From positions 14,915 through 78,914 of IMG/VR virus record IMGVR_UViG_3300009129_001428: a stretch of 64,000 bases of DNA, one strand, 5' to 3'. The stretch comes from a virus (taxonomy: Duplodnaviria > Caudoviricetes). The position numbers and the translations under genes were made by a program. Each line of letters begins with the position of its first letter. Within the stretch, counting starts at the first letter, position 1. The notes beneath the pieces are model-generated. The model was not told the origin of the DNA. It searched no databases and saw nothing but the letters and a program-made list of their open reading frames with translations. Shown in pieces: positions 1-64,000 of this stretch.

Positions 1-1
1 C

Positions 2-442
2 TGTTGTTGCAAATAAAAATGTCTGCTTACTGAAATCAAAGTTAAATACTTGTTGTTCCCAAGTAAATTCTTTTAAATGGCTTTTCTCTGTATTAAAGAT
101 AGTAAGGAAAGCATTAGTCAGGTCTTTGGGTAAGGCGTGAGCCTCGTCAAACAATATAGTGACTTCGTTATTTGCAATAAGGGGCAAGAATATTTGCTCA
201 AAAAATGCTTCATTATTTTTTATGGTCGAACAATTAAGCTCAAGAAATGGTCTTGGGCTTCCATCTATATTTGTAAGATTAGACGCAAAAGCCTTGGCAA
301 ATTCAGTCTTCCCTAACCCTTTGGCTCCTACAAAATTTAAAAAAGGACAAATACTTGTCTTATTAAACGCCTTTAAATAAAATTCTAGTTTGCGCTTAAC
401 ATTGCTTTGCCCAACTAAACCTTCAAAAATATCATTACTCAT
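2..442 (-). CDS. RuvB-like AAA+ ATPase (N-terminal part; runs off the window start)
   Basis: Not in the ORF track. Manual translation from ATG 442: MSNDIFEGLVGQSNVKRKLEFYL...Walker A GAKGLGKT...Walker B ILFDEAH...FLFATT, matching the RuvB layout (xGQ, GxxGLGKT, FxDExH, GATT). Confidence 0.75.
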   Translation of the reverse strand, partial: MSNDIFEGLVGQSNVKRKLEFYLKAFNKTSICPFLNFVGAKGLGKTEFAKAFASNLTNIDGSPRPFLELNCSTIKNNEAFFEQIFLPLIANNEVTILFDEAHALPKDLTNAFLTIFNTEKSHLKEFTWEQQVFNFDFSKQTFLFATT

Positions 443-647
443 TATTAAACTCCGTTAATTTATATTCTATTTGTGGAACTTCCTGCTCTTCTTCGCTTTC
501 TGCTTGCGCTTCAGATACAAAAGTATAGCCTAGAGAATCTAGCCAACTTTTTTTAACAGGTACGATTCCCTTTGCGCCAATATACTGACCTAGCTCTTCG
601 TAGGTAAGCACATGATAGACTGCTGGTCTGCCTTGTTTTTTTATCAT
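435..647 (-). CDS. hypothetical protein
   Basis: 70-aa ORF; stop overlaps the next start; sigma70-like promoter directly upstream. Confidence 0.65.
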   Translation of the reverse strand: MIKKQGRPAVYHVLTYEELGQYIGAKGIVPVKKSWLDSLGYTFVSEAQAESEEEQEVPQIEYKLTEFNNE

Positions 648-653
648 CCCACA

Positions 654-682
654 ATTAAATGGGATTTTTTAAAAAATGTCAA
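654..682 (-). promoter_or_regulatory. sigma70-like promoter (leaderless)
   Basis: TTGACA (677-682) - 17 nt - TTTAAT (654-659) - 6 nt - ATG 647. Confidence 0.6.
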
Positions 683-690
683 GCCCTAAA

Positions 691-828
691 TTAAAAAAAG
701 GCTAATCGGGAGACGGCAACACACAGCGCAACGGAGTAGGCGCAGAGAAGAAAGCCATACAAGAAAAAGAATACAATTACTCCTGCGGTGGAGGTTTCGG
801 TTTTAATGTTTCGCTTGGTCTTTGCCAT
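691..828 (-). CDS. small membrane protein (45 aa)
   Basis: Manual translation MAKTKRNIKTETSTAGVIVFFFLYGFLLCAYSVALCVAVSRLAFF; fills the gap; ATG overlaps the upstream stop. Confidence 0.55.
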   Translation of the reverse strand: MAKTKRNIKTETSTAGVIVFFFLYGFLLCAYSVALCVAVSRLAFF

Positions 829-1058
829 TATTTGTATTTTTTTAAATCTATTTCAAGCTCATCACACACTTGTTGGAATAATTCTATAAATTGAGGATTT
901 GATGACATTGATGCGGTTGCAGTAAGTATATTTATAATTACTTGTATGTATTTAGCGTATCTACATGGTAGAGGGCATTGCCTTTCTGTCCAGCCAGTTT
1001 TGATATATTGCTTTAGGCAATCTATTAATTCATATTTAGAGATAAATTCTTCTGGCAT
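828..1058 (-). CDS. hypothetical protein
   Basis: ORF-track protein re-started at MPEEFISK to avoid overlap with kdsA. Confidence 0.6.
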   Translation of the reverse strand: MPEEFISKYELIDCLKQYIKTGWTERQCPLPCRYAKYIQVIINILTATASMSSNPQFIELFQQVCDELEIDLKKYK

Positions 1059-1069
1059 TATTTTATTTT

Positions 1070-1894
1070 TCAATCTGCCATTGGCTGAAGCACTAACCGA
1101 CCCTTTGTAAATAGCCAAAGTCTAATACATTCTTCTATTAAACTAGAAAAGTTTTTAAGTGGTAACTGGCTATCTTTGTCGGAAATTGCTTTTTGTGGGT
1201 TCGGATGAGTTTCTAAAAATAAACCATCTGCGCCTGCTGAAATTGCAGATTTAGCAATTATTGGTAAAAACTCTATTTGCCCAGAACTTTGTTCTCCATT
1301 TGCAGATGGCAATTGTATTCCGTGAGAGGCATCTATTATGACTGGACAACCAGTTTTTTTCATAATAGGTATAGAACGCATATCAACCACTAAATTACCA
1401 TAACCAAATGTTGTGCCTCTTTCAGTTATCCAAGTTTCTACTTTTTTTTCAGACAAGACCTTATTAACTGCGTGTTGCATATCTGAAGGCGCAAGGAATT
1501 GACCTTTTTTAATATTTATTACCTTGTCCGTCTTCGCGCAAGCCAGTAAGATGTCTGTCTGACGGCATAAAAAAGCAGGGATCTGTAATACATCACAAAC
1601 ACTTGATGCTAGATTTGCTTGTTCAGCATTATGAATATCTGTAATAACTGGTAAACTAAAATTATTTTTAACTTCAGCAAGCCAAGCAAGTCCTTTAACA
1701 ATTCCCGCTCCTCGTTGGCTATTTTTAGACGTTCTATTTGCTTTATCAAAAGAACCTTTAAAAACAGATATTAATGTATCTTTATATTTATCTTGAGTCT
1801 CTGCAATTTTTTCAGCAGTTCGTAATGTAATATCTCTAGTTTCCAGAGAACAGGTTCCAGCAATTAATAAAAATTTGTTATTATCAAATAGCAT
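1070..1894 (-). CDS. kdsA: 3-deoxy-8-phosphooctulonate (KDO8P) synthase
   Basis: Motifs LIAGTCSLE, FKGSFDKANRTS, LQIPAFLCRQTD, NIKKGQFLAP, TERGTTFGYGNLVVDMR, FLETHPNP. Confidence 0.93.
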   Translation of the reverse strand: MLFDNNKFLLIAGTCSLETRDITLRTAEKIAETQDKYKDTLISVFKGSFDKANRTSKNSQRGAGIVKGLAWLAEVKNNFSLPVITDIHNAEQANLASSVCDVLQIPAFLCRQTDILLACAKTDKVINIKKGQFLAPSDMQHAVNKVLSEKKVETWITERGTTFGYGNLVVDMRSIPIMKKTGCPVIIDASHGIQLPSANGEQSSGQIEFLPIIAKSAISAGADGLFLETHPNPQKAISDKDSQLPLKNFSSLIEECIRLWLFTKGRLVLQPMAD

Positions 1895-1920
1895 TTAATA
1901 TTAATAAATAATGATCGCTC

Positions 1921-2094
1921 CTATCGTTGCCGAGGCTCCGTGGTCGTATTTGACTGGCTTCCGCTTGGTTTTTGCCATTTTATTTTATTGTAATTTTTTT
2001 GAAATTGATTAAGGCTTGTTATACGGCTCTTATCTCCTTTGCCGTTTTGCCCGTTATTATTTGGGCTACATTTGTTAGAACCGCAGTTTTTCAT
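1921..2094 (-). CDS. small phage hypothetical protein (57 aa)
   Basis: Manual translation MKNCGSNKCSPNNNGQNGKGDKSRITSLNQFQKNYNKIKW...; the GKGDKxR...FxxNYxxIxW pattern is typical of small phage proteins (recalled, unverified). Confidence 0.55.
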   Translation of the reverse strand: MKNCGSNKCSPNNNGQNGKGDKSRITSLNQFQKNYNKIKWQKPSGSQSNTTTEPRQR

Positions 2095-2098
2095 AATA

Positions 2099-2248
2099 TT
2101 AATGCCCTAATCCTTTGTTCTTTTTGTCAAAAACATATAACGCCAAGCCTGACAATAAAAGAAAAATAAAAACAGGAATTAAAATAATAAATAAAATCCC
2201 GCAACAAATTGATTCAACGATTTTTTCGAGAAGTTTAATTTTTTTCAT
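2099..2248 (-). CDS. small membrane protein (49 aa)
   Basis: MKKIKLLEKIVESICCGILFIILIPVFIFLLLSGLALYVFDKKNKGLGH; single hydrophobic helix. Confidence 0.5.
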   Translation of the reverse strand: MKKIKLLEKIVESICCGILFIILIPVFIFLLLSGLALYVFDKKNKGLGH

Positions 2249-2388
2249 CTTTGAACTCTATCTCTATAAGGTCTTCTTTGGAGGGGTAACTTAATGGTAA
2301 ATTAATCATATAATTAATTATTAATAAGGATATTAATGATAGAAAAATCATTACTCCTATCTTTATCGCCTCTTTATCTATCATTGGA

Positions 2389-2583
2389 TTATTTGAGATC
2401 TTCGTCTTCATCTACATCCCAAAAATCAGATTCAAAATCAAGCCCTACATCTGCGACTTGGTTTTGTAGGAGTTGTAAGACCCATAATACATCGGTTCTT
2501 TCTAAATCAAACTCTTCTCCGAACCGATAAATTATTTTCTCAAGCTCTATATAAAGAGCATCAATTTGTTCTTCCCTCCTCAT
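2389..2583 (-). CDS. hypothetical protein, acidic C-terminus
   Basis: ORF re-started at MRREEQID; ATG overlaps the upstream stop. Confidence 0.6.
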   Translation of the reverse strand: MRREEQIDALYIELEKIIYRFGEEFDLERTDVLWVLQLLQNQVADVGLDFESDFWDVDEDEDLK

Positions 2584-2900
2584 TAAAACCATTCATATTT
2601 GAAGTGGGATTGCTCGTACTCTGGCCCTCTCACCCAGCAGTTAGCTCCATAATCCCACTCTCTTGTGTCTTGAATTTTACAAGAAAAATGCAACCATAGA
2701 AGTGAAAACTCAAAACCTAAACCTGCGTGGTCTTGTTTGCGAGTCCATTCAAGAGATAAATTAATCCATGAAAAAAACTCCTGTGAATAAGAAACGTCTA
2801 CTACTAAGCTTTTATTCTTTATTAAGAATAAATTGAAGCCCCCGCCTATAAAGTGTTTGGATGTATTCCACCACTTAACTAATCTATTCTTCTTCTGCAT
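2583..2900 (-). CDS. hypothetical protein
   Basis: 105-aa ORF, co-oriented and tightly packed. Confidence 0.6.
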   Translation of the reverse strand: MQKKNRLVKWWNTSKHFIGGGFNLFLIKNKSLVVDVSYSQEFFSWINLSLEWTRKQDHAGLGFEFSLLWLHFSCKIQDTREWDYGANCWVRGPEYEQSHFKYEWF

Positions 2901-3123
2901 ACTGCCTTACCCTCTTTTCTATTTGTTCCTTTATTTCTTGCTCGTCCAACCTTCCCTCTGCGATTGTCCATACCCAATACAAAACATCCGCTACTTCCTG
3001 TGTAATGCGCTTTTGTAATTTTTTGTTTGGATTGCAGACCTGATGTATTAATAGCGCAGAAAGTTCACTTAATTCTTCTGTACATTTAATAAAATTAAAT
3101 ATGTCTTGCTCACTTAATTTCAT
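2884..3123 (-). CDS. MazG-like nucleotide pyrophosphohydrolase
   Basis: KCTEELSELS...QEVADVL (EExxE...ExxD metal motif); start at MKLSEQD. Confidence 0.65.
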   Translation of the reverse strand: MKLSEQDIFNFIKCTEELSELSALLIHQVCNPNKKLQKRITQEVADVLYWVWTIAEGRLDEQEIKEQIEKRVRQYAEEE

Positions 3124-3289
3124 TGCGCTTGCTTTCTTTAAGGTAATCCATAATGAACTTATTTGCTTCGTCAAACGCTTCGGGGTGATATTTCCTGCAC
3201 CATTCTAAAACCCATTTATCTGTCCATATATTTATCAGACTTTCCTTGTCTATGTCAATTGTATAGTCTAAGGGAGGAACCTGCTTCAT
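3110..3289 (-). CDS. hypothetical protein (59 aa)
   Basis: Manual translation MKQVPPLDYTIDIDKESLINIWTDKWVLEWCRKYHPEAFDEANKF...; fills the gap with overlapping start/stop. Confidence 0.6.
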   Translation of the reverse strand: MKQVPPLDYTIDIDKESLINIWTDKWVLEWCRKYHPEAFDEANKFIMDYLKESKRNEIK

Positions 3290-3513
3290 CCTTTAAGAAT
3301 TTTTAGCTTAAAATTTACTTCTTTTAAAAGGTGATTAAATTTGTTGAACGCATCTAAATTATTGTCGATCATGAGACTCTCTGAGGTCTGCGCCATTTCT
3401 TGTTGAACCCAAGCGAGTTCGCATTCAAGCATATATTTAGTCTCCTCTAAAGCACTTTTGCTCATATCTTGAACATTTAACTCATCAAATTTTTTTGTAT
3501 TAATCGTCGCCAT
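3286..3513 (-). CDS. hypothetical protein
   Basis: 75-aa helical ORF. Confidence 0.6.
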   Translation of the reverse strand: MATINTKKFDELNVQDMSKSALEETKYMLECELAWVQQEMAQTSESLMIDNNLDAFNKFNHLLKEVNFKLKILKG

Positions 3514-3518
3514 AATAA

Positions 3519-3776
3519 TTAAAAATTAAACTTTGTTTGTCGTGGGTCATCTTCTTCTAGTTCTAGACCTTCTTCTAGAGTATCAGATACTTCTTTATTT
3601 GTCAAGGGGTTTTTAAGAAAGTTTTTTTGAGCGATCCTAATAACGAATCTCATTAGAGCAAAGGCGTAGGTCTTATCAAGCTCTATGCGGTTTCCCAGCG
3701 GTTGCTCCACAATTAAAGACTTAGCCTTTTCATCCCAAGTAAACCTTGCGTATTTTAACTCTTTAATTGTTTTCAT
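3519..3776 (-). CDS. hypothetical protein
   Basis: 85-aa ORF, start overlaps the upstream stop. Confidence 0.6.
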   Translation of the reverse strand: MKTIKELKYARFTWDEKAKSLIVEQPLGNRIELDKTYAFALMRFVIRIAQKNFLKNPLTNKEVSDTLEEGLELEEDDPRQTKFNF

Positions 3777-4369
3777 AAAACAGCTTCCGTTAATTGTAAT
3801 AAACTATTTAATTCGTCCCCCACAATCCACTCTAGGGTATCCTCGTCATCAAGCGTGGCCCAATTTAAGTTGGAATCTGCAAGCTTCAGCAAGATAGGGT
3901 CATGCTCCGCCTCTTCTCTATTCGCTGGCTCAATATATGCGCCTTTATTTACTCGGCTAATATGCAGGCACTTGCCTTTTAAGGTTTTCTGCACCCACTT
4001 AAGTTCATTCGGATACCTAATGTCTGTAATGATAGATAAAACATTATTATTTATATTTTCTTTAATAAGAATTTCTGCTTTATTTATCCAACAGCCCTCA
4101 TCAATTTTACGCATTAGCTTTGTCCCATAAGCCACAAGAAAGTCTCTGATTAAAGTTTTCTCTTCAAGTTTAGTAGTGAACGCACTAATTCCAACCTTAT
4201 CTATTAAAAAGTCGTCTACATCTGCTTTAAGGGCATCGGCAAAACTTACCCGCATACATTTTATGTTTTGATCAGCAAAGAGCTTTATCGCGTGTTTACA
4301 AAACGTATCCTTACCGCTTTGTGCCACCCCACATAAGCCAATTACTTTTATATCAGTATCTTTAATCAT
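3773..4369 (-). CDS. deoxynucleoside monophosphate kinase (phage dNMP kinase family)
   Basis: P-loop IGLCGVAQSGKDT, SFADALK, RDFLVAYGT, IITDIRYPNE. Confidence 0.8.
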   Translation of the reverse strand: MIKDTDIKVIGLCGVAQSGKDTFCKHAIKLFADQNIKCMRVSFADALKADVDDFLIDKVGISAFTTKLEEKTLIRDFLVAYGTKLMRKIDEGCWINKAEILIKENINNNVLSIITDIRYPNELKWVQKTLKGKCLHISRVNKGAYIEPANREEAEHDPILLKLADSNLNWATLDDEDTLEWIVGDELNSLLQLTEAVL

Positions 4370-4384
4370 TTATCTTATTTAATA

Positions 4385-4567
4385 TTAATTATTATATTTT
4401 TGGGAAACTGGAGTAAAGCAGGAAATGTAACATAAAAAAGATACAAAAAAATGAATAATAAAGGTCGTGCTTCCCTCCGTTGCCATAAAAATTGCTATAA
4501 ATAAATTTGTCCAAAAAAATGTATAATTTAACTTGCCCCAAAAGGTTAGTCTCGACCAACTAATCAT
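4385..4567 (-). CDS. small membrane protein
   Basis: 60 aa, two hydrophobic segments. Confidence 0.5.
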   Translation of the reverse strand: MISWSRLTFWGKLNYTFFWTNLFIAIFMATEGSTTFIIHFFVSFLCYISCFTPVSQKYNN

Positions 4568-4901
4568 TTAATATACTATCGAAAATATTTGCATCAATAA
4601 TTGATTGGCCCTCTTCTAGAAAACAATTCTGTTGAAAAACCAGTTCTATCTCCCCATATTTGGAGATAATCTCTTTCGACTTCTCAAAATCGTCGGCTAA
4701 GTGCGCTCTTTTAAACGTGCCCCAAACCCTAGTCGTATCTTTTTCGTACATAGTGCGATAAGGATATACAGAGAATATTGACCTCCCTTTTTCTACAATA
4801 TTAAATTGATTGGAATTTATGCTTGCTATGTGGATCTCAACCCACATGGCTCCTGTAAATTCTTCTTGGGAGCATTTAATTATTTTTAATCCTACGTTCA
4901 A
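4560..4901 (-). CDS. hypothetical protein
   Basis: 113-aa ORF in an operon-like run. Confidence 0.55.
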   Translation of the reverse strand: MNVGLKIIKCSQEEFTGAMWVEIHIASINSNQFNIVEKGRSIFSVYPYRTMYEKDTTRVWGTFKRAHLADDFEKSKEIISKYGEIELVFQQNCFLEEGQSIIDANIFDSILND

Positions 4902-4903
4902 CT

Positions 4904-5056
4904 TTATTTATGTTTGTTTTGTAGCCCCTGTAGGTAAATAATCTTACGGAGATAAGAAAACCAATAAATAGGAATTGATAAACTAAACCCTACCGCCAAT
5001 ATCATTAGTATTGAGCCGAGCCAAGTCCAAAAACTACTAAATACTATTTCCAGCAT
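4904..5056 (-). CDS. small membrane protein (50 aa)
   Basis: Manual translation MLEIVFSSFWTWLGSILMILAVGFSLSIPIYWFSYLRKIIYLQGLQNKHK. Confidence 0.55.
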   Translation of the reverse strand: MLEIVFSSFWTWLGSILMILAVGFSLSIPIYWFSYLRKIIYLQGLQNKHK

Positions 5057-5063
5057 CTCAACC

Positions 5064-5288
5064 CTATAGCTTGGTGATTGAGACTACCCTGTCGTGCCGA
5101 AAGTTACGCACTTGTTCTCTGGCAAAACAAAAAGCCTTGAATCCAACATTGTTGCGATGTTCTGCTTTATTTGAGATAGAATCCTTTAGGGATGGCCGTG
5201 TAATTTCGTAGCTTTTAACCTTGCCGTCTTCCTTGCGGTAGACCAAAAGGTAGCGTGACTTGAATTTATTAAGTAATTTATTAATCAT
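5064..5288 (-). CDS. small stand-alone WYL-like domain protein
   Basis: YLLVYRKEDGKVKSYEI...AFCFAREQVRNFRHDRVVSI resembles the WYL C-terminal RxFRxDRI motif. Confidence 0.5.
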   Translation of the reverse strand: MINKLLNKFKSRYLLVYRKEDGKVKSYEITRPSLKDSISNKAEHRNNVGFKAFCFAREQVRNFRHDRVVSITKL

Positions 5289-5323
5289 GCAATGATGATA
5301 CCAGAAAAACATTTATATGTCAA

Positions 5324-5764
5324 TCAATTTCTCCAAACCCTACGAGGCATTTCATCGGTTGTGCTCCCAAAGCCTCCCTCGTCACGCTCCGACGCATCTA
5401 ATTCAGCGACTTCCTCTATATCTACCGAAGGTAATTTTAAAATTACTAATTGCGCTACCTTATCTCCCACTTTATATGAATTATTTTTAGTCCAGCTAAA
5501 CCTAGCCTTAATCTCTCCCCTATAGCCACTATCTATAATCCCCACGGAATTTACAAGCATATGCCCTGTGTTCGATATGCTAGAGCGAGGAAAAAGAAAG
5601 CCTGCGTAGCCTTCGGGTATCTCCACCGCCAAACTCGTCCCATATTCTACATAATGACCATTATTTTGTTTAGATGTCGCTACCAAATCCAGCCCCGCGT
5701 CTCCATATTTGGCATAAAAAGGACAAACCGCATCCTCGCTGAGTTTTTTAATCTTTAATTTCAT
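5324..5764 (-). CDS. dut: trimeric dUTPase
   Basis: AGLDL, FPRSSIS, GIIDSGYRGEI, AQLV, RDEGGFGST. Confidence 0.95.
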   Translation of the reverse strand: MKLKIKKLSEDAVCPFYAKYGDAGLDLVATSKQNNGHYVEYGTSLAVEIPEGYAGFLFPRSSISNTGHMLVNSVGIIDSGYRGEIKARFSWTKNNSYKVGDKVAQLVILKLPSVDIEEVAELDASERDEGGFGSTTDEMPRRVWRN

Positions 5765-5803
5765 AATAAACTTAATCTTTTAGCCCCGCAAAGCTAGCGT
5801 TCT

Positions 5804-6847
5804 TTAATTTTCAAGCATCTCTTTTAGAATATCTTCTATTGTGTACATGTATTTCCACCGAGGAAAGTCGTTTTTGAATTTTGATACATCACTTATGTAC
5901 CAAATATGATCCCCTTTTCTTTTTTGATCGCTAATTGAGTAATTCACTTTAATATTTAAATAGTTTTCTATATATTTAATTGCCTCTAGCATTGAGATAC
6001 AAGAGTGCCTTGATCCACCTATGTTATAAACTTCTCCTTGTTTCGGGTTTTGATGAAAGTGCCAAAATGCATTGACTAAATCAAAAGAGTGAATATTGTC
6101 TCTAACCTGCTTTCCTTTGTGTCCAAAGATTGTATAGGGAATGCTTTGCTTCGCGGCTTTAATTAAATACGAAAGAAATCCATGCAGTTCTGCCCCTGAA
6201 TGTTGTTTTCCTGTTAGGCACCCACCTCTAAAGCAGGCAGTATTTAAATTAAAATATTTCCCATACTCTTGAACCAAGATGTCTGCAGCAAGCTTATTTG
6301 CGCCAAAAATACTATGCATACTGGCATCTATCGACATGGACTCATCTATACCCTCTTTAAATTGATGCCCCTCTTCTATTTCCCATCTTAATTCTTTCTC
6401 TATAAGGGGAAGGCGATTTGGATTGTCTCCGTAAACTTTGTTGGTGCTTGTGAATATAAAAGTCGCTTCAGGACAATGTTCTCGCATGCACTCCAACAAA
6501 TAAAGGGTCGCAGTGCTATTGATGGAGTAGTCTGTAAACGGCTCTTTTGCCGCCCAATCATGGGAAGGTTGCGCGGCAGTATGAATAATTAAGTCAAAAG
6601 TATGACGCTTAAAGATTTTTTTAAGTTTTTTAATATTCCTAATGTCTGCCGAATAATGCACATAGTCTATATGTTTATTGTTTCTTAAAGCATTACATGT
6701 TTTTTTTGTTGTTGCGCTTTTGCCAAAAAAATAAGAACGCATATCGTTGTCTATACCTATTATTTTATACCCCCGCTTTCCGAAAAACGCACAGCTTTCC
6801 GATCCAATCAAGCCTCCCGAGCCCGTCACTAAAACCGTTGGGGTCAT
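5804..6847 (-). CDS. NAD-dependent epimerase/dehydratase (CDP-paratose 2-epimerase-like)
   Basis: [43 protein letters not shown]. Confidence 0.85.
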
Positions 6848-6851
6848 AAGA

Positions 6852-7082
6852 TCAAGTCTCTATATCTCTACGATACGGGGGCAACTCATTAATAGACTTG
6901 AGTCTTAATTCTTCTAATTCAGTTTGTAGTCTGATTATTTGAAACAAAGAAACTTGACCACTTAATAGCTCGTTTATAGCCTTGTCTTGTTCATGCATTC
7001 TAATAAAAGTCATAACTTGAGATATTACTAAAGCTAACAAAACCAATATTACTGCTGAATTTTCTGTTAGTCTATTTGCCAT
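6852..7082 (-). CDS. membrane-anchored hypothetical protein
   Basis: Re-started at MANRLTEN; one TM helix followed by a helical tail. Confidence 0.55.
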
Positions 7083-7509
7083 TAATTCTTTTGCATTTTT
7101 CCTCCCATTTAATGAAGGCATCATCGTCAATAGGGAGACACTGCTGTCGTTGCGAGTCGCCCGCTTTTATTCTTACTGAATCACTTTCTTCGTCAAAGGT
7201 GCTAATTTCTAAAATAGTAGAAGTTTCTAACCCCTTGAAGGAGTGAGCAAGAAAACGAGGCACATCAATAGACTCTCCTTTACTTAGAATCACCACCTTC
7301 TCTTCTAGGTCAAAAAATAACGTGAGCTCGACCCTCCCCTTTAAAATATAAAAGGTCTCCTGCTTATTAATGTGAAAATGGAGACTACATTGACCTCCCT
7401 CCTTTAGTTCTAAAAGTTTTCCGCAATAATCTTGATCGTTGTGAATATGAACTTCACGGCCCCAGCCTTTTGGGCTTAACTTATGTGAATTTTTAATAGG
7501 AAACTTCAT
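7072..7509 (-). CDS. cupin-domain protein (sugar isomerase-like)
   Basis: KGWGRE, CSLHFH...ETFYILKG, HSF cupin His/Glu motifs. Confidence 0.75.
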   Translation of the reverse strand: MKFPIKNSHKLSPKGWGREVHIHNDQDYCGKLLELKEGGQCSLHFHINKQETFYILKGRVELTLFFDLEEKVVILSKGESIDVPRFLAHSFKGLETSTILEISTFDEESDSVRIKAGDSQRQQCLPIDDDAFIKWEEKCKRINGK

Positions 7510-7519
7510 GTAATATATC

Positions 7520-8086
7520 TTATGTATATTTCGACCAAATTTCTATGCCATTTACTTGCTTTACCATGTCTTCATATGAGACTTGCGTCAAAAGATCATC
7601 TCTCTCCCAGCGGGTATAATATTTGTACCTTGCATCTCTGGCATTTTTAGCTTTGCATTTTATAGTCATCTCTCCGCCGTTGCGCTCGGCAATAGCTTTT
7701 TTTGACCAATTAAAAAGATTTTCTCGTGGAACTACTACAAATTCATTGGCCCTTTCAAACGCTATGTGAGTAGACTCGCCAGTTAGCCATCCGTTTTTGC
7801 CTTGGACATTGCGGAACTCTAGCCAAATCCAGTCATCATTAAACTTCTTATCCTTTCTGCTGGTTCGCTTGCGAGCCTTAACGTCCACCTTTAATGTTAG
7901 TTGATCGGGTTCTCCCTTAATGGGCTTTTTTAATATAAAATCAATGTGGGAGAACATATTTGCCTTGCGTGTGGCTGGGGTCACCTCAAAGGATTTTTCT
8001 TCTGCTAATTGCACAAAAGATTTTTCTGCGTTATGCCCCTCTACGGAACACTTACCGCCTCTATCATATTTATTTACGTATGCCAT
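7520..8086 (-). CDS. putative PD-(D/E)XK-family endonuclease
   Basis: HIDF...VDVKARK (D...D/ExK), WLEFRNVQGKNGWL; common phage family. Confidence 0.55.
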   Translation of the reverse strand: MAYVNKYDRGGKCSVEGHNAEKSFVQLAEEKSFEVTPATRKANMFSHIDFILKKPIKGEPDQLTLKVDVKARKRTSRKDKKFNDDWIWLEFRNVQGKNGWLTGESTHIAFERANEFVVVPRENLFNWSKKAIAERNGGEMTIKCKAKNARDARYKYYTRWERDDLLTQVSYEDMVKQVNGIEIWSKYT

Positions 8087-8289
8087 AATTAATTTTTAAA
8101 AATTTTACAGATAATAACTATTTGTAGAACAACTGTCATTGCTCCAAATACAGTTCTAATGAACTCCATTTTATGATTATGCCTATCGAACCAGCGTTCT
8201 AATTTCCACCACGTTGGCTGTTTCTTTTGTTCCATCCCTTTTCTTTATCGGTTATTCTTTTAGGCCCATACATCACGAGCTTCTTTAAT

Positions 8290-8523
8290 TTATTCTTCCA
8301 TTTCTGGCTTTTTTTCATATGTTATATCCCCCATTTCTATTGCTTTTGAATAATATCCTAGTTTAAAATGATAGCGTTGTATAAAGAGTACGAAGGCCAG
8401 TATGGCGTAAGCTTCCCAACTTGTGAGCCCGAATTTGGTCCACAATATGAATCCTATAAGAGTGAGCGGGGCGAACTTATTGAGAATATGGTCTACCGCC
8501 GCTTGAAAAAAAGTCATTTGCAT
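8290..8523 (-). CDS. small membrane protein
   Basis: 77 aa, two TM segments. Confidence 0.6.
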   Translation of the reverse strand: MQMTFFQAAVDHILNKFAPLTLIGFILWTKFGLTSWEAYAILAFVLFIQRYHFKLGYYSKAIEMGDITYEKKPEMEE

Positions 8524-8618
8524 TTCTTGTAATTTTTAATTTGCTTTAATACCTCTGGGAGTAGAGGCTTGAATTCTGTCTTTGGAAAGTTAAAAAGGGA
8601 TTTGAATTTTTTGATCAT
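8514..8618 (-). CDS. small hypothetical protein (34 aa)
   Basis: MIKKFKSLFNFPKTEFKPLLPEVLKQIKNYKKCK; ATG 5 nt after a -10 box; stop overlaps the next start. Confidence 0.45.
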   Translation of the reverse strand: MIKKFKSLFNFPKTEFKPLLPEVLKQIKNYKKCK

Positions 8619-8623
8619 GACTA

Positions 8624-8652
8624 ATGATACTACATATATTTGATTTAGTCAA
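8624..8652 (-). promoter_or_regulatory. sigma70-like promoter (leaderless)
   Basis: TTGACT (8647-8652) - 17 nt - TATCAT (8624-8629) - 5 nt - ATG 8618. Confidence 0.65.
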
Positions 8653-8680
8653 TAAAAAAGGGCCCAAAATGGGCCCTTTT
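8650..8680 (-). terminator. intrinsic terminator downstream of the porin gene
   Basis: Perfect stem AAAAGGGCCCA-TTT-TGGGCCCTTTT (8656-8680) continuing into a T-run on the minus strand, 25 nt after stop 8705. Confidence 0.75.
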
Positions 8681-8704
8681 ATTTATTATAATAAGTATTT
8701 GAGA

Positions 8705-9385
8705 TTAAAACGTATGCCTTAGCCCTCCAAATACCGAAACTACTTCATCGACATTAGCAACGTCTTTAAGATCAGTTAAGTCTACGCCTACAAAAAGCAA
8801 GGTCTTATCATTAATTGCCTTAGTTAGTAATGCGTCTGCGCCGTAATACGTAACCCTTTCGTCTTGGTATTCAGTATTCCCTGCGCTTGCCGCCAAGCCC
8901 AAGCCGTAACCTTCCCAGACTTCTAATTGCTTGCTTAACGAAGCCTCTACAGTCGTAATTGACTCGTCAGGATTATAATAGACTCTAGCCGTGGCGTCTA
9001 AAATAATCTCCGCCCCAAGTTCAACGTAGAATTCTGTGTCATTTCCCAATACATGATTATCTGTATAGTTAACGACCCCTACGGAAGTCGTGACTCCATC
9101 AATAAGCTCCAGGCCCGTACTCGCCCCCAATTGGACCTCATCTGCGCCATCTTTTGTATTGACTGCTCCATCGACCCCCACTTGAAAACCTGCTAGTGAA
9201 AGCGTTGTCCCAAAGGAAGTTTGAATGCTTGGCTGATCTGCCGATACCCCCCGAAAGCCCAACTCTGAGTTGTAGGCTGCAGAGAAATTTCCATGCAATT
9301 CAGCCGCGTTAATCTTGTTATATGCCAGAAACCCAACAAGGGCAACTGCAACTACGATTCCGATTTTTACGAATTTATTTTTCAT
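8705..9385 (-). CDS. outer-membrane beta-barrel protein (TorF/TIGR02001-like putative porin)
   Basis: N-terminal signal peptide, SELGFRGVS near the N-terminus, alternating beta-strand pattern, C-terminal aromatic BamA signal FGGLRHTF. Confidence 0.7.
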   Translation of the reverse strand: MKNKFVKIGIVVAVALVGFLAYNKINAAELHGNFSAAYNSELGFRGVSADQPSIQTSFGTTLSLAGFQVGVDGAVNTKDGADEVQLGASTGLELIDGVTTSVGVVNYTDNHVLGNDTEFYVELGAEIILDATARVYYNPDESITTVEASLSKQLEVWEGYGLGLAASAGNTEYQDERVTYYGADALLTKAINDKTLLFVGVDLTDLKDVANVDEVVSVFGGLRHTF

Positions 9386-9405
9386 AATAATTATTTAAAG
9401 GCACA

Positions 9406-9433
9406 ATGATACACAAGTATCAAGAAATGTCAA
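9406..9433 (-). promoter_or_regulatory. sigma70-like promoter of the porin gene
   Basis: TTGACA (9428-9433) - 16 nt - TATCAT (9406-9411); 20 nt to ATG 9385. Confidence 0.55.
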
Positions 9434-9615
9434 GATTTTTCTGAAGTCAGTTGCTCTTCAATGTCCTGAATCCTTTTTAATAAAAAGTCTAACCGAGACC
9501 TTACCTTTTTGTGGGTATCTCTAAGCTCACGAGTTAATACTACTACCTCTTCCTCGAGTTTAAGTAGCTTATCTTTACAATCCCCGCAGGATTTATCTTC
9601 GTCGCAACAGCTCAT
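9430..9615 (-). CDS. small coiled-coil protein with Cys-rich N-terminus
   Basis: MSCCDEDKSCGDCKDKLLKLEEE... followed by heptad helix. Confidence 0.55.
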   Translation of the reverse strand: MSCCDEDKSCGDCKDKLLKLEEEVVVLTRELRDTHKKVRSRLDFLLKRIQDIEEQLTSEKS

Positions 9616-10523
9616 TTGTTATTTAATTGTTTCTCTAACCTCTCAATCTTTTTTCTCAAAAGTAAAAGCTCGGTATTTATATAATAAGAAGTGCCAAATC
9701 CCTTTTCAATATTTTGCACCGCAGCTCTCTCTATGACCTTTTTCGGCGCAGGCGGCTCAAGACTTAGTTTGTTTTTAGATATGTCTTTAAAAACGATTTC
9801 ATTTAATTCTCTTTGGGCATTGCCGTATTGCCTGTGATATGTGATGCATTGTAGAATATTAGATGGATCATGCTTGTATTTCTTATAACTTTCTGGATAA
9901 AATAAATGTGGGTAGGACACTTGTGTGATCTTTAGTTGATTGCCTAGCCATCCGAGCTTTGTGTCTGCTCCTGCGGCAGTAGGATAATCCTTCGCGTGCT
10001 TGGGGGGTATTTGGCGAGGCAGGCACAGCCATTCAAACCAATCCTCCTCTTTAGCCCTTTTTATCATTTTTTTTGCTACGTGCATTGGCATAAGTGTGCC
10101 TCCGCCTCCCGATAAGTATTTTATCTGTCCGCCATTATAGGGATAATTGCCTGTCATATCCTTGCCGTACATCTTATCATCCGTGACCTCCAGCATTTTA
10201 GTAAAAGCAATTAAGTTGACCGTGTTGACAAATGTATCATCATCTCCAATAAAAAGCCAAGGACAGTCGTTAGCGTTTGCGACGACATGCTCAAGGCCCC
10301 TAAAGATCTTTGGCGGGCAACTATGGCAGTCACTATGATCTGTAGTGAATATAAAATCTCCCGTTACACCCACAGCGCGATTGAGGTCTTTGTCTAGCGG
10401 TGCGTCACAGCTGATAAAGTAATTGTTGAAATTGGCTAGCCACGTCTCTCTCACGGCTTTTATTCGAGAATCCCTAAACCTCGACCCGCCTAAAATTAAT
10501 ACACAAATATCATCTATTTTCAT
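9612..10523 (-). CDS. Fringe-like / GT31 glycosyltransferase
   Basis: VRETW, WLFIGDDDTFVN (DDD motif), YLSGGGG, D-x-xLG; start at MKIDDIC. Confidence 0.7.
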   Translation of the reverse strand: MKIDDICVLILGGSRFRDSRIKAVRETWLANFNNYFISCDAPLDKDLNRAVGVTGDFIFTTDHSDCHSCPPKIFRGLEHVVANANDCPWLFIGDDDTFVNTVNLIAFTKMLEVTDDKMYGKDMTGNYPYNGGQIKYLSGGGGTLMPMHVAKKMIKRAKEEDWFEWLCLPRQIPPKHAKDYPTAAGADTKLGWLGNQLKITQVSYPHLFYPESYKKYKHDPSNILQCITYHRQYGNAQRELNEIVFKDISKNKLSLEPPAPKKVIERAAVQNIEKGFGTSYYINTELLLLRKKIERLEKQLNNK

Positions 10524-11391
10524 AAAGCATTTCTCGTCCATTTGATGCGCAGCCAAAAGAATATTCGTCGCATTGAAATGAGTCCCCGACTGATTCTCTG
10601 TCTTTATATTTGCCTCCTGCGAAGGCGAATTTACTAAAAAACTTTTCTGTATGCCAGCAATGTATTGTATAATAATCCCTGGCGTCATTTTGAGAGGTGG
10701 AGTAATAATCAAATTTATCCGTCTTTTTTATGTTAAGCTGGCTAGAATTAATCGCAACATGACCCGCGTATAACAATATCACTCCAGCGTACCATTGCGG
10801 CCACTTCCCTTCGTGTTTTTCAAACTCATTCTGCAAAAAATAGCCAACATAATCTAGGGTTCTTGCCCCTTGCCGAATCATGTTCTCGGTAGTAGAAAAC
10901 CAAGTGGAACCTATATTGGCTATGTTTTGGTCGGGAAGCCCGAGCTTATTTATAATTACGGGCAACTTCTTGCGGGCCGTTTCGCTGGCGTATGCTGCAG
11001 TTCCTGTAATAATATCTTTTTCTCCAACATTTGCATTTAAAATGCCATTACATAAAAAGGTGTCCACGTCCAGCCTTAGGCAATATTTATAATTTAATAA
11101 TATATCTATACATTCGCCGTCCACAAAAGGAGCAAATGAATCTGCGTAACCATAAGAATTGCCAGAATAAACGTATTTAAAGTGAGTTAACTGCGATATC
11201 TCTGGCAACTCCACAAAAATACAATGCTCTTTGGGGATGGACTTTTTAATAGACGAGGGGCCACAAACTAAAAAGTCAAACTTTTTATAAAGCTCAGTTT
11301 TAAAGACTGCGCTATAGTACAGGCCGTAAAACTGCTCAAGGAAATTCCCTTTGTCGGGGATATAGACCACTATTACTGAATCTTTACTCAC
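10510..11391 (-). CDS. glycosyltransferase-like protein (DxD motif)
   Basis: LRLDVDTFL, IHCWH; GTG start. Confidence 0.55.
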   Translation of the reverse strand: MSKDSVIVVYIPDKGNFLEQFYGLYYSAVFKTELYKKFDFLVCGPSSIKKSIPKEHCIFVELPEISQLTHFKYVYSGNSYGYADSFAPFVDGECIDILLNYKYCLRLDVDTFLCNGILNANVGEKDIITGTAAYASETARKKLPVIINKLGLPDQNIANIGSTWFSTTENMIRQGARTLDYVGYFLQNEFEKHEGKWPQWYAGVILLYAGHVAINSSQLNIKKTDKFDYYSTSQNDARDYYTIHCWHTEKFFSKFAFAGGKYKDRESVGDSFQCDEYSFGCASNGREMLYENR

Positions 11392-11427
11392 AACAGATAT
11401 TCAGTTTAAAAAAGAGTTATTCTAGTA

Positions 11428-11649
11428 TTAATCTTGTATTTCTTCTGTGCCTAAAATTTCCACTTCTATGCCAGCCTTTTTCATAATAAATTCAAACTGG
11501 GTCAAAGCCGATTCCTCGGTAGGCGCACTAATAAATCTCTGTCTTTCGACTCGATCTCCAAGCTTGCGATAAGAAACGTCAAACTCTTTCATGCCCCACG
11601 GGCCATTGGATTTGTTTTGTAGTCTTTTATTTCTGTTTAACATATTCAT
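11428..11649 (-). CDS. hypothetical protein
   Basis: Re-started at MNMLNRNK just downstream of an AGTGTA motif. Confidence 0.5.
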   Translation of the reverse strand: MNMLNRNKRLQNKSNGPWGMKEFDVSYRKLGDRVERQRFISAPTEESALTQFEFIMKKAGIEVEILGTEEIQD

Positions 11650-11659
11650 AATTACACTT

Positions 11660-12427
11660 TTATTCAAAATTTCTTGATTTGCCTTTATGCCCAGAGCCAA
11701 CTACGCCTAAATGGATAACTGGTATATTTAGCCCAACCATTAAGTTCTGTTCTATAAAAAAATGTCTAAATTGACTATCTGAACCGCCCGCTGTTGGAAA
11801 ACAGGGGTGAATTTGCCCTTGGTATTTTATGATTTTAGGATACGCCTCGTCCTTGACGTAAGTATCTATTAAGGCTTTATAGGTTTTATTGTCTAAATAA
11901 ATTTCTCTTCCTAAAACCCCCTCAATGACTTTGGATTTCATGTTAAAAAACTGAAAGAATCCTACGCCAACTTCTTTGTCGTCATCATTTACAAGTGAAT
12001 TTATATTTAATGTAGTCGGATTAAAGGCTATCGCTTTGATAAAATCCATATATTGGGCGCGCCCCTCAATAATAATCCTTCTGCACCCATATAAATTTTC
12101 TTTATCAAGATCTTTGTTTCTAAAAAAGTCTTTATGCGCAGGGAGAAGTAAGACATCGCAATCCGAGAATAGAACCCAATCATTGTGAGCTAGCTTGCTT
12201 ACCCCTTCGTTCATTGCCCTCCCTTTGTCGAAGGGCGCATTATAGCGATAAAAAAGATCTGTCTCCACGCATTCGACTTCCTCCTCTCGGCAGATTTTTT
12301 GCGTCTCGTAATCAGTAGGGGTAGTAACAACAACTACATTGTCTACTTTTAGTTTGTTATGAGGGAGCGTTTCTTTTAAAAAAGAGGCCCTCCCTACGCA
12401 GGTAGTGATTAGTTCTACTTTGGCCAT
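11660..12427 (-). CDS. GT2-like glycosyltransferase
   Basis: LITTCVGR, FDKGRAMNEG, WVLFSDCDV, GFFQFF, SDSQF. Confidence 0.65.
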   Translation of the reverse strand: MAKVELITTCVGRASFLKETLPHNKLKVDNVVVVTTPTDYETQKICREEEVECVETDLFYRYNAPFDKGRAMNEGVSKLAHNDWVLFSDCDVLLLPAHKDFFRNKDLDKENLYGCRRIIIEGRAQYMDFIKAIAFNPTTLNINSLVNDDDKEVGVGFFQFFNMKSKVIEGVLGREIYLDNKTYKALIDTYVKDEAYPKIIKYQGQIHPCFPTAGGSDSQFRHFFIEQNLMVGLNIPVIHLGVVGSGHKGKSRNFE

Positions 12428-12765
12428 TAGGCAATTAGCGCCCTTGCTAACTCTAGAAGAGAGACTTCTACAATTAATTCAGCCTCAAGCTTTTCGTACA
12501 TCTCTTCTTCGGTAAATCCCTCTAGTTGTGCCCATCTTTTTACCTTCTGGTCTTGCATAAAAACCTTTAATGAATCATTTTTTCTATCGATCCCTACGCT
12601 CGCATAAGCTCCGTTGTCTGAGCTACAAATTAAAACAATATTTCCAGCCTCCGTTTTTACAAACTTTCGGGTAAGAATTTTATTATTTTGTTCGCAAAAT
12701 CGTTTGAGATAAGAAAAGGCTACCTCAAGCCTAGAGTCTAGCTCAGGTTTCGTATTTTCTAACAT
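12427..12765 (-). CDS. hypothetical protein
   Basis: 112-aa ORF. Confidence 0.55.
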   Translation of the reverse strand: MLENTKPELDSRLEVAFSYLKRFCEQNNKILTRKFVKTEAGNIVLICSSDNGAYASVGIDRKNDSLKVFMQDQKVKRWAQLEGFTEEEMYEKLEAELIVEVSLLELARALIA

Positions 12766-13114
12766 ATCCTTTTAATAATAAAAAATCATTAATATTTAGC
12801 TTGCTGTTGTGTTCGACGACTATCAATGTGCCCAATACCCTTCCAAATTTTCCTGTTTTGTCCAGTTTGGTTTGTATGATGATGTCCTTGTTGTGCAATA
12901 ACTCCGCTAGCTTATCTTTTGCCCGAAGGCCAAGTTCTTTCTCTGCCATACGCTTTGCTTCATCTTTGATTTTTCTTTGCAACCTTGTCTCGGGGGCATT
13001 GATCCCTAGAAGCCTAATTCGTTTTTTAACAGATATTCCAAAGCCAAGATCAATTAATCCATCAACGGTATCCCCGTCAACGACCCTATCTAATTTCAAG
13101 CCATATTCATACAT
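12743..13114 (-). CDS. staphylococcal nuclease (thermonuclease) homologue
   Basis: RVVDGDTV, IRLLGINAPETR, GKFGRVLG. Confidence 0.85.
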   Translation of the reverse strand: MYEYGLKLDRVVDGDTVDGLIDLGFGISVKKRIRLLGINAPETRLQRKIKDEAKRMAEKELGLRAKDKLAELLHNKDIIIQTKLDKTGKFGRVLGTLIVVEHNSKLNINDFLLLKGYVRKYET

Positions 13115-13328
13115 CTTCTCTTTTCCTCTTGTTATTATATACTAGTTGCAGTATTTCTATAATTTTTTTGTCTCTTACTGGACGATAATTTTCGCAATCG
13201 ACACAGCCTTGCTCTGTGCAGAAGAACTTAGTTTTAATAATGAAACTAAAAAAACCTAGGAGCTTAACTGTTTTGGATAATTCAATCTCGTAACCCAAGC
13301 CCCTTTTGACAATGTTAGATACATTCAT
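13107..13328 (-). CDS. hypothetical protein
   Basis: 73-aa ORF, overlapping start/stop. Confidence 0.5.
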   Translation of the reverse strand: MNVSNIVKRGLGYEIELSKTVKLLGFFSFIIKTKFFCTEQGCVDCENYRPVRDKKIIEILQLVYNNKRKREDV

Positions 13329-13813
13329 TATTGACCGTAGAGGGCATTAAAAATAGACTTAGATTTACTCCTGAGTCTTTGCTTGCGCTCCGCAGTCTCT
13401 TCTTCTCTTTCGGCCCTAAGGCGCTCACGCTCTGCAGCTGCATCAATTAAGGCTTCGTTTTCAGAAGATAGCTGGGATAATTCTTGCAATAATTCCTCTC
13501 TTCTTCTTTCTCTATCTATCGCCTCTTGAGAGTAAGATTCCGTCTCTCTTTCTAAGTCTCTTAATTTACTATGCAGATCTGCTTCTTCCTTGGCTTGTTC
13601 TTCTTTGCGTAAACGATCCGCTTCTTCCTGTTCAGGGGTTCCCCTTGCGCAGATCAAGAATAAAACTTTCTGCGTATCATCTTCGTTTACAATATCAGCC
13701 GTGTAGTCAACCAAGTCTAACCACTGATCCTTATCAAGAGAGACATAGTTTACGCTACCTTTTACTTCTTCAGGTAGCGAACTATCTGTTACTAATGCAT
13801 AATCAAGATTCAT
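13328..13813 (-). CDS. coiled-coil protein
   Basis: Charged E/R-rich C-terminal two thirds; AGTGTA motif upstream. Confidence 0.6.
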   Translation of the reverse strand: MNLDYALVTDSSLPEEVKGSVNYVSLDKDQWLDLVDYTADIVNEDDTQKVLFLICARGTPEQEEADRLRKEEQAKEEADLHSKLRDLERETESYSQEAIDRERRREELLQELSQLSSENEALIDAAAERERLRAEREEETAERKQRLRSKSKSIFNALYGQ

Positions 13814-13829
13814 GATGAATCAAATACAC

Positions 13830-14132
13830 TTATCTAAGTAATTCTGGTACTTCGTCTGTCTCTTGGGCAGAACTATCAGCAGTGGGAGCTACTTCCTTGG
13901 CTGCTTCTGGGCTTGCTTGATCCCTGTCTTCAGACTGGTAAATCACGAAGTCTGGAGCCTTTGGGTTTTTAGCTTTATTTTTATTTGTAAAAATAACAAG
14001 CCTTACCTCTTGCTCAACGCCAAATTCTCCTACCTTAACAAAACCAGAAAGGTAGTTTTGGCTCTTACCCTGTCTCTTCCACAAAGCGCCCAGTTCACGT
14101 TTGCTCCAGTCGTTCTTTTTCTCTTCGCTCAT
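13830..14132 (-). CDS. DUF736-like putative ssDNA-binding protein
   Basis: ELGALWKR..YLSG....NK.K.PKAPDFVIY and acidic C-tail. Confidence 0.6.
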   Translation of the reverse strand: MSEEKKNDWSKRELGALWKRQGKSQNYLSGFVKVGEFGVEQEVRLVIFTNKNKAKNPKAPDFVIYQSEDRDQASPEAAKEVAPTADSSAQETDEVPELLR

Positions 14133-14151
14133 TTTTTTCCTTTGTTTTAAG

Positions 14152-14352
14152 TTAAACGCCTACTCCAGCGTCAAATAATTGCTTAATATTGTTTAAAAAT
14201 TTTTCTTTGTCGAGTTCATTTAAAGAAGAATACTCTTTCTTTATTGCTTTAAATTTACGCTTTACAATTGGGTCTCCGCCGTTGAAGCCCATAAGTTTAC
14301 GGATATATTTTGCTTTACTATTACTCATGATTTCTTTATAAAAAGTGCCCAA
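14152..14352 (-). CDS. hypothetical protein
   Basis: 66-aa basic ORF. Confidence 0.5.
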   Translation of the reverse strand: MGTFYKEIMSNSKAKYIRKLMGFNGGDPIVKRKFKAIKKEYSSLNELDKEKFLNNIKQLFDAGVGV

Positions 14353-14395
14353 TACGCTAAAACCGTGGTGGTTATATAAATTATAACGTCTTCCA

Positions 14396-14932
14396 TTATC
14401 TAAACTCTTTCCTTAATAATCTCCAGCGGTCAGAATCAATCTCCTTACTGCCACTATCTATAGCATACAGCATTTCGATGATTTCGTCAAGCGAATTATA
14501 AATATATTTATGAGGGAACATTCCGAGCATCCATAACGGAGTCTTTTGCTTGCCGCCCTCCATGCTAACAAACACGGGTTTTTTCATCCGCACCGCTGTT
14601 ACGATTTCTTCAGCACTTCCCCAGCTTGCGACATCAGGAACCAAATGAGCTATAATGAAATCGGAGCGGTCTACTAAATTTAAATCATATGACCTAATTG
14701 TCTTCATTCGCTCAGTAACCCTGTCGTATTGCTTAGTCTTCATCCAAACATCCATTTCTTGGCGAGTAGCCTCGTCCTCTTCTACATCTTTAATAAAAGG
14801 CTTTTTATAAGGATCAAAACACGTAATGTTCAAAGTCCCAAGTTGCTCAGCAACAGAATCCCTCCAATTTCGCCCACTCAAGTATTGCATGTGGCCTACG
14901 AGGTAGGTCTTTGTTTTATTTAGTAAATTCAT
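14396..14932 (-). CDS. nucleoside 2-deoxyribosyltransferase-like protein
   Basis: TYLVGHM, FDPY, DLNLVDRSDFIIA, GSAEEI...KPV. Confidence 0.65.
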   Translation of the reverse strand: MNLLNKTKTYLVGHMQYLSGRNWRDSVAEQLGTLNITCFDPYKKPFIKDVEEDEATRQEMDVWMKTKQYDRVTERMKTIRSYDLNLVDRSDFIIAHLVPDVASWGSAEEIVTAVRMKKPVFVSMEGGKQKTPLWMLGMFPHKYIYNSLDEIIEMLYAIDSGSKEIDSDRWRLLRKEFR

Positions 14933-14971
14933 TATGCTAATACAGTAGCATAAATCTCGCCAAAGGTCAAG

Positions 14972-15334
14972 CTATTTTATTCTTAAGACCTCCCATTTTA
15001 CCTTTTTCTCTTTAATTAGGTCTCGCACTTTGCGTTGAGTAGCTGTTAGTTGGGAATTCCCTGTTTTGACTTCCATAAATATTATTTCATCATCCTCGAA
15101 AATAACAAAGTCAATCGGGGTTGCTAAAAATCTGGCCTGTTTGTGGTTGTATTTAAAATCTTTTAATAAGGGAGTGAAGTGCTCGGCTATCTGTCCCGTT
15201 CTAATTTCAGAGCTTTTCTTTTGAGACTGTAGCTTTTTAAATTTCTTATTTAAAATCGACCGATCTCTTCTCCATAACAGCAGTATGATACAACAAGCAT
15301 GTAGGAGCAGTAATAAAATTATTATTTCTTCCAC
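14972..15334 (-). CDS. Holliday junction resolvase-like endonuclease with N-terminal TM helix
   Basis: GQIAEHFTP, FLATPIDFVIF, FMEVKTG...QRKVRD (PD-(D/E)XK). Confidence 0.7.
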   Translation of the reverse strand: MEEIIILLLLLHACCIILLLWRRDRSILNKKFKKLQSQKKSSEIRTGQIAEHFTPLLKDFKYNHKQARFLATPIDFVIFEDDEIIFMEVKTGNSQLTATQRKVRDLIKEKKVKWEVLRIK

Positions 15335-15492
15335 TTGCAGTAATTCGGGTCTTCGGCTCGCTTTCTTCTCATGTACTCCCGTTTTTGTTTGCGCCTACGG
15401 TCTAAATCCGCATCGTCATATTTCTTTCGGGCGCGAGCCTGAGCCTCTTTGCCTTTTTTGCTAGTCAGATATTTTTTTTGCCTTTCGCTCAT
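15322..15492 (-). CDS. small basic hypothetical protein
   Basis: Re-started at MSERQKKY; K/R-rich. Confidence 0.5.
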
Positions 15493-17917
15493 TGGCCTTT
15501 TTTGCCACAATAATATTGTTTTTAACGTAAATCTCAAAATTTTTATCCTTTGACAATAAAAGAGGGGCTAGGGCCTTTTCTATTCTGTCTTCAATTAGCC
15601 TTTTGATGGGCCTTGCTCCATCTTTCTTTTCAAGAGCTTCCTGGCTTAGTAAAGAAAGCGCTTTGGGCATCACCTTTAATTTAATCTCTGATTCAAGCAA
15701 GCGAGCTTTAAGCTTCTCTATCTCAATCCCTAGAATCTGTTTAATATGTTTTTCTTCAAATGTATTAAAAACAATAATCTCATCGAGCCTGTTGATGAAC
15801 TCTGGTTTAAAAAATGACTTTACTTCTTTCATTACTAAGTCTTTAGTGTCGGTACCTGCATCGAGGAAGCCCATGTTTTTCACTCCCTTTGCTGCGCTAG
15901 CTCCAATGTTACCAGTAAGAATAATGATGCAATTTGCAAAACTAGTTTCCCTCCCAAAATTATCAGTCAACTTTCCTTCTTCTAGAATTTGTAGTAACAT
16001 CTGACAGACGCTAGGGTCGGCCTTTTCTATTTCGTCGAATAAAATAACAGAATAAGGATTCTTCTTAACTTTTTCTGTGAGTTGGCCTCCCTCTTCATAG
16101 CCAATATACCCTGGGGAAGCTCCCACCATGCGAGTTGCAGAGATTTTTTCAGAATACTCTGACATGTCTAATTGAATTAGCTTACTGTCTCCCCCAAAGA
16201 CTTCCCGCGCTAAGGTTTTAGCCAAAAAAGTCTTTCCTACCCCACTTGTCCCTAAGCAAAGAAACGCTCCAAAGGGTTTGTTTTTTTGTTTTAAGGGAGT
16301 GTGGCCTCTTAATAGGCAGTTATATACTTTATCTAATACTTCGTCCTGCCCGATAATAATCTTTCTTAGCCGCTTGTTCAGGCTATGAAATCTCTCTTTG
16401 GACGCATTATATAAAGACTGCAGTGGCACTTTAGCCTTTTGTGAAACAGCTTCAAATACAGCATTCTCTTTAACTATTATTTTAGCCAGTTCTTTTTTGT
16501 TCGCCCATTCTATAAGTATCTCTTGATAACTTTCGAATAAATCCTGCTGTTTCTCCTTGATGGCCTCATTATTGGGATTTTCATCCTCCTCCATCATTAG
16601 CACCTCTATCTCCGCCTCAATATCTTTTGCGCTTTGGGGTCGTTGATAATGAAGAATCTTAGTCTTAGCTCCAGCTTGGTCCAGTAGGTCAATGGCCTTG
16701 TCGGGGAAGTTCTTGCCTCCCATGTACTTGTCCGACAGGTTAACGCAGAGTTCTAGCGCTCGGTCGCTATATTTAACCCCATGAAAATCTTCGTAGTGTT
16801 GCTTGATCCCTTTTAATATTTCTAAAGCTTCTTTTTTTGATGGCTCCTCGATTTTAACTGCTTGGAAGCGCCTGTCCAAAGCCCCGTCTTTAGCTATTGT
16901 TTTTTTGTGTTCCTCATGCGTGGTCGCTCCAATACAAACAAGCTCTCCCCTCGCTAGGGCTGGCTTGAACATGTTTGCAGCATCCATAGTGCCCTCTGCG
17001 CTTCCAGCGCCAACAATAGTATGAATTTCATCAATAAATAAAATGACATGGTCTACTTGCGAGACCTCTTTAATGATCTTTTTTAAGCGTTCCTCAAACT
17101 GGCCTCTGTATTTCGTACCCGCTATAAGCATCCCCAGATCTAGCCCATAAATAATTTTATTTAATAAATATTCTGGGGCCTCTCCTTGAACGATTTGTGC
17201 CGCTAAGCCCTCTACTATAGCGGTCTTGCCTACTCCTGGATCTCCAATTAGAATAGGATTGTTTTTCTTTTTCTGGCATAAAATCTCGCAAGTTTCTCTA
17301 ATTTCCTCAGTCCTCCCTACAACTTTATCTATTTTTTTATTAACCACTAATTCATTAAAATTAACAGCAAATTTAGGTAGATACTCTACTCGTGCGCCAG
17401 GCTCAGGCAGGCTCTCTAGGGGATCTTCTCTTGCGCCCATATATGGCGACTCCATTGTTTCTGAATCTAAATCAGAAAAGTGCCTTTTCATTGCGGCGGC
17501 GATAAGCTTGGGGTCAATGCCTGTTTCGACGGCATACACATTGATTGGCGACTCAGTGTACTGGGAGAGCGCTAAAAATAAATGCTCTAGGCCTATGTAC
17601 CCGTGCCCAAGCTTTTCTGCGCAGGCCGCAGCAATGGATAGAGATTGCTTGGCTGAATGAGAAAAAGCGAAAGTATCCGCCTCTTGTTGTGGAAAATTTT
17701 TATTCGCCTCAATTAAAGATAAGACATAAGTCTCTAGCGAACCCTCATCTATTTGAGATTTCTTCAGGATTCTTGCAATCGCTTCTGCTTTTATTGCGAG
17801 TACGCCATAGGCTAAATGATTAATGTCTATAACACTACTAGAGCTTTCTTTTGCTGTCTCTTTTGCTATTTCAATGGCTTCTTGCGCCCGAGGCGTAAAA
17901 TTAGGTACTGTCTCCAT
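15461..17917 (-). CDS. clpC: ClpC/ClpA-type Hsp100 ATP-dependent unfoldase
   Basis: Two N-terminal Clp repeats ([15 protein letters not shown]), NBD1 [14 protein letters not shown], short coiled middle domain, NBD2 [15 protein letters not shown], ClpP-docking loop MGF (15866-15874), [15 protein letters not shown]; start at METVPNF. Confidence 0.88.
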
Positions 17918-17929
17918 ATTGTATGTATT

Positions 17930-17935
17930 TACACT
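17930..17935 (-). promoter_or_regulatory. AGTGTA motif upstream of clpC
   Basis: 12 nt before ATG 17917; one of at least 11 copies. Confidence 0.55.
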
Positions 17936-20513
17936 ATTTAATATCTCCAAGTTTCATGTAGATTTGTTCGTCTATTACTGATATATTATCTAAGAATAAA
18001 ATGTCATCGCCCTTTCTCGCTGTAAAAACGACAATACTATCCTTTTTGGGGAGCTTATTCTTTTCTAAAAAGCGGTCTACCCTATTGTTTTGCTGCCATC
18101 TCCCATTAACCTGGCTTCTCCCATTTAAAAGCAGGCCATCGGTTGTTGCCGTTTCGTCTGAAACCGTAAACCTAATGTAGTCATTGCCATTGCGGCTCCT
18201 GCGTTTAATAACATCCTGCACTACTCCAATAAATTTTCCCCTATCTCTTTCTTCCATCTCTGTAGCATATAATAAATTATTTACATCTGCATCTCTAAAT
18301 ACTTCTGTCAGTTTATATGTATAACTGTAACCTAAAAGCTTTCTCTCAAAATACCAATTAGCGAACTGTTCGTGGCTCTTATTTTGCAAATAAATCTTTT
18401 TATAAGCCCCATACTTCTTCTTGAATGTCCCAAATCTTTTTTCTGGCATTAATATTCTTCCGTCGTCTCCGAGCATCTTTGTCCTCTGTGTTTCTGCTAT
18501 GCAATCAAGTAGTTGGTAGTTTTTCTTTTCTCCCATTTCTACAAAATTACGTTTCTCTCGGTCAGTTAAAATATTAAAAGCCTGCGCTTCTAATACCAGC
18601 AATGACCTGCTCCCGTTCGAACACGAAGACATCGCTCCTGCTTGAATTAAGGCAGACAAGGTTCCTATGTTTAAGCCCGCGCTCTTGGCTGTTAAAAATA
18701 TATCATATTTATTTGACCTCTCAGAATCCCTAAAATCTTTTAAGTTTTGTAATGATTTTTCGCTAATACCTTTTATGCTATTCAGCCCATATCTTATATT
18801 TTTGCCTTCAATAGTAAAATCCATATCGGACTTGATTAAGTCTGGAGGTAAAAGTTTAATGTCAAAATAAGGCAGCTCTTGAGAGATCTTGCATATCTCG
18901 TCATATGGAGAAGGCTCAAACTTGGTCATTTTTAATAATGACTGAAAAAATTGTAATGGATATTTGAACTTTAAATAGGTCGTCCACGCCGCTAAAGTGG
19001 CATATGATATGGAGTGACTTTTATTAAAAGAGTAATTAGCGCTATCCTCTGCTACTTTCCATAGTACCTCTCCAGCCTCATGAGGGAAATTATTTTCTAT
19101 AATCTTTTGTTCGATTTTGCTTTTCCATGTAGACATCTCTTCCACCTTTTTCTTCCCAACAATACGCCTAAGTTGTTCCGCTTCATCGAGGCTGAAGCCA
19201 ACTTTTACCGCCATTTTCATTAATTGCTCTTGATAAAGAGGAATCCCCCCTGTATACGAGAGAATGTCGTCAAAAAATGGATGCACGCTTTGGGACTCTC
19301 CAGTAGAAGCGAATTTTACGAAGCTATCCATAAAGTCTAGTGCTCCTGGCCTTCCGATTGCTACTACTGCGCTCAGCATTTCTAGGTTGTTGGGCTTAAC
19401 TTTCCGACAAACTTTAAAATTTGTATCTGCTTCTATCTGGAAAAGCCCATGCGGGCATCTTAGTCCATCCCTCAAGGGCTTAAAAACCTCCTTCTTCTCA
19501 ACAGAAATAGAGTCTACGTCTAAATCAAGAGTGTTACAGACATCATAGATCACGCTTAAAGTTCTTAAGCCTAATATATCAAATTTAACCATGAGTTCCG
19601 CAACCCAGTTCATGTCGTAGCCGCTAACTAGACCGCCGTCGTTCGTGCTTTGTAGCGGACAAATTTCTTCTAATTTTTGAAATGAAATAGCAATGCCTGA
19701 GGGGTGTACTCCTGTATTCTTATTTAGCCCCTCAAGCTTCTTCGCTACTTTGAAGGTGGCGGGATTATCTGTTACCCAATCCTGAAACTTCTCGCTCTCT
19801 TCGTTTGCTTCGTCGAGGGGCGCAACTTTACCAAATTTTTTAGGAATATAATCGCTCACAATGTTTACGTCTTGTTCCGAGTAGTTCCCCACGATCTTGC
19901 CGCACTCTTTAATGCAAAGTTTGCTGCTTAACGTATTTAGGGTTAAAATATTACAAGTCCTTGCTGGATACCTGCGCTCAATAAAAGAAACTACCTCCTG
20001 CCTGCGCTCATAAGAAATGTCATTGTCGATATCTGCTAGAAGCGACCCGTCAAGATAGGTTACTCCGTCTCCTTCTATTTTTCTTGCCCTGCTTTTGCTT
20101 ACGAATCTTTCGAAATATAAATCATATTTTACTGGATCAATATTAGTGACTTCAATTAAATATAATACCAAAGATCCTGCGGCCGAGCCTCTCCCTGGCC
20201 CCGTAGGGATGTCGTTTTCCCCGCAAAAATTATGTACATCCCAGTTTAATAGTATGTAGTCTACAAAACCGAGGTCATCTAGGATGTCTAGCTCTTGCTT
20301 TGCTCTCTCGTAATAAGACTCTTTGTTTTTAAAATTATTAATACCCCGCTTCTTTATTCCTTCCCAGCAAAGCCTTTTCAAGAAATCAAAGTTAGAAATC
20401 GTAGATTCCACGCCGAGCCTTTCGTAAAACCTGTCTTCTATTTTGATCTCTGGAAGCCTAACGCCAGGAGGGCAAGCGCCTTCATAATGAGTAAAGCCTT
20501 CAAAGAAACTCAT
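17934..20513 (-). CDS. dnaE: DNA polymerase III alpha subunit, catalytic part lacking the PHP domain
   Basis: [63 protein letters not shown]; starts after the usual PHP region. Confidence 0.9.
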
Positions 20514-21148
20514 ATCTCTACCTCCCATATCTGCCTACGAAATATTTGATAGTTCATTTTTACATCGTAAATCGCATCGTGCAATTTCCTTTGGTCAAAT
20601 TTAAGATCGTAAGATTTACATAAAGCGGTAATGCTGGCCTTCATTCCTCTTTGTCTAAATGAAGTTAGCTTGTACTGCCAAGACAAAAGCTTATCCTTGG
20701 GCGGTTTAATGTCTTTGTGAATAGCCTTCGCTATGCATAAGGTATCAATCAGATTGTTTAGGTATGAATAATCTGGCTTCTTGCCTAAGGCTCTACGAAA
20801 AATAGAATGAATATAGACATCAAAGCCTAGCAGATTGTGCCCGAGCTTAATATAGGCTGGGTCATAAAGGTATCTTTCCATGAATTCCAGTACTTTTTCT
20901 GGCTCAACCGCCTCCTTGTCGTATTTTTTTCTATTAAATCCTGTAATTTTCGCCGCATCTGCCGAGACCTCTAGGTTGTCCCACTTAATTAAAAAATCAT
21001 ATTCTTTTTTTACTTTGTCTCCTTCGCATAAAATAAACCCCAATTGCCAAGGCTTGTTGTTCTTTCTACATAGATTGAGGCTGCAGGTCTCAAAATCAAA
21101 TACCATATATTTTTGTTTATTATTAAATCTAAGCAATTGTTCTTTCAT
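20510..21148 (-). CDS. DEDDh 3'-5' exonuclease (Pol III epsilon-like)
   Basis: VFDFET, GHNLLGFD, IDTL, HDAIYDV. Confidence 0.85.
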   Translation of the reverse strand: MKEQLLRFNNKQKYMVFDFETCSLNLCRKNNKPWQLGFILCEGDKVKKEYDFLIKWDNLEVSADAAKITGFNRKKYDKEAVEPEKVLEFMERYLYDPAYIKLGHNLLGFDVYIHSIFRRALGKKPDYSYLNNLIDTLCIAKAIHKDIKPPKDKLLSWQYKLTSFRQRGMKASITALCKSYDLKFDQRKLHDAIYDVKMNYQIFRRQIWEVEI

Positions 21149-21155
21149 CTTTGGT

Positions 21156-21184
21156 ATTTTACTATATTCTCTCTTGGCAGTCAA
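21156..21184 (-). promoter_or_regulatory. sigma70-like promoter (leaderless)
   Basis: TTGACT (21179-21184) - 17 nt - TAAAAT (21156-21161) - 7 nt - ATG 21148. Confidence 0.6.
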
Positions 21185-21207
21185 TAAAATTGTGTAAATA
21201 TCTATAT

Positions 21208-21648
21208 ATGAACGAAATTAGTATCATTACCGCCGTAGCAATCTGTATTTGTGGGGCTTTCGTTACTGGCTCTGTGGCATTCGTTATTAAATCCTTAATG
21301 AATGATATTAAACAGGCAGAAGTCACAGCTGAAAAGGGAATGGAGTTTGTCAGGTCTGAAATATTTGGATTAAGAAAGTCTCTAGACGCTTTTAAGTCCG
21401 AAGAGAGGCATAAGGATGATGAGCTAAAGGTGGCAATAGATCAAACCAAAAAAGAATTAAGAGAGGAATCTCGAGCAGATAGATTATATGTCGATAGCAC
21501 AAAAAAAGAACTAAAAGAAGAAATGCATTATTATTGGAGCAAGGCAGAAAATGTTTTAGAGGCTCGGAGGCAAGACGTATATATGATACATAAAAAAATC
21601 GACACCATAAAAGACGAAACCCTAAAAAAGCTGGACGACCTTAAGTAA
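21208..21648 (+). CDS. membrane-anchored coiled-coil protein
   Basis: Start MNEISII, 11 nt after TGTGTA; N-terminal TM helix then coiled coil; one of two convincing plus-strand genes. Confidence 0.65.
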   Translation: MNEISIITAVAICICGAFVTGSVAFVIKSLMNDIKQAEVTAEKGMEFVRSEIFGLRKSLDAFKSEERHKDDELKVAIDQTKKELREESRADRLYVDSTKKELKEEMHYYWSKAENVLEARRQDVYMIHKKIDTIKDETLKKLDDLK

Positions 21649-22372
21649 CCACCTCTTTTCTCCAGCTTTCAAAAGAAAATTGATCGCTGCCTTGATGGTC
21701 GAAATTAGGGCAATCTAAAGTTCTGGACTTAAACCCGCGATTGCAGATGCATTTGTAGGACTGGTATGCCGAAAAGTCCTTTTCTGTCGGGTAGTAAATG
21801 CTTTTTGCTTGTTGAGTGGTATATTTATTTTTAGAGCAATAAGATTCAATCTCCTCTTTTACTAATCGGTCAAATGGCAAGTTATTGTCCTCAATCAAAA
21901 ACACAGGAGATGTAAATGAGAAATCGGGAGTACAAGTAGAAAAGTGCATCGTGTTATTAAAAATAAAAGAATCATAAAAGGGGATTGCTAGCTTCAAGTC
22001 ATCGTCCGACCAAACCTCTCTAAGAAAATTCTCATCCAAAACGCCGCCCGTTTCTACAAATGCATTAGAGTATATTAGGTTTAGCTTTTGACAGCCCATC
22101 GAGTTTTTTGCAAAGACAATAATCTTATGCTTGCAATCTTCTGATTGGGTTGGATTGTTGGAAATCTCCACCCTTAAACCAAACCTAAGTTTTCTCCCCT
22201 CTTCATCAAAAGCTTTCCTGGCTTCTAAAAAACCAATTAAAGAATCTTCAACTAAAACAACCTCTTCTAGCTCGGCGTCTCGAGCTAGGGAAAGAATACT
22301 CCGATCCGTGTCTTGTTCAAGCGTAAGAATACTGCGACCGATTGAATAATGGGATTTAAATAAAGGAATCAT
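21641..22372 (-). CDS. stand-alone PHP domain of DnaE
   Basis: LFKSHYSIGRSIL (H-x-x-YS motif), KLRFGLRV, FAKNSMGCQKL...YSNA. Confidence 0.8.
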   Translation of the reverse strand: MIPLFKSHYSIGRSILTLEQDTDRSILSLARDAELEEVVLVEDSLIGFLEARKAFDEEGRKLRFGLRVEISNNPTQSEDCKHKIIVFAKNSMGCQKLNLIYSNAFVETGGVLDENFLREVWSDDDLKLAIPFYDSFIFNNTMHFSTCTPDFSFTSPVFLIEDNNLPFDRLVKEEIESYCSKNKYTTQQAKSIYYPTEKDFSAYQSYKCICNRGFKSRTLDCPNFDHQGSDQFSFESWRKEVVT

Positions 22373-22378
22373 TTTTAT

Positions 22379-22407
22379 AGAATACCAAACTTTTGCTTGT
22401 TAGTCAA
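22379..22407 (-). promoter_or_regulatory. sigma70-like promoter (leaderless)
   Basis: TTGACT (22402-22407) - 17 nt - TATTCT (22379-22384) - 6 nt - ATG 22372. Confidence 0.6.
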
Positions 22408-22780
22408 TAAGTTTTTTTATGTCGGAAAGTAGGTTGGCGTCTATGGGTTTGAGCTTTATTAATTCAGGCTTGGTAAAATAGGCATATCCTACGTGCTCTA
22501 TGTCTAGCACTGGATAGTACATAAGGGGTGATTTGTAGTAATATAGTCCAAAATTATTAATATTAGAGATAAGTTTTAATTGTTGAGTGCTTAAATCTAT
22601 ACGGGTCTCTTCGTATAATTCCCGAAGCGCAGCTAGCTGGGGGGATTCTCCTTTTTCTATATGGCCTGCGGGAACTGACCAAAAATTAGGATAAACTGCA
22701 GCGTTTGGCGCTCTTTTACATAATAAAAACGCTCCGCTGCATTCAATGAGTACCCCGACTGATTTAAAGGTCAAACTCAT
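22400..22780 (-). CDS. NUDIX hydrolase
   Basis: Nudix box PAGHIEKGESPQLAALRELYEETRI. Confidence 0.9.
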   Translation of the reverse strand: MSLTFKSVGVLIECSGAFLLCKRAPNAAVYPNFWSVPAGHIEKGESPQLAALRELYEETRIDLSTQQLKLISNINNFGLYYYKSPLMYYPVLDIEHVGYAYFTKPELIKLKPIDANLLSDIKKLID

Positions 22781-23840
22781 CCTTTTTATTCCAATGAGGG
22801 CACCCCCCATAGTCTCTTACCTCTATCGTATCTCCATCCTCTTTCATGCTCTCTAGGGATTTGGAGTTGTCTAAAAAAGCGCCTTTTTTAACCTCCCCGT
22901 CCTGATTTAGTAAAACATAATAAGACATTGGCCTTCTAAATGGGCAGATAAAAGCTGGCACCTTGTCTCCATTCTCGTCCAGAAGGGGCTCTCCTCTATA
23001 TTTTTTAAATCCCTCTCTTCCGCAAGAGAGCGGCCCTCCAAAAGACCCATCTGAGGGGTAGGGTTTTGTCGCTGCAAAATTAGACCTAGCTTTTTCTTCT
23101 GAAAAGTCATTTAAATATTTAGAAAGCTCTGTGAGGTGATACTCAAACCCTTCCAGCTCTTCATCTGAAATCGTCTCCATCCTCAGAAAACCTTTTTGAG
23201 GCTTTCCTAGGAGGTCCTCTCCAAGTGGAAATCTTAAAAACAAAAACTCAGAATTGCGAGTCTTGCAGTGTGGATACATCTTTTTCACGGCTAAAGAATA
23301 CATCAAGTCTTGTAGGTTGTCTGTCGCATCCTTACCTTTAAAAACCTGCTTACTGGTTTTAAAATCTCTAATAGTCGCACTATCCTTATAAAGAAATAAC
23401 TTATCTATAAAACCTTTAATTCTATATCTCTTATCTCCCTCATCAACAACAAGATCAAAATCCTGCTCCGAGATTGCTTCTTTAGGTTTCTCTTTTCTGT
23501 CTCCAAAAAAATCAAACTCGAGACCCTTAAGCATCATTTCATCCATGTCCACTAGAGCTCCCTCGTAATTCACCCCAAGTTTATCTGCATGGATTTCTAC
23601 TAGACGTTTAAGGCTGTCAGACGTGTAAACAGAGCCGCTTTTTAAAGCTTTTTTAAGATGCTTCTTGTGTCGGTCGTCCCCAAGTAGTTCAAAAACCAAA
23701 TGACAAATCCAGCCTTTAGACGCCCCTTCATTGGTCGACTCTGGGAGTTTTAATACATATTTACAAAAATATGTCCAACTACAATTCTGTGCCGTCTTAA
23801 TTCTGCTAGCAGAAAGCGGAGTTAGTTTATCATCAATCAT
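22764..23840 (-). CDS. PD-(D/E)XK exonuclease, AddB/Cas4-like (possible Fe-S staple)
   Basis: LSASRI...C, G...H..LE, GFIDKL, IRDFKT, QDLMY; one N-terminal Cys and three C-terminal Cys (SCG, ICP, GCP). Confidence 0.75.
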   Translation of the reverse strand: MIDDKLTPLSASRIKTAQNCSWTYFCKYVLKLPESTNEGASKGWICHLVFELLGDDRHKKHLKKALKSGSVYTSDSLKRLVEIHADKLGVNYEGALVDMDEMMLKGLEFDFFGDRKEKPKEAISEQDFDLVVDEGDKRYRIKGFIDKLFLYKDSATIRDFKTSKQVFKGKDATDNLQDLMYSLAVKKMYPHCKTRNSEFLFLRFPLGEDLLGKPQKGFLRMETISDEELEGFEYHLTELSKYLNDFSEEKARSNFAATKPYPSDGSFGGPLSCGREGFKKYRGEPLLDENGDKVPAFICPFRRPMSYYVLLNQDGEVKKGAFLDNSKSLESMKEDGDTIEVRDYGGCPHWNKKDEFDL

Positions 23841-24879
23841 TGATATAATTAAGGTTTTTCATAATATTTTTAGATAGCTTCCCTTTTTTAAATAAAAGTT
23901 TCGCCTGAGAAATAATGTGAAATTTTTGAGCAAGCTGATCTAGGTCATTAAGCTTCCTCTTCCAGATAGCAAAGTCATCAGCGTCCATATCTCCAAAATC
24001 GTTTTTAGTAGGCAAGCAAATCTTTAAGACATGCTGGTCGAAGTGCCCTAATAATTTAAGATAATTTTTTACTGAAGCATTTAAGCCGCGATTATCTTCC
24101 TTATTGCTATCATTATTAAACGACAAAACAATTTCATTTAACTCAATCGCAGAAAGAAAACAAATTAAAGCAGGGGAGACGTCCAGGCCAAACGTAACTA
24201 ATACATTTCTTATGCCATCTTCATGTAGCGCAAGCAAATCTCCTACGCTTTCTACTAAAATAACGGACTGGGCCTCTCTAATTAAATCAGCGATACTCTC
24301 TCCATCGCCGTCCTGAAGGTAGGCGGGGTAAATCCAGTTAGACTTCCTACCGATATGTTTCCATTTTGGCCTATTATCGGAACTTATCATATCTCGGCCC
24401 GCAAACCCATGTATTTGCTGGTGAATGTTAAATATAGGAAAAACAAACCGCTTATTCATTTGGCCATAGGTCGCAAAGCCTCCCTTGAAAAATTTCAAAA
24501 TAGAATTGGATATGCCTCTATCATTATAAAATTTATAGTGAGGCAGCAGTCTGTCTAGAATTTCTTGATCAAATATTTCTTCCATCTCTAATTTTTTGCT
24601 AGGTTGTCTTCTGTTTTCTAGAGAATCAAAATCCCCTTCTTTTAAATATTTTTTAAGAACTGATTTGTTGTTCGTCCCTAAGGTTTTGGTCACCAAAGCC
24701 TCGAACTTCATAAATTTCGTATCTTGTACATGATCTTTCCATACTCCAGTATCTTTATATATTTGGAGCGCGGTTTTATTGTCTCCATCTCTGAACATGG
24801 CATTAGTCTGCCAGTATTGACCTCTGTCGCTAAGTTTATAGCCTAATGACTCTAATACCTCTTTTACGTCAACGCTCAT
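23833..24879 (-). CDS. dnaG: DNA primase (TOPRIM)
   Basis: RFVFPIFN, GFAGR, PKWKH, VILVESVGDLLAL, FNND, DFGDM. Confidence 0.8.
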   Translation of the reverse strand: MSVDVKEVLESLGYKLSDRGQYWQTNAMFRDGDNKTALQIYKDTGVWKDHVQDTKFMKFEALVTKTLGTNNKSVLKKYLKEGDFDSLENRRQPSKKLEMEEIFDQEILDRLLPHYKFYNDRGISNSILKFFKGGFATYGQMNKRFVFPIFNIHQQIHGFAGRDMISSDNRPKWKHIGRKSNWIYPAYLQDGDGESIADLIREAQSVILVESVGDLLALHEDGIRNVLVTFGLDVSPALICFLSAIELNEIVLSFNNDSNKEDNRGLNASVKNYLKLLGHFDQHVLKICLPTKNDFGDMDADDFAIWKRKLNDLDQLAQKFHIISQAKLLFKKGKLSKNIMKNLNYIND

Positions 24880-26390
24880 AGCTCATCGGGGAAATTATCC
24901 AAATCTGTCTGAGCGGGGCGCACATTGCCTAGGTTTATGCTGTCTACTAGGTCTTGAAGATCGCCGCATTCTTCTATACCAAAATTTTCCATATTTAAAT
25001 TAATAAAATTGTTCCGCTTAGACCCGTCTGGCATTTCAACAGGGGTAATTGCTCGATGGAAATCAGAACCTAAATGCCTAGACTTTAAACATGACAGCTG
25101 GTGCGTCCCGAAGCCCTCTGGCTCTTCTTGAATCTGATCTAGTGTTTTTCTGCGCAAATGAAACATATGAGAACAATATTGAATGATTCTATCTGACAGG
25201 GATACCACGCTCTCATCGTCAACTGTATTCTCAGCCCTGCGATTAGTGGTAATCCCATAGCGATTGCTCTGGACACTAGTAATCATAGAGATCACGGGGC
25301 CATCATCACCCAATATTTCTTTTTGAATTAAGTTTTTAAACTGGGTAATCATATCTCCTACAACTTGCCATTCACTTTGGTTTTTGCTCTGAGTTTGATC
25401 CGTTGTTTTAATGTAGTCAAAGCTAAAAATCATAGGATTCCCTCTTCCTACTGAAGAGTAATAAAAACGGCGAATAACATTCGTCATTTCATCCACCGTT
25501 AAGCCAGCAACATTATAATAATAAAATTTAAAATCCTTAATCTGCTTCCATACCTGCCTTATTTTAGCTACGAAACTTGCGTTCTTTCTCCAAAGGCCCG
25601 TTTCTAAATAATGAATTGGAACTTTCGCTAAAGTGGCGCACTGTCTCATAGTGAGCTCTTCTTGTGACATTTCGCCGTTATCAAAGTGGAGCACTGGGAC
25701 ATTATCGTATTTTTTGGAAACCTTACTGGCGAAATCCAAACAAAAAGTCGTTTTCCCTACTCCAGATCTTGCAACTACTACAGAAATATTTCCTGGCCGC
25801 AATAACGAGCCATACTGTTCATTCAGTCTCTCGTGGGGTCCCATAAAACCAAATTCAGTTTTAGGGTTGTCTCCACGATCCTCAATAATCCCCTCCATTG
25901 ATTGATAGAGGTTCTGAGGGCAATCATTTGCGTGGTAAAGGTCTACCTGCCTATTATAAATAGTGTCTGCGTGCTGAATGATTTCCTCAAAAGAATGATT
26001 AGCCCCTAAGGTCTTCATTTTTTGCGCGACCTTCACTGCTGCATCATAAATAGAACGCCTAACGCTTACCTTTTTCAGTTCTTTAGCGGCGTTTATGGTG
26101 CCTTCTGGTGAAATTTTCCTTAAACCTAAGGAGGCTATGTATTGGCCAACGTCTATATTGTCTTCGAAGGAAATATTAAAGTCTTTTACTTTTTGAGCTA
26201 TTACTACCTCATCTATACTCTCTCCCTTGTCGATGCAATTTTTTAATATCTTGAAGATAGTTGCGTGTACTTGGGTGCTTTGAGTTGAAAAATCTTCCGC
26301 GTTTACAAACGGTGCGATCTGCCCATATGTAGATGGGTGTTTTATAAGGCCAGCAAGTAAATGCCGCTCAAGCTCTTTAGATTCGATCAT
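24876..26390 (-). CDS. dnaB: replicative DNA helicase (DnaB-like)
   Basis: ERHLLAGLI N-domain, VARSGVGKT, GEMSQEEL, FSFDYIK, SVQSNR. Confidence 0.85.
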   Translation of the reverse strand: MIESKELERHLLAGLIKHPSTYGQIAPFVNAEDFSTQSTQVHATIFKILKNCIDKGESIDEVVIAQKVKDFNISFEDNIDVGQYIASLGLRKISPEGTINAAKELKKVSVRRSIYDAAVKVAQKMKTLGANHSFEEIIQHADTIYNRQVDLYHANDCPQNLYQSMEGIIEDRGDNPKTEFGFMGPHERLNEQYGSLLRPGNISVVVARSGVGKTTFCLDFASKVSKKYDNVPVLHFDNGEMSQEELTMRQCATLAKVPIHYLETGLWRKNASFVAKIRQVWKQIKDFKFYYYNVAGLTVDEMTNVIRRFYYSSVGRGNPMIFSFDYIKTTDQTQSKNQSEWQVVGDMITQFKNLIQKEILGDDGPVISMITSVQSNRYGITTNRRAENTVDDESVVSLSDRIIQYCSHMFHLRRKTLDQIQEEPEGFGTHQLSCLKSRHLGSDFHRAITPVEMPDGSKRNNFINLNMENFGIEECGDLQDLVDSINLGNVRPAQTDLDNFPDEL

Positions 26391-26395
26391 GCCTA

Positions 26396-26424
26396 ATGAT
26401 ACTACATCAACAGCATCCTGTCAA
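26396..26424 (-). promoter_or_regulatory. sigma70-like promoter (leaderless) of dnaB
   Basis: TTGACA (26419-26424) - 17 nt - TATCAT (26396-26401) - 5 nt - ATG 26390. Confidence 0.7.
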
Positions 26425-26433
26425 GGAGAATAC

Positions 26434-26733
26434 TTATCCCTGCAAGCCTTCGTCTTCGTCGTCCCTGTCAATAATGTCGTCTTGCTCTATAAAGCCTAAA
26501 CCCCCAAGGCCTTGCGCCTCGGCCTCTTCGAGGTAACACTCCGTAGCTTTCCTGAGCCCCATCTCGATAATCTTGCCGCTAGCCTTCATAAATATCACAG
26601 GGTTACCTTCTTGCGTTAAATATGCTACTAGCACCCCTTTTCCTACATCGTGGTTACCCGAAAGATCAAAGATTTTCTCCAACAAATTCGTTGGCATTTT
26701 AAATTCGGGTAAGTTTTCTGGATCGAACTTCAT
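26434..26733 (-). CDS. hypothetical protein, acidic C-terminus
   Basis: 99-aa ORF; AGTGTA 10 nt upstream. Confidence 0.65.
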   Translation of the reverse strand: MKFDPENLPEFKMPTNLLEKIFDLSGNHDVGKGVLVAYLTQEGNPVIFMKASGKIIEMGLRKATECYLEEAEAQGLGGLGFIEQDDIIDRDDEDEGLQG

Positions 26734-26751
26734 ATATTTATATTACACTGT

Positions 26752-27162
26752 TTATAGTAAAACTCCTATTTTTTTGAAATAATCTTTAGTCAACTCGTCA
26801 ATAGAATATATCTCTATCAAGCGAATGTCATTCAAGTCGCAAAAGGACTGTTTATCTTGGTCTCTGCGCAGTTGGTTTATGTAGTTATATTTATTGTTCC
26901 CGTGAAAAAAGGGAGTATATTCTGTGTGCTGCCTGCCTTGGACCTCTATTGCGATTTTCTTGTTTGCATTATAGAAATCTAAAGACATTTTTGTGCCTGC
27001 GACTGGGAACTCTTCAAAAACTACGTGTTTTTGCCAAAAGTCTTTTAAAAAATCTTTCGTAGCTTTTTGTATCTTGCTTCTGCTCTTTGCCTCCCAGTTG
27101 ATGAGGTATTTCTTCGCCCTTGGGACACTGCGGGTTGCCCCCATCAGGGTTATGAACTTCAT
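26752..27162 (-). CDS. Vsr/DUF559-like endonuclease
   Basis: LDFYNANKKIAIEVQGRQH...RDQDK...LIEI. Confidence 0.75.
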   Translation of the reverse strand: MKFITLMGATRSVPRAKKYLINWEAKSRSKIQKATKDFLKDFWQKHVVFEEFPVAGTKMSLDFYNANKKIAIEVQGRQHTEYTPFFHGNNKYNYINQLRRDQDKQSFCDLNDIRLIEIYSIDELTKDYFKKIGVLL

Positions 27163-28253
27163 TTGATTGTTTTAACCTCTTCTTTAATTAACTCGAGAAG
27201 AAACTGACAAAAATCTGTATTATTTTCTAAAAAATCTATGAGCTTCTGCTCTCCTTGAATCTTCTCAAAGAACTCGACCTTGGCTTTTTTGCATCTCTGC
27301 ACAATTTCTTTATCTAGGGAAATCCATGCGCCCTTTTTTTCCAGAAAGCCCCATATGTAGCACATGTCTATTACTTCCTTTTCTAGCCAGACTGATTTAC
27401 CGTTTGTCCTCCCGTACCGAATCGGGTATCTTACCGACGCTCCTGTCTTCTCGTTTACGCTTTTCCTAAAAACAATCTTACAGATATGCCCAATTGGGCT
27501 CCCCTTGTCTTCTAGCTTTGCCGCAGTTGGGTTCTCAAATAAAATGTCACTATTATAACGATCTTGAAACTCAAGAATAAAATTCGCATAGTGTTTAATC
27601 GCATTGCCCCCTGCTTGTTTGGTCTTTGGCCCTCCTCTAGCCGCATATGGATTCGTTGCTACTTCTACTCTCACTTGAGAGGTTAGGATCATCATGTGGT
27701 TTAATTTAATAATAGGCAAGACCATCTTCTTTAAAAAGACAGATGTTATTAAGGCTCCTCCTGCGACTTGTTCGCTGTCTTCAAAAGGCTTTTCGTAGTC
27801 ATTTTGTCTACATAGTGCATCAACGCTGTCTACGATAAACATATACTTCTTGTCGTCCTCATTTTCTTTAACCAACATTCTAATAAGTTCAAAAACTTTT
27901 TCAAAAACATTACAATCAAACTTGAAGAATCTTTCTTCGCTCGAGTCCACTCCCGAGCGAGCTACCATTTCATTACTGAGCCGACCCTCGCTCTTGATGT
28001 ATACAACCATAGCTTTCTCGCCAAAGTGATCCTGAAAGTTCTTCGCTACGGCAAGAGCGCAAGACGTCTTTCCTCCTTCGTTTACTCCTGTAAAACGATG
28101 TACTCCCGCTGGAAATCCCCCTCCTAGGGACAAATCTAAATTAAGGCTGCCCGTTGGGATTTTATAGTCTAGCTCCTTATAGTCATTATAATGGAAGTTC
28201 TTGTTATTCTTGTCGCTAAGAAACGCTTTTATTTGCTCTAATGTTCCACTCAT
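27159..28253 (-). CDS. recA: RecA-like recombinase
   Basis: IPTGSLNLDLSLGGG, GVNEGGKT, FIVDSVDAL, TSQVR, GGNAIKHYA; start at MSGTLEQ. Confidence 0.85.
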   Translation of the reverse strand: MSGTLEQIKAFLSDKNNKNFHYNDYKELDYKIPTGSLNLDLSLGGGFPAGVHRFTGVNEGGKTSCALAVAKNFQDHFGEKAMVVYIKSEGRLSNEMVARSGVDSSEERFFKFDCNVFEKVFELIRMLVKENEDDKKYMFIVDSVDALCRQNDYEKPFEDSEQVAGGALITSVFLKKMVLPIIKLNHMMILTSQVRVEVATNPYAARGGPKTKQAGGNAIKHYANFILEFQDRYNSDILFENPTAAKLEDKGSPIGHICKIVFRKSVNEKTGASVRYPIRYGRTNGKSVWLEKEVIDMCYIWGFLEKKGAWISLDKEIVQRCKKAKVEFFEKIQGEQKLIDFLENNTDFCQFLLELIKEEVKTIK

Positions 28254-28254
28254 T

Positions 28255-28596
28255 TTATTCTGATAAGAAATCGCTGATTGTTCTCTCTGTTTTTTTAATA
28301 TTTGCATCTTGTCCTATTTTTTGTTCTTCTAGTTGTGGCGCGGAATACTTTGGCACCACATAGTTATAATCTAAATACTTTTTCTTTACAAACTTTTTCC
28401 AGTTGGGGCTAGCTAATATAGCTAGGCTATCAAACTTTTGATAAAAATCTACAACGCTCCAAAAGCATTGGTCTGGAAATTCCTTGAGGAATCTATTCAG
28501 AAGCGTCATTTCTTTTTTCCAGAAAGCCCTCTTATTGGCTTTTGGTTCATTAATATGCCTCTGTATTATTTGTCTTTTATTTAAGCACTTCTTCAT
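28255..28596 (-). CDS. hypothetical protein
   Basis: Re-started at MKKCLNKRQ (the longer track ORF runs into the tmRNA). Confidence 0.6.
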   Translation of the reverse strand: MKKCLNKRQIIQRHINEPKANKRAFWKKEMTLLNRFLKEFPDQCFWSVVDFYQKFDSLAILASPNWKKFVKKKYLDYNYVVPKYSAPQLEEQKIGQDANIKKTERTISDFLSE

Positions 28597-28676
28597 GTAT
28601 GTCGTCCACTGTCCTCTCGCTTCGTTTTTTATTTTTTTTAGGATATACGATATTCCCGAAAAAGTCAAGAAGGAAA

Positions 28677-29110
28677 TGGTGGAGATGGCGGGAGTCGAAC
28701 CCGCGTCCTTGTATAGATCCATAATCTATCTCGTTACAAGTTTGTCCTGCTTTTTTATGTTGTTGCAAACTCAACATTCAATTTCATTTATTTGCCTCCG
28801 AATACTCAGCGGACTACAGTTTGTGAATATGAATAACTTTTTCTGTTTTCTGCAGATGTCGTCCTCGCATTCCTTTATCTGCGTCCCAGATGCAAGGGGT
28901 AGCTTATGCTACAGCAGCCAGCTGACGCGCAACACTCTTACGAGCAGCAACCTTGCGGGTTGCAACCTTCTTAGAAGGATTGAAGCGGTCAAGCAGACCA
29001 TTTACAAGTTTAGATTTGGCACTTATATAAGCCTTGGGCTTTTTAAGGAGCCAGCCCACTCCTACTTGCAATAAAAAATTTAGCTAACAAGTCGAATCCT
29101 TGTCATCCCC
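28677..29110 (-). ncRNA. ssrA: tmRNA (434 nt)
   Basis: 5' GGGGATGACAAGGATTCGAC; 3' T-arm GCGGGTTCGACTCCCGC then CATCTCCACCA; acceptor stem GGGGATG/CATCTCC with G3.U70 Ala determinant and encoded CCA; internal ATAAGT-GCC resume site and tag ORF. Confidence 0.95.
28904..29020 (-). other. tmRNA tag reading frame, 38 codons: AKSKLVNGLLDRFNPSKKVATRKVAARKSVARQLAAVA*
   Basis: Manual translation from resume codon GCC (29018-29020) to TAA (28904-28906); stop lies in a GTAGC-ATAA-GCTAC hairpin. Confidence 0.8.
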
Positions 29111-29133
29111 ATATCAAATAACTAAAGTTAGTT

Positions 29134-29139
29134 TACACT
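29134..29139 (-). promoter_or_regulatory. AGTGTA motif upstream of the tmRNA
   Basis: 23 nt upstream of the mature 5' end. Confidence 0.5.
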
Positions 29140-29141
29140 AA

Positions 29142-30065
29142 TCACTTAGCTTTGTCAAGCTTGCGTTCTGTTTTAATTAGAAAAGGATACTTGCTCACTT
29201 CTGTGCCCCCGCCCTCTCCCGCGTCGCTGATCCCGCTTTTAATTCCACTATCTTCTACCGCAATCTTTTTAAGGTTCTTTAGGGAGGGCGCTTCAATATT
29301 AGGGTCAATAGCCCATAGTACATCGTTTTCTTTCGCCCAGCGCTTCATCCGCCGAATTGGAACTGTTAAATTAAAACCTTCTCCTGCTCCGCGCACAAGC
29401 ATACCCACATAGCGGCCGTCTGTAAGAAAAACCCCGCCTCCTGAGGAGCCTGGGAATGCGGTCACTGTAGTTTGGTCGTACTCTTGCTTGCCATGAATCC
29501 TGCCGACTTGCGACACAATGCCCGTGGTCATAGAGTTCGCTCCCATCTGGCCCAATAAAGACCCTACATGGAAAAGGCTTGTGCCAATAGGGACAATAGC
29601 ATCGTCTGCATTAAGATAAAATCGCGCGCTTTCCTTAGAGTAGTCCTTGGCTCGTACCATAAGCAATGCAAGATCATGGCCGTCATCAGCATTAGAATAT
29701 TTAATAACCATTGCATCCATTTTGATTTCGCCCACACGCCTTCCTTCAGAGACAAGTTCCTTTACTATCTGTGCGTCCTGAAACTCTACTACTTTACGAG
29801 GGCGCCCGCTCTCGTCAATTACATCTCGTACAGTTCGAAGGTTATCGACTACATGGGCCGCCGTCCACACAAAAGTGACCTCGCTCCCCTCGATTTCTCT
29901 AACGATCAACACCCCTGACCCCTCGGACTTGCTCCACTTCCCTTCGGATTTAATAGTAACCGAAATGTCCTGAAGAAAATTGGCAACACGCTTTCTGTTC
30001 TTCAAGTCTTCTGAAAAGGTGGGGGTTGCAACTAAAAATGCCAAGAATAATGTAATGTACTTCAT
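29142..30065 (-). CDS. secreted trypsin-like serine protease
   Basis: Signal peptide; catalytic triad WTAAHVV / HDLALL / PGSSGGGV. Confidence 0.88.
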   Translation of the reverse strand: MKYITLFLAFLVATPTFSEDLKNRKRVANFLQDISVTIKSEGKWSKSEGSGVLIVREIEGSEVTFVWTAAHVVDNLRTVRDVIDESGRPRKVVEFQDAQIVKELVSEGRRVGEIKMDAMVIKYSNADDGHDLALLMVRAKDYSKESARFYLNADDAIVPIGTSLFHVGSLLGQMGANSMTTGIVSQVGRIHGKQEYDQTTVTAFPGSSGGGVFLTDGRYVGMLVRGAGEGFNLTVPIRRMKRWAKENDVLWAIDPNIEAPSLKNLKKIAVEDSGIKSGISDAGEGGGTEVSKYPFLIKTERKLDKAK

Positions 30066-30070
30066 GCTTT

Positions 30071-30099
30071 ATGATATGTGAGGGTTTCGCTATTTTCAA
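30071..30099 (-). promoter_or_regulatory. sigma70-like promoter (leaderless)
   Basis: TTGAAA (30094-30099) - 17 nt - TATCAT (30071-30076) - 5 nt - ATG 30065. Confidence 0.55.
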
Positions 30100-31631
30100 A
30101 ACTTTTCTATTTTTGTTTTTATACTAGAAACAATTCTTTTAAAAGTGGAGGCTCCTGCGGCTTTATTTTCTTGAGACAACTTTCTGTTTGCTGAAATTTT
30201 TCTATAATTATCTCTGATCAAACCTCTGGTTTTTCTTAATCCCGACTTAGCTTGATATAAAAAACTATTTAGCTTTTGGTTTTGGCGATATAACTCAGTA
30301 GGCTCCTGATTATTTATTTTTTTTTTATCGTTTTCGTAAAAGTCTATAATGCCTTTGATCTCGTCTTTAGTGGGAAAGTCTTCGATGTTAGGCGCTCCTT
30401 CGCTTAATTCGTTAAGCTGTGAATGGACCGTCTCCAGTTCTTCGATTGGCGCAAAGTCTTTACGGTTCTGGAGCTCCGTAATTTTTGACTCTAGGTCATC
30501 TACTTTTTTAAAAAAAGAATCTATATCAAAATCTTTAACTTTTTCATATAGTCGTGTTTGTGTTTTTTTATTAAGAACCGCACGCAATCCTGAAACCCCC
30601 GCAAGAACTAATAGTACTGCTAAGGGATCGAAGACAAAAATCAATACAATTATTATAATTCTTACCGCTTTATCTAAAGCTATCTCGCTTGCTCCTAGGT
30701 CTTCAAATAATTTAGCAATGTACTTAACTGGCCCGACTTCTGCCTCTAGCGTACGAACCTTCTCGTCAAAAGTAATTTTGCTAACTTCAAGTTGATTAAT
30801 CTTATCTGTTGCACCATTAATTAGTTCATTGTATTTTTCTATCTCTTCTTTGGCCTCTGAGTGGCCTCCTCCTCTTGCCTGCTGAAACTCTGCTATTTTT
30901 GTGCGGGATTCTTTAGTCTCTATGTCTGCCTTTTCTCTGTGAGCGCTAATCTTGCCCTCTCCTTCTTTAATGCTAGACTGAATGGACACACGCTCTTCTG
31001 CTTGCAATTCTTTAAGTGCTTGTAGTTTTTGTTTTTTATTAGAAAATAAACCACCTGATTCCGATTCTAGAGTGGCAACTGCTGTATCGAGTTCTCTGCG
31101 TCTCTCGGCTAGCTGATCAATTCGATCTTGTTCAAATTGAACGTCTTTATTTAATTGAGAATTTATTTGCTCGATTCTTTTCTCTTCTCTCTGTATATCA
31201 ATTAAATTTATATCCTTAGAGGATGTTAATCTTTTTTCTTCTTCAACAATATAAGATTCTTGTCTTGTAATAAATTGTTTCTCGCGCAAAATTTTCTCGT
31301 CTATTTGTTCTACCGCTGCCATTTCTTTTTCTGTCAAATAGCTATGTTCAATATGGGCTTTAGATAGGAACCCGAAAATACCCATACTGGTTATAAGCAT
31401 CAGGACAACCACTGCGGCAGTAAGATAGTACTTCATCAGTCTATTCGCTTCTCTCCAGTTTTGATGAAGCCAAACCGCCGAAACAATTTTCCCTACTTCT
31501 AATACTGAGCCCATGATAATGACAGACCATGCAGCGCCTGGAAACATGGTAGCTAGCCCTAAAATACTAAAATAAGCACCTGTACCTGAGATACTTAACG
31601 CTGATAATAAAACTATGAAATAAAAAATCAT
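30096..31631 (-). CDS. multi-pass membrane protein with long coiled coils
   Basis: Start MIFYFIV; AYFSILGL, VLEVGKIV, SMGIFGFLSKAH, EAEVGPVKYIA, FVFDPLAVLL; common large-phage family. Confidence 0.7.
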   Translation of the reverse strand: MIFYFIVLLSALSISGTGAYFSILGLATMFPGAAWSVIIMGSVLEVGKIVSAVWLHQNWREANRLMKYYLTAAVVVLMLITSMGIFGFLSKAHIEHSYLTEKEMAAVEQIDEKILREKQFITRQESYIVEEEKRLTSSKDINLIDIQREEKRIEQINSQLNKDVQFEQDRIDQLAERRRELDTAVATLESESGGLFSNKKQKLQALKELQAEERVSIQSSIKEGEGKISAHREKADIETKESRTKIAEFQQARGGGHSEAKEEIEKYNELINGATDKINQLEVSKITFDEKVRTLEAEVGPVKYIAKLFEDLGASEIALDKAVRIIIIVLIFVFDPLAVLLVLAGVSGLRAVLNKKTQTRLYEKVKDFDIDSFFKKVDDLESKITELQNRKDFAPIEELETVHSQLNELSEGAPNIEDFPTKDEIKGIIDFYENDKKKINNQEPTELYRQNQKLNSFLYQAKSGLRKTRGLIRDNYRKISANRKLSQENKAAGASTFKRIVSSIKTKIEKF

Positions 31632-31632
31632 T

Positions 31633-32319
31633 TTATGACAACTTAACAATACACTTTCTGGAGGCGCCCCAATACCAAATCTCCAGTGGATTGTAAGAAG
31701 CGGAGAGAGTAGACCCAGGAACGACACCATTATAAGTGAGGTCAGTACCTGTATTATTTCGCAAATAAAAAGCTCTTTGGTGAGAGCCTGCTAGATAGTA
31801 ATAGCTATTGGTCGCTTTAGAAAGATTGCCAGGAACCGCTGCTTTAATGTTGGCCCCATCAAGGTTGCCGCATGGTTCCGTGCAGGGAGGGCCCCATAGA
31901 TTAGAAACCAAATCCTCATCGAAATAATCTCCGTCTAGAAAGTCCTCAATCGTAGCAAGGCGCGCAATATTAATTCCCACTCCCGCATAATCAGCTATCA
32001 TTTGGGCTTCAACTGCCGCAGGATCTACGGTTCCCGCCGCATTACCGAACTCATAGCTTGCGCTCGTCACAGCTAAATCTCCATATTTTATCGATAAAGC
32101 ATAAGGAGAGATGGGGCCGTCAGCAAAAAAAGCTACTCCCGAAACGGGACCAACGAAATTCGAGCACTGAATGGGAGAATAAAGCTCTGTGGGGCCAACG
32201 TCGTCAACTTGTACTCCATCTATACTAACCTTTCCCTCTTTGAGTATAGCGGTAATAGATAAAGGTTGGGAGCTCCCAATCCCGCGAGTCTCATTCAGAG
32301 TTGACAAATAGGGCTTCAT
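31633..32319 (-). CDS. hypothetical protein, paralog C of a tandem family (extra C-terminal domain)
   Basis: Shares LxITxxLK...IDG...GP..LYSPI.C..F...G.xAxF with its two neighbours. Confidence 0.65.
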   Translation of the reverse strand: MKPYLSTLNETRGIGSSQPLSITAILKEGKVSIDGVQVDDVGPTELYSPIQCSNFVGPVSGVAFFADGPISPYALSIKYGDLAVTSASYEFGNAAGTVDPAAVEAQMIADYAGVGINIARLATIEDFLDGDYFDEDLVSNLWGPPCTEPCGNLDGANIKAAVPGNLSKATNSYYYLAGSHQRAFYLRNNTGTDLTYNGVVPGSTLSASYNPLEIWYWGASRKCIVKLS

Positions 32320-32568
32320 TTATAAAAGCGCCGCACCTATGGGCCCCGTTTGAAAGTAAGCAATATGGCCTGCTGAATTTGGGCTAAAGGAATCACAAAT
32401 AATCGGAGAGTACAATTCCAGGGGCCCAGGAGAGCCTATGGAAGTCCCATCTATAGAAAGTGATTCTGCTTTTAAGATAGAGGTGATGTATAACCTATTG
32501 TCGGCACTAGGAGTAACTTCACTATTATCTGCATTGATTTCACTAGGAAAACTATTTGGTTCTGCCAT
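32320..32568 (-). CDS. hypothetical protein, paralog B
   Basis: LYITSILK...IDG...GPLELYSPIICDSF...GHIAYFQ. Confidence 0.7.
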   Translation of the reverse strand: MAEPNSFPSEINADNSEVTPSADNRLYITSILKAESLSIDGTSIGSPGPLELYSPIICDSFSPNSAGHIAYFQTGPIGAALL

Positions 32569-32795
32569 TACTGCTCAAAATAAGCAACCTGACCCGTTGA
32601 GTCAGGCGTAAAAGTATCACAAATTACAGGAGAAGGAAAGGCGCAGGGCCCTACCGAAGAAGCCGTGACTCCATCTATTATAACAGTACCAGATTTTAAA
32701 AGGGCTGTAATATAGAGTTTCTTGCTGCCCGAACTGGGACTTATTGCCGACGTTCCTGAACTAATTTTACTTGGAATTGTTTTGGGACTTGCCAT
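32568..32795 (-). CDS. hypothetical protein, paralog A
   Basis: LYITALLK...IDG...GPCAFPSPVICDTF...GQVAYFE. Confidence 0.7.
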   Translation of the reverse strand: MASPKTIPSKISSGTSAISPSSGSKKLYITALLKSGTVIIDGVTASSVGPCAFPSPVICDTFTPDSTGQVAYFEQ

Positions 32796-32943
32796 GTTTT
32801 TTGCCTTTCTGTTTCCATTGACTCAAGCAGACCGCTATTCTCTGCTTGATATCAGTAAATTCTTTTTTAGATACCTCATCGCCCAAACAACGATCCATAA
32901 ACCGTTCTTTACTTTCGTTTTCCTGTTTGCTGGGTAAGGGCAT
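32767..32943 (-). CDS. small phage protein (58 aa)
   Basis: Manual translation MPLPSKQENESKERFMDRCLGDEVSKKEFTDIKQRIAVCLSQWKQ...; AGTGTA 14 nt upstream. Confidence 0.65.
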   Translation of the reverse strand: MPLPSKQENESKERFMDRCLGDEVSKKEFTDIKQRIAVCLSQWKQKGKKHGKSQNNSK

Positions 32944-32971
32944 AACTATATTAGTGTTACACTTATTTATC

Positions 32972-33895
32972 TTATAAATACTTCGATATTGAACTCGGTA
33001 ATACGTTTTGTGCTCTAATTCTTACCTTCTCTGCTAAATAGGGGTCTCTCTTGGAGCCGCCTACTAGGTGGGTATATTTTATGTTATTGGAACCTCTGTA
33101 AACGAAGGCTCCCTCTTTTTTAAAGTCTAATTCATTACATATCCTATAGCCTGGGGGCGGTTCGAGAAGTGGTACAAATATTTTGTTCTTTTTAAAAGCT
33201 AGATGAGAAAATAACCACTGTTCATAAATTGCATTAAAGCTGTCTCCCATATCGTGGTTGCGAATATATTTCATATTGGATTCGTCTTGCAAAATGTCGA
33301 AAACTTTAGAGCAATAATATTGTATAAAATTTAAGTCTGTACCTCCAAATATACCAAAATTGGGAGTAAGGACAGGGTTATTTGTTTTATCCCTGTCAAA
33401 GCCTATGAGCCACATTATCTTTTTAAAAAAAGAAAAGTATGGCGAGAAGCTGTATCGAAGGGGGGAGTTTAATATCTTGCGAAAGCAAAAATTGTAAAGC
33501 GGCATCTTGTATTCTACGCTTTGGCAAATCAAACCCTGACTTAAAAACTCTAGAGGTGGCCGCTCCCATAGGAATACATCGTTGTCTACATGTAAAAACG
33601 AATCTTCCTGCAGGGAATAGGTTTTTATTTTGGGATAAGCCCACAGGCTGGGCGGTATATTAAGTTCGTGTAGTTGTTGCAGGCTTGAATCAACTTCGTC
33701 AAACAAAGGCAAAAAGCGTTTTAGGTCTTGCAGCCCCTGCCTGTCCGTATATAAAAATACTTTTTTAAACCAATGACGAGCACAAAAAGCTGATAAAGCA
33801 AAAGAGGATTCAAAATCTTTTTGATTATTGAATCCACAATACCTATTAAGGTAATTCGGTATAGACCAATGGGTAAAAACTGCCGTATGAATCAT
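32972..33895 (-). CDS. DUF6734-like / glycosyltransferase-like protein
   Basis: FTHWS, LYTD, WAYPKIKTY, FLHVDNDVFLW, NFGIFGG, IYEQW. Confidence 0.6.
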   Translation of the reverse strand: MIHTAVFTHWSIPNYLNRYCGFNNQKDFESSFALSAFCARHWFKKVFLYTDRQGLQDLKRFLPLFDEVDSSLQQLHELNIPPSLWAYPKIKTYSLQEDSFLHVDNDVFLWERPPLEFLSQGLICQSVEYKMPLYNFCFRKILNSPLRYSFSPYFSFFKKIMWLIGFDRDKTNNPVLTPNFGIFGGTDLNFIQYYCSKVFDILQDESNMKYIRNHDMGDSFNAIYEQWLFSHLAFKKNKIFVPLLEPPPGYRICNELDFKKEGAFVYRGSNNIKYTHLVGGSKRDPYLAEKVRIRAQNVLPSSISKYL

Positions 33896-34911
33896 TAAAA
33901 ATCATCCTCTAGCGCCCCGCTTTGCTGGTATTCCCTCACCCTTCTTTCAAAAAAGTTAGTCATTGCTTGGGTGTCTACTACTTCCGAAAGCCATGGAAAT
34001 GGATTTTGATCAGAAGGAAAACGATAACTAAGACCAATAGCCTCCATCCTGCGGTTGCCAATGTAATGCATATAGTCTACAAACATGTCTGAATTTAAGC
34101 CAAGTATACCTGTCGGCAAAACATCTTTAGCGTAGTTAACTTCTAGTTCTACTGTTTTCTTCATGTGTTCAGTGAACTCTTCCTGAATAGCTTTTGTCCA
34201 TATTTTTGGGTTTTGATCTATTAGGGTATTAATAAGGTAAGTGCCGAACTCGATGTGTAAACTCTCGTCTCTAAGAGTATATTTGATCTGGTCAGAAACC
34301 CCCTGTAATTTATTTTGCCTTCCGAGGGCGAGGAGCATCGCAAAGCCCGAAAAGAAAAACGTTCCTTCGCAAATTATGTAGTAGGTGAATAGGTTTTTAA
34401 GCAATTCTTTTTTGCCTGTCAATGTTGTGCTAGTGAAGTCAGGGCGATTTAGATCACTAGTAATCTCCATTAAAAATTCATCCTTAGCTTTAATAGAGGG
34501 GACAGTTTCGTAAGCCCTGTATACTTCGTCAATATCTAAGTCAAGGCTGTCGCAGATGTATACGATAGTAAGGTTGTGTAGGCTCTCTTCAAATGCCTGT
34601 CGTAAAATGTACTGCCTGCATTCAGCATCAGTAATATATTTAAATGCAGACATCAATAAATTGTTCCCCACCAACGACTCGCTTCCCGCAAAAAATCCTA
34701 AACAACGCTTTACCAAAAGCTTTTCATCGTCAGATATTTCTCCGCCCTTCCATTGCTTAATATCGTCTTGCATTGAAATTTCAGTTGGCATCCAGTTGTT
34801 GGCGCAACCTTTTAGGAAAAGATCCCACGCAAACTTATGTTTATGAGGAAGGATACGATTTACTGAAGCGATATCTTCAGTGATTAAATCAGATGTTTTT
34901 TCGTCTTGCAT
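33895..34911 (-). CDS. nrdB: ribonucleotide reductase beta subunit, class Ic (R2c)-type
   Basis: Colinear with C. trachomatis NrdB as recalled; ligands E78, E109, H112, EGTFF, RDESLH; Ile116 at the radical-Tyr position; C-terminal FFERRVREY. Confidence 0.93.
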   Translation of the reverse strand: MQDEKTSDLITEDIASVNRILPHKHKFAWDLFLKGCANNWMPTEISMQDDIKQWKGGEISDDEKLLVKRCLGFFAGSESLVGNNLLMSAFKYITDAECRQYILRQAFEESLHNLTIVYICDSLDLDIDEVYRAYETVPSIKAKDEFLMEITSDLNRPDFTSTTLTGKKELLKNLFTYYIICEGTFFFSGFAMLLALGRQNKLQGVSDQIKYTLRDESLHIEFGTYLINTLIDQNPKIWTKAIQEEFTEHMKKTVELEVNYAKDVLPTGILGLNSDMFVDYMHYIGNRRMEAIGLSYRFPSDQNPFPWLSEVVDTQAMTNFFERRVREYQQSGALEDDF

Positions 34912-34917
34912 CGCTTT

Positions 34918-34946
34918 ATAATATTATAATTAACAGTTAATGTCAA
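34918..34946 (-). promoter_or_regulatory. sigma70-like promoter (leaderless) of nrdB
   Basis: TTGACA (34941-34946) - 17 nt - TATTAT (34918-34923) - 6 nt - ATG 34911. Confidence 0.7.
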
Positions 34947-34956
34947 GACAAACGAC

Positions 34957-35466
34957 CTATTCTGGGGGATAGATCATCCAGAATATTGATTTCTCCCCAA
35001 ATGAGGAGGTGTATTTATATTTATCTTTGTTCTCGTAGCTTTCAAAAAACATTTGGTACTGACGTCCGAAACTATTTATAGATTTTTTTATTGTATCCAT
35101 CTCTCCAATGAATTGAGCTCTCCTGGTATTAAAAAGATATAAATGTGTGCGCATCATCTTATTATTGACTACTCCAAAAATTTCCTGCACCCTGCCGACA
35201 GAAAGTTTTGGGTTAGGCTCTAGGGGATTCAAGTTAATTAAAAAACAATGGGGCAGCTCGGCTTCGTCAATTATTTCCATTACTTCTTCTATGACGTCGT
35301 CGCCGTTGCAAACTTTTACTGTTGCGCCAGTCTCTTCTAGAACAGCCTTAGTATTCTCGCACTCATTTCCAGCAATAACAAAAACTCCAGCCTTCAGTTT
35401 ATCATAGCCAAAATTAATTAATAACCGCTTGTATTTATTTATAGTTGTATCTAGGAAGGAGATCAT
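34957..35466 (-). CDS. hypothetical protein
   Basis: 169-aa ORF; its first 40 bp are duplicated at 36208-36247. Confidence 0.55.
   Translation of the reverse strand: MISFLDTTINKYKRLLINFGYDKLKAGVFVIAGNECENTKAVLEETGATVKVCNGDDVIEEVMEIIDEAELPHCFLINLNPLEPNPKLSVGRVQEIFGVVNNKMMRTHLYLFNTRRAQFIGEMDTIKKSINSFGRQYQMFFESYENKDKYKYTSSFGEKSIFWMIYPPE
35427..35466. repeat. 40-bp direct repeat, copy 1
   Basis: gcttgtatttatttatagttgtatctaggaaggagatcat; 37/40 identical to copy 2. Confidence 0.9.
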
Positions 35467-35475
35467 AGTTCGATT

Positions 35476-36204
35476 CTAATTATACTTGCTGTAGTATGGG
35501 CCTCTTTCATTTGCTGCCGAATTCCATCTGCCTCTGTGGCCTCCATGAATGCCAAAAAATGAATCGGAATATTTAAACTCTTTATCCTTGATTCTTTCGT
35601 ATAATTTATTCATGTCGTCAATTCTTTTGTACATATCTTTTTTTGCCTCTAATTCATTTTTAGTAAAAAATTTTTGAGGAAGAAAGTCCTTGCATGCCAG
35701 GTAGAAATAATTGACTATATCTTTTAAATTATAATCTTTCGTCTCTAGTATTTTTTCATAGGGAATAATAAGGATATTTGACCTGTCGTTTGAAGAAACT
35801 TCTTGAGGGATTATAGCCTTTAGGTCTGCAAGCTCCTTTGGGTCCCGAAATTCATCCGTTATCAACTCAATAGGAGCGCGCTGCCTTTTGGCTCTGTCTG
35901 TCGTCAAAAAATAGAGTCTATGTATCGACCCGAACGCGCGCTCCCACTTATCGTAATCTATGCAATGAGATTTAGAGATAAATTTATTAATGCTAGGACC
36001 TATGTCTATTAATGAATAAGATTGAACAGCTTGATTAGCCCCTTGTGAAGTACGGTTGTGACTAAGTGGCCCCATATAGACTGGGGAAGTCGGGCATAAT
36101 AATCCGTGCAATAAATTTTGGACAACCGTGCTTCCTGTCCCTGGTAGAGACGCCTGAATAATTCTTGTGTCACAACTGGGAGTATTTGTATAATCAAATT
36201 TCAT
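35476..36204 (-). CDS. sulfotransferase-like P-loop protein
   Basis: QASLPGTGSTVVQNLL (PAPS-binding-like loop), ISKSH, IPYEKI. Confidence 0.55.
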   Translation of the reverse strand: MKFDYTNTPSCDTRIIQASLPGTGSTVVQNLLHGLLCPTSPVYMGPLSHNRTSQGANQAVQSYSLIDIGPSINKFISKSHCIDYDKWERAFGSIHRLYFLTTDRAKRQRAPIELITDEFRDPKELADLKAIIPQEVSSNDRSNILIIPYEKILETKDYNLKDIVNYFYLACKDFLPQKFFTKNELEAKKDMYKRIDDMNKLYERIKDKEFKYSDSFFGIHGGHRGRWNSAANERGPYYSKYN

Positions 36205-36207
36205 AAT

Positions 36208-36247
36208 GCTTGTATTTATTTATAGTTGTATCTAAAAAGGAGGTCAT
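36208..36247. repeat. 40-bp direct repeat, copy 2
   Basis: gcttgtatttatttatagttgtatctaaaaaggaggtcat; on the minus strand it opens mini-ORF MTSFLDTTINKYKHYEI*. Confidence 0.9.
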
Positions 36248-36259
36248 CTTAAGTTTTTT

Positions 36260-36988
36260 TCATGTAGTAGACCAATAGTCATAGGATTTCATCCTATCGA
36301 TTTTACAGCCTTTCCCTATTACACAATTAAAGTGAATCATTTTACAGGTTTTATCTATTCTTTCTGAGTGTTTATAATACCACGCTCCATTTGGGTATAG
36401 ATCTTTATCTAGAAGCGTGGATTTAACTTTGTTTTGGGCTATTAGTGGTCGCAGAAAGTCTTGATCATGAACCTTTGGCTTATCTTGTGTTAAAAATAGA
36501 TTTATGATATCTTTATCGAAGCTGGGGGATAGGCTAAAGAAGCCAGCACATGGCAAGTCCTCGTGGTTGGACTGTATTAATAAATGATCCTGATCCTTGT
36601 TGAGTTGATTTAATATATCTTCCTGGAAGTTATTTTTTACGACGATATCTATATCTAGGTAAGTTAGTGTTCTGCCGCTTTCTAGAATCGGTTTGGCTAT
36701 GTGGTACTTAGCAAAACAGATCCAGTTGAATTCTGGAGTGTTGAATTTTAAAAAATTGGCATGAGCCCCATATCCTAGGCGAGACGCATCTACGACATCA
36801 CAAAGTCCGCTCATTTTGTTTAGGGATTCTTTATCTACCGCAAAAAAAACAATTGGGAAATCTTGAAGCCTGCAGCTTTTCACTAAGTTGCTCGCAAGTT
36901 CTATTCCTCCAATATTACAATAAGCATAATTAACGTGGTTGTCTTTATACTCGCTAATAAATTCATTTATGCTGTTAAAGTTTTTCAT
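36260..36988 (-). CDS. nucleotide-diphospho-sugar transferase (GT77-like)
   Basis: AKYHI, YLDIDIV, CAGFF, HDQDFL, LYPNG, IHFNC...K. Confidence 0.75.
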   Translation of the reverse strand: MKNFNSINEFISEYKDNHVNYAYCNIGGIELASNLVKSCRLQDFPIVFFAVDKESLNKMSGLCDVVDASRLGYGAHANFLKFNTPEFNWICFAKYHIAKPILESGRTLTYLDIDIVVKNNFQEDILNQLNKDQDHLLIQSNHEDLPCAGFFSLSPSFDKDIINLFLTQDKPKVHDQDFLRPLIAQNKVKSTLLDKDLYPNGAWYYKHSERIDKTCKMIHFNCVIGKGCKIDRMKSYDYWSTT

Positions 36989-37025
36989 TTTTTTATGGGT
37001 TTTATCCTGGGTTTGTGATGCATAA

Positions 37026-38057
37026 TTACATATTAATTAAACCGCTTATTGTTTCAATATCAGCAAATAGATTAGCTGACCGACTAATCTTACAAAGACG
37101 GGGGAGGCACATATGGCCTAGGCGGCCCACAGGAGGAGCTCCGTTAAAGGAAGGCTCGAATTTACAGGGTATATTATAAAAATCATTATTTAATTCATGA
37201 GTTAAATAATATTCACAACTCCATTTTGCGTGAGGTAAAATGTTTCCTTGTTTATCTCTCGGTGCTTTCCACCAGCTTTCGTTAAGATCAGGATGTTGAA
37301 GCAAAAATATCTTGCTTCCTGGTTTTGATAGGAATAAAGTAGACATCCAGGCTCCATATGCACCTATAAATATATCAGACTCTAAAAAAGGGCGCACCCT
37401 TTCCGCGGGACTAAGGTTTTCCCAGAAATCGAGTGTTGCTGTAATCGTTTTAATGTTTTTCTTGCGAAAAAAATCTACAAGATCTTTTTCATTGAGTATG
37501 TGTCTGCCTGGGTGAGAGTTTTTACCTGCAAAGGTTTTAGGGTGCTGAAAAATAAAGGCTTGTTTGTTCTGCGCCTTAATAGATTTATCTCTATCTATGT
37601 TTTCATAAAAGTTATTTCTCCAATAGGTTACTAGGCTATGCCCCTTTATTTTAAAAGAAAATTCTCTATCAACACATGGGACAAACGCATTCTCAACTTT
37701 ATATAATACATCTTTATCTAAAACTGTAACCCGATTTTTAACTTCCGAAGGAAGAAGATTTAATGCCAGATATAAATGGCTATCTAAATAGCCTGCGGGA
37801 ATTAAAATGTTATCAAAATCTAAATTAAAAAAATCCGAGCCCCAACAAGCCAAGCCAAAAAAACTATAGTAATGATCATTTAAAAAATGACCTAAATTTC
37901 CTTTTACGTGCTTGAGGATTAACGACTTTCCCTTGATTAGTTTCTTTTCTTCCCCTGTTTCCAGTATGATATCATGGGATAGATCTTCTGTGGCGCGATC
38001 AAACTCATGGTTTTTTAAAAAAAAGTTTCGAACATGTTGAAAATATGGTTGCTTCAT
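37026..38057 (-). CDS. GT61/DUF563-like glycosyltransferase
   Basis: GHFLND, RHILNEKDL, DIFIGAYGAWM..LFL.KPG. Confidence 0.65.
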   Translation of the reverse strand: MKQPYFQHVRNFFLKNHEFDRATEDLSHDIILETGEEKKLIKGKSLILKHVKGNLGHFLNDHYYSFFGLACWGSDFFNLDFDNILIPAGYLDSHLYLALNLLPSEVKNRVTVLDKDVLYKVENAFVPCVDREFSFKIKGHSLVTYWRNNFYENIDRDKSIKAQNKQAFIFQHPKTFAGKNSHPGRHILNEKDLVDFFRKKNIKTITATLDFWENLSPAERVRPFLESDIFIGAYGAWMSTLFLSKPGSKIFLLQHPDLNESWWKAPRDKQGNILPHAKWSCEYYLTHELNNDFYNIPCKFEPSFNGAPPVGRLGHMCLPRLCKISRSANLFADIETISGLINM

Positions 38058-38134
38058 TATTAATTAATCTATGGCTGATCCGTAAAACATGATAAAATTT
38101 CATCGGCAATAGCTGGCTTTGTGCTCTCGATGCA

Positions 38135-38791
38135 TTAGAGGGTGGAAAGAAAATTGTCGACCATCTGTTTTTTGCTTAGGTGGAACTCTCTTTTCCATGG
38201 CGGTGTATTCTGTATGGCCATTTGCGGGGTTACACAGAATGAGTTTAAGTTTGCAGGGAGCCATATATCATTAGTGGGGCACCTTTCTGGGTCAAATTCA
38301 TTTATAATTTTATCAAAAATGCTAGAATGGTAAGCGCTGGCAGCTTGGTTGCAGAGTGGGTGATTAAGCTCCTTTTTAAATTCGACAAGGCTCGGGTGTC
38401 GCCTACACACGAGCCCTAGCTCCCGTCCTTCCTCTAGGTGTTGTAGGCTGCCGTGATAAGTATAACTCATTCTCAGGAAATCCCACTGATTATTGGTTAA
38501 ATAAGGAATAATGGAATTTAATGCAGATGTATCAAAATCAATAAACTCCACGTCATCTTCAAATACAAATACCGAATCTAGCCCTCTTTTTTTTGCTTCT
38601 TTGACTATGTTTAAGTGGGAGAAGCCGCAACCCTTAGGTCCCTTGGCGTGAGATACGGCTGGGAATCTAGTTACATTTAAAATACCATAAGCATTCATCG
38701 TCTCATAGAAAGATTGAAGACGGTTTTCTTGGCTATCTACATTGATAACAAATCTATCACCAAAAAATGAAAAAAATGTATTATTGCTCAT
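38135..38791 (-). CDS. GT25-like glycosyltransferase
   Basis: VINVDSQENR, RFPAV, GCGFSH, VFVFEDDV, DIW. Confidence 0.75.
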   Translation of the reverse strand: MSNNTFFSFFGDRFVINVDSQENRLQSFYETMNAYGILNVTRFPAVSHAKGPKGCGFSHLNIVKEAKKRGLDSVFVFEDDVEFIDFDTSALNSIIPYLTNNQWDFLRMSYTYHGSLQHLEEGRELGLVCRRHPSLVEFKKELNHPLCNQAASAYHSSIFDKIINEFDPERCPTNDIWLPANLNSFCVTPQMAIQNTPPWKREFHLSKKQMVDNFLSTL

Positions 38792-38800
38792 TTAAAAACA

Positions 38801-39406
38801 TTATATTTTATAATACCTATTTATGATTTGTGACAGCTGCTTATTTTCTTTCAGCTTATTGATTTGACCGCTATCCAAAAAGTTTTTGTAATCTGTCTCT
38901 CCCAGGTTTTTAGATACACTCCAGGTGTGCCAGTGTTGCGCTTCTGGCCCTGTCTTTTTTAGCTGCTTACACGCTTCCTTGACTCGCTTTATGTTAAATT
39001 GTTTATTAAGCTCCTTTTGCTTGTCGGTTGAGATGGGGGAGCCCGAAGCTTTTTCGATAGCTTGATATATTAATTCAAAATTGCCCACAAAATTTTCATA
39101 AAATAGTAGCTCTGAATCTCTTGGGGGGAAATTATCTTTACTAATGACAGAGCCTCCGTGATTGAGATATTCTGTAACATGTTCTTCTAGAGCTTCATCT
39201 GTAATGCTCGCCTCAGAATATCTCAGAATTGAAGAAACAATTGAATTGTAAGGGTGACGAATGGTAACTATATAAAAGGCTTTAGGATCAGCCTTTGTGA
39301 GATGATGATGTTTATGCACGGGCAAATCAACTGTATTGCTTAATAGGTTATATACTAAGGTCGACCCGCTTCTGATTGGGCTAAACTGAATGATGTATTC
39401 TTTCAT
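38801..39406 (-). CDS. sulfotransferase-like P-loop protein
   Basis: FSPIRSGSTLVYNLL, IRHPYNSIVS, FYENF. Confidence 0.65.
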   Translation of the reverse strand: MKEYIIQFSPIRSGSTLVYNLLSNTVDLPVHKHHHLTKADPKAFYIVTIRHPYNSIVSSILRYSEASITDEALEEHVTEYLNHGGSVISKDNFPPRDSELLFYENFVGNFELIYQAIEKASGSPISTDKQKELNKQFNIKRVKEACKQLKKTGPEAQHWHTWSVSKNLGETDYKNFLDSGQINKLKENKQLSQIINRYYKI

Positions 39407-39408
39407 TT

Positions 39409-40431
39409 TTAAATTAAATTATTTAATTTATCTATTGGAATACTTATATTAAGAGCGCTATCGCATGGTAGTTCTACCGATGTATAGTCAAGCCCCATAA
39501 TATCCTTCATGCTTTTATAGCAAGTGTTAACGTAGTCTTCTGCAAAAAATTCTATGATTTTTGTCCCCTTTTTGCAAAAAAGAAAGTTTTTTATCATCGC
39601 TCCGTGCGCCCCTACTATAATGCTTGCGTTACTAAAATGCTGTATATGACTTTTTAAGCCTTCGTTCCCAAATAAAATTTTAAAGCCTTGATTTTTTAAA
39701 TTTGCTATAACCTGCTCTTCGTTTATTACAGTCCTTTGGGCTGTCTTGCGGGCAAGATATAATTTTACCTCAGGCGTCTCCGAGGTTTTTAGTTTAAAAT
39801 ATTTTTTTCTTAAATAATCAACCCCTCGTGCGGACATTAAAGAAGGGTAGGCGGTGCAAGATGGATAATATAAAACTGGTACATGGTATGCGTGGTTGGA
39901 AAATTTTCTATGCAAATCTAATTGCTCTATATCTTTCTGCTCAAATCCAAAAAGCTTAAAATGCAATTCTATATCTTTTACTGGTCCATGCAGCGGAGGA
40001 GTAATTAGCTTTTTAGACGCTAAATTTAAAGATTCTATTTTCTCCAGGTCTTGAAAGGTATCCCATAGGTGACCATAAACATAATGATTAAAATATTGAT
40101 GGCCATAAATGTAATTTATGCCTTCTTTTAGTTTGGTTATTTTTGTGGCAGAAAGTTTTTGTTTATGTATATCATTCCGCACTTGCATGGGATGGTCTGG
40201 TCTTTTAAGGTCGTCTGAAAGGTTTTTCCAAAAAATATAATTAAAATTTGCTTCTAAAATAATATTCTTATCCGAATCAAAAATTGCTCCTTCTGGGCCA
40301 AGATATACATTCTCAAGCTTCAAAATATATTGCGGCCAATTTTTTTTATAAGATTCAGGGGTCGCGCCTCCAAAACAGTCTCCGTCTTTGGGTTTAATAA
40401 TAAACCGCTCTGATATGCTTATAGAAGCCAT
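39409..40431 (-). CDS. GT61/DUF563-like glycosyltransferase
   Basis: YGHLW, LYLARK, RTVINEEQV, IIVGAHGAMIKNFLFC, IIEF. Confidence 0.8.
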   Translation of the reverse strand: MASISISERFIIKPKDGDCFGGATPESYKKNWPQYILKLENVYLGPEGAIFDSDKNIILEANFNYIFWKNLSDDLKRPDHPMQVRNDIHKQKLSATKITKLKEGINYIYGHQYFNHYVYGHLWDTFQDLEKIESLNLASKKLITPPLHGPVKDIELHFKLFGFEQKDIEQLDLHRKFSNHAYHVPVLYYPSCTAYPSLMSARGVDYLRKKYFKLKTSETPEVKLYLARKTAQRTVINEEQVIANLKNQGFKILFGNEGLKSHIQHFSNASIIVGAHGAMIKNFLFCKKGTKIIEFFAEDYVNTCYKSMKDIMGLDYTSVELPCDSALNISIPIDKLNNLI

Positions 40432-40443
40432 AAGTTTAGATTT

Positions 40444-41133
40444 TTAAAAAATATATTTAAATTCGCATATATCTTCTTCATAAAATTGTTCTATACGGCT
40501 TTTGTCTTTTTTGTTGTACATTTCTTTATAAGGAATTCTTTTTTCGCTGTGATGTTTGTGATGAGGCAAGGTAAGTGTTGATAAATTTAGCTCTTGTTGT
40601 ATTTTATTAAAATCTTCCTGTAAGTTTTCAAATCTTCCCACAAATATATTGGGGTATAATGTTCCATCGACATTACTTTCTAAGTATTTTTTATTTAGGT
40701 GGGGTATATATTCTACCTGCTTAAATCTAAGGTGAAATGTATCAAACCCTGTTATGTTTGGATGAGAAAAATTATGATTCTCACGGTTTTTATAGCATTC
40801 TTCTGCTAGCAAAGTGTAATCTGAAAAAGACACAATTTTCAAACCCTCCCTTTTTCGTATAGCTAGCGAGTGCAAGTATAAAGAGACAAACCTATCCCAA
40901 GGATTTCGCACAAACGCAATTAATTTAAAGTGTGGATTCGCCTCAATCGTACGAGCTAGTTGGGAGCCTCGAATAGGAAAAAATACATCCTTAATTTTTT
41001 TAGCTTCTTCGGCGTGAGTGTCATGAAAATTCCATGCGTATCCTCCTTCTAGCCTTGAGAAACTATCTTCCATACTCTCTCCTGCCGTTTTAGGTATATG
41101 AATAAAAATAAACCTATGTTTCTTTGAAATCAT
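40444..41133 (-). CDS. sulfotransferase family 2 protein
   Basis: FIFIHIPKTAGES, FVRNPWDRFVSLY, VGRFENLQEDF, EEDI..F.Y. Confidence 0.88.
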   Translation of the reverse strand: MISKKHRFIFIHIPKTAGESMEDSFSRLEGGYAWNFHDTHAEEAKKIKDVFFPIRGSQLARTIEANPHFKLIAFVRNPWDRFVSLYLHSLAIRKREGLKIVSFSDYTLLAEECYKNRENHNFSHPNITGFDTFHLRFKQVEYIPHLNKKYLESNVDGTLYPNIFVGRFENLQEDFNKIQQELNLSTLTLPHHKHHSEKRIPYKEMYNKKDKSRIEQFYEEDICEFKYIF

Positions 41134-41134
41134 A

Positions 41135-41968
41135 TTAAGTGTCCGTTTTATATTTAATAATATTTGATTCTGGACAAAAAAACTTTGCCCTCCCTTCTGG
41201 AATTACAGTTTTCCCTTTTGTTTTGTAAAGAGTTATTGCTTCGGAAAACCCTGATACCGATGCAATAAAAAAATCGCTCTCTATACATGTTTGAAACTGC
41301 AGAAGAGTGCTCGTGGCGGATTTTTCACTAGGAATATATTTTATAATGCCATTTTTGTAATTAAAAAATTTATATACATCTACAGCTTCACATTTTTCAT
41401 TTACATACTGACCTGTCCAGTCTGCGTCAGAATATATGTAAAGTAAGAAGTTTTGAATATTATAAGTCTCTAGTAAATAGTCTAAAGCATTTTTAAAATA
41501 TATGTCTGGCAATAATCTATCTTCCATGGGATGTTCACTACCTTCCCATTTTCTATTACATGCAATATCTCCCCTCCTGATAGACATAGAAATTGTTGTT
41601 ACGTCTTTAGAGCATTCTTGCTGTACCCGCAAGACTCTGTTTTTATAACAAGACAAAAGATAAGGTCTCGTTAAGGAAAAGTCTTCACACACGTTGTCGC
41701 AGCTATCCTGAGGGTGATATTTAACTCTTTCTATCTGTTTGGGAAATGACTTTTCTAATTCTCCGCGCATCTCCGAGCAGTTTGGTAAGCCTAATGCAGC
41801 CTCTAATAAGCCTCGCTGCCCTAATCCATGCCCTAATTGCATTAAAGAAGGAATAAAGCACTGATTATCGCTGATCGCTTGATTTAAGCCACTGTTATAG
41901 CTAAAGAGCGTGTGGCCTATGCCCGCCCCTCGCACTATATTATCATAAAATAAATATTTTGTTTTCAT
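41135..41968 (-). CDS. GT11-like alpha-1,2-fucosyltransferase-like protein
   Basis: GIGH, SIRRGD (HxRRGD-like), YIYSD, FIASVSGFS; start at MKTKYLF. Confidence 0.6.
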   Translation of the reverse strand: MKTKYLFYDNIVRGAGIGHTLFSYNSGLNQAISDNQCFIPSLMQLGHGLGQRGLLEAALGLPNCSEMRGELEKSFPKQIERVKYHPQDSCDNVCEDFSLTRPYLLSCYKNRVLRVQQECSKDVTTISMSIRRGDIACNRKWEGSEHPMEDRLLPDIYFKNALDYLLETYNIQNFLLYIYSDADWTGQYVNEKCEAVDVYKFFNYKNGIIKYIPSEKSATSTLLQFQTCIESDFFIASVSGFSEAITLYKTKGKTVIPEGRAKFFCPESNIIKYKTDT

Positions 41969-41972
41969 AATA

Positions 41973-42950
41973 CTACGCAGACATGTCTCTAAAGCCTTTT
42001 CGCCCTTCAGAATCCCAAAAGAAATAAGGGATACCAAAATATTGGGCTGCACTTTCTGTGAAAGATGTCCCGCTGCAATATATAAAATTAGATTTTCCAA
42101 TAATTAACCAGTCTTTAATTGGTAAAAGAGGATAGGTACTAGACATTTTTTTTACTGCCTCCGACGAGGAATGAAGGAACCCTCTATTTTCGCAGCATTC
42201 GCACTTAGGGTTATTCATCGTCTTAATATCTAAATGTGGGCAAAGTTTTTGAATGGAATGACAAATATACTGCGTTATTCCTGGATCATCGCTTGTTACG
42301 AAAACGTTTTTGTTTTTGGAATATTTATCATACGTTTCGGGAAAATTAAAAATAAATTCATCTAAATAATGAATTCCTTCCCAGCCTGCATCAGAAAATG
42401 CGCGAAATTGAACTACTGAATATTCTGATTTTAAATCAACTGGACAAAATAAAGGTAAGCTCTTCCAGTTTTCAGACAGAGAGGGGAAAAGTTCATGAAA
42501 TAATTTTTGGGAAAGTTTTTGTGATTGAAGTTCTGCAAAGCAATCAAAGTCTTGCTGTAATTCTTTTTTATAAATCGGATTTTGAAATATCTCATAAAGC
42601 ATAGGCTTGCCTCCACCACATTCAATTGCTTCGTCAGTAATTGAATTAAAATCTGTTTGTTGAAAATCAATATCAATACTTAACATATTCGGTTCTCTAC
42701 ACGATTCTTTAAAAAAAGATCTTTCCTCATCAGGGGTGTTTATATCGTTTAATGCGCTCGTAGGCTGGGGTAGATTAGGGAAATTTTTAACATTAAATGG
42801 GGAGTTAAATGCGAAATTTATAAGCGTGTTGTTTAATATGAATTGCCTATTCAATATTTTACTTAATCGATACCAGCCTATCAATGCACGAAGCTGATTT
42901 CCAAAACCATACCGAACCTTGTCGCCAAAGACTAAATATTTTTGTTTCAT
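41973..42950 (-). CDS. O-fucosyltransferase/NodZ (GT23)-like protein
   Basis: GFGNQL, VVQFR, VFVTSDD, DWLII.KS, TSF. Confidence 0.6.
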   Translation of the reverse strand: MKQKYLVFGDKVRYGFGNQLRALIGWYRLSKILNRQFILNNTLINFAFNSPFNVKNFPNLPQPTSALNDINTPDEERSFFKESCREPNMLSIDIDFQQTDFNSITDEAIECGGGKPMLYEIFQNPIYKKELQQDFDCFAELQSQKLSQKLFHELFPSLSENWKSLPLFCPVDLKSEYSVVQFRAFSDAGWEGIHYLDEFIFNFPETYDKYSKNKNVFVTSDDPGITQYICHSIQKLCPHLDIKTMNNPKCECCENRGFLHSSSEAVKKMSSTYPLLPIKDWLIIGKSNFIYCSGTSFTESAAQYFGIPYFFWDSEGRKGFRDMSA

Positions 42951-43025
42951 ATATTATTCAAAATAATTTTTAACATCATTAATATGAGGACACCATTGAG
43001 AGGCTTCGTTACAATACCATTGCTT

Positions 43026-44060
43026 TTATTTTTCAAAATATTGCTCGAGCCTATTCTCGTGAATTGTAAAATCGTGCTGCTCCCAATGTTTTAAGTAATT
43101 ATTTTCGCAAAGAACTTGTTCTGCTGATAAGTTCTGGCAACCTATTTTATTTAGAGACTCTTCTATTATCTCTTTAAATTTATTCCTGTACTTAATTGCT
43201 TGCTCGATATGCATTAATCTAATTTTTTCTCTATCCCATTTCCTTGAGCACGCTTCCTCCACAGCGTCTTTAACCGCATCTTCAGAGTCTTCGCAAATAA
43301 TGGAGTTCTCCGAATTATACCAAACATCTCTTCCTCCCGAAGATTTAGTTGAGACTACAGGTGTGCCGCTCATTAGGTATTCCGAAGAAGCTCTGCAGGC
43401 CCCTTCTTCGGGAGATAAAATTAACCCACAGTTAGAACTTCCACATAGGATGGAAATTTCTTCTTTGTTTAAAAATTCATGCGGGTTATTTAAGCACTTG
43501 GGCAACTCCACTACATTTTCTGTCCAGGTTTTATCTCCAGCGGCCAGCGCTAGTCTTTTAATTTTTGCAGCCAAATAGTGCCGCTTGAATTCAACCGCTC
43601 GAGCTAGATAAAATGCGTCATATTTTTTAGGCAATTCCTGTATGGAAAAATCATTCTCCTCTAGCCAACAATTGTTGTTTATAACTTCTCCACGGAAACC
43701 AAAGCGAGCTCCGTTAGCTAATTCTTCTGGGCTATTATAAAGCACAAAGAACTGGCTTCTGTTTAACTCTAGAGCATCAAACATCGCATCCGCTTGTCGG
43801 GCTATGTATTTTGAAAAATTCCAGCCGCACGAAACAAAAAAGAGATCTGATTCCCTGAAGCTTTTGGCATAATCCTTCAGCCACCTGTAGTTATGCGTTA
43901 GGTTTGAGATGAAAAATATCCTTGCTTCTTTTGATTTTGACAGGCATAGAAATGGGAAGTCTGGATTTGGCCATGTGTAAATTGGGTGCGGGCCAAGCCA
44001 AACCCAGTGGTCTTCTTCGCGACACTTTTGGTCGCTATTTTTTTCAATATAGCGGGTCAT
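43026..44060 (-). CDS. GT-B (GT4-like) glycosyltransferase
   Basis: KRHYLA, LILSPEEGACRASSEYLMSGTPVVST (EX7E motif). Confidence 0.75.
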   Translation of the reverse strand: MTRYIEKNSDQKCREEDHWVWLGPHPIYTWPNPDFPFLCLSKSKEARIFFISNLTHNYRWLKDYAKSFRESDLFFVSCGWNFSKYIARQADAMFDALELNRSQFFVLYNSPEELANGARFGFRGEVINNNCWLEENDFSIQELPKKYDAFYLARAVEFKRHYLAAKIKRLALAAGDKTWTENVVELPKCLNNPHEFLNKEEISILCGSSNCGLILSPEEGACRASSEYLMSGTPVVSTKSSGGRDVWYNSENSIICEDSEDAVKDAVEEACSRKWDREKIRLMHIEQAIKYRNKFKEIIEESLNKIGCQNLSAEQVLCENNYLKHWEQHDFTIHENRLEQYFEK

Positions 44061-45021
44061 AATACTCCCTTATGTTTTGCACAAAATTTTCTCCTGAACA
44101 TTTCTTGTATGCTTCTAATCCTTTTTGTCTTAGTTCGTGTTCTTGGCTTTCGCTAATCGAAGATAAAGTCTTTCGTAGCTTATTGTAATCTTTCTCGGGA
44201 ACTTTTATAATGCAGTCGTCCCAGTTAGTGCCATTGATTTCGGGGAACATCATGTTGTCCGCAAGTATTACAGGGATCGCGCCGCTAGCTAAGCTCTCTA
44301 GGAAACGAATTGAATTCGGACCAGAACCGCTTGGGCATAAAGAAAAACGTGAACGAGTTAAGGCCTCTCTATAAAACTTAGACTTCTCTTTGTTTAAGTA
44401 TTCTTGAACTCGAGAGGCTTTTTGTTTTTTAACCTGTTTCTGATATACATCCAAGTCAAATTGCCACCCTTTTCTTTCTATTACTATTGCGTTACGCGGA
44501 TGCTTGTCTTGAAATATTTTTCTCCTAATGTCTGAGACATAAATTTTTTCATTGTAGGAACCCACAAAAGAATACCATAAGTCTTTTTCTTTCTTGGGCT
44601 CTCCAATATTTACTGGCCATAGAAATATTGGTTCTATTTTTATTCCTTCAATCTCTTGACTATCTGAATCGTGAAAATAATCTTTGGTCGTTAGGCCGCG
44701 CCCTTTAACCATGTGGGGTGCGAATATAGTTTTTATACCAATCTTTTTTGCAATGGGAATAATTTGATAAAACTTGTCGTGCTGGCATACTGTAAATGCA
44801 TTTTTAAAAGCATAATCATTAGCGAACGCTTCAACCTTATTTCTGATATAGCCATAGTCTTGCGCGGTTCCAAAGCAAGCTTTATCAATAAAAGTTGACC
44901 AAGCAAAAGAAAAAAAAGTAATGTCTTTGTCTAAGGGATTTAGCTCTAGAAGTTCATGAGCCTTCTGTTCTGTTAGTACAGGTCTCTGCCAGTCGATAAA
45001 GTCCTCATGAATCAGCTTCAC
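44044..45021 (-). CDS. exostosin-family (GT47) glycosyltransferase
   Basis: YSFVG, SRFSLCPSGSGPNSIRFLESLASGAIPVIL. Confidence 0.85.
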   Translation of the reverse strand: MKLIHEDFIDWQRPVLTEQKAHELLELNPLDKDITFFSFAWSTFIDKACFGTAQDYGYIRNKVEAFANDYAFKNAFTVCQHDKFYQIIPIAKKIGIKTIFAPHMVKGRGLTTKDYFHDSDSQEIEGIKIEPIFLWPVNIGEPKKEKDLWYSFVGSYNEKIYVSDIRRKIFQDKHPRNAIVIERKGWQFDLDVYQKQVKKQKASRVQEYLNKEKSKFYREALTRSRFSLCPSGSGPNSIRFLESLASGAIPVILADNMMFPEINGTNWDDCIIKVPEKDYNKLRKTLSSISESQEHELRQKGLEAYKKCSGENFVQNIREYYDPLY

Positions 45022-45518
45022 TAAACAAGATATAAATTTGATACATAAAAATGAGGTTTATTTACTCCAATCAGTTTAATTAATCTAGCTTTCGTCTCGT
45101 CAAATTCAGTATTATAAAAAGCCTTTAAAGGGATAGCTACCTCGCATTCTTCTCCTGATGTAATTCCACTAAGCTGAGAAATTTCCACTTCCTCCGAAGT
45201 CCTTTCTTTTTCATCTATAAAAGCCACCCTTAAGCCTACACCATCTTCCTGGTAGAAAGTAAACTTTACCTCGGAATACTGCCTAATGTCCTGAGAGGCC
45301 CACTGGGCTTTATCTAGGGCTAAGACCCCGCAAAACCAATCGTCTTCCGACTCTGTATACTTGAGTGCGAGTCGAGGTACTCCAGCTATGTTCTCCACGG
45401 GGACCTTTTCTGGCTCACTTGTCTCTAAATTACAAGACCAGCTTGCATCTACTACTTTCTTTAGGAACACCCTAGGAGAAAAGATGTTTAACATTTTAGT
45501 TTTATTTGAAATTAACAT
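45021..45518 (-). CDS. galactose-binding-like (CBM11/CIA30-like) domain protein
   Basis: DIRQYSEVKF.F....LRVAFID......VAIPLKAF....FD..KAR.I pattern. Confidence 0.45.
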   Translation of the reverse strand: MLISNKTKMLNIFSPRVFLKKVVDASWSCNLETSEPEKVPVENIAGVPRLALKYTESEDDWFCGVLALDKAQWASQDIRQYSEVKFTFYQEDGVGLRVAFIDEKERTSEEVEISQLSGITSGEECEVAIPLKAFYNTEFDETKARLIKLIGVNKPHFYVSNLYLV

Positions 45519-46927
45519 AGCTCTAATAATCCGTCGTCATTTATGTACGATATTTTTGTAATATTTTTATGTTTATGTTTGTTCGTTGAGAAATAATCAA
45601 AAGGCTCAAGTCCTTCCGACCGATACGTTTCTCCTTTATAATCGTTCTTGTTTAGGCTTTTTAAAGAAATAAATTTAATTTTTTCAAAGCCATTTAGAAG
45701 ATGCATGCCAATGTTTTTTAACGTCAACTCTTGGTCTAGTCTTTGGGTTTTATTTCCTTTATGCATTATTGGATAATAATTACAATCAAATAAATCCTCT
45801 CTGATCTGCTTGTTGCTTTTTACTAAATCTATAATTGCAATATCACAATCCATGTGCCTATCTATAAAATGAGCAAGCTTTTTTATATTAAATTTAGATC
45901 CTGTGTCATTGTAAATAATTACTCCAGTTTTCTTTTCTACAGATAGTAGGTTTATATCGGTTAGGCCGTTAGCTTTAGCCTCCGAAAATAAACTTTGGTT
46001 ATACTGGCCTCCTATTGTTAAGCTATTTATATCCCACTCCTTCGGGTGATCAATATGATAAACATCCTTTATGTTTTCGGTAGTCGTATGCAGTTTCTGG
46101 CAAATGCCTGAAAGAGCTGTGTCCCAATGGGGCTCACCTATAATAAAATCAGGAATATATTCTCTAATGCTCAGGTATGTTTTCTTTTTAAACGCAAATG
46201 CATCTCTGCCTGTGGTATAAGGCCATGACTCCCCCTTAAATAAATCCTCTAATGATTTGGCAGAGGGACAATCTCTCCTGATGTACTCTACTATGTCTGA
46301 GTTGTCTTCTAGTAGGTTGTTATAAAAATCATTAGTTATGGGGCAATCTAGATTAGAATATACAATATAATCACTGTCTGAGGCGAGCTCTGCTGCGGCG
46401 TCCAACATGTCCTTGAGAAATAAAAAGTCTTTAGTATGCTGGATTGTATTGGCCGCATTCCGAATTAGTATTCTAGTCTTCCATCCAGGCTTTTTAAGGG
46501 CTACGCTTGAACATCCCAAAAGCTGCACGCAACTGGATGACTTGGCCGCCTGCTCTATGGACTCAAGCGTTAAAGAGGTCCTGTGGTATAGTGACTGGTT
46601 TTTTTGGGCTGGAATAAATAAATTAACTACATGAATAATTTTAGAAGCCTTTTTAGAAGAAGAATCTATCTTGAGGCTGGGCGGAGCGACGTCATCACGA
46701 GGGATTTCTAGTTTGTGGCTGCGTTTTGCAGTAGCGCTCACCTCATCTTCAGAATAATTCAATTTCTTGCCAGTGGATATGGCAACCCCTTGAATTTTCG
46801 AGCGAAGAACTTTGTCTCTATTGATGATGGTCTCATCAATAATGTTATTTATATTAAAAAGGAAGCTATGCCACCAGTAAGCCGCCGCATTTAAAATGCG
46901 CGATACGAACCTCCTCGCTGCCCGCAT
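45512..46927 (-). CDS. glycosyltransferase-like protein
   Basis: YIVYSNLD, GRDAFAF, IGEPHWD, YHIDH; lies in the glycan island. Confidence 0.5.
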   Translation of the reverse strand: MRAARRFVSRILNAAAYWWHSFLFNINNIIDETIINRDKVLRSKIQGVAISTGKKLNYSEDEVSATAKRSHKLEIPRDDVAPPSLKIDSSSKKASKIIHVVNLFIPAQKNQSLYHRTSLTLESIEQAAKSSSCVQLLGCSSVALKKPGWKTRILIRNAANTIQHTKDFLFLKDMLDAAAELASDSDYIVYSNLDCPITNDFYNNLLEDNSDIVEYIRRDCPSAKSLEDLFKGESWPYTTGRDAFAFKKKTYLSIREYIPDFIIGEPHWDTALSGICQKLHTTTENIKDVYHIDHPKEWDINSLTIGGQYNQSLFSEAKANGLTDINLLSVEKKTGVIIYNDTGSKFNIKKLAHFIDRHMDCDIAIIDLVKSNKQIREDLFDCNYYPIMHKGNKTQRLDQELTLKNIGMHLLNGFEKIKFISLKSLNKNDYKGETYRSEGLEPFDYFSTNKHKHKNITKISYINDDGLLELC

Positions 46928-46929
46928 TA

Positions 46930-47628
46930 TTATAGCTCCCCTCTGATTTCATCAATCAGGCCAAGGTTGAGCGCCTCATCCGAAGAAATCCACCAATCTT
47001 TTCTATCCCAATTTCTTTTTATCTTAAGCCTGGTTAGGTTAGATCTTTTTTCAAAAATATCTAGAATGCGAGCTTCTATCCTCTTTATCCACGCAGTATG
47101 ATCCTCAATTTCAAATGTCTTACCCATGATCCCAAAGGCAGCTCTATGGATCATCATCCATGCTTGATGACCCATCCATCGGCGGTCGCCTGCCTGCAGG
47201 AGTATCCCTGCCATAGAAGCCGCCATTCCTAGTGAACCCGTAGTTACTTTATGCCCTCGGGCCCGCAGCTCCTGTATAAAATCAAACAAAACAAACCCAT
47301 CAACAATGGAGCCTCCGCCTGACGAAAAAATAATTTCTATCTCGCAATTTGGGTGCCTCCTTGACCACTGTGTAAGTTTTTGCATGCAATCATTAACATA
47401 GGTTTTGTCTACTACAGTATTAAACCTATAAATCATATTCTCTTTGTCGTCAGCCTTTTCCCTCCTCCATTCCTGGTCCTTTTTCTCTGCTTCAAGATTT
47501 TTTAATTTGGCAGAGCTCTCGGCGCTAAGTGTTTCTGCCTCTAGCTTTCGGATCTCCGCTTCGATTTTACGAGTTTCTGCTTCGATTTTACGAAGTTCTT
47601 CTTTGCTTTTTTTCTTTTCTTCGCCCAT
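46930..47628 (-). CDS. clpP: ClpP-family serine protease with N-terminal heptad-repeat extension
   Basis: IFSSGGGSIVDG, catalytic Ser in AASMAG, His in MMIH, Asp in RKDWWISSDEA, GLIDEI. Confidence 0.88.
   Translation of the reverse strand: MGEEKKKSKEELRKIEAETRKIEAEIRKLEAETLSAESSAKLKNLEAEKKDQEWRREKADDKENMIYRFNTVVDKTYVNDCMQKLTQWSRRHPNCEIEIIFSSGGGSIVDGFVLFDFIQELRARGHKVTTGSLGMAASMAGILLQAGDRRWMGHQAWMMIHRAAFGIMGKTFEIEDHTAWIKRIEARILDIFEKRSNLTRLKIKRNWDRKDWWISSDEALNLGLIDEIRGEL
47532..47594. repeat. 21-bp tandem repeat encoding RKIEAET-RKIEAEI-RKLEAET
   Basis: ttcgattttacg recurs at a 21-nt period within clpP. Confidence 0.7.
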
Positions 47629-47683
47629 GCAATATATTATACATTAATATTTGTTTTTAAATAGAAAAGTGTAATAATCTATC

Positions 47684-47995
47684 ATGGTTATTGCAATTAG
47701 TGCTAGACTCACAGAGCCTCCAAGCTACGTGACGTGTTTTAGGGACGTAACTTTATATTCAAAGTGCTTTTTGGATAGTGAAATCTTACTAGAATGTTCT
47801 CCTGAGAAGCAGGATATATACTGGAGGTGGCTAAAAAAACATGGAGCCTGGGATTTTGTTGATGACATCGTAGAGAGAAAGTCTGAGCCAGCCTTTTCCA
47901 TTCGCCGAAAAGGAGGGTCTTTGAGTGTAGATTATATATCTTACTCTAATCTAAATTCTATTTTGGGAGCTCTACAACGATATTGTCTCTCTTGA
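47684..47995 (+). CDS. hypothetical protein
   Basis: 103 aa; AGTGTA 10 nt upstream on the plus strand; divergent from clpP. Confidence 0.65.
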   Translation: MVIAISARLTEPPSYVTCFRDVTLYSKCFLDSEILLECSPEKQDIYWRWLKKHGAWDFVDDIVERKSEPAFSIRRKGGSLSVDYISYSNLNSILGALQRYCLS

Positions 47996-48902
47996 TTAGC
48001 TCGCTTACGTCAAATTTCGGGAGGACGGGCACGTCTTCAGGGTTACTTAAGCCATTCGATAGTTCTAGTTTATTCCTAAACGCATCAGGGTCATTAATAA
48101 TCTCCTTTATGTCTACATCAGGAGATTCCTTTGTAAAATGTTTAATTAAAGGGGCTAAATCTAGGCCAACCTCTTGGAATCCTACAACATAATTATGAAT
48201 CCTGTGTTCTAGTTTTAATGGGTAGGGCACTCCCCTTGGCCTGCCAAAACGATGTAGCCATCTATAGAAAGGCAAGCACCAGCAATTCCTGCCCTCCTTG
48301 CGATACTTTTCATGAATATAGCCTTCCTCTCCCCCAAACCCTATAAATTTTTCATTAAAGCCTAGCCACTCACTAGTTTTACAACTGAAACTGCCGAGCC
48401 CTTGCATTGGTATAACAAAGGGCGGTAAGTTGGCGCTAATCCCCCGTTTATCTATAGCCCATGTACCCCACATATGACCCCTCCAAATAGGATCCATATG
48501 AGTCATTGGGTCGTGGCCACGAATGCAATCCATAAGCATTGGGCCTTGGTACAAATCCTTTGTGTCGCTATTCGCTTCGTAAAAAGCTAAAAGATATTTA
48601 ATAGTCGATGGCTCAAACATTACATGTGGATCCATACATAAAGTATATGGCGCCTGAGCATTTTCAAAGACCTTATTTCTTAAGGACGTAGACTTGCGAC
48701 TCGTCTCAGGAATATATCTTATGAAAGCCTTATCGCAAAAGTCTTTGGTGGCTCGGCCTTCAGCACTATCAGGGTTGTTATCAATAATAATTAAATCTAA
48801 CTCATCAAGTATATCTAGATTATTAAGCCTTAAGGATTGATAGGAAAAAAACACCCCATCAAAATCATCATAGGTCGTAGACCCAATAGTCAATTTTTTC
48901 AT
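47958..48902 (-). CDS. GT2-like glycosyltransferase
   Basis: IIIDNNP, RNKVFE, CMDPHV, GFGGEEGY, WLHRF. Confidence 0.75.
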   Translation of the reverse strand: MKKLTIGSTTYDDFDGVFFSYQSLRLNNLDILDELDLIIIDNNPDSAEGRATKDFCDKAFIRYIPETSRKSTSLRNKVFENAQAPYTLCMDPHVMFEPSTIKYLLAFYEANSDTKDLYQGPMLMDCIRGHDPMTHMDPIWRGHMWGTWAIDKRGISANLPPFVIPMQGLGSFSCKTSEWLGFNEKFIGFGGEEGYIHEKYRKEGRNCWCLPFYRWLHRFGRPRGVPYPLKLEHRIHNYVVGFQEVGLDLAPLIKHFTKESPDVDIKEIINDPDAFRNKLELSNGLSNPEDVPVLPKFDVSELIKRDNIVVELPK

Positions 48903-48908
48903 TAAACG

Positions 48909-48937
48909 ATTATCTCATTATTAGAGACAAAAGTCAA
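48909..48937 (-). promoter_or_regulatory. sigma70-like promoter (leaderless)
   Basis: TTGACT (48932-48937) - 17 nt - GATAAT (48909-48914) - 6 nt - ATG 48902. Confidence 0.6.
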
Positions 48938-49498
48938 TTAAAATATATATCTAATTATCGGGTTAGTATATTTTTCTAGCTCTGTATATTGTCCATTCTG
49001 TGGTTCGACCACATACCAGCCAGCACTTGTGTAGATTATATTGAGGGCGTGTAGGCCATTGCCTCCTATACCGTGGAAAGGCTTCTCGCTTTTAACCATA
49101 AGTACTCCCACTAATATTTGCCTAAGGTTCTTTTTTTTAAATACAGACGTAATCATGAGACTTTTATATAAGAAGGCGAAATTCTCACAGTCAAAGGAGT
49201 CTCCGTTATTATAGGTGGGGCAATGCTCGGCACGAAATTTATTAAACCACTCTGTATATTCAATAAAATATTTAAAATTCACACCAACGTAGTGGGAATC
49301 AAAGCACATAAGCTTTTTTGTGCTCCACGGCTTCAGCTCAAATGCTTTCGCTAGGTCCCTATCTGTTTTTCCTGGGTAGGTATAGATGGGAGTCGGGCTT
49401 GAGCTAAAAGCAACGGGTTCTTTTGCGGGAGCCTTAATCTCGGGCGGGGCGCCAAGAAGGGCGCACCCAAAAAACCCAATAAATACCCCCAATTTCAC
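48938..49498 (-). CDS. secreted transglutaminase/papain-like cysteine protease (MOA C-terminal-like)
   Basis: Signal peptide; FDCENFA (Cys), HALN (His-Asn), VVEPQ. Confidence 0.6.
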   Translation of the reverse strand: MKLGVFIGFFGCALLGAPPEIKAPAKEPVAFSSSPTPIYTYPGKTDRDLAKAFELKPWSTKKLMCFDSHYVGVNFKYFIEYTEWFNKFRAEHCPTYNNGDSFDCENFAFLYKSLMITSVFKKKNLRQILVGVLMVKSEKPFHGIGGNGLHALNIIYTSAGWYVVEPQNGQYTELEKYTNPIIRYIF

Positions 49499-50460
49499 TG
49501 TGGAAGATCAATCTTGTTGTAGCCTTCGCTTAGGGTGTTATTTGTGGCTCGGGCTATAAAGAATGCCTCGCCTGCCTGTATCTCTTTATCGTCTATTTGT
49601 GAACTCGTAAGGTTAATCCAGTCGCTACCATTATGATAATATATTTGCCATGCCGTACCTGACCAGAAAAGAACCTGATCCACCTGACTGATGTTGGATC
49701 CTGATATCCAATTAGAACTTGTGTCTAGGATTTGGGAAAGATTAACAGTAACAGGAAAGGGGTTAGACATTAAAAATTTACCATCACTTCCTGGTCGATA
49801 GGATTGCACCGTAAGCGGAACATATCCCGAAAAAGAAAAAATTAATTCATCGCTTTTGCGTACATAAACCATGCCTTCGTCGGGATAAATAATAGTAGTG
49901 CTTTGGTCACTGCGTGTTCCATATGTCTGCCATTTGTCTTGATAATAAAAATAAGTTTTCCATCCGTATGTGGTCCAGATTAAAATGTTGTCTCCTTGTG
50001 TGGGTTTTCCCGCTAAGCCTGTAAAGTCGTCTCCAGTTCCAAATAAACCTCCAAGCGTATTGGCTTGAATAATGTCAACGCTATCATAGAGCGAAAAATA
50101 AGTACTCATATCATCAGGCGGACAATTAATTACCACATTATCTCCTTGATTGGATAACACTGCAAAAATCATTCCATTTTGAGCCTCTGCCCCGTCCCTG
50201 AGGCGTAAGAGATGAGCGGTTTGAATGAGCTCATTGTCTTCGTAGTTGTTATCTTCTAGGTCAGTTAAGGTCAATTGAGATCCTGAAATCGCATCAATCA
50301 TACCAGAGTAAGCTGGATCTTGATTATAGGCGCTCGAGATAAAAGTATAACTCGGTTCTTGTGGCGTTCCGACTGGGAGGGTTACATTAGTTACTCCAAT
50401 GGGGTCTGTACTTTCTCCGTGTAGCAGTCCCGCTAATAATAAAAATATTAATTTTCTCAT
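49495..50460 (-). CDS. secreted TIGR02597-like verrucomicrobial protein
   Basis: Signal peptide then TDPIGVTNVTLP; repeated D.+..W....W..Y+Y....W units, IIYPDEG, NPFPV. Confidence 0.55.
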   Translation of the reverse strand: MRKLIFLLLAGLLHGESTDPIGVTNVTLPVGTPQEPSYTFISSAYNQDPAYSGMIDAISGSQLTLTDLEDNNYEDNELIQTAHLLRLRDGAEAQNGMIFAVLSNQGDNVVINCPPDDMSTYFSLYDSVDIIQANTLGGLFGTGDDFTGLAGKPTQGDNILIWTTYGWKTYFYYQDKWQTYGTRSDQSTTIIYPDEGMVYVRKSDELIFSFSGYVPLTVQSYRPGSDGKFLMSNPFPVTVNLSQILDTSSNWISGSNISQVDQVLFWSGTAWQIYYHNGSDWINLTSSQIDDKEIQAGEAFFIARATNNTLSEGYNKIDLPQ

Positions 50461-53277
50461 TTAATTGCTTTCTACTCGTACTCTGAGGTATTGATTTTTA
50501 GGTGAGTCTCCAAGATTGAATCTTTGGTCTGACTTATATGTCACCTCTTCTAGCCCATCGCCTAAGTCTTCTGATGAGACGAGGGTAACTCCTGTTTCAC
50601 TCCAATTAACTAAATCTGTACTGCGTTCTACGTAATAGGCCAAGTCTGTGGCGACCTCAACCTTTCTTCTAACAAATGTGATTTGAAAGAAGCCTCCGTC
50701 CCTGTCTAACTTCCTCTTTGGTTTGCGTAGTTTTTCATTTTCATCTGCTCCCAAGCTGTCGCTGCCGAAAGCATATTCTATTAAATTAGATCTGCCATCT
50801 CCGTCTGCGTCAAAACCATCGCTATCAATTAGCTCTTGTGCCTGCGCAACGGTAACTCCCTTTCGTGCTGCCACTTTGTTCGCTAAGGCCGAATACCGAG
50901 AGTCTTCTTTTAGCTTGTCTTTGAACTGAGACCGAGTCCACGTTCTTAAAGTGCCTGAGGTAGCCATGCGAGCGATAACCCCATCAGGGAAAACAGAAGT
51001 ATAAATTCTAACATCGTCCATAAGGCCAGTAAAGTCTCCCCACAATTGATCTGACTGAGTTCCGTTGTCTAGCTTAAGCCTTGAGATACCTAGGCTTAGT
51101 TTAGAATTCGAGCTGCTATCTAATCTTGTTCCAAACCCTGTCCACGTAGCCTTCTTAACTCCATTTAGATATACTTTGGCGGTGCCCGCGCTGTAAGCTA
51201 GAACTAAATTATACCAAACATTATTTTGTATGCCTGCGTCAACTCTTTTTAAAGTATCTAAACCTGTATATGTGTCGAGGTAAACTTCAATGTAAGCGCC
51301 TTCGGTTCCTATTTCTAAATTATCATTTGACGCCCTAGATGCTTGGCCTAGTAAAACGTTATTGACTCCATGGTTGGTGTCCTTGGACCCGCCGCTGTTG
51401 TCGGTTGTGCGCTTAAACCATAATGAAACAGTAAAAGTACTAGGCTGATCCATCGCTGCAACATCACCTAAGTCTACATAATCATCAGTTCCATCAAATT
51501 GTAGTGCTGTACTAAATTTACCTTTGGCGGCTTCTGCGCCTACTACTGTGCCTGCGTTTGCTTTTGTATCATCTAGGCCGCCCTTATCAAATCTCCATCT
51601 AGAAAGTAAAGTGTCGCCAATGACAACTTGACGTGATGTTGTAAATGTTTGATTACTAATGCTATCAACGACAGAATATTGTATTGTTCTTGTTCCTGGT
51701 TTAAATGTATTAACTACTGTTGAGGTGGCCACTTCTGAAATGACCGTGCCGTCAGGCTCTTTGAGTATTGCCTTGGGGTCCGTAAAAGGAACGTTTAATT
51801 GATAGTTGTATGGCGAGTTTCCTTGAATTTCAAAAGTAGGGCTTTCAATATTTACAATAATACTAGTTTCGGAAGCCCCATTATAATTGTACCTGAGAGT
51901 TTGTTCTCCATTAGTTAATACATTGAGTGCATTATCTGGGCTTAGTGTTGATTGTAATACTGAATTGTCTGCCGCATATACTATGGCATTTGGATTTGTG
52001 AATGCCGCTCCTAATCGATGGGTAAGGTAGGGGTCTCCTGTGATTATTATATAAGGCGATCCAGGATTGGCATTATACTTAATGCCTGATAGGTTAATTG
52101 CTTGTACCCATGCAACGAAGTGCTGTCCGTGATATCCTCTGGAAATTGTAACTTCGTTACTAGCTGTAAATCGAGCCCACATTTGAGGCCTGGGAAAAGC
52201 CGTGCCTGTCCCATTAACCGTATTGTAAACCCACGCAAACTTTTCATTGCCAACAGCTGTTGTAACTGGTACAGCTTTATCTGTAAGGCTGTTATTGCCA
52301 TCAGCTTTAAATTTATACTCAACAGATGCGCTGGCATGGCTTAAGACATAAACATCAAAGTAATATCTGTCGTTGTATTCTGAACCAACGGCCACTTTTG
52401 TTTCTGTTGCATTTACATTTTTACCATCACCTAGGGTTACTAATACTGCTTCGGCGCAGTCTCCAATGCCTGCATCTACTCTATTGCCAGTTCCCCATAC
52501 CCATGTATTAGCTCTTGTAACCTGATTAATAGTTGCTGTGGTATATTCATTTGTAGCATCCGCGCCTCCACCTCCCTTATTGCCATCTATAAAGGCGTGC
52601 TGGACTGTCCAATTTGATCCCCATTCAACGATAAACGTTGTCATTTTAGTATTAACTAGCGTATCTCCTCCCGCGTGACGAACCCAGTTAATTGTATTGG
52701 TTTCAGAGGGATATATACGAGTCATTGCAGATGTAATCTTACCAGCATTTGCATTGCTAGTATACTGAACTCCACCGCCTCTATAACCACCATATGGGAC
52801 TACATTAGCTAGCGTTGTCCAATTGGTGCTACTAGTAAACGATCCATTTGCGCTATCTAACAACGTATCCTTGGCGTCTAATAATTTAAATCCATCAGTA
52901 CCTTCTTCTGCCAAGCTTTCTACTACTGTTATAACACCCTCCCATTCATTATGAGTCTGATGTCGCTGGAGGGTAACAATGTTATTTGCAGTCGATGCTG
53001 CTAAATCACCCTTCCCTCCTGGAACTTTAAATACTCTAGCATATGCTTGAGAGTGATTAAGGCCACCGCTATCTTTACGTGAACCTCTTACTAATATAAA
53101 GTAATTGTCTGCTAAATCTTGATTTAATGTTAAATTAAAAGTAGTTCCAGTAAAATTACTAGTAGAATCAATATGGTATTCTTTAATTCGGAAGACTGGA
53201 TCATTCCCTACTGCGCCCAAGGTGTTGAGTAACAACAACAACACCCACAAAAAGGGCAGGAATTTTTTTAGCAGCAT
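50461..53277 (-). CDS. large secreted LamG-domain protein with Ig-like repeats and a verrucomicrobial-type C-terminal domain
   Basis: Signal peptide; two DUF5011-like units (FTNPNA, FTDPKA...YSVVDS); LamG ALQFDGTDDYV, FTVSLWFK, YLNG, FTGLMDDVRIY; tail DADGDGRSNLIEYAFG...YYVERSTDLVNW...QYLRVRV. Confidence 0.8.
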   Translation of the reverse strand: MLLKKFLPFLWVLLLLLNTLGAVGNDPVFRIKEYHIDSTSNFTGTTFNLTLNQDLADNYFILVRGSRKDSGGLNHSQAYARVFKVPGGKGDLAASTANNIVTLQRHQTHNEWEGVITVVESLAEEGTDGFKLLDAKDTLLDSANGSFTSSTNWTTLANVVPYGGYRGGGVQYTSNANAGKITSAMTRIYPSETNTINWVRHAGGDTLVNTKMTTFIVEWGSNWTVQHAFIDGNKGGGGADATNEYTTATINQVTRANTWVWGTGNRVDAGIGDCAEAVLVTLGDGKNVNATETKVAVGSEYNDRYYFDVYVLSHASASVEYKFKADGNNSLTDKAVPVTTAVGNEKFAWVYNTVNGTGTAFPRPQMWARFTASNEVTISRGYHGQHFVAWVQAINLSGIKYNANPGSPYIIITGDPYLTHRLGAAFTNPNAIVYAADNSVLQSTLSPDNALNVLTNGEQTLRYNYNGASETSIIVNIESPTFEIQGNSPYNYQLNVPFTDPKAILKEPDGTVISEVATSTVVNTFKPGTRTIQYSVVDSISNQTFTTSRQVVIGDTLLSRWRFDKGGLDDTKANAGTVVGAEAAKGKFSTALQFDGTDDYVDLGDVAAMDQPSTFTVSLWFKRTTDNSGGSKDTNHGVNNVLLGQASRASNDNLEIGTEGAYIEVYLDTYTGLDTLKRVDAGIQNNVWYNLVLAYSAGTAKVYLNGVKKATWTGFGTRLDSSSNSKLSLGISRLKLDNGTQSDQLWGDFTGLMDDVRIYTSVFPDGVIARMATSGTLRTWTRSQFKDKLKEDSRYSALANKVAARKGVTVAQAQELIDSDGFDADGDGRSNLIEYAFGSDSLGADENEKLRKPKRKLDRDGGFFQITFVRRKVEVATDLAYYVERSTDLVNWSETGVTLVSSEDLGDGLEEVTYKSDQRFNLGDSPKNQYLRVRVESN

Positions 53278-53308
53278 ATCTTACAATATAAGATACACTA
53301 AAAACATA

Positions 53309-54589
53309 TTATAGCAACTCTTTAATTACAACCCCCTCTCCTAAGATTGGTATAGGCCTTCCGCTGTGGTCGTAATAATGATGCTTCGTATTAATGCCTA
53401 AATGTTCATAGGCTGTAGCCAACACGTCCGCAGGCCTTATACCTGCCCCTTCAGGCAGGCTACCCGTCTTATCGCTTGATCCTGCTACTCTGCCTCCTTG
53501 AACGGGGCCGCCTGCAATCGCTGCAGACATTACATTGGACCAATGATCTCTGCCTCCATTGCTATTTATTTTCGGAGTCCTCCCGAATTCTCCCCAAGCT
53601 ATTACCATTACATCTTCCATCATTCCTTGTGCGTATAAATCATTTATTAATGCGCTAAATCCTATGTCAAACTGCGGTAAGTTTTTGGCGCCGTTAGTCT
53701 TGTCGCTGTTCTGATGAGTGTCCCATCCGAAGGGAGTATTAACAGTAACTAATTTAACTCCCGCTTTAACCAGCCTTCTTGCTAGTAATAAATCCCTCCC
53801 AAATCCAGGGCCGTACATGTCTTTGATAAATTGCGACTCATCATTTATATCGAATGCTTTTGATGCTTGGCCAGAAGATAATACATCATATGCTTTCAGA
53901 TTAAATTCATTCATGGCTTCTATTGACTTGCTGCGATCAATCTCTGCCTTCATGGTGTCCATGGATTTTAATAGATCATTTCTATTATCTAACCTACGAA
54001 CAGTTAAGCTATCATTTAATGTAAAATTATCATCTTTATATAATGGATTATTGGATGCTCGTCTCCTAGTTTGGTATGGCATATACTGTTGGCCTAAATA
54101 AGCGGCCCTTGTACCTCTGTTGTGGGTTGGTATTACCACATAAGGAGGCACCTTTAACCCTAACGCCCTCGATCTCTCAGCCGCCACAGATCCAATACTT
54201 GGGTAGAAGTTCTCTTGCTGATTAGGTTGCGCAGGCTTATAGCCTGAGTACATAAATTCATGAGCTGCAGAATGATTATTGCTTCCGTGGTATAATCCTC
54301 TTACAATAGACCATTGATCCATAAGGGCCGCGCTTTTGTTTAGATGGTCTGAGATTTGAACGCCTGGGACTTTAGTAGAAATTGCGTCAAAGTGGCCTTT
54401 ATATTCGCTTGAGGCCTCAGGTTTCGGATCAAATGTCTCGTGATGACTAGGACCACCATTCATCCAAATAATAATAACAGATTTATTATTCTTAATAGAA
54501 CCAACCTCTTGGGCCGCTAAGAGTTCGGGTAATGATAAGGAGCCTAGTCCTGCTAAGGCCCCAACTTTTAAAAAATGTTGCCTATTCAT
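53309..54589 (-). CDS. DUF1501 family protein (Tat-like signal)
   Basis: NRQHFLK, SVIIIWMNGGPSHHETFDPKP, GWDTH, WGEFGRTP, GRDHW, PADVLAT...LGI. Confidence 0.88.
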   Translation of the reverse strand: MNRQHFLKVGALAGLGSLSLPELLAAQEVGSIKNNKSVIIIWMNGGPSHHETFDPKPEASSEYKGHFDAISTKVPGVQISDHLNKSAALMDQWSIVRGLYHGSNNHSAAHEFMYSGYKPAQPNQQENFYPSIGSVAAERSRALGLKVPPYVVIPTHNRGTRAAYLGQQYMPYQTRRRASNNPLYKDDNFTLNDSLTVRRLDNRNDLLKSMDTMKAEIDRSKSIEAMNEFNLKAYDVLSSGQASKAFDINDESQFIKDMYGPGFGRDLLLARRLVKAGVKLVTVNTPFGWDTHQNSDKTNGAKNLPQFDIGFSALINDLYAQGMMEDVMVIAWGEFGRTPKINSNGGRDHWSNVMSAAIAGGPVQGGRVAGSSDKTGSLPEGAGIRPADVLATAYEHLGINTKHHYYDHSGRPIPILGEGVVIKELL

Positions 54590-54678
54590 GTGGTTTAATT
54601 TAGTTTACACTTTATCTTTCGATAGTGCAGCTACATTAAACACAATATGTGGTCTGTCGTCCACTGGCGTGGCTAGTC

Positions 54679-54695
54679 TTTTTTTTTTTTTTTTT
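54679..54695. repeat. 17-bp T homopolymer (A17 on the coding strand)
   Basis: Direct count; includes part of the stop codon of the upstream gene. Confidence 0.9.
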
Positions 54696-55440
54696 AAGAC
54701 TTACTTTTGTCTTTTTTCTCGGACTTCTTATCTTCCTTCTCGTCCTTTTTTAAATCCTTTATTTGCTTCTTATCGTCCTTAACAGCGTCCTTTTCGTGCT
54801 CTTCTTTTTCTTTATCTGAGTCCTTGTCAAGCTCCTTCTTATCTTTGAGCCACGGGGGAAGGTTTTTCTTTTTCGCCTCGACCTCTTCCTCTGCCTTAGT
54901 ATATTTAACTTTATCTTCTTTGTCAAACTCCTGATCTTTTTTAAGATCATGGATTTCTACAGATTTTTTAGTAGAAGGCTTGCCTTTTTTGAGCTTGTTT
55001 ATTTTGCTCTGGTCATCTTTGACGGCGTCCTTTTCGTGTTCGCCCTTTTCTTTTTTAGAGTCTTTCTTCAACTCTTTCTTGTCAATCTTGTCCCACTGCT
55101 TCTTAGTCTTGGCCTCGGACTCCTCTTCGCTGGCCTTCGACCAACTATCAGGCAACGTATCTTCGCAGCCTAGTTTGCTTGCGCGAGCTGTAAGTTTGCT
55201 CTTGAAGGTGTCGAAGCTCATTGGCCCTTTATACATGCCCCAGGTGCTTACAGCAGCCTTAACGTTTTTACAGTCTACCACAGGAAAAGAGCGTCTCTTG
55301 GGATCTAAAAAGGCGCTGTCTTCTAATTCGCTTCTTTTCTTGCCCCCAAATCTCTCGGCGGCACATAAAAGTGAATTGTTGTCTTCTTCGATGGGATAAG
55401 TTAATCCTCTAATTTGATCTGAAAAGTCTAGTTCTTCCAT
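54694..55440 (-). CDS. DUF6582-like N-domain protein with duplicated K/D/E-rich repeat
   Basis: RSELEDSAFLDPKRRSFPVVD..NVKAAV; two copies of KKELxKDSxKEKxEHEKDAVKDD..xI..LKK; start at MEELDF. Confidence 0.65.
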   Translation of the reverse strand: MEELDFSDQIRGLTYPIEEDNNSLLCAAERFGGKKRSELEDSAFLDPKRRSFPVVDCKNVKAAVSTWGMYKGPMSFDTFKSKLTARASKLGCEDTLPDSWSKASEEESEAKTKKQWDKIDKKELKKDSKKEKGEHEKDAVKDDQSKINKLKKGKPSTKKSVEIHDLKKDQEFDKEDKVKYTKAEEEVEAKKKNLPPWLKDKKELDKDSDKEKEEHEKDAVKDDKKQIKDLKKDEKEDKKSEKKDKSKS

Positions 55441-55496
55441 AGTACAGCTATTATACACTTTATAAAAGAAAATTGAATAATAAAATTATATCCCTC

Positions 55497-56138
55497 CTAT
55501 TTAGCGAGGCTCCTATCTTTAAAGCTTAGGTCTTTGTACTTTTTGTAGAGGTCAAAATCTTGAGGGTATTGCTTTTTTAGAAAGGCAATTGTTGTATCCG
55601 TTGCCTCTGCCACATTCTTTTTATTCGTTGTGTTTTTATTGGGAAAATTAATCTCGCTTGGTATTTCTAGCTCCCTAAATAATTCTTTAACGTCTTCGTT
55701 TAGGTGATCTAATATCAAAATATATGCTGGATTTTTAAACCAAAGATACTGCGGCGTGTATGTCCACTTGAGTGTCGTAGGCGTACGGCCAATCCTATGC
55801 TTCTTGTCTAGGTTATAAATATAGTTCAAGCCTGTTTGATGTAATTCTGAAAATGGATCATCTAAAACCTTGACTAGATCATTAATATTTTCAACCCCAG
55901 ACTCAAATAGTTTTTTATTTTGAGGTGCTCGCGCCCATTTTTGTTTCGAATATCTTAACGCAGAAGCGAATCTGTCTATGGGATCTCTTAATACAATAAT
56001 TTCTGTCGATTCAGGACGCCCATTGCCATTATAGGCGTGATGGTGATATTTGATTTTACAGGATACCTCCTTGTGGTTTCTGATTAATGATTTAAAGGAG
56101 CAACCCCCATTTTTAGGAACGTGAACAAAATCTAGCAT
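55497..56138 (-). CDS. sulfotransferase family 2 protein
   Basis: FVHVPKNGGCSF, LRDPIDRFASA, PQYLW, DFDLY. Confidence 0.8.
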   Translation of the reverse strand: MLDFVHVPKNGGCSFKSLIRNHKEVSCKIKYHHHAYNGNGRPESTEIIVLRDPIDRFASALRYSKQKWARAPQNKKLFESGVENINDLVKVLDDPFSELHQTGLNYIYNLDKKHRIGRTPTTLKWTYTPQYLWFKNPAYILILDHLNEDVKELFRELEIPSEINFPNKNTTNKKNVAEATDTTIAFLKKQYPQDFDLYKKYKDLSFKDRSLAK

Positions 56139-56147
56139 ATTGATGTA

Positions 56148-56825
56148 TTATATCTTAATTCTTTTTCTTCTCCAATGAAAACTCCTTCTCTCAATTAAGG
56201 TTTGCTCGCGTTTGTTGTGGGCGTAGGGTAATATAAATTTAAAATCATATTCTTGGTCCAGCATTTTATTATATTTTTCATTAAGATAGCGCTCGGTTAT
56301 TTCGCTATAATCTTCTGTCCATATAATTGGAAGCCCTTGCAGTTTGTTTTTTATGAATTCGCTTCTTTGTATAATGGGAATAGATTTGCAGTAGAATGAT
56401 TCGTAGTGCCTAAAGCAATCTTTCCAGCTGCCTTCTGGGGATATAATAAACTTATGCTCTTGCATTTTATGTATGAAGGTCTGGGCATCACTATAGTTTG
56501 CCATTTTACTTTTTGTAATCTTATAGTGTTTGTTCTCTATCCCTTTTTTTTTAAAATCTCTTATTATATATCGGCGCTGGCGGTTTGAGAAGGGGTGAAT
56601 TCTTAACATGAGGCCTTTGGAATTTAAAAAAGAGGGGGCGTCTAAAAGCATATCTATAAAGGGGAAAAGCTTACGGCAGATGCCTAGAGGCTCTGCTACA
56701 TCTACCTCTCTTCGACCTAAGGCCTTAGCGTCGATCGCGTCTGGGGCGGCATGGATTATTAAATCTTCCTTAATAAGTGGCCGCAGAATCCACTCCTTTA
56801 ATGTCATTTTTGTCTTGCTATTCAC
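56148..56825 (-). CDS. exostosin (GT47)-like protein, paralog 1
   Basis: MTLKEW, HKFIISPEGSWKDCFRHYE...SIPI, LPIIWTEDYSEIT. Confidence 0.7.
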   Translation of the reverse strand: MNSKTKMTLKEWILRPLIKEDLIIHAAPDAIDAKALGRREVDVAEPLGICRKLFPFIDMLLDAPSFLNSKGLMLRIHPFSNRQRRYIIRDFKKKGIENKHYKITKSKMANYSDAQTFIHKMQEHKFIISPEGSWKDCFRHYESFYCKSIPIIQRSEFIKNKLQGLPIIWTEDYSEITERYLNEKYNKMLDQEYDFKFILPYAHNKREQTLIERRSFHWRRKRIKI

Positions 56826-56827
56826 AG

Positions 56828-57265
56828 CTACCGAGATTTTCCGCTAGGCACGGCGTAAAAACCAACAACCATAAAGCATAGATCAAAAAAATGCATTAAT
56901 AGTAATCCGCCCGTGAGCTCTATAACCTCGAACTCTTTACTTCCTCCGAAAAGCCAACTAAAAAATCCGCCAGTGCCTCCTTTTAGTGGATAAAGCACAG
57001 AGTAACTAATCTCTGGGTTTAATGCATAATAAACCATCAAAAAACACAAAGTAAAAGTTAAGCTCATAAATAAAATTCTCCGAGTTACCTTAACGAAAGG
57101 GTCTGAAGCCTGTTCTATTTGGTTTTTTAAAAGAGCTTTAAGCATCTCGTTGTCCCGAGCAGCCAGCATTAATTGGTTTTGCCGACGATGCTCTAGCCAA
57201 TTGTTTAATAAATTGCAAAATAACTTTAAACCTGCGCCGATTATAGTATTGAGTACGGGTCCCAT
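56828..57265 (-). CDS. membrane protein, possibly holin-like
   Basis: N-terminal amphipathic helix, TRRIL then 2 TM segments; AGTGTA 9 nt upstream. Confidence 0.45.
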   Translation of the reverse strand: MGPVLNTIIGAGLKLFCNLLNNWLEHRRQNQLMLAARDNEMLKALLKNQIEQASDPFVKVTRRILFMSLTFTLCFLMVYYALNPEISYSVLYPLKGGTGGFFSWLFGGSKEFEVIELTGGLLLMHFFDLCFMVVGFYAVPSGKSR

Positions 57266-57286
57266 ATAGGAGATTACACTAAAATA

Positions 57287-58018
57287 CTATAATTCTATAT
57301 CAAAGGGCTCCCCGTTATTGTAATAATTCTCCCAATCTTTTCGGCTAGTCCTAAATAGCATTCGTTTAATTAGCACTTCTTTTTTGGTCGGATTATAGCA
57401 GGATAGGAAAATCTTACCGAAGTCAAAGACTTCGTCTAGCATTTCATTGTATTTTTTATTTAAGTATTCTACTGTAATTTCGCTATAATCCCATGTCCAT
57501 AGTATGGGTAACCCCGCGTGTTTATCTTTTAAAAAGTTATCATGATTGATAATCGGGATCGACTTACAGTACCAAGCCTCGTAAGATCTATGAGCCTCTT
57601 TCCAGAGCCCGCTCGGAGAAGCTGTGAATTTATGTTCTAAAAGATTATCCACGTATCTATTTTGGTACCCGTTAGCCCCTTGGGACCTTGTGTCCAGAGT
57701 AAGAAAACCGTTCTTCTTTAGGTTTTCTTGAAATAAAGATCGAAGAGTGGTTGTTATGCCGAATTTTTTATAGATAGATGCTCCTGAGGAAGGCCGAAAG
57801 GATACGTAGCATGTTTTTGTATTGAAGGTTGGTATTTCTCGCTCTCGGATTAAATTTAAATATTTAAAATAGATCTTGTTCATTCCTATCGGTAACAGCT
57901 CTTGGTTCATTCTCGCTCCAGAATTAAAAAAAGATTCTGGTACGGTACTTACTAGCATCTCTGAAGTCGGAATTTTAAACTCCAACCACTCTCTTAATGT
58001 CATTAATTTTTTAATCAT
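57287..58018 (-). CDS. exostosin (GT47)-like protein, paralog 2
   Basis: MTLREW, HKFTASPSGLWKEAHRSYE, LPILWTWDYSEIT, KRMLFRTSRKDWEN. Confidence 0.7.
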   Translation of the reverse strand: MIKKLMTLREWLEFKIPTSEMLVSTVPESFFNSGARMNQELLPIGMNKIYFKYLNLIREREIPTFNTKTCYVSFRPSSGASIYKKFGITTTLRSLFQENLKKNGFLTLDTRSQGANGYQNRYVDNLLEHKFTASPSGLWKEAHRSYEAWYCKSIPIINHDNFLKDKHAGLPILWTWDYSEITVEYLNKKYNEMLDEVFDFGKIFLSCYNPTKKEVLIKRMLFRTSRKDWENYYNNGEPFDIEL

Positions 58019-58145
58019 CGCCTCTGAAACAAGATTTTAAACGTATAATTAATACACTTATTAATGGAGCAGATATAAACAAATGAAGAAGATTTGGGTG
58101 TGGTTCCCCGCACAGCCCTAGCGAATGTTTAATGAATTCTAACAT
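58011..58145 (-). CDS. small phage protein (44 aa)
   Basis: Manual translation MLEFIKHSLGLCGEPHPNLLHLFISAPLISVLIIRLKSCFRGDD; AGTGTA upstream at 58168-58173. Confidence 0.6.
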   Translation of the reverse strand: MLEFIKHSLGLCGEPHPNLLHLFISAPLISVLIIRLKSCFRGDD

Positions 58146-58176
58146 TATTGACAACTATACATATAACTACACTAAA

Positions 58177-58992
58177 TCAACGCTTGTAAATATTTTCCCA
58201 GTCTTTTCTGCTAGTCCTGAATAGCATTCTCTTAACTAAAACGTCCTGCTCTGGGCCGCTATAGGAAGAAAGAAATAACTTACTAAAATCAAAAACCTTG
58301 TCGAGGGCCTCGGAATATTTTTGCTTTAAGTAGTCCTCTGTTATGTCCGCGTAATGCCACGTCCATAAAATTGGTAGCCCTTTGTGTTTTTCCCTTAGAA
58401 GGTCATCGTGGTTTAGAATTGGGATGCCCTTGCAATATAAAGTCTCATATGTGGCGTGAGATTCTTTCCAGTAGCCCGTGGGACAAACAGTAAATTTATG
58501 CTCTAGTAGCTTATTAATTCGTAGGCGATAGTCGATTTGGAAACGATTATATTGATTTTTAAAACCGTTTCTTGATAAATTTCTTAAAAAGAAGCTCCTC
58601 GGACTGTGTGCGAAGGATTCAATATCTTCTGAGATACTCGGGTCTCCCAGTTTTCGACGAAATATCATGGTTTCCTTTAGTTTTGAGTTACCGCTCGAGT
58701 CCTTGGCTACAAATTCCCTAGGTAAAATAGCCCTTCCGCTCCCCCTCCATAACGAGCTTCCAGCTGCGCTATTGACAGAAACATAGCAGCTCTTGGTGTT
58801 GACGGTCGAGGTCTTTGGCTCCTCAATTAAGTTTGAATAATAAAAAAATCTTTCCGACATGCCTACGGGCAACTCTTCTTCGTCTATTTTTTTTGAAGAA
58901 TTAAATTCTTCTTCTGGCACGGTAGCGACTAACATGTCTTTCGCTCGGACCCTTAAGGACTGCCACTCTCTTAACGTCATTAACTTGTCCAT
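58177..58992 (-). CDS. exostosin (GT47)-like protein, paralog 3
   Basis: MTLREW, HKFTVCPTGYWKESHATYE, LPILWTWHYADIT, KRMLFRTSRKDWEN. Confidence 0.7.
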   Translation of the reverse strand: MDKLMTLREWQSLRVRAKDMLVATVPEEEFNSSKKIDEEELPVGMSERFFYYSNLIEEPKTSTVNTKSCYVSVNSAAGSSLWRGSGRAILPREFVAKDSSGNSKLKETMIFRRKLGDPSISEDIESFAHSPRSFFLRNLSRNGFKNQYNRFQIDYRLRINKLLEHKFTVCPTGYWKESHATYETLYCKGIPILNHDDLLREKHKGLPILWTWHYADITEDYLKQKYSEALDKVFDFSKLFLSSYSGPEQDVLVKRMLFRTSRKDWENIYKR

Positions 58993-59002
58993 TGGAATCT
59001 AA

Positions 59003-61447
59003 TTATTGACAACTCTCACAACCTGGATCTAAGATACTACACGCTTTTACTTCTTTATTATCGTCTGACTTATTGCTTTTTTCTACTTTAGATGCTCCTC
59101 TGTTTCTTAAATAGTAAGTTGTTTTTAGTCCAGCTTCCCAGCAAGCCATATAAATGTCATTAAGATACTTAAGTGATGTCCCATTGTTGTATAGATTAAA
59201 ACTAATTCCTTGGTCGATCCACTTTTGTCTTACTGCATTAGACTTTATTAGCTGAAACATGTCCCTATCAAAAGCTGTCTTATATTTATCTTTAATCCAG
59301 TCAGGTAATGCTCCGTTTAATAAAGATACGTCCCCATCTGCTTCTTTTATCATAGAAATAATTTCAGGAGTCCACAAGCCTTCTTTCTTCATGTCATTAA
59401 CAAAATGTTCATTCGTGATGTAAAAGTTCCCGCTCTTGTTTTCGTAAACAAATAATACCGAGAAGTTTGGTTCGATTGACTGCTCAACTCCATTTATGTA
59501 TCCGATGGTAGCCGTTGGAGCTATCGCCATAGTATTGGAATTACGCATGCCGTGCTCCTTAATTCTTTCTCTTAAGCCGTCCCAATCTTTTTTGATAAAC
59601 TTATCGTCGGCCGCGTCTGGCACTTCTTGTTTTCGGTACTCCATTAAGGACTTAAACGTATCAATAGGAAGAATGCCTTGCGACCATAAAGAGCCATCAA
59701 AACTACTATAGGAACCCTTTTCTTTAGCAAGCTCGTTGCTGGCAGAGATTGCATGATAACTATAAAACTCAAAAAGTTCATCATTAAAACGCACAGCCTC
59801 ATCACTATCAAAAGAAATGTCTAGCATATGCATAACATCGTGTAACGCCATCATGCCTAAACCAATTGGGCGATGCTGCGTATTGCTATTTCTAGCTTCT
59901 GCGGTAGGGTAAAAATTTATATCTACAACATTATCTAGCATTCGGATTGCCGTCTTGATTGTAGTGGCCAGCTCCGTCCAGTCCATGCCTTTAATTGTAT
60001 TGCCATCTTTTGTCTGGATTTCTCTGACGTGGTTTTTTAAGTTTATACTTCCTAAATTACAGACAGCAGTTTCCCCTATCTCGGTTTTCTTTCCTGATTT
60101 ATATTTAGATGCTTTTGTGTGCAATAAAATTTCAGTGCAAAGATTAGAGCTATGTACTGCTCCTTCGTGTTGATTGCTGTACCTTATGTTTGATGGGTCT
60201 TTAAATGTATTCCAAGGGTGGGAGGTTTCAAAGAGTACCTTCAACATCTTCTTCCATAGTTCCTTTGCGGGAATTTTATTAAAAGTTTTTATCTCTCCCT
60301 TGTCTGCCTTTTTGCAATAGGCTTTATACTTTTTGTCGAACTTTTCTCCGAATAAATCATGTAAGTCGGGGCATTCATTGGGATCAAATAAATACCAATC
60401 CTTTTCGGCCTTTACCCATCTCATGAAAATATCAGGAATCCATGAGGCCGTGTTCATATCGTGACACCTTAGCCTTTCATCCCCCGTATTCCTTCTAAGG
60501 TTGAGGAAGTCCTCGTAATCTAAATGCCAAGGCTCTAAATATGCGCAGCCAGCGCCTGGCCGTTTCCCTCCTTGATTTACTGCGATCAATAGATCATTAA
60601 AAATCTTTAACCACGGAATGAGACCGCTTGAGATTCCATTAGTCCCTTGAATATGAGACCCCGAGGACCTAAAAGGGGTAATGTCTAAACCTAAACCTCC
60701 CGCGAATTTAGATTTTCTAGCCTCTTGCCAAGCCCCGTCAAAAATTCCGTCTATTGAGTCGTCGAAAGTATTTAGATAACAAGAGGACAGTTGTGAATGC
60801 GTGGTCCCACTATTAAATAAGGTCGGCGTGGAGGACGTATATCTAAACTGGCTTAATAGATTGTAGAATTCAATCGCCGCTTGCTCTTTATCTTCTTCAT
60901 TAATCGCCAAGCCCATTGCTACCCTCATCCAAAAGGCTTGAGGAGCTTCCATAACTTTCCCGTTTTCCCTGGTAAAGTACCGATCATAAAGTATTTGTGC
61001 TCCCAGATATTTTAGGAGCTTATCCCTACTCGGGGCTAGAGCTTCCGATAGTTTCTTTAAGTCAAAGCCTAGCAGTCTCTTGTCTAGCCTCTCTGATTTA
61101 ACCATCTTCTTTACATTCATTACAAATGTTTTGCGATACTGTAGATCAAAAACATCTGAATCAACGCCTTCTTTAAATACTTCTTTATATAAATTGTTTA
61201 ATAGTAGCCCTGCAGCAACATAGGAATAGTTGGGCTCCTTCTCTATTTTCTCTCTCGCGGAAAGAATTAATGCTTGGTCAATCTCCGATGTCTTAACTTT
61301 ATCGTAGAGCTGTAACTGTGCATCTAGTACTATCTCGCTGGCCGAAACATCAGCTATCCCCTCGCAGGCTCTTTGAGCGCTAGCATTGATCTTATCTACA
61401 TTAAAATCTTCTAGTCTTCCATTCCTTTTTTTTAGCTTAATATCCAT
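59003..61447 (-). CDS. nrdA: class I ribonucleotide reductase alpha subunit with ATP-cone
   Basis: ATP-cone KKRNGRLEDFNVDKI; TPTLFNSG, LSSCY, SNLCTEI, VCNLGSIN, AIAPT, KTTYYLR, C-terminal CESCQ. Confidence 0.95.
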   Translation of the reverse strand: MDIKLKKRNGRLEDFNVDKINASAQRACEGIADVSASEIVLDAQLQLYDKVKTSEIDQALILSAREKIEKEPNYSYVAAGLLLNNLYKEVFKEGVDSDVFDLQYRKTFVMNVKKMVKSERLDKRLLGFDLKKLSEALAPSRDKLLKYLGAQILYDRYFTRENGKVMEAPQAFWMRVAMGLAINEEDKEQAAIEFYNLLSQFRYTSSTPTLFNSGTTHSQLSSCYLNTFDDSIDGIFDGAWQEARKSKFAGGLGLDITPFRSSGSHIQGTNGISSGLIPWLKIFNDLLIAVNQGGKRPGAGCAYLEPWHLDYEDFLNLRRNTGDERLRCHDMNTASWIPDIFMRWVKAEKDWYLFDPNECPDLHDLFGEKFDKKYKAYCKKADKGEIKTFNKIPAKELWKKMLKVLFETSHPWNTFKDPSNIRYSNQHEGAVHSSNLCTEILLHTKASKYKSGKKTEIGETAVCNLGSINLKNHVREIQTKDGNTIKGMDWTELATTIKTAIRMLDNVVDINFYPTAEARNSNTQHRPIGLGMMALHDVMHMLDISFDSDEAVRFNDELFEFYSYHAISASNELAKEKGSYSSFDGSLWSQGILPIDTFKSLMEYRKQEVPDAADDKFIKKDWDGLRERIKEHGMRNSNTMAIAPTATIGYINGVEQSIEPNFSVLFVYENKSGNFYITNEHFVNDMKKEGLWTPEIISMIKEADGDVSLLNGALPDWIKDKYKTAFDRDMFQLIKSNAVRQKWIDQGISFNLYNNGTSLKYLNDIYMACWEAGLKTTYYLRNRGASKVEKSNKSDDNKEVKACSILDPGCESCQ

Positions 61448-61531
61448 GCAGAAAATACACCCTATAACGAGTATTTAAAATAAAAATTTTACTATTTCGG
61501 TTGAATTATTAACGACCTTAATAGTTTGTTG

Positions 61532-61571
61532 ATGCAGTGTATATAATACTGCATTCTGGTGTACTTGGCAA
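61532..61571 (-). promoter_or_regulatory. sigma70-like nrdA promoter overlapped by an inverted repeat
   Basis: TTGCCA (61566-61571) - 17 nt - TATTAT (61543-61548); ATGCAGT-N9-ACTGCAT at 61532-61554. Confidence 0.55.
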
Positions 61572-61578
61572 GCAAAAA

Positions 61579-62487
61579 CTACAGATCTAACTGCTTTTTG
61601 TATTCAGGAATCCACTCTTCTACCGTCATTGTTGGTTCCCATCCTAGAAGCTGTTTGGCTTTGCTGTTATCGGCTAGCGTATTCTGGGGTTCGAGCCTAG
61701 CATCTATAAATTTAACATCCCCTCCAAAAAGAGAAGCTATTTGATTGACCGATCTACTGTCTCCATTGCCAATATTAATAACCTCCCCGCTGCCCACCTT
61801 CTTTGATGTAGCTGCTAAAATATTCGCTCTAACTACATCTTTCACGTAAGTAAAATCTCGACGCTGTTCGCCGTCCCCTGTGACGGTCAGTGGCGCTCCC
61901 GCCAGCATTTGCTGCGCGAATATTCCCATAACCAAGCAATATCCTCCCTCAACGGTCATTCGTTCTCCAAATACATTAAAATACCTCAGGCTTACCGTCT
62001 CCATACCGTAAACCTTAGAGAACACAGAACAATACTGCTCTCCGATTAATTTTTGTAAACCATAAGGACTTAATGGATTGGTTGGTTGGTCTTCGTCCGT
62101 AGGCAACACCTTGGTTTCTCCATACGCTGAAGACGAAGCGCTATAAACAATCCTCTTGACTCCTGCGTCATGAGCGGCGATTAGTAAATTTAAAGTGCCA
62201 TTAACATTGGCCTTGTGAAAGGCATGGGGTTTATCAATAGAGGGTTGTACTCTAGCTAAGGCCGCTAAATGGAAAACCACATCTACGCCCCTTAAGGCAG
62301 AAGTTATTAAGGCTGGCCAATTATCTCCAGACAAATCAAAACAAAAAAATTGGGCCTTGGGGTTGATGTTTTTTTTCTTCCCAGTGATTAGACTGTCAAG
62401 CACAACCACCTCATGTCCGTCTTCAATTAGTTGGTCTACTAAATTGCTACCAATAAAGCCTGCTCCTCCTGTTACTAAATATTTCAT
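61579..62487 (-). CDS. NAD-dependent epimerase/dehydratase (UDP-sugar 4-epimerase-like)
   Basis: VTGGAGFIGS, YSASSSAYG, YGLQK (YxxxK), LRYFNVFG, RDFTYVKDV. Confidence 0.9.
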   Translation of the reverse strand: MKYLVTGGAGFIGSNLVDQLIEDGHEVVVLDSLITGKKKNINPKAQFFCFDLSGDNWPALITSALRGVDVVFHLAALARVQPSIDKPHAFHKANVNGTLNLLIAAHDAGVKRIVYSASSSAYGETKVLPTDEDQPTNPLSPYGLQKLIGEQYCSVFSKVYGMETVSLRYFNVFGERMTVEGGYCLVMGIFAQQMLAGAPLTVTGDGEQRRDFTYVKDVVRANILAATSKKVGSGEVINIGNGDSRSVNQIASLFGGDVKFIDARLEPQNTLADNSKAKQLLGWEPTMTVEEWIPEYKKQLDL

Positions 62488-62495
62488 GCTCTATA

Positions 62496-63446
62496 TTAAA
62501 TATAATCGTGGCCGCATCCACTTAAATCTGTACCATATTGAGGGTGAAAATAACCATCCTCTGTTTTTTCCCAGCCTTCACTTATTAAACGCTTGTGTTT
62601 TTCAATCTCTTCGATCGACAGGGCAGACGGGTTTGTTTCCCAGTCTTTATTTTTTCTAACCCTTGTGTTTTGTTTCCATGCGCCCTCTAGTACGTGGGGG
62701 TCGATTCCGTTGTCCTTCATTAAATTAATCAATGCATTAATGTCTTTAGGAAAGCATGTCCCCCCGAAGCCAAAGTCTCCATCGTGCCCTGGAACGTCGT
62801 AGTGGCTGACCCCAATCCTTCCGTCCGATAACACACCTTCTAGTAAGGACTGCCAATTCAAGTCGAGCTTTTGCGCAAGTAGATACATCTCATTAAAAAA
62901 ACTAACTTTTGTGGCAAAAAAACAATTCGCTATATACTTAACCATTTCTGACTCACTACTAGACATTACTAGACAGCTGGTGCCTGGAAACCTTTTCTCG
63001 TAAAGATCTCTTAATAGCTCTGCAGCAGCTTTGTTATTGGTATACCCTACAATATTTCGGGAAGGAGTAATGAAGTCAATTTTTGCTTTTCTTGCAGTTA
63101 AAAACTCTGGAGAATGACAAATTTTTAAATTAGTATATTTCCGTTGAATTTCTGCGGTAGTGCCTACTGGAACAGTTGATTTAATAATCAGTACTGCTTT
63201 GCATTCTAGCGTATTCAGCTCGCTAAAGACGGAATGTAAAATTGACAGATCTGCCTGTCTCGATTGAAGATCTCTCATTGGCGTTGGCACGCTAATGAAA
63301 ATTAAATCACTAGCAGCGGTTTCTTCTAAAGTATGAGTCGCCTTTTCTGGTGCAGAATCATAAACACAAAGTTCTTCACAGTGTAATTTAAAGCCCTCTG
63401 TAATTGCAGAACCTACAAAACCATTCCCTATAACTCCTATTTTCAT
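62496..63446 (-). CDS. ugd: UDP-glucose/GDP-mannose dehydrogenase (short form without the C-terminal domain)
   Basis: GNGFVG, SVPTP, IKSTVPVG, PEFL, KYIAN.FFATKVSFFNE, GFGGTCFPKD. Confidence 0.85.
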   Translation of the reverse strand: MKIGVIGNGFVGSAITEGFKLHCEELCVYDSAPEKATHTLEETAASDLIFISVPTPMRDLQSRQADLSILHSVFSELNTLECKAVLIIKSTVPVGTTAEIQRKYTNLKICHSPEFLTARKAKIDFITPSRNIVGYTNNKAAAELLRDLYEKRFPGTSCLVMSSSESEMVKYIANCFFATKVSFFNEMYLLAQKLDLNWQSLLEGVLSDGRIGVSHYDVPGHDGDFGFGGTCFPKDINALINLMKDNGIDPHVLEGAWKQNTRVRKNKDWETNPSALSIEEIEKHKRLISEGWEKTEDGYFHPQYGTDLSGCGHDYI

Positions 63447-63489
63447 ATAGGATATATATTATAGTAATATGAGGCTCGAGTCAATAAAA

Positions 63490-63999
63490 TTATCCCGTAC
63501 CTTTCCATGTGGCTCCGTTTGTTGTGTAGTGATGGTCGGCCACAAAAGATGCGTCATAATAAATAGAGTGGCCCTCTTTAATCCTGTCTGTTGCCCAATA
63601 TCGATCCTCCTTGCCTGATAAATCTTCTCTAAAAGGATGGTTTGAAATAAATTTTCTATCATAAAAACATAAGGCGTTGTGTAGAAATGGCCGATCCTCA
63701 TCTTCGCAGAAATAATTTACCATATCATCATCTTTAAAATTAGACCACATATACCGTTTTTTAATTTTTTTCCCATTCCAAATAGGTATTTGCTTGCCCC
63801 ATACCGCCACATTTTCTTCAAGCCTATCTATAATTTTTTGAAAATTTATTTTTTTTAAAACGCAATGTGCCGACAAGATTAAAATGGCTTTATGATCGCA
63901 GTGTTCAACTCCTATATTTAAAGATTTACCTGGAGAATAATCTTCTATTTCTAAAATTTTTGGATTTAAATAATCAAAGGTCTTAATGATTCTTCTTGA
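63490..63999 (-). CDS. GT2-family glycosyltransferase (start lies beyond the window end)
   Basis: Frame is open to the window end: ...YSPGKSLNIGV...ILSAHC...EDRYW...HHYT. Confidence 0.8.
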   Translation of the reverse strand, partial: SRRIIKTFDYLNPKILEIEDYSPGKSLNIGVEHCDHKAILILSAHCVLKKINFQKIIDRLEENVAVWGKQIPIWNGKKIKKRYMWSNFKDDDMVNYFCEDEDRPFLHNALCFYDRKFISNHPFREDLSGKEDRYWATDRIKEGHSIYYDASFVADHHYTTNGATWKGTG

Positions 64000-64000
64000 G

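Follow-up and report, generated by a model that had tools for sequence, protein, structure and literature searches.

Bacillus phage G, a large phage, carries a tmRNA gene and Clp protease genes of its own (PMC12484599); the tmRNA is listed in PMC4131195. In phage G, the ClpX and ClpP genes are adjacent, a head maturation protease is annotated separately, and the tmRNA encodes a tag of 13 residues. Phage-borne tmRNAs occur also in Bxz1-group mycobacteriophages and in huge phages, where no role has been demonstrated for them (PMC4131195, PMC7162821).

The DNA analyzed here (64,000 nucleotides, called the window below) comes from an uncultured tailed phage and covers its region of replication and metabolism genes; near-complete relatives of this phage have genomes of 158–178 kb. 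It contains, all on the minus strand, a one-piece tmRNA gene (28677..29110), a gene for a ClpC-type class I Hsp100 unfoldase of 818 aa (15461..17917), and a gene for a ClpP-fold serine protease of 232 aa (46930..47628). In a preliminary description, the three were read as one co-regulated circuit in which proteins tagged by the phage tmRNA are degraded by the phage ClpC and ClpP. A closed tag-and-degrade circuit of this kind is not supported, because relatives inherit the genes separately and because the ClpP-like protein is without a docking surface for ClpC. We somewhat favor the reading that the three genes were acquired separately and serve different roles, the ClpP-like protease being most likely independent of Clp ATPases. 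Comparisons were made with 44 related IMG/VR viral records, three of them near-complete.

The tmRNA and its tag

The tmRNA is complete, as first described. The covariance model Rfam RF00023 matches it with 116.7 bits (cut-off 47) over model positions 1–374, without truncation, and ARAGORN also detects a tmRNA at 28677–29110. As read from the sequence, the 5′ GGGGAUG pairs with CAUCUCC, followed by ACCA; the acceptor resembles that of tRNA-Ala in its G3:U70 pair and terminal CCA. The phage tmRNA probably accepts alanine and would act with host SmpB to release ribosomes that stall on broken mRNAs in the course of infection. The absence of an smpB gene from the window is confirmed, and none of the 44 related records contains one; host SmpB is therefore needed, as had been proposed.

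The tag reading frame (28904..29020) opens with the resume codon GCC at 29020 and has 38 codons and TAA. The peptide is a basic one (pI about 12): 10 of its 38 residues are Lys or Arg, and its C-terminus is AAVA. The frame is retained in five close relatives, with changes mostly at the third codon position (13 of 20 between the window and the relative L168). In the second tag family of the clade, 243 changes fall at the third codon position versus 114 and 106 at the other two. Such a bias points to purifying selection on the frame and to a peptide that, by this comparative evidence, is translated and selected. The tag called by ARAGORN itself uses a different frame, which is not conserved among the relatives, and was rejected. 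The two tag families are both long and conserved, one basic and one acidic. The ClpC-bearing subclade has the distinct 38-residue basic tag ending in AAVA, whereas relatives without ClpC have an acidic tag of 30–35 residues ending in LAA, VAA, or LAV. The tmRNA would thus append a long, phage-specific tag with a sequence apparently under selection.

Directly upstream of the tmRNA, and likewise on the minus strand, lies the gene for a Trypsin_2-type serine protease (29142..30065; Pfam PF13365, 51 bits). It is present in the three near-complete relatives and adjoins the tmRNA in the relative G010; at 19 loci, its distance to the ClpP-like gene is 1–2 kb.

The ClpC-type unfoldase

The ATPase was described as an Hsp100 protein with an MGF tripeptide in the second nucleotide-binding domain, and both points hold. 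Pfam AAA, AAA_lid_9, AAA_2, and ClpB_D2-small match (Clp_N weakly, with 31.8 bits), as does PHROG 4871 at 1e-226. The best solved relative is Bacillus subtilis ClpC (596 bits). Residues 17–800 of the phage protein align to residues 5–783 in one stretch that spans the N domain and the short M domain, whereas ClpB and Hsp104 align in two stretches. In NCBIfam, the protein scores 725 against the ClpB cut-off of 1232 and 681 against the ClpA cut-off of 993 (a ClpC model was absent from the output). The Walker A (GDPGVGKT, GTSGVGKT) and Walker B (ILFIDE, VILFDE) motifs are all intact, and so are the pore loops KYRG and GYIG. The MGF tripeptide (M682–F684; 15866..15874), at the ClpP-docking loop position of the second AAA+ module, coincides in the alignment with VGF in B. 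subtilis ClpC, and a (M/V/L/I/F)GF tripeptide is conserved in 15 viral ClpC-like proteins. Of the two N-domain Glu residues that bind phospho-arginine in B. subtilis ClpC, one (E32) reads as Asn in the alignment. The ATG at 17917 is favored as start codon because relatives align from residue 11–12 of the TTG-started ORF.

The clpC gene directly follows the DnaE gene within a replisome gene block, its other neighbors being genes for a DnaQ-like exonuclease, a resolvase-like nuclease, and the like. No adaptor gene was recognized near it, and at none of 65 viral loci does a ClpP-family ORF occur within 10 kb of ClpC. The closest cellular ClpCs have just 37%–46% identity and are scattered over many phyla. 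The intact (M)GF loop would make docking on the canonical ClpP of the host the most likely activity of this accessory ClpC, or else action alone as a remodeling chaperone.

The ClpP-fold protease

For the product of the third gene, the Ser-His-Asp triad stands (none of S138, H161, and D211 varies among 38 relatives) but the name ClpP does not. The protein matches Pfam CLP_protease with 99 bits and retains the handle region of ClpP. Against the clpP equivalog TIGR00493, however, it has 72.1 bits with a cut-off of 308.6, and it stays under the cut-offs of all ten ClpP models. With PF00574, canonical phage ClpPs score 175–259 bits and the proteins of this phage clade 92–104 bits. The AF2 model (pLDDT 85.8) superposes in Foldseek on B. 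subtilis ClpP (PDB 3kti) with a TM of 0.88 and an rmsd of 2.3. The region of the axial loops is occupied instead by about 65 charged residues, modeled by AF2 as one helix from 2 to 58 (57 residues, pLDDT 86–93).

In Escherichia coli ClpP, the hydrophobic pocket for the IGF/LGF loop comprises Y60, Y62, F82, I90, M92, F112, L114, and L189. In an alignment of 24% identity to E. coli ClpP, with the segments used anchored by invariant motifs, five of these eight positions are now Glu, Gly, or gap (Y60 to E, F82 to E, I90 to G, L114 to G, L189 to gap). At the three others, hydrophobic residues persist (Y62 to I/V, M92 to L, F112 to W). The pairing with the phage ClpC proposed at the outset finds support on one side, the docking loop being intact, and none on the other, the canonical pocket and the axial loops being missing. 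Because of these absences and of the long N-terminal helix, the protease most likely works without a Clp ATPase. With W, I/V, and L persisting at three pocket positions, a non-canonical docking of ClpC is conceivable. A canonical ClpP identity was rejected, given the low equivalog score, the altered pocket, the missing axial loops, and the lack of co-inheritance with an ATPase; the window has no gene for a canonical ClpP.

The leading guess for the role of the protease, to which we give about an even chance, is a part in capsid maturation or in removal of the scaffold. The best PHROG is PHROG 94, "head maturation protease" (9e-52), and NCBIfam NF045542 (ClpP-related head maturation protease) gives 86.4 bits with a cut-off of 120. 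In four of the five long relatives the gene lies 4–5 kb from TerL, and in three records (L102, L103, L116) it lies about 3 kb upstream of a block of p499, cement-like, and MCP-sized (p382) genes. Peptidase_S77 and Peptidase_S78 had no match in the five long relatives, although this counts for little given how divergent the structural genes are. In the window the gene is flanked by glycan genes, and at no locus examined is it located between portal and capsid genes. The nearest cultured homolog, gp119 of Mycobacterium phage Nebkiss (39% identity), has replication genes as neighbors and lies 60 kb away from the head module.

Upstream motifs

The heptamer TAGTGTA is present before ClpC at 17930–17936 (AGTGTA at 17930..17935, 12 nt before the start codon) and before the tmRNA at 29134–29140. 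On the coding strand, 10 of 14 AGTGTA sites are intergenic, with non-coding DNA constituting 6% of the sequence (binomial P about 5e-10). AGTGTA is a genuine motif of upstream regions and precedes, besides ClpC and the tmRNA, at least 10 other genes. Before ClpC, it spans the last codons and the stop of dnaE; it is kept there in L002–L005 and missing in L001 and L006. Before the tmRNA, AGTGTA (29134–29139) overlaps the −10 hexamer of a sigma-70-like site, TTGACA-17-TAAACT (29130..29158; 10 of 12 matches), and TTGACA-N13-AGTGTA is conserved in three relatives (L168, L169, L170).

The preliminary description had placed an AGTGTA-class motif, "not the sigma70 class," upstream of all three genes. 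The motif is there for ClpC and the tmRNA, the separation from sigma-70 is wrong for the tmRNA, and the AATGTA variant upstream of the ClpP-like gene is at chance level (24 coding-strand sites versus 23 on the opposite strand, and just 3 intergenic). That AATGTA overlaps a TATAAT box, and AGTGTA itself is absent before the ClpP-like gene both in the window and in the 12 relatives compared. Co-regulation of the three genes is not upheld, since the ClpP-like gene is without AGTGTA and the motif also precedes many unrelated genes.

Distribution among relatives

Most of the 44 records are fragments (11%–50% complete), in which an absence is weak evidence, and the case against ClpC being general leans mainly on the three near-complete genomes. 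The ClpP-like gene is clade-wide, with or without ClpC, and in every long relative the ClpP family is represented by a single gene. A tmRNA above the Rfam cut-off is found in 18 of the 44 records, including the three near-complete genomes. ClpC occurs in only six records and in none of the near-complete genomes (which carry the ClpP-like gene and the tmRNA), so that the suggested co-occurrence of the three genes does not extend to the relatives at large. Half of these six ClpC genes are either split or contain an in-frame stop, and the five longest relatives contain no AAA_2-type ATPase over the cut-off. One subclade carries ClpC as an accessory gene.

The closest relatives, G002 and G003, have all three genes. 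In the window they are 11 and 18 kb apart, and nowhere are they adjacent. The distance between the tmRNA and the ClpP-like gene is 3–9 kb in four relatives (L081, L107, L118, L120) and 68 kb in G010. In several other viral lineages (G045, G046, G047, G057, G058), tmRNA and ClpC-like genes lie 5–11 kb apart, a hint of a true functional connection between the two. A tmRNA is absent from three of five near-complete ClpC-bearing huge phages.

Alternative partnerships

For partners and functions, we infer separate roles in preference to four other arrangements. A private phage ClpCP that degrades phage-tagged proteins, with the three genes under one phage promoter class, is decidedly improbable. 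The genes are intact in the window and together in the two closest relatives, ClpC has its docking loop, and the ClpP-like protein keeps fold, handle region, triad, and three hydrophobic pocket positions. On the other hand, the ClpP-like gene is retained in genomes without any Clp ATPase, five of the eight pocket residues are altered, and a long helix replaces the axial loops; AGTGTA is missing before that gene and precedes many others, and the genes are never adjacent. The phage ClpC could instead dock on host ClpP and specifically recognize the phage's own long basic tag, which would clear the products of rescue by a route under phage control. The distinct AAVA tag of the ClpC subclade as opposed to the acidic tag of ClpC-less relatives, the proximity of the two genes in other lineages, the conserved docking loop, and AGTGTA before both genes are consistent with this. 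We nevertheless consider it unlikely, since the association of tag type with ClpC is a single evolutionary event without statistical weight, the tmRNA is missing in most of the near-complete ClpC-bearing huge phages, half of the ClpC copies in related records are interrupted, and no adaptor gene was recognized near ClpC.

The tmRNA and the ClpP-like protease could also be the real pair, acting on tagged chains through ClpX, ClpA, or ClpC of the host. Both are clade-wide, close to each other in four relatives, and connected through the trypsin-like protease found in both neighborhoods. However, to dock, a host unfoldase requires the canonical pocket together with the axial loops, neither of which is conserved, and in G010 the two genes are far apart, so that such a pair is improbable. 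Most improbable of all, to us, is a tmRNA that serves as decoy or sensor instead of tagger, for example by soaking up host SmpB. For mycobacteriophage DS6A, such a role has been discussed for molecules made up of the tRNA-like domain only (PMC4131195), and a phage SmpB was not found; but the RNA here is complete, the model being matched in all its regions, and the third-position bias in the tag frame argues for a translated and selected peptide.

Comparison with known systems

Like phage G, this phage has its own tmRNA and Clp genes, and a functional link between them is shown in neither. Here, the unfoldase is of the ClpC type, the aberrant ClpP-family gene is 29 kb away from it, and the tag has 38 residues. 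Compared with the ClpC–ClpP systems of B. subtilis and Staphylococcus aureus, which work with MecA or McsB (PDB 3j3s, 6em8, 9gi1), the phage ClpC shares with B. subtilis ClpC the N domain, two AAA+ modules, the short M domain, and the position of the VGF-type loop. It differs in having about 40% identity, no recognized adaptor nearby, and no canonical ClpP in the window.

The phage "ClpP-like protease" group (Nebkiss gp119, PHROG 94, NF045542) has the same ClpP fold and triad, with 35%–39% identity over 91% of the length, N-terminal extension included; we found no functional test of any member in the literature. The present protein stays under the NF045542 cut-off (86 versus 120 bits) and is without a C-terminal scaffold or capsid fusion. 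With bacterial trans-translation, the phage tmRNA has in common the one-piece structure, the alanine identity elements, the GCC resume codon, and a small hydrophobic tag end. Unlike the bacterial tmRNA–SmpB system, in which ClpXP or ClpAP reads the ssrA tag, it is virus-encoded, has no accompanying SmpB gene, and specifies a 38-residue tag ending in AAVA, not LAA. The tmRNAs of the Bxz1 group and of huge phages belong to other phage clades; in the clade described here, there are two long conserved tag families, one basic and the other acidic.

Genomic setting and distribution of the three genes

All large ORFs of the window lie on the minus strand, with a GC content of 35–41%. By its gene content, the window is the part of a large tailed phage genome that serves replication and metabolism. 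It encodes a RecA-like protein, DnaB helicase, primase, PD-(D/E)XK nuclease, PHP-like ORF, DnaQ-like exonuclease, and DnaE core, as well as both ribonucleotide reductase subunits and many sugar-modifying enzymes. Pol III alpha is apparently split into a weak PHP-like ORF (21641–22372), the DnaQ-like exonuclease (20510–21184), and the DnaE core (17934–20528), which starts at the NTPase domain. The ClpC–DnaE region had no megablast match among 50,697 phage records and, thus, no close cultured relative at the DNA level. Related IMG/VR contigs reach 158–178 kb, with an estimated completeness of 91%–100%.

With the ClpC-like protein as query, 65 viral loci were collected, and with the ClpP-like protein, 80. 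Whole-record searches for tmRNA, ClpC, and SmpB covered 44 of those contigs; most of these are fragments, so that three near-complete genomes bear most of the weight. A tmRNA over the cut-off occurs in 18 of the 44 records and in all three near-complete genomes. The preliminary description had proposed co-occurrence in relatives as a check of a closed, co-regulated circuit of tmRNA, ClpC, and ClpP, and the outcome goes against it: a ClpC-like gene is present in 6/44 records and in none of the near-complete genomes. SmpB is found in neither set (0/44 and 0/3), in agreement with the view that the host SmpB, or a gene elsewhere, is needed. Relatives of the ClpP-like protein are very many (57%–78% identity); those of ClpC above 58% identity were only six in the first scan, and two more (49%–51%) came from the whole-record search. 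The five longest relatives have exactly one ClpP-family gene per genome and no AAA_2-type ATPase above the cut-off. The three genes are therefore inherited separately, with the ClpP-like gene and the tmRNA forming part of the core of the clade and ClpC being an accessory gene of one branch.

The tmRNA and its tags

The interest of the locus lies mainly in a clade-wide tmRNA with two long conserved tag families. The tmRNA gene of the window (28677–29110, minus strand) is genuine, as first described: it scores 116.7 bits against Rfam RF00023 (cut-off 47) with the whole model covered, and it has a G3:U70 pair in the acceptor and a CCA end. The tag frame (28904–29020), common to relatives, begins with GCC at 29020, followed by 38 codons and TAA. 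The tag calls of ARAGORN for the clade, with inconsistent and nonconserved frames, were dropped in favor of this conserved GCN frame.

The clade (the window and loci L146–L157 and L168–L173) has two tag families, one basic and one acidic. The basic tag, 38 residues with 10 Lys or Arg and a pI of about 12, begins with AKSKL and ends with QLAAVA. It is encoded by the window and its closest relatives (L168–L172, from records G001–G005), and ClpC is found in G001–G004. The acidic tags, of 30–35 residues, conserve an EADEILAKFG core and end mostly with LAA, VAA, or LAV, in members without ClpC. In both families alike, the substitutions gather at third codon positions, which implies that the tag peptide is translated and selected; on this codon pattern, the tags are under purifying selection.

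Immediately before the tmRNA there is a Trypsin_2-type protease (29142–30065), likewise in the near-complete genome G010 (69479–71327). This protease is present in all three near-complete genomes and lies 1–2 kb from the ClpP-like gene in 19 other loci (of L066–L145). In two loci of the closest relatives, L069 and L070, a tmRNA was sought between the trypsin-like and ClpP-like genes, and none is there. Just upstream of the protease, a 544-aa ORF (30096–31730) probably encodes a membrane protein that is coiled-coil in part; its tetraspanin-like and ERM-helical matches are weak and do not reach the cut-off.

The ClpC-type ATPase

The most likely start codon of the ATPase (15461–17917, minus strand, 818 aa) is ATG 17917, the point from which relatives align. 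The protein has an N domain, two pairs of Walker A and B motifs, and two pore loops. B. subtilis ClpC aligns with it in one stretch, from the N domain to the C terminus (596 bits); with ClpB and Hsp104, the alignment is broken in two at the M domain. The MGF tripeptide (15866–15874), previously read as a ClpP-docking loop, falls exactly on the VGF of B. subtilis ClpC. Such a (M/V/L/I/F)GF loop is conserved in 15 viral ClpC homologues, which indicates that these homologues are made for docking with a ClpP. No ClpP-family ORF lies within 10 kb of ClpC in 65 viral loci and no second ClpP was found in the window; the likely partner is therefore a host ClpP.

The gene lies between DnaE, which it follows directly, and a resolvase-like nuclease gene; no adaptor gene was recognized near it. 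Phage ClpC-like proteins form PHROG 4871. The best cellular matches, all 37%–46% identical, are scattered across Firmicutes, Bacteroidales, Patescibacteria, and Treponema, which indicates that the viral lineage is old and offers no pointer to a host or a donor. Three of the six ClpC-like copies in related records are interrupted (G004 26848–29267, G018 14232–16616, and G041 2121–4511; loci L161–L163), one being split into two ORFs and two having a single in-frame TAA each. These may reflect decay of the gene, an error of sequencing, or read-through of the stop codon.

The ClpP-like protease

In the 232-aa protein (46930–47628, minus strand), the described catalytic triad holds, with Ser138, His161, and Asp211 invariant in 38 relatives, but the protein is not a canonical ClpP (72 bits vs. 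a clpP cut-off of 308.6). It reaches 99 bits with Pfam CLP_protease and stays under the cut-off of all ten NCBIfam ClpP models; a ClpP-related head-maturation model gives 86 bits (cut-off 120), near its clpP score. With PF00574, canonical ClpPs of other ClpC-bearing huge phages score 175–259 bits vs. 92–104 bits in the clade. The pocket was compared by alignment with E. coli ClpP from the annotated K-12 record. At the positions that form the IGF/LGF pocket, the protein has E, I/V, E, G, L, W, and G, with a gap at the last one; the pocket is altered. The N-terminal ∼65 residues are a charged repeat where ClpP has its axial loops. AlphaFold2 (38 sequences, pLDDT 85.8) predicts one helix (residues 2–58) and a ClpP body that superposes on B. 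subtilis ClpP with a TM of 0.88. The scores below cut-off, the altered pocket, and the missing axial loops make it unlikely that any Clp ATPase docks on the protein in the known mode. Phage ClpP-like proteases fall in a cluster of 366 members, most of them viral, and searches of a protein atlas and of viral folds returned only generic viral ClpP clusters.

In the window, the two ribonucleotide reductase genes (small subunit 33895–34911, large subunit 59003–61447) are separated by 24 kb; the ClpP-like gene and an island of glycan and sulfotransferase genes lie between them. The ClpP-like gene of L069 and L070 is immediately before the gene for the small subunit, a sign that the window has undergone an insertion or rearrangement. 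In another locus, L258 (G010 144000–163999), the ORFs follow in the order TerL, 679 aa, 608 aa (weak carbohydrate-binding match), 499 aa, 196 aa (weak phage cement protein match), and 382 aa, likely the packaging and head block of the clade. That weak cement match is the sole marker of the head module: the Gp23 and HK97 capsid families gave no match in long relatives, and the ten scanned ORFs downstream from TerL had no match to PHROGs.

The AGTGTA motif

TAGTGTA is indeed present before ClpC (AGTGTA at 17930–17935) and before the tmRNA (29134–29139), and AGTGTA is a genuine upstream motif: the coding strand has 14 copies and the other strand 6, and 10 of the 14 fall in the intergenic 6% (binomial P about 5e-10), most of them 12–21 nt before an ATG. 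It precedes at least 10 other genes, many in the glycan region. The AATGTA proposed as its variant before the ClpP-like gene (47640) is not enriched (24 vs. 23 copies, 3 intergenic) and overlaps a TATAAT box; in 12 relatives, no AGTGTA precedes that gene. Nor does the exclusion of the sigma-70 class hold for the tmRNA: a TTGACA-17-TAAACT site (10/12) lies before it, with the motif overlapping the −10 hexamer, and TTGACA-N13-AGTGTA is conserved in three relatives, so that the site does not fall outside that class.

The extended form WWWAGTGTAW, strongly intergenic, occurs 12–21 nt before many start codons (58173, 58058, 57280, 55459, 54611, 53299, 32963, 29139, 26749, 17935, 13830, and 11658, all minus strand); leaders of transcripts starting from it would be very short. 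A Sigma70_r2-domain protein near the ClpP-like gene of one locus (L078, 12192–12920) might be the factor that reads it.

Possible functions

A closed three-gene circuit is not established and appears very improbable, with ClpC accessory, the pocket of the ClpP-like protein altered, and no AGTGTA before its gene. The tmRNA, together with host SmpB, alanyl-tRNA synthetase, and EF-Tu, may instead rescue ribosomes during infection and tag the products; ClpC, where present, would work with a host ClpP or alone. That ClpC and a host ClpP read the phage tag is unlikely, and more doubtful still is the stronger form, in which the gain of ClpC went with a rewriting of the tag from acidic and LAA-ended to Arg/Lys-rich and AAVA-ended, read privately by ClpC and host ClpP. 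The pairing of basic tag and ClpC is a single event without statistical weight. In other viral lineages, a ClpC-like gene lies 5–11 kb from a tmRNA (G045, G046, G047, G057, and G058), but a tmRNA is missing in three of five near-complete ClpC-bearing huge phages. Were the private tag real, the phage would control both ribosome rescue and the fate of its products without relying on host ClpXP and SspB; the pairing of ClpC and basic tag is directly testable in vitro.

The ClpP-fold gene is here probably unrelated to tmRNA and ClpC, and its protease would work without an ATPase. For a part in capsid maturation the case is evenly balanced. The best PHROG match is 94, “head maturation protease” (9e-52, with the “ATP-dependent protease” PHROG at only 9e-12); the gene is a core gene of the clade; in four of the five long relatives, TerL is 4–5 kb away from it, and in three loci it lies ∼3 kb before the block of p499, cement-like, and MCP-sized (p382) genes; and long relatives gave no match to S77 or S78 proteases. 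However, the gene is never within the head module, and its neighbors in the window are glycan genes. Further, the nearest cultured homologue, Nebkiss gp119 (39% identity), has replication genes as neighbors and lies 60 kb from the head module, which possesses a scaffold of its own. Another ATPase-independent role is conceivable, with a smaller probability than capsid maturation.

Comparison with known systems

To our knowledge, tmRNAs and Clp genes of phages have been described by annotation and never tested experimentally. Our literature searches returned neither a study of phage ClpP-like proteases nor one of a phage tmRNA with ClpC. Phage tmRNAs are on record in Bacillus phage G, Bxz1-group mycobacteriophages, and huge phages (PMC4131195, PMC7162821), and Bacillus phage G also carries ClpX and ClpP (PMC12484599). 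That tmRNA, ClpC, and “ClpP” share a genome is not in itself enough to make a pathway; a tmRNA that is a core gene of a large uncultured clade, with long, selected, and oppositely charged tags, offers a lead to the role of phage tmRNAs.

Follow-up and report, generated by a model that had tools for sequence, protein, structure and literature searches.

The stretch of phage DNA analyzed here (the window, 64,000 nt; positions 14,915 to 78,914 of IMG/VR record IMGVR_UViG_3300009129_001428) contains a complete one-piece tmRNA gene. Its tag reading frame is predicted to specify a basic peptide of 38 residues, and this sequence observation is well supported. We consider it probable that the gene gives a functional phage tmRNA, and that its 38-residue basic tag combines a degron end with a binding module for a differing partner. 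The tag sequence decides the fate of every protein rescued from a ribosome; phage tmRNAs are known, and their tags have hardly been studied.

The tmRNA (ssrA) gene occupies positions 28677–29110 on the minus strand and is 434 nt long. Rfam and ARAGORN agree on this same gene. The RF00023 covariance model aligns with it over the full model (1–374), with a score of 116.7 bits (threshold 47) and an E value of 6.5e-45. The acceptor stem, GGGGAUG/CAUCUCC, contains the G3:U70 pair and is followed by ACCA, as expected of a tRNA-Ala-like domain, and the T-arm reads GCGGGUUCGACUCCCGC. In one relative (L005), positions 5–6 of the acceptor stem and the T stem carry compensatory changes. The pseudoknot 1 region (PK1; tmRNA nt 42–75, positions 29036–29069, minus strand), located by alignment to PK1 of the Rfam model, is nearly invariant across the 10 variants compared. 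A sigma-70-like promoter element, TTGACA-17-TAAACT (29130–29158, minus strand), ends 20 nt upstream of the mature tmRNA 5' end; it agrees with the consensus at 10 of 12 positions, which is a consensus match only and not functional proof.

Homologous tmRNAs are present on nine other contigs, with Rfam scores of 105–115 bits and identities down to about 73%. These relatives came from a neighbor-gene search, two IMG/VR DNA patterns and one metagenome scan. A degenerate NGLLDRFNP pattern used on metagenomes was too loose, with a tmRNA in 9 of the 120 returned loci, and a match to the basic-repeat pattern (L045) was rejected as an unrelated high-GC coding repeat. The relatives of the window are IMG/VR viral contigs. 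The window itself encodes a split DnaE, DnaB, a primase, RecA, both ribonucleotide reductase subunits, a dUTPase and many glycosyltransferases. From the CheckV completeness of related contigs, we infer a marine phage with a genome of roughly 130–150 kb. The best genome matches of a DUF1501 protein of the window are in Puniceicoccaceae and other Verrucomicrobia MAGs (47% identity), followed by Planctomycetota; they were obtained with an alignment as the query, and the protein alone as the query gave no match to a genome contig. The identity of this protein, together with the host-like tag of a sister phage described below, suggests that the hosts are likely Verrucomicrobiota or members of another PVC phylum.

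The position at which the tag would begin is indicated by several features. The Rfam consensus resume codon aligns with the GCC at 29020–29018 (minus strand), which is nt 91 of the tmRNA. Translation from 29020 to 28904 gives AKSKLVNGLLDRFNPSKKVATRKVAARKSVARQLAAVA, 38 residues followed by UAA; it is identical to the frame that the preliminary description had read from ATAAGT followed by GCC. The 38 sense codons (AKSK...LAAVA) cover positions 28907–29020 on the minus strand. The frame-setting sequence AUAAGU (29021–29026, minus strand), with U at −5 and A at −4, is invariant in the 10 variants. In E. coli, the frame is set chiefly by A86, four bases before the resume codon (the U85/A86 rule; PMC2481249), and the AUAAGU of the phage tmRNA fits this rule. 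Bacterial tmRNAs have a like context: AUAAGU precedes GCC in L164, whose short tag is unambiguous, and UAAGU precedes GCC in L170. Among 55 other tmRNAs sampled, the resume codons lie at nt 90–106, compared with nt 91 here. The start of the tag, A-K/N-S/N-K, matches the canonical AN/AK of bacterial tags. Rfam returned the resume codon that the preliminary description wished to have confirmed with either program, whereas the ARAGORN tag call was an internal ORF. The latter tag (ECEDD...IEC, gene positions 239–340) was rejected, because the pseudoknot region contains it and the L002 counterpart differs in length and ending.

The other end of the frame can be placed in a similar manner. The UAA stop (28904–28906, minus strand), assigned from the sequence and its translation, is replaced by UGA at the same place in L225. 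It lies within the loop of a hairpin, GUAGC-AUAA-GCUAC (28899–28912, minus strand), which is predicted by the minimum-free-energy fold and supported by covariation. Relatives carry changes on both sides of two of the five pairs (GCAGC/GCUGC and GCAGU/ACUGC), with no pair broken. The stop codon of a tmRNA usually lies in the loop of helix 5 (PMC1168896), and the 4-base loop AUAA of the phage RNA conforms to it. From these features we infer the resume and stop positions given above. The Rfam alignment instead assigns helix 5, at low posterior, to a mid-ORF site whose UAA is out of frame; we preferred the covarying hairpin at the true stop and regard the mid-ORF placement as an artefact, because the inserted codons are misaligned by the model. 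The conservation of codons 36–38 is partly due to the helix 5 hairpin and not to the peptide.

The tag frame is conserved as a coding sequence. The frame is exactly 38 sense codons long in each of the 10 distinct variants, and none of them has an indel or an internal stop in it; many indels are found in the remaining RNA and none within the tag frame. The variable columns are distributed over the three codon positions as 11/11/23 (binomial p = 0.01), a figure based on 45 columns of related sequences that do not represent independent events. The replacements observed among the variants are V/I, K/R, S/A/T and A/V. Taken together, these comparisons indicate that the tag peptide is under purifying selection.

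The peptide is strongly basic. It contains 10 basic residues (6 K and 4 R), one more than the 9 counted in the preliminary description, and Asp11 is, as stated there, the sole acidic residue. The net charge is +9, and it ranges from +6 to +9 over the variants. Seven of the 10 K/R residues fall within residues 17–32. Residues 4–15, KL[V/I]NGLLDRFNP (28976–29011, minus strand), form a conserved core in which 11 of 12 residues are invariant. Within it, only residue 6 varies among the 10 variants (V/I), and codons 9 and 11–14 vary synonymously. The core is followed by three tandem 15-nt units (28925–28969, minus strand), which encode KVATR-KVAAR-KSVAR at residues 18–32 and read AAGGTTGCAACCCGC, AAGGTTGCTGCTCGT and AAGAGTGTTGCGCGT at the DNA level. 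The 5-residue repeat had been noticed earlier, and a shuffle test at lag 15 upholds it: 22 of 30 positions match, a score reached by none of 20000 codon shuffles. Tandem Repeats Finder reported no repeat in the locus at a score of at least 30. In view of the lag-15 score, the basic part most likely arose by tandem duplication. The ends of the tag differ among the variants (LAAVA, LAVAA, VAVAA, VAVAV and LTAVA) and are always small and hydrophobic. Ends such as LAAVA and AVAA are Ala/Val-rich and agree with the hydrophobic, Ala-rich C-terminus described for tmRNA tags.

The published range of tmRNA tag lengths is 8–35 residues, according to a 2021 review (PMC8012679). The phage tag, with 38 residues, exceeds this range, which is a description and not a family requirement. 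We found a full tmRNA in 137 of 151 Verrucomicrobiota genomes, with lengths of about 345–404 nt by Rfam coordinates, and the 434-nt phage tmRNA is longer than all 137 of them (maximum about 404 nt). Of the 54 tags that we read, 53 were of Verrucomicrobiota, a sample deliberately chosen to take in the longest and the lowest-scoring genes; the other was of a Planctomycetaceae MAG. These tags have 8–20 residues (median 9), with charges between −4 and +1, and the majority belong to the ANxE[LYF]ALAA type. None of the 54 resembles the 38-residue basic tag, which is about four times as long as a host-type tag and of opposite charge. The view that the long basic tag is unusual therefore stands, since it lies outside both the published range and these host-phylum tags. 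Two circumstances that could have overturned it do not apply: the resume codon supported above does not lie near the 3' end of the RNA, where it would give a short tag, and the tags of Verrucomicrobiota, at 8–20 residues, are not of a long basic kind.

In its architecture, the phage RNA resembles bacterial one-piece tmRNAs, such as those encoding ANDENYALAA in E. coli or tags of the ANEELALAA type in Verrucomicrobiota. It shares with them the G3:U70 pair, the ACCA end, PK1, the U-A at −5/−4, a GCN resume codon, the stop in helix 5, the downstream pseudoknots and the Ala/Val-rich tag end. It differs in its 38 codons and +9 charge, compared with 8–20 codons and −4 to +1 in the 54 host-phylum genes, and it lies on a phage contig in which no smpB was found among the ORFs scanned. 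Most host-phylum tmRNAs score 130–199 bits with Rfam, compared with 116.7 bits for the phage tmRNA; the lower score is due to the inserted codons, which the model misaligns.

A still more informative comparison is with the sister phage G161 (IMGVR_UViG_3300020442_000008, 128.6 kb, 95% complete). It belongs to the same phage group; its RecA is 70% identical and its ClpC-like protein 46% identical to those of the window. The G161 tmRNA aligns with that of the window outside the ORF, including AUAAGU followed by GCU AAA and segments downstream of the tag, and is found at a different place in the genome. It has 358 nt and encodes a 19-residue, acidic, host-like tag, AKNINSVEPFVSEELALAA, which ends in ELALAA. 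Since this homologous tmRNA carries a host-like tag, the long basic tag is an innovation within a phage tmRNA lineage. The two RNAs provide a clean natural comparison, in which homologous tmRNAs of related phages carry a 19-residue acidic tag and a 38-residue tag of charge +9. The comparison also bears on the earlier suggestion that about 84 extra nt in the tag explain the length of the RNA. This figure holds against the 10 codons of E. coli; against the G161 tmRNA with its 19 codons, the phage RNA is longer by 76 nt, of which 57 belong to the tag.

Phages that carry ssrA are known (PMC4131195, PMC7162821). The described phage tmRNAs include those of the mycobacteriophage Bxz1 group, Bacillus phage G, Streptomyces phages and huge phages, and for Streptomyces phages, annotated records list tags such as ANSKFAFALAA. 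When the present tmRNA was compared with 50,697 phage records, matches were confined to about 31 nt at the conserved 3' end, and a tblastn search of the same records with the tag gave no matches. None of the papers searched described a long basic phage tmRNA tag.

We propose that the tmRNA would be transcribed from its own promoter and charged by host AlaRS, which the G3:U70 pair and the ACCA end permit. It would then act together with host SmpB and EF-Tu. SmpB (PF01668) was absent from the scanned ORFs of the window, from five related fragments and from the 95%-complete G161; the phage tmRNA therefore presumably uses host SmpB, and EF-Tu would likewise be supplied by the host. On a stalled ribosome, translation would resume at GCC, four bases past the conserved A of AUAAGU, and 38 codons would be read before the UAA in the helix 5 loop ends the tag. 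Rescued proteins would thus be extended by an alanine and the 38 encoded residues, at a net charge near +9.

The tag itself can be viewed as three parts: the A-K/N start, the core with the three K-x-x-x-R repeats, and the Ala/Val-rich end. The end (LAAVA, AVAA, VAVA) may act as a degron of the type recognized by AAA+ proteases, in which case the products would still be sent to proteolysis. The core and the basic repeats may constitute a binding module, whose partner would differ from the reader of the short acidic host tags and could be an adaptor or an unfoldase of either phage or host origin. The module would then follow the same logic as the segment of the E. coli tag that binds SspB. We hold this reading of the tag, degron end and binding module together, with moderate confidence. 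Since related phages keep the tag as a peptide, the fate of rescued proteins in infected cells is probably altered. Knowledge of the tag reader would reveal whether phages divert protein quality control in infection, and the tag could yield an orthogonal degradation or affinity tag.

A more specific form of the binding-module proposal is that the tag serves as a private address label, in which the NGLLDRFNP core and the K-x-x-x-R repeats recruit a partner chosen by the phage, for example its own ClpC-type unfoldase docked on host ClpP. We put this forward tentatively, as a possibility. If it were true, the stalled products of host and phage translation would be routed, degraded or sequestered beyond the control of the host tag readers. 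The window encodes a candidate for such a partner, a ClpC-type AAA+ unfoldase (15461–17950, minus strand) with the Pfam domains Clp_N, AAA, AAA_lid_9, AAA_2 and ClpB_D2-small. Among solved proteins, B. subtilis ClpC is the best match, aligning in one stretch with 596 bits, and the MGF of the phage protein aligns to the VGF of the ClpP-docking loop of ClpC. The N-domain, D1, a short M-domain, D2 and the docking loop of the ClpC type are all present, and the protein scores below all NCBIfam equivalog cut-offs. Possession of the ClpC-like gene does not follow the type of tag, because the phage with the host-like tag, G161, has it as well. A predicted complex of the tag with the N-domain of the ClpC-like protein (residues 1–165) gave a score of 0.00, which speaks neither for nor against binding.

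The preliminary description had raised the possibility of a phage ClpCP that receives the tagged products. The ATPase part of this suggestion is in agreement with the ClpC-type gene described above, although that gene is not tied to the tag type; the protease part is not sustained. The ORF considered as a phage ClpP encodes a ClpP-fold protease (46930–47628, minus strand; Pfam CLP_protease, 99 bits) that is likely a head-maturation protease. It matches the PHROG family 94, "head maturation protease", with 178 bits, compared with 46 bits for an ATP-dependent protease family. Against the NCBIfam ClpP models it scored 72–87 bits, where the cut-offs are 228–361, and failed all of them. The ORF is 77% identical to copies in G001 and G002. 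As it is most likely a prohead protease, we rejected it as a partner of the tag. We also rejected, as a K/R-specific tag reader, the trypsin-like serine peptidase encoded directly upstream of the tmRNA (29142–30065, minus strand; Pfam Trypsin_2). Its N-terminus, MKYITLFLAFLVATPTFSE, resembles a signal peptide as judged by eye, and two clades with the tmRNA, L005/L006 and L037/L042, lack the gene; we consider it a neighbor without a link to the tmRNA. The other functional suggestions of the preliminary description, escape from host adaptors and a nucleic-acid-binding tail, are speculative.

The basic nature of the peptide allows a different interpretation, in which the tmRNA rescues ribosomes and adds no degradation signal. 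With the basic tail, the products might attach to nucleic acid or membranes, become sequestered, or be shielded from host proteases, or else the frame would serve only as RNA or as a spacer. The +9 charge and the K-x-x-x-R repeat are indeed unlike the 54 tags that we read and those described in the literature consulted (PMC8012679), and the tag ends (LAAVA, AVAA, VAVA and AVAV) vary more than the core. Rescue of this kind would also agree with a review report that what is essential in trans-translation is the release of ribosomes rather than proteolysis (PMC8012679). However, every variant retains a small hydrophobic end, which is a common feature of tmRNA degrons. The Caulobacter tag likewise ends in AVAA, as do some of the variants. 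Because the peptide is under purifying selection, the frame is unlikely to serve purely as RNA or as a spacer. Binding to nucleic acid is disfavored by a Pfam search with the tag, in which no family, and in particular none that is histone-like or DNA-binding, was matched at E ≤ 10; the earlier comparison with the chlamydial histone-like protein Hc2 thus found no support. An Atlas search with the tag returned nothing above 0.78. On balance, we consider rescue in the absence of a degradation signal to be unlikely.

Another question is whether the tag could start later than proposed. If translation resumed at the GGU at tmRNA nt 112 (28999–28997), after UAAAU, a 31-residue tag, GLLDRFNP...LAAVA, would result; it would still be long and basic, and it would lie within the published range. 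ARAGORN selects this GGU in L005 and L006, where it finds the correct frame but starts at the later codon and gives 31 residues. In the window, UAAAU fits the U-A-purine-N-pyrimidine pattern, and only three of the seven codons upstream of the GGU vary, so the coding signal is thin in this segment. However, the site reads UUAAU in L290, L225 and L267, with loss of the essential A at −4, whereas the AUAAGU before GCC is retained in 10 of 10 variants. The Rfam consensus resume codon falls on GCC and not on this GGU, nt 112 lies outside the nt 90–106 interval of the 55 other tmRNAs, and the AN/AK-like start of bacterial tags would be lost from the peptide. The later start is therefore improbable.

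It is hardly credible that the gene is a decaying or non-tagging copy with an incidental frame, titrating host SmpB in the way of the tRNA-like-domain-only element of mycobacteriophage DS6A: remnants of that kind have been described in phages (PMC4131195) and the 116.7 bits fall below the 130–199 of most host-phylum tmRNAs, but no domain of the full Rfam model is missing, compensatory changes among the variants occur in the acceptor and T stems, helix 5 covaries, the frame keeps its exact length, its third-position bias and its invariant core, and the low score is explained by the inserted, misaligned codons.

Sequences from RNA libraries bear on the expression of the tmRNA. Contigs from the RNA libraries of four marine studies contain the tmRNA family together with the tag frame, at about 88–99% identity, and their indels lie only outside the tag frame. 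These contigs are compatible with expression of the tmRNA, although assembled contigs cannot prove transcription or map ends. In four RNA runs, the flanks of the tmRNA at 28300–28627 and 29120–29365 were not covered. The RNA contigs of the four studies end near 29101–29102, one of them with adapter sequence as a loose end. The contig ends and the uncovered flanks give at most a weak hint of a discrete RNA and are not evidence for where it begins or ends.

Two open reading frames lie across the tmRNA gene, one encoding 196 aa (28484-29074, plus strand) and the other 155 aa (28255-28722, minus strand). Both are almost certainly spurious, and automatic annotation could mistakenly call them as genes. 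In the homologous tmRNA of the related phage contig L037 (5171-5606 of that contig, minus strand), the encoded CCA end is changed, the terminal sequence being ...CTCCAACA where ...CTCCACCA is expected. This reflects either a sequencing error or an end that relies on repair by the CCA-adding enzyme.

Beside the tmRNA lies a gene for a trypsin/HtrA-like serine peptidase (29142-30065, minus strand), the N-terminus of which resembles a signal peptide as judged by eye. The gene is an insertion separating the tmRNA from a conserved 544-aa gene, and it is limited to the closest sub-clade of the window (contigs L002, L003, L004, and L044).

Among the bacterial tags read, the longest, at 20 residues, belong to two Verrucomicrobiota genomes (L161 and L162) that are also the smallest sampled, at ~0.9 Mb each. 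Their tag, ANYRNQP...VALLG, ends in LLG rather than LAA, and their tmRNAs measure 392-401 nt.

The phage ClpC-type AAA+ ATPase (15461-17950, minus strand) carries MGF at the position of the ClpP-docking loop. Its N-domain and linker are acidic, with 20 D/E versus 13 K/R within residues 1-160. Homologues occur in the related phage contig G001 (58% identical) and the sister phage contig G161 (46% identical), and further ones are found on metagenome contigs of up to 196 kb.

The 136-aa ORF immediately following RecA (26752-27162, minus strand) matches HNH and homing-endonuclease PHROGs. Nearly all 36 RecA relatives keep this ORF in the same position, with 57-80% identity, so it seems to be a fixed partner and not a mobile endonuclease.

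The ClpP-fold head-maturation protease (46930-47628, minus strand) has an N-terminal extension of 68 residues. Directly downstream of its gene, a 471-aa ORF (45512-46927, minus strand) without a family match in Pfam or PHROG could be a scaffold or capsid protein; if so, structural genes would be located among the glycosyltransferases of the window.

For the phage DUF1501 protein (53309-54589, minus strand), metagenome contigs of 83-187 kb encode relatives at ~64% identity, a group that may represent additional phages with this host-like surface-protein module. Bacterial relatives, from Puniceicoccaceae, other Verrucomicrobia, and Planctomycetota, reach only ~47% identity.
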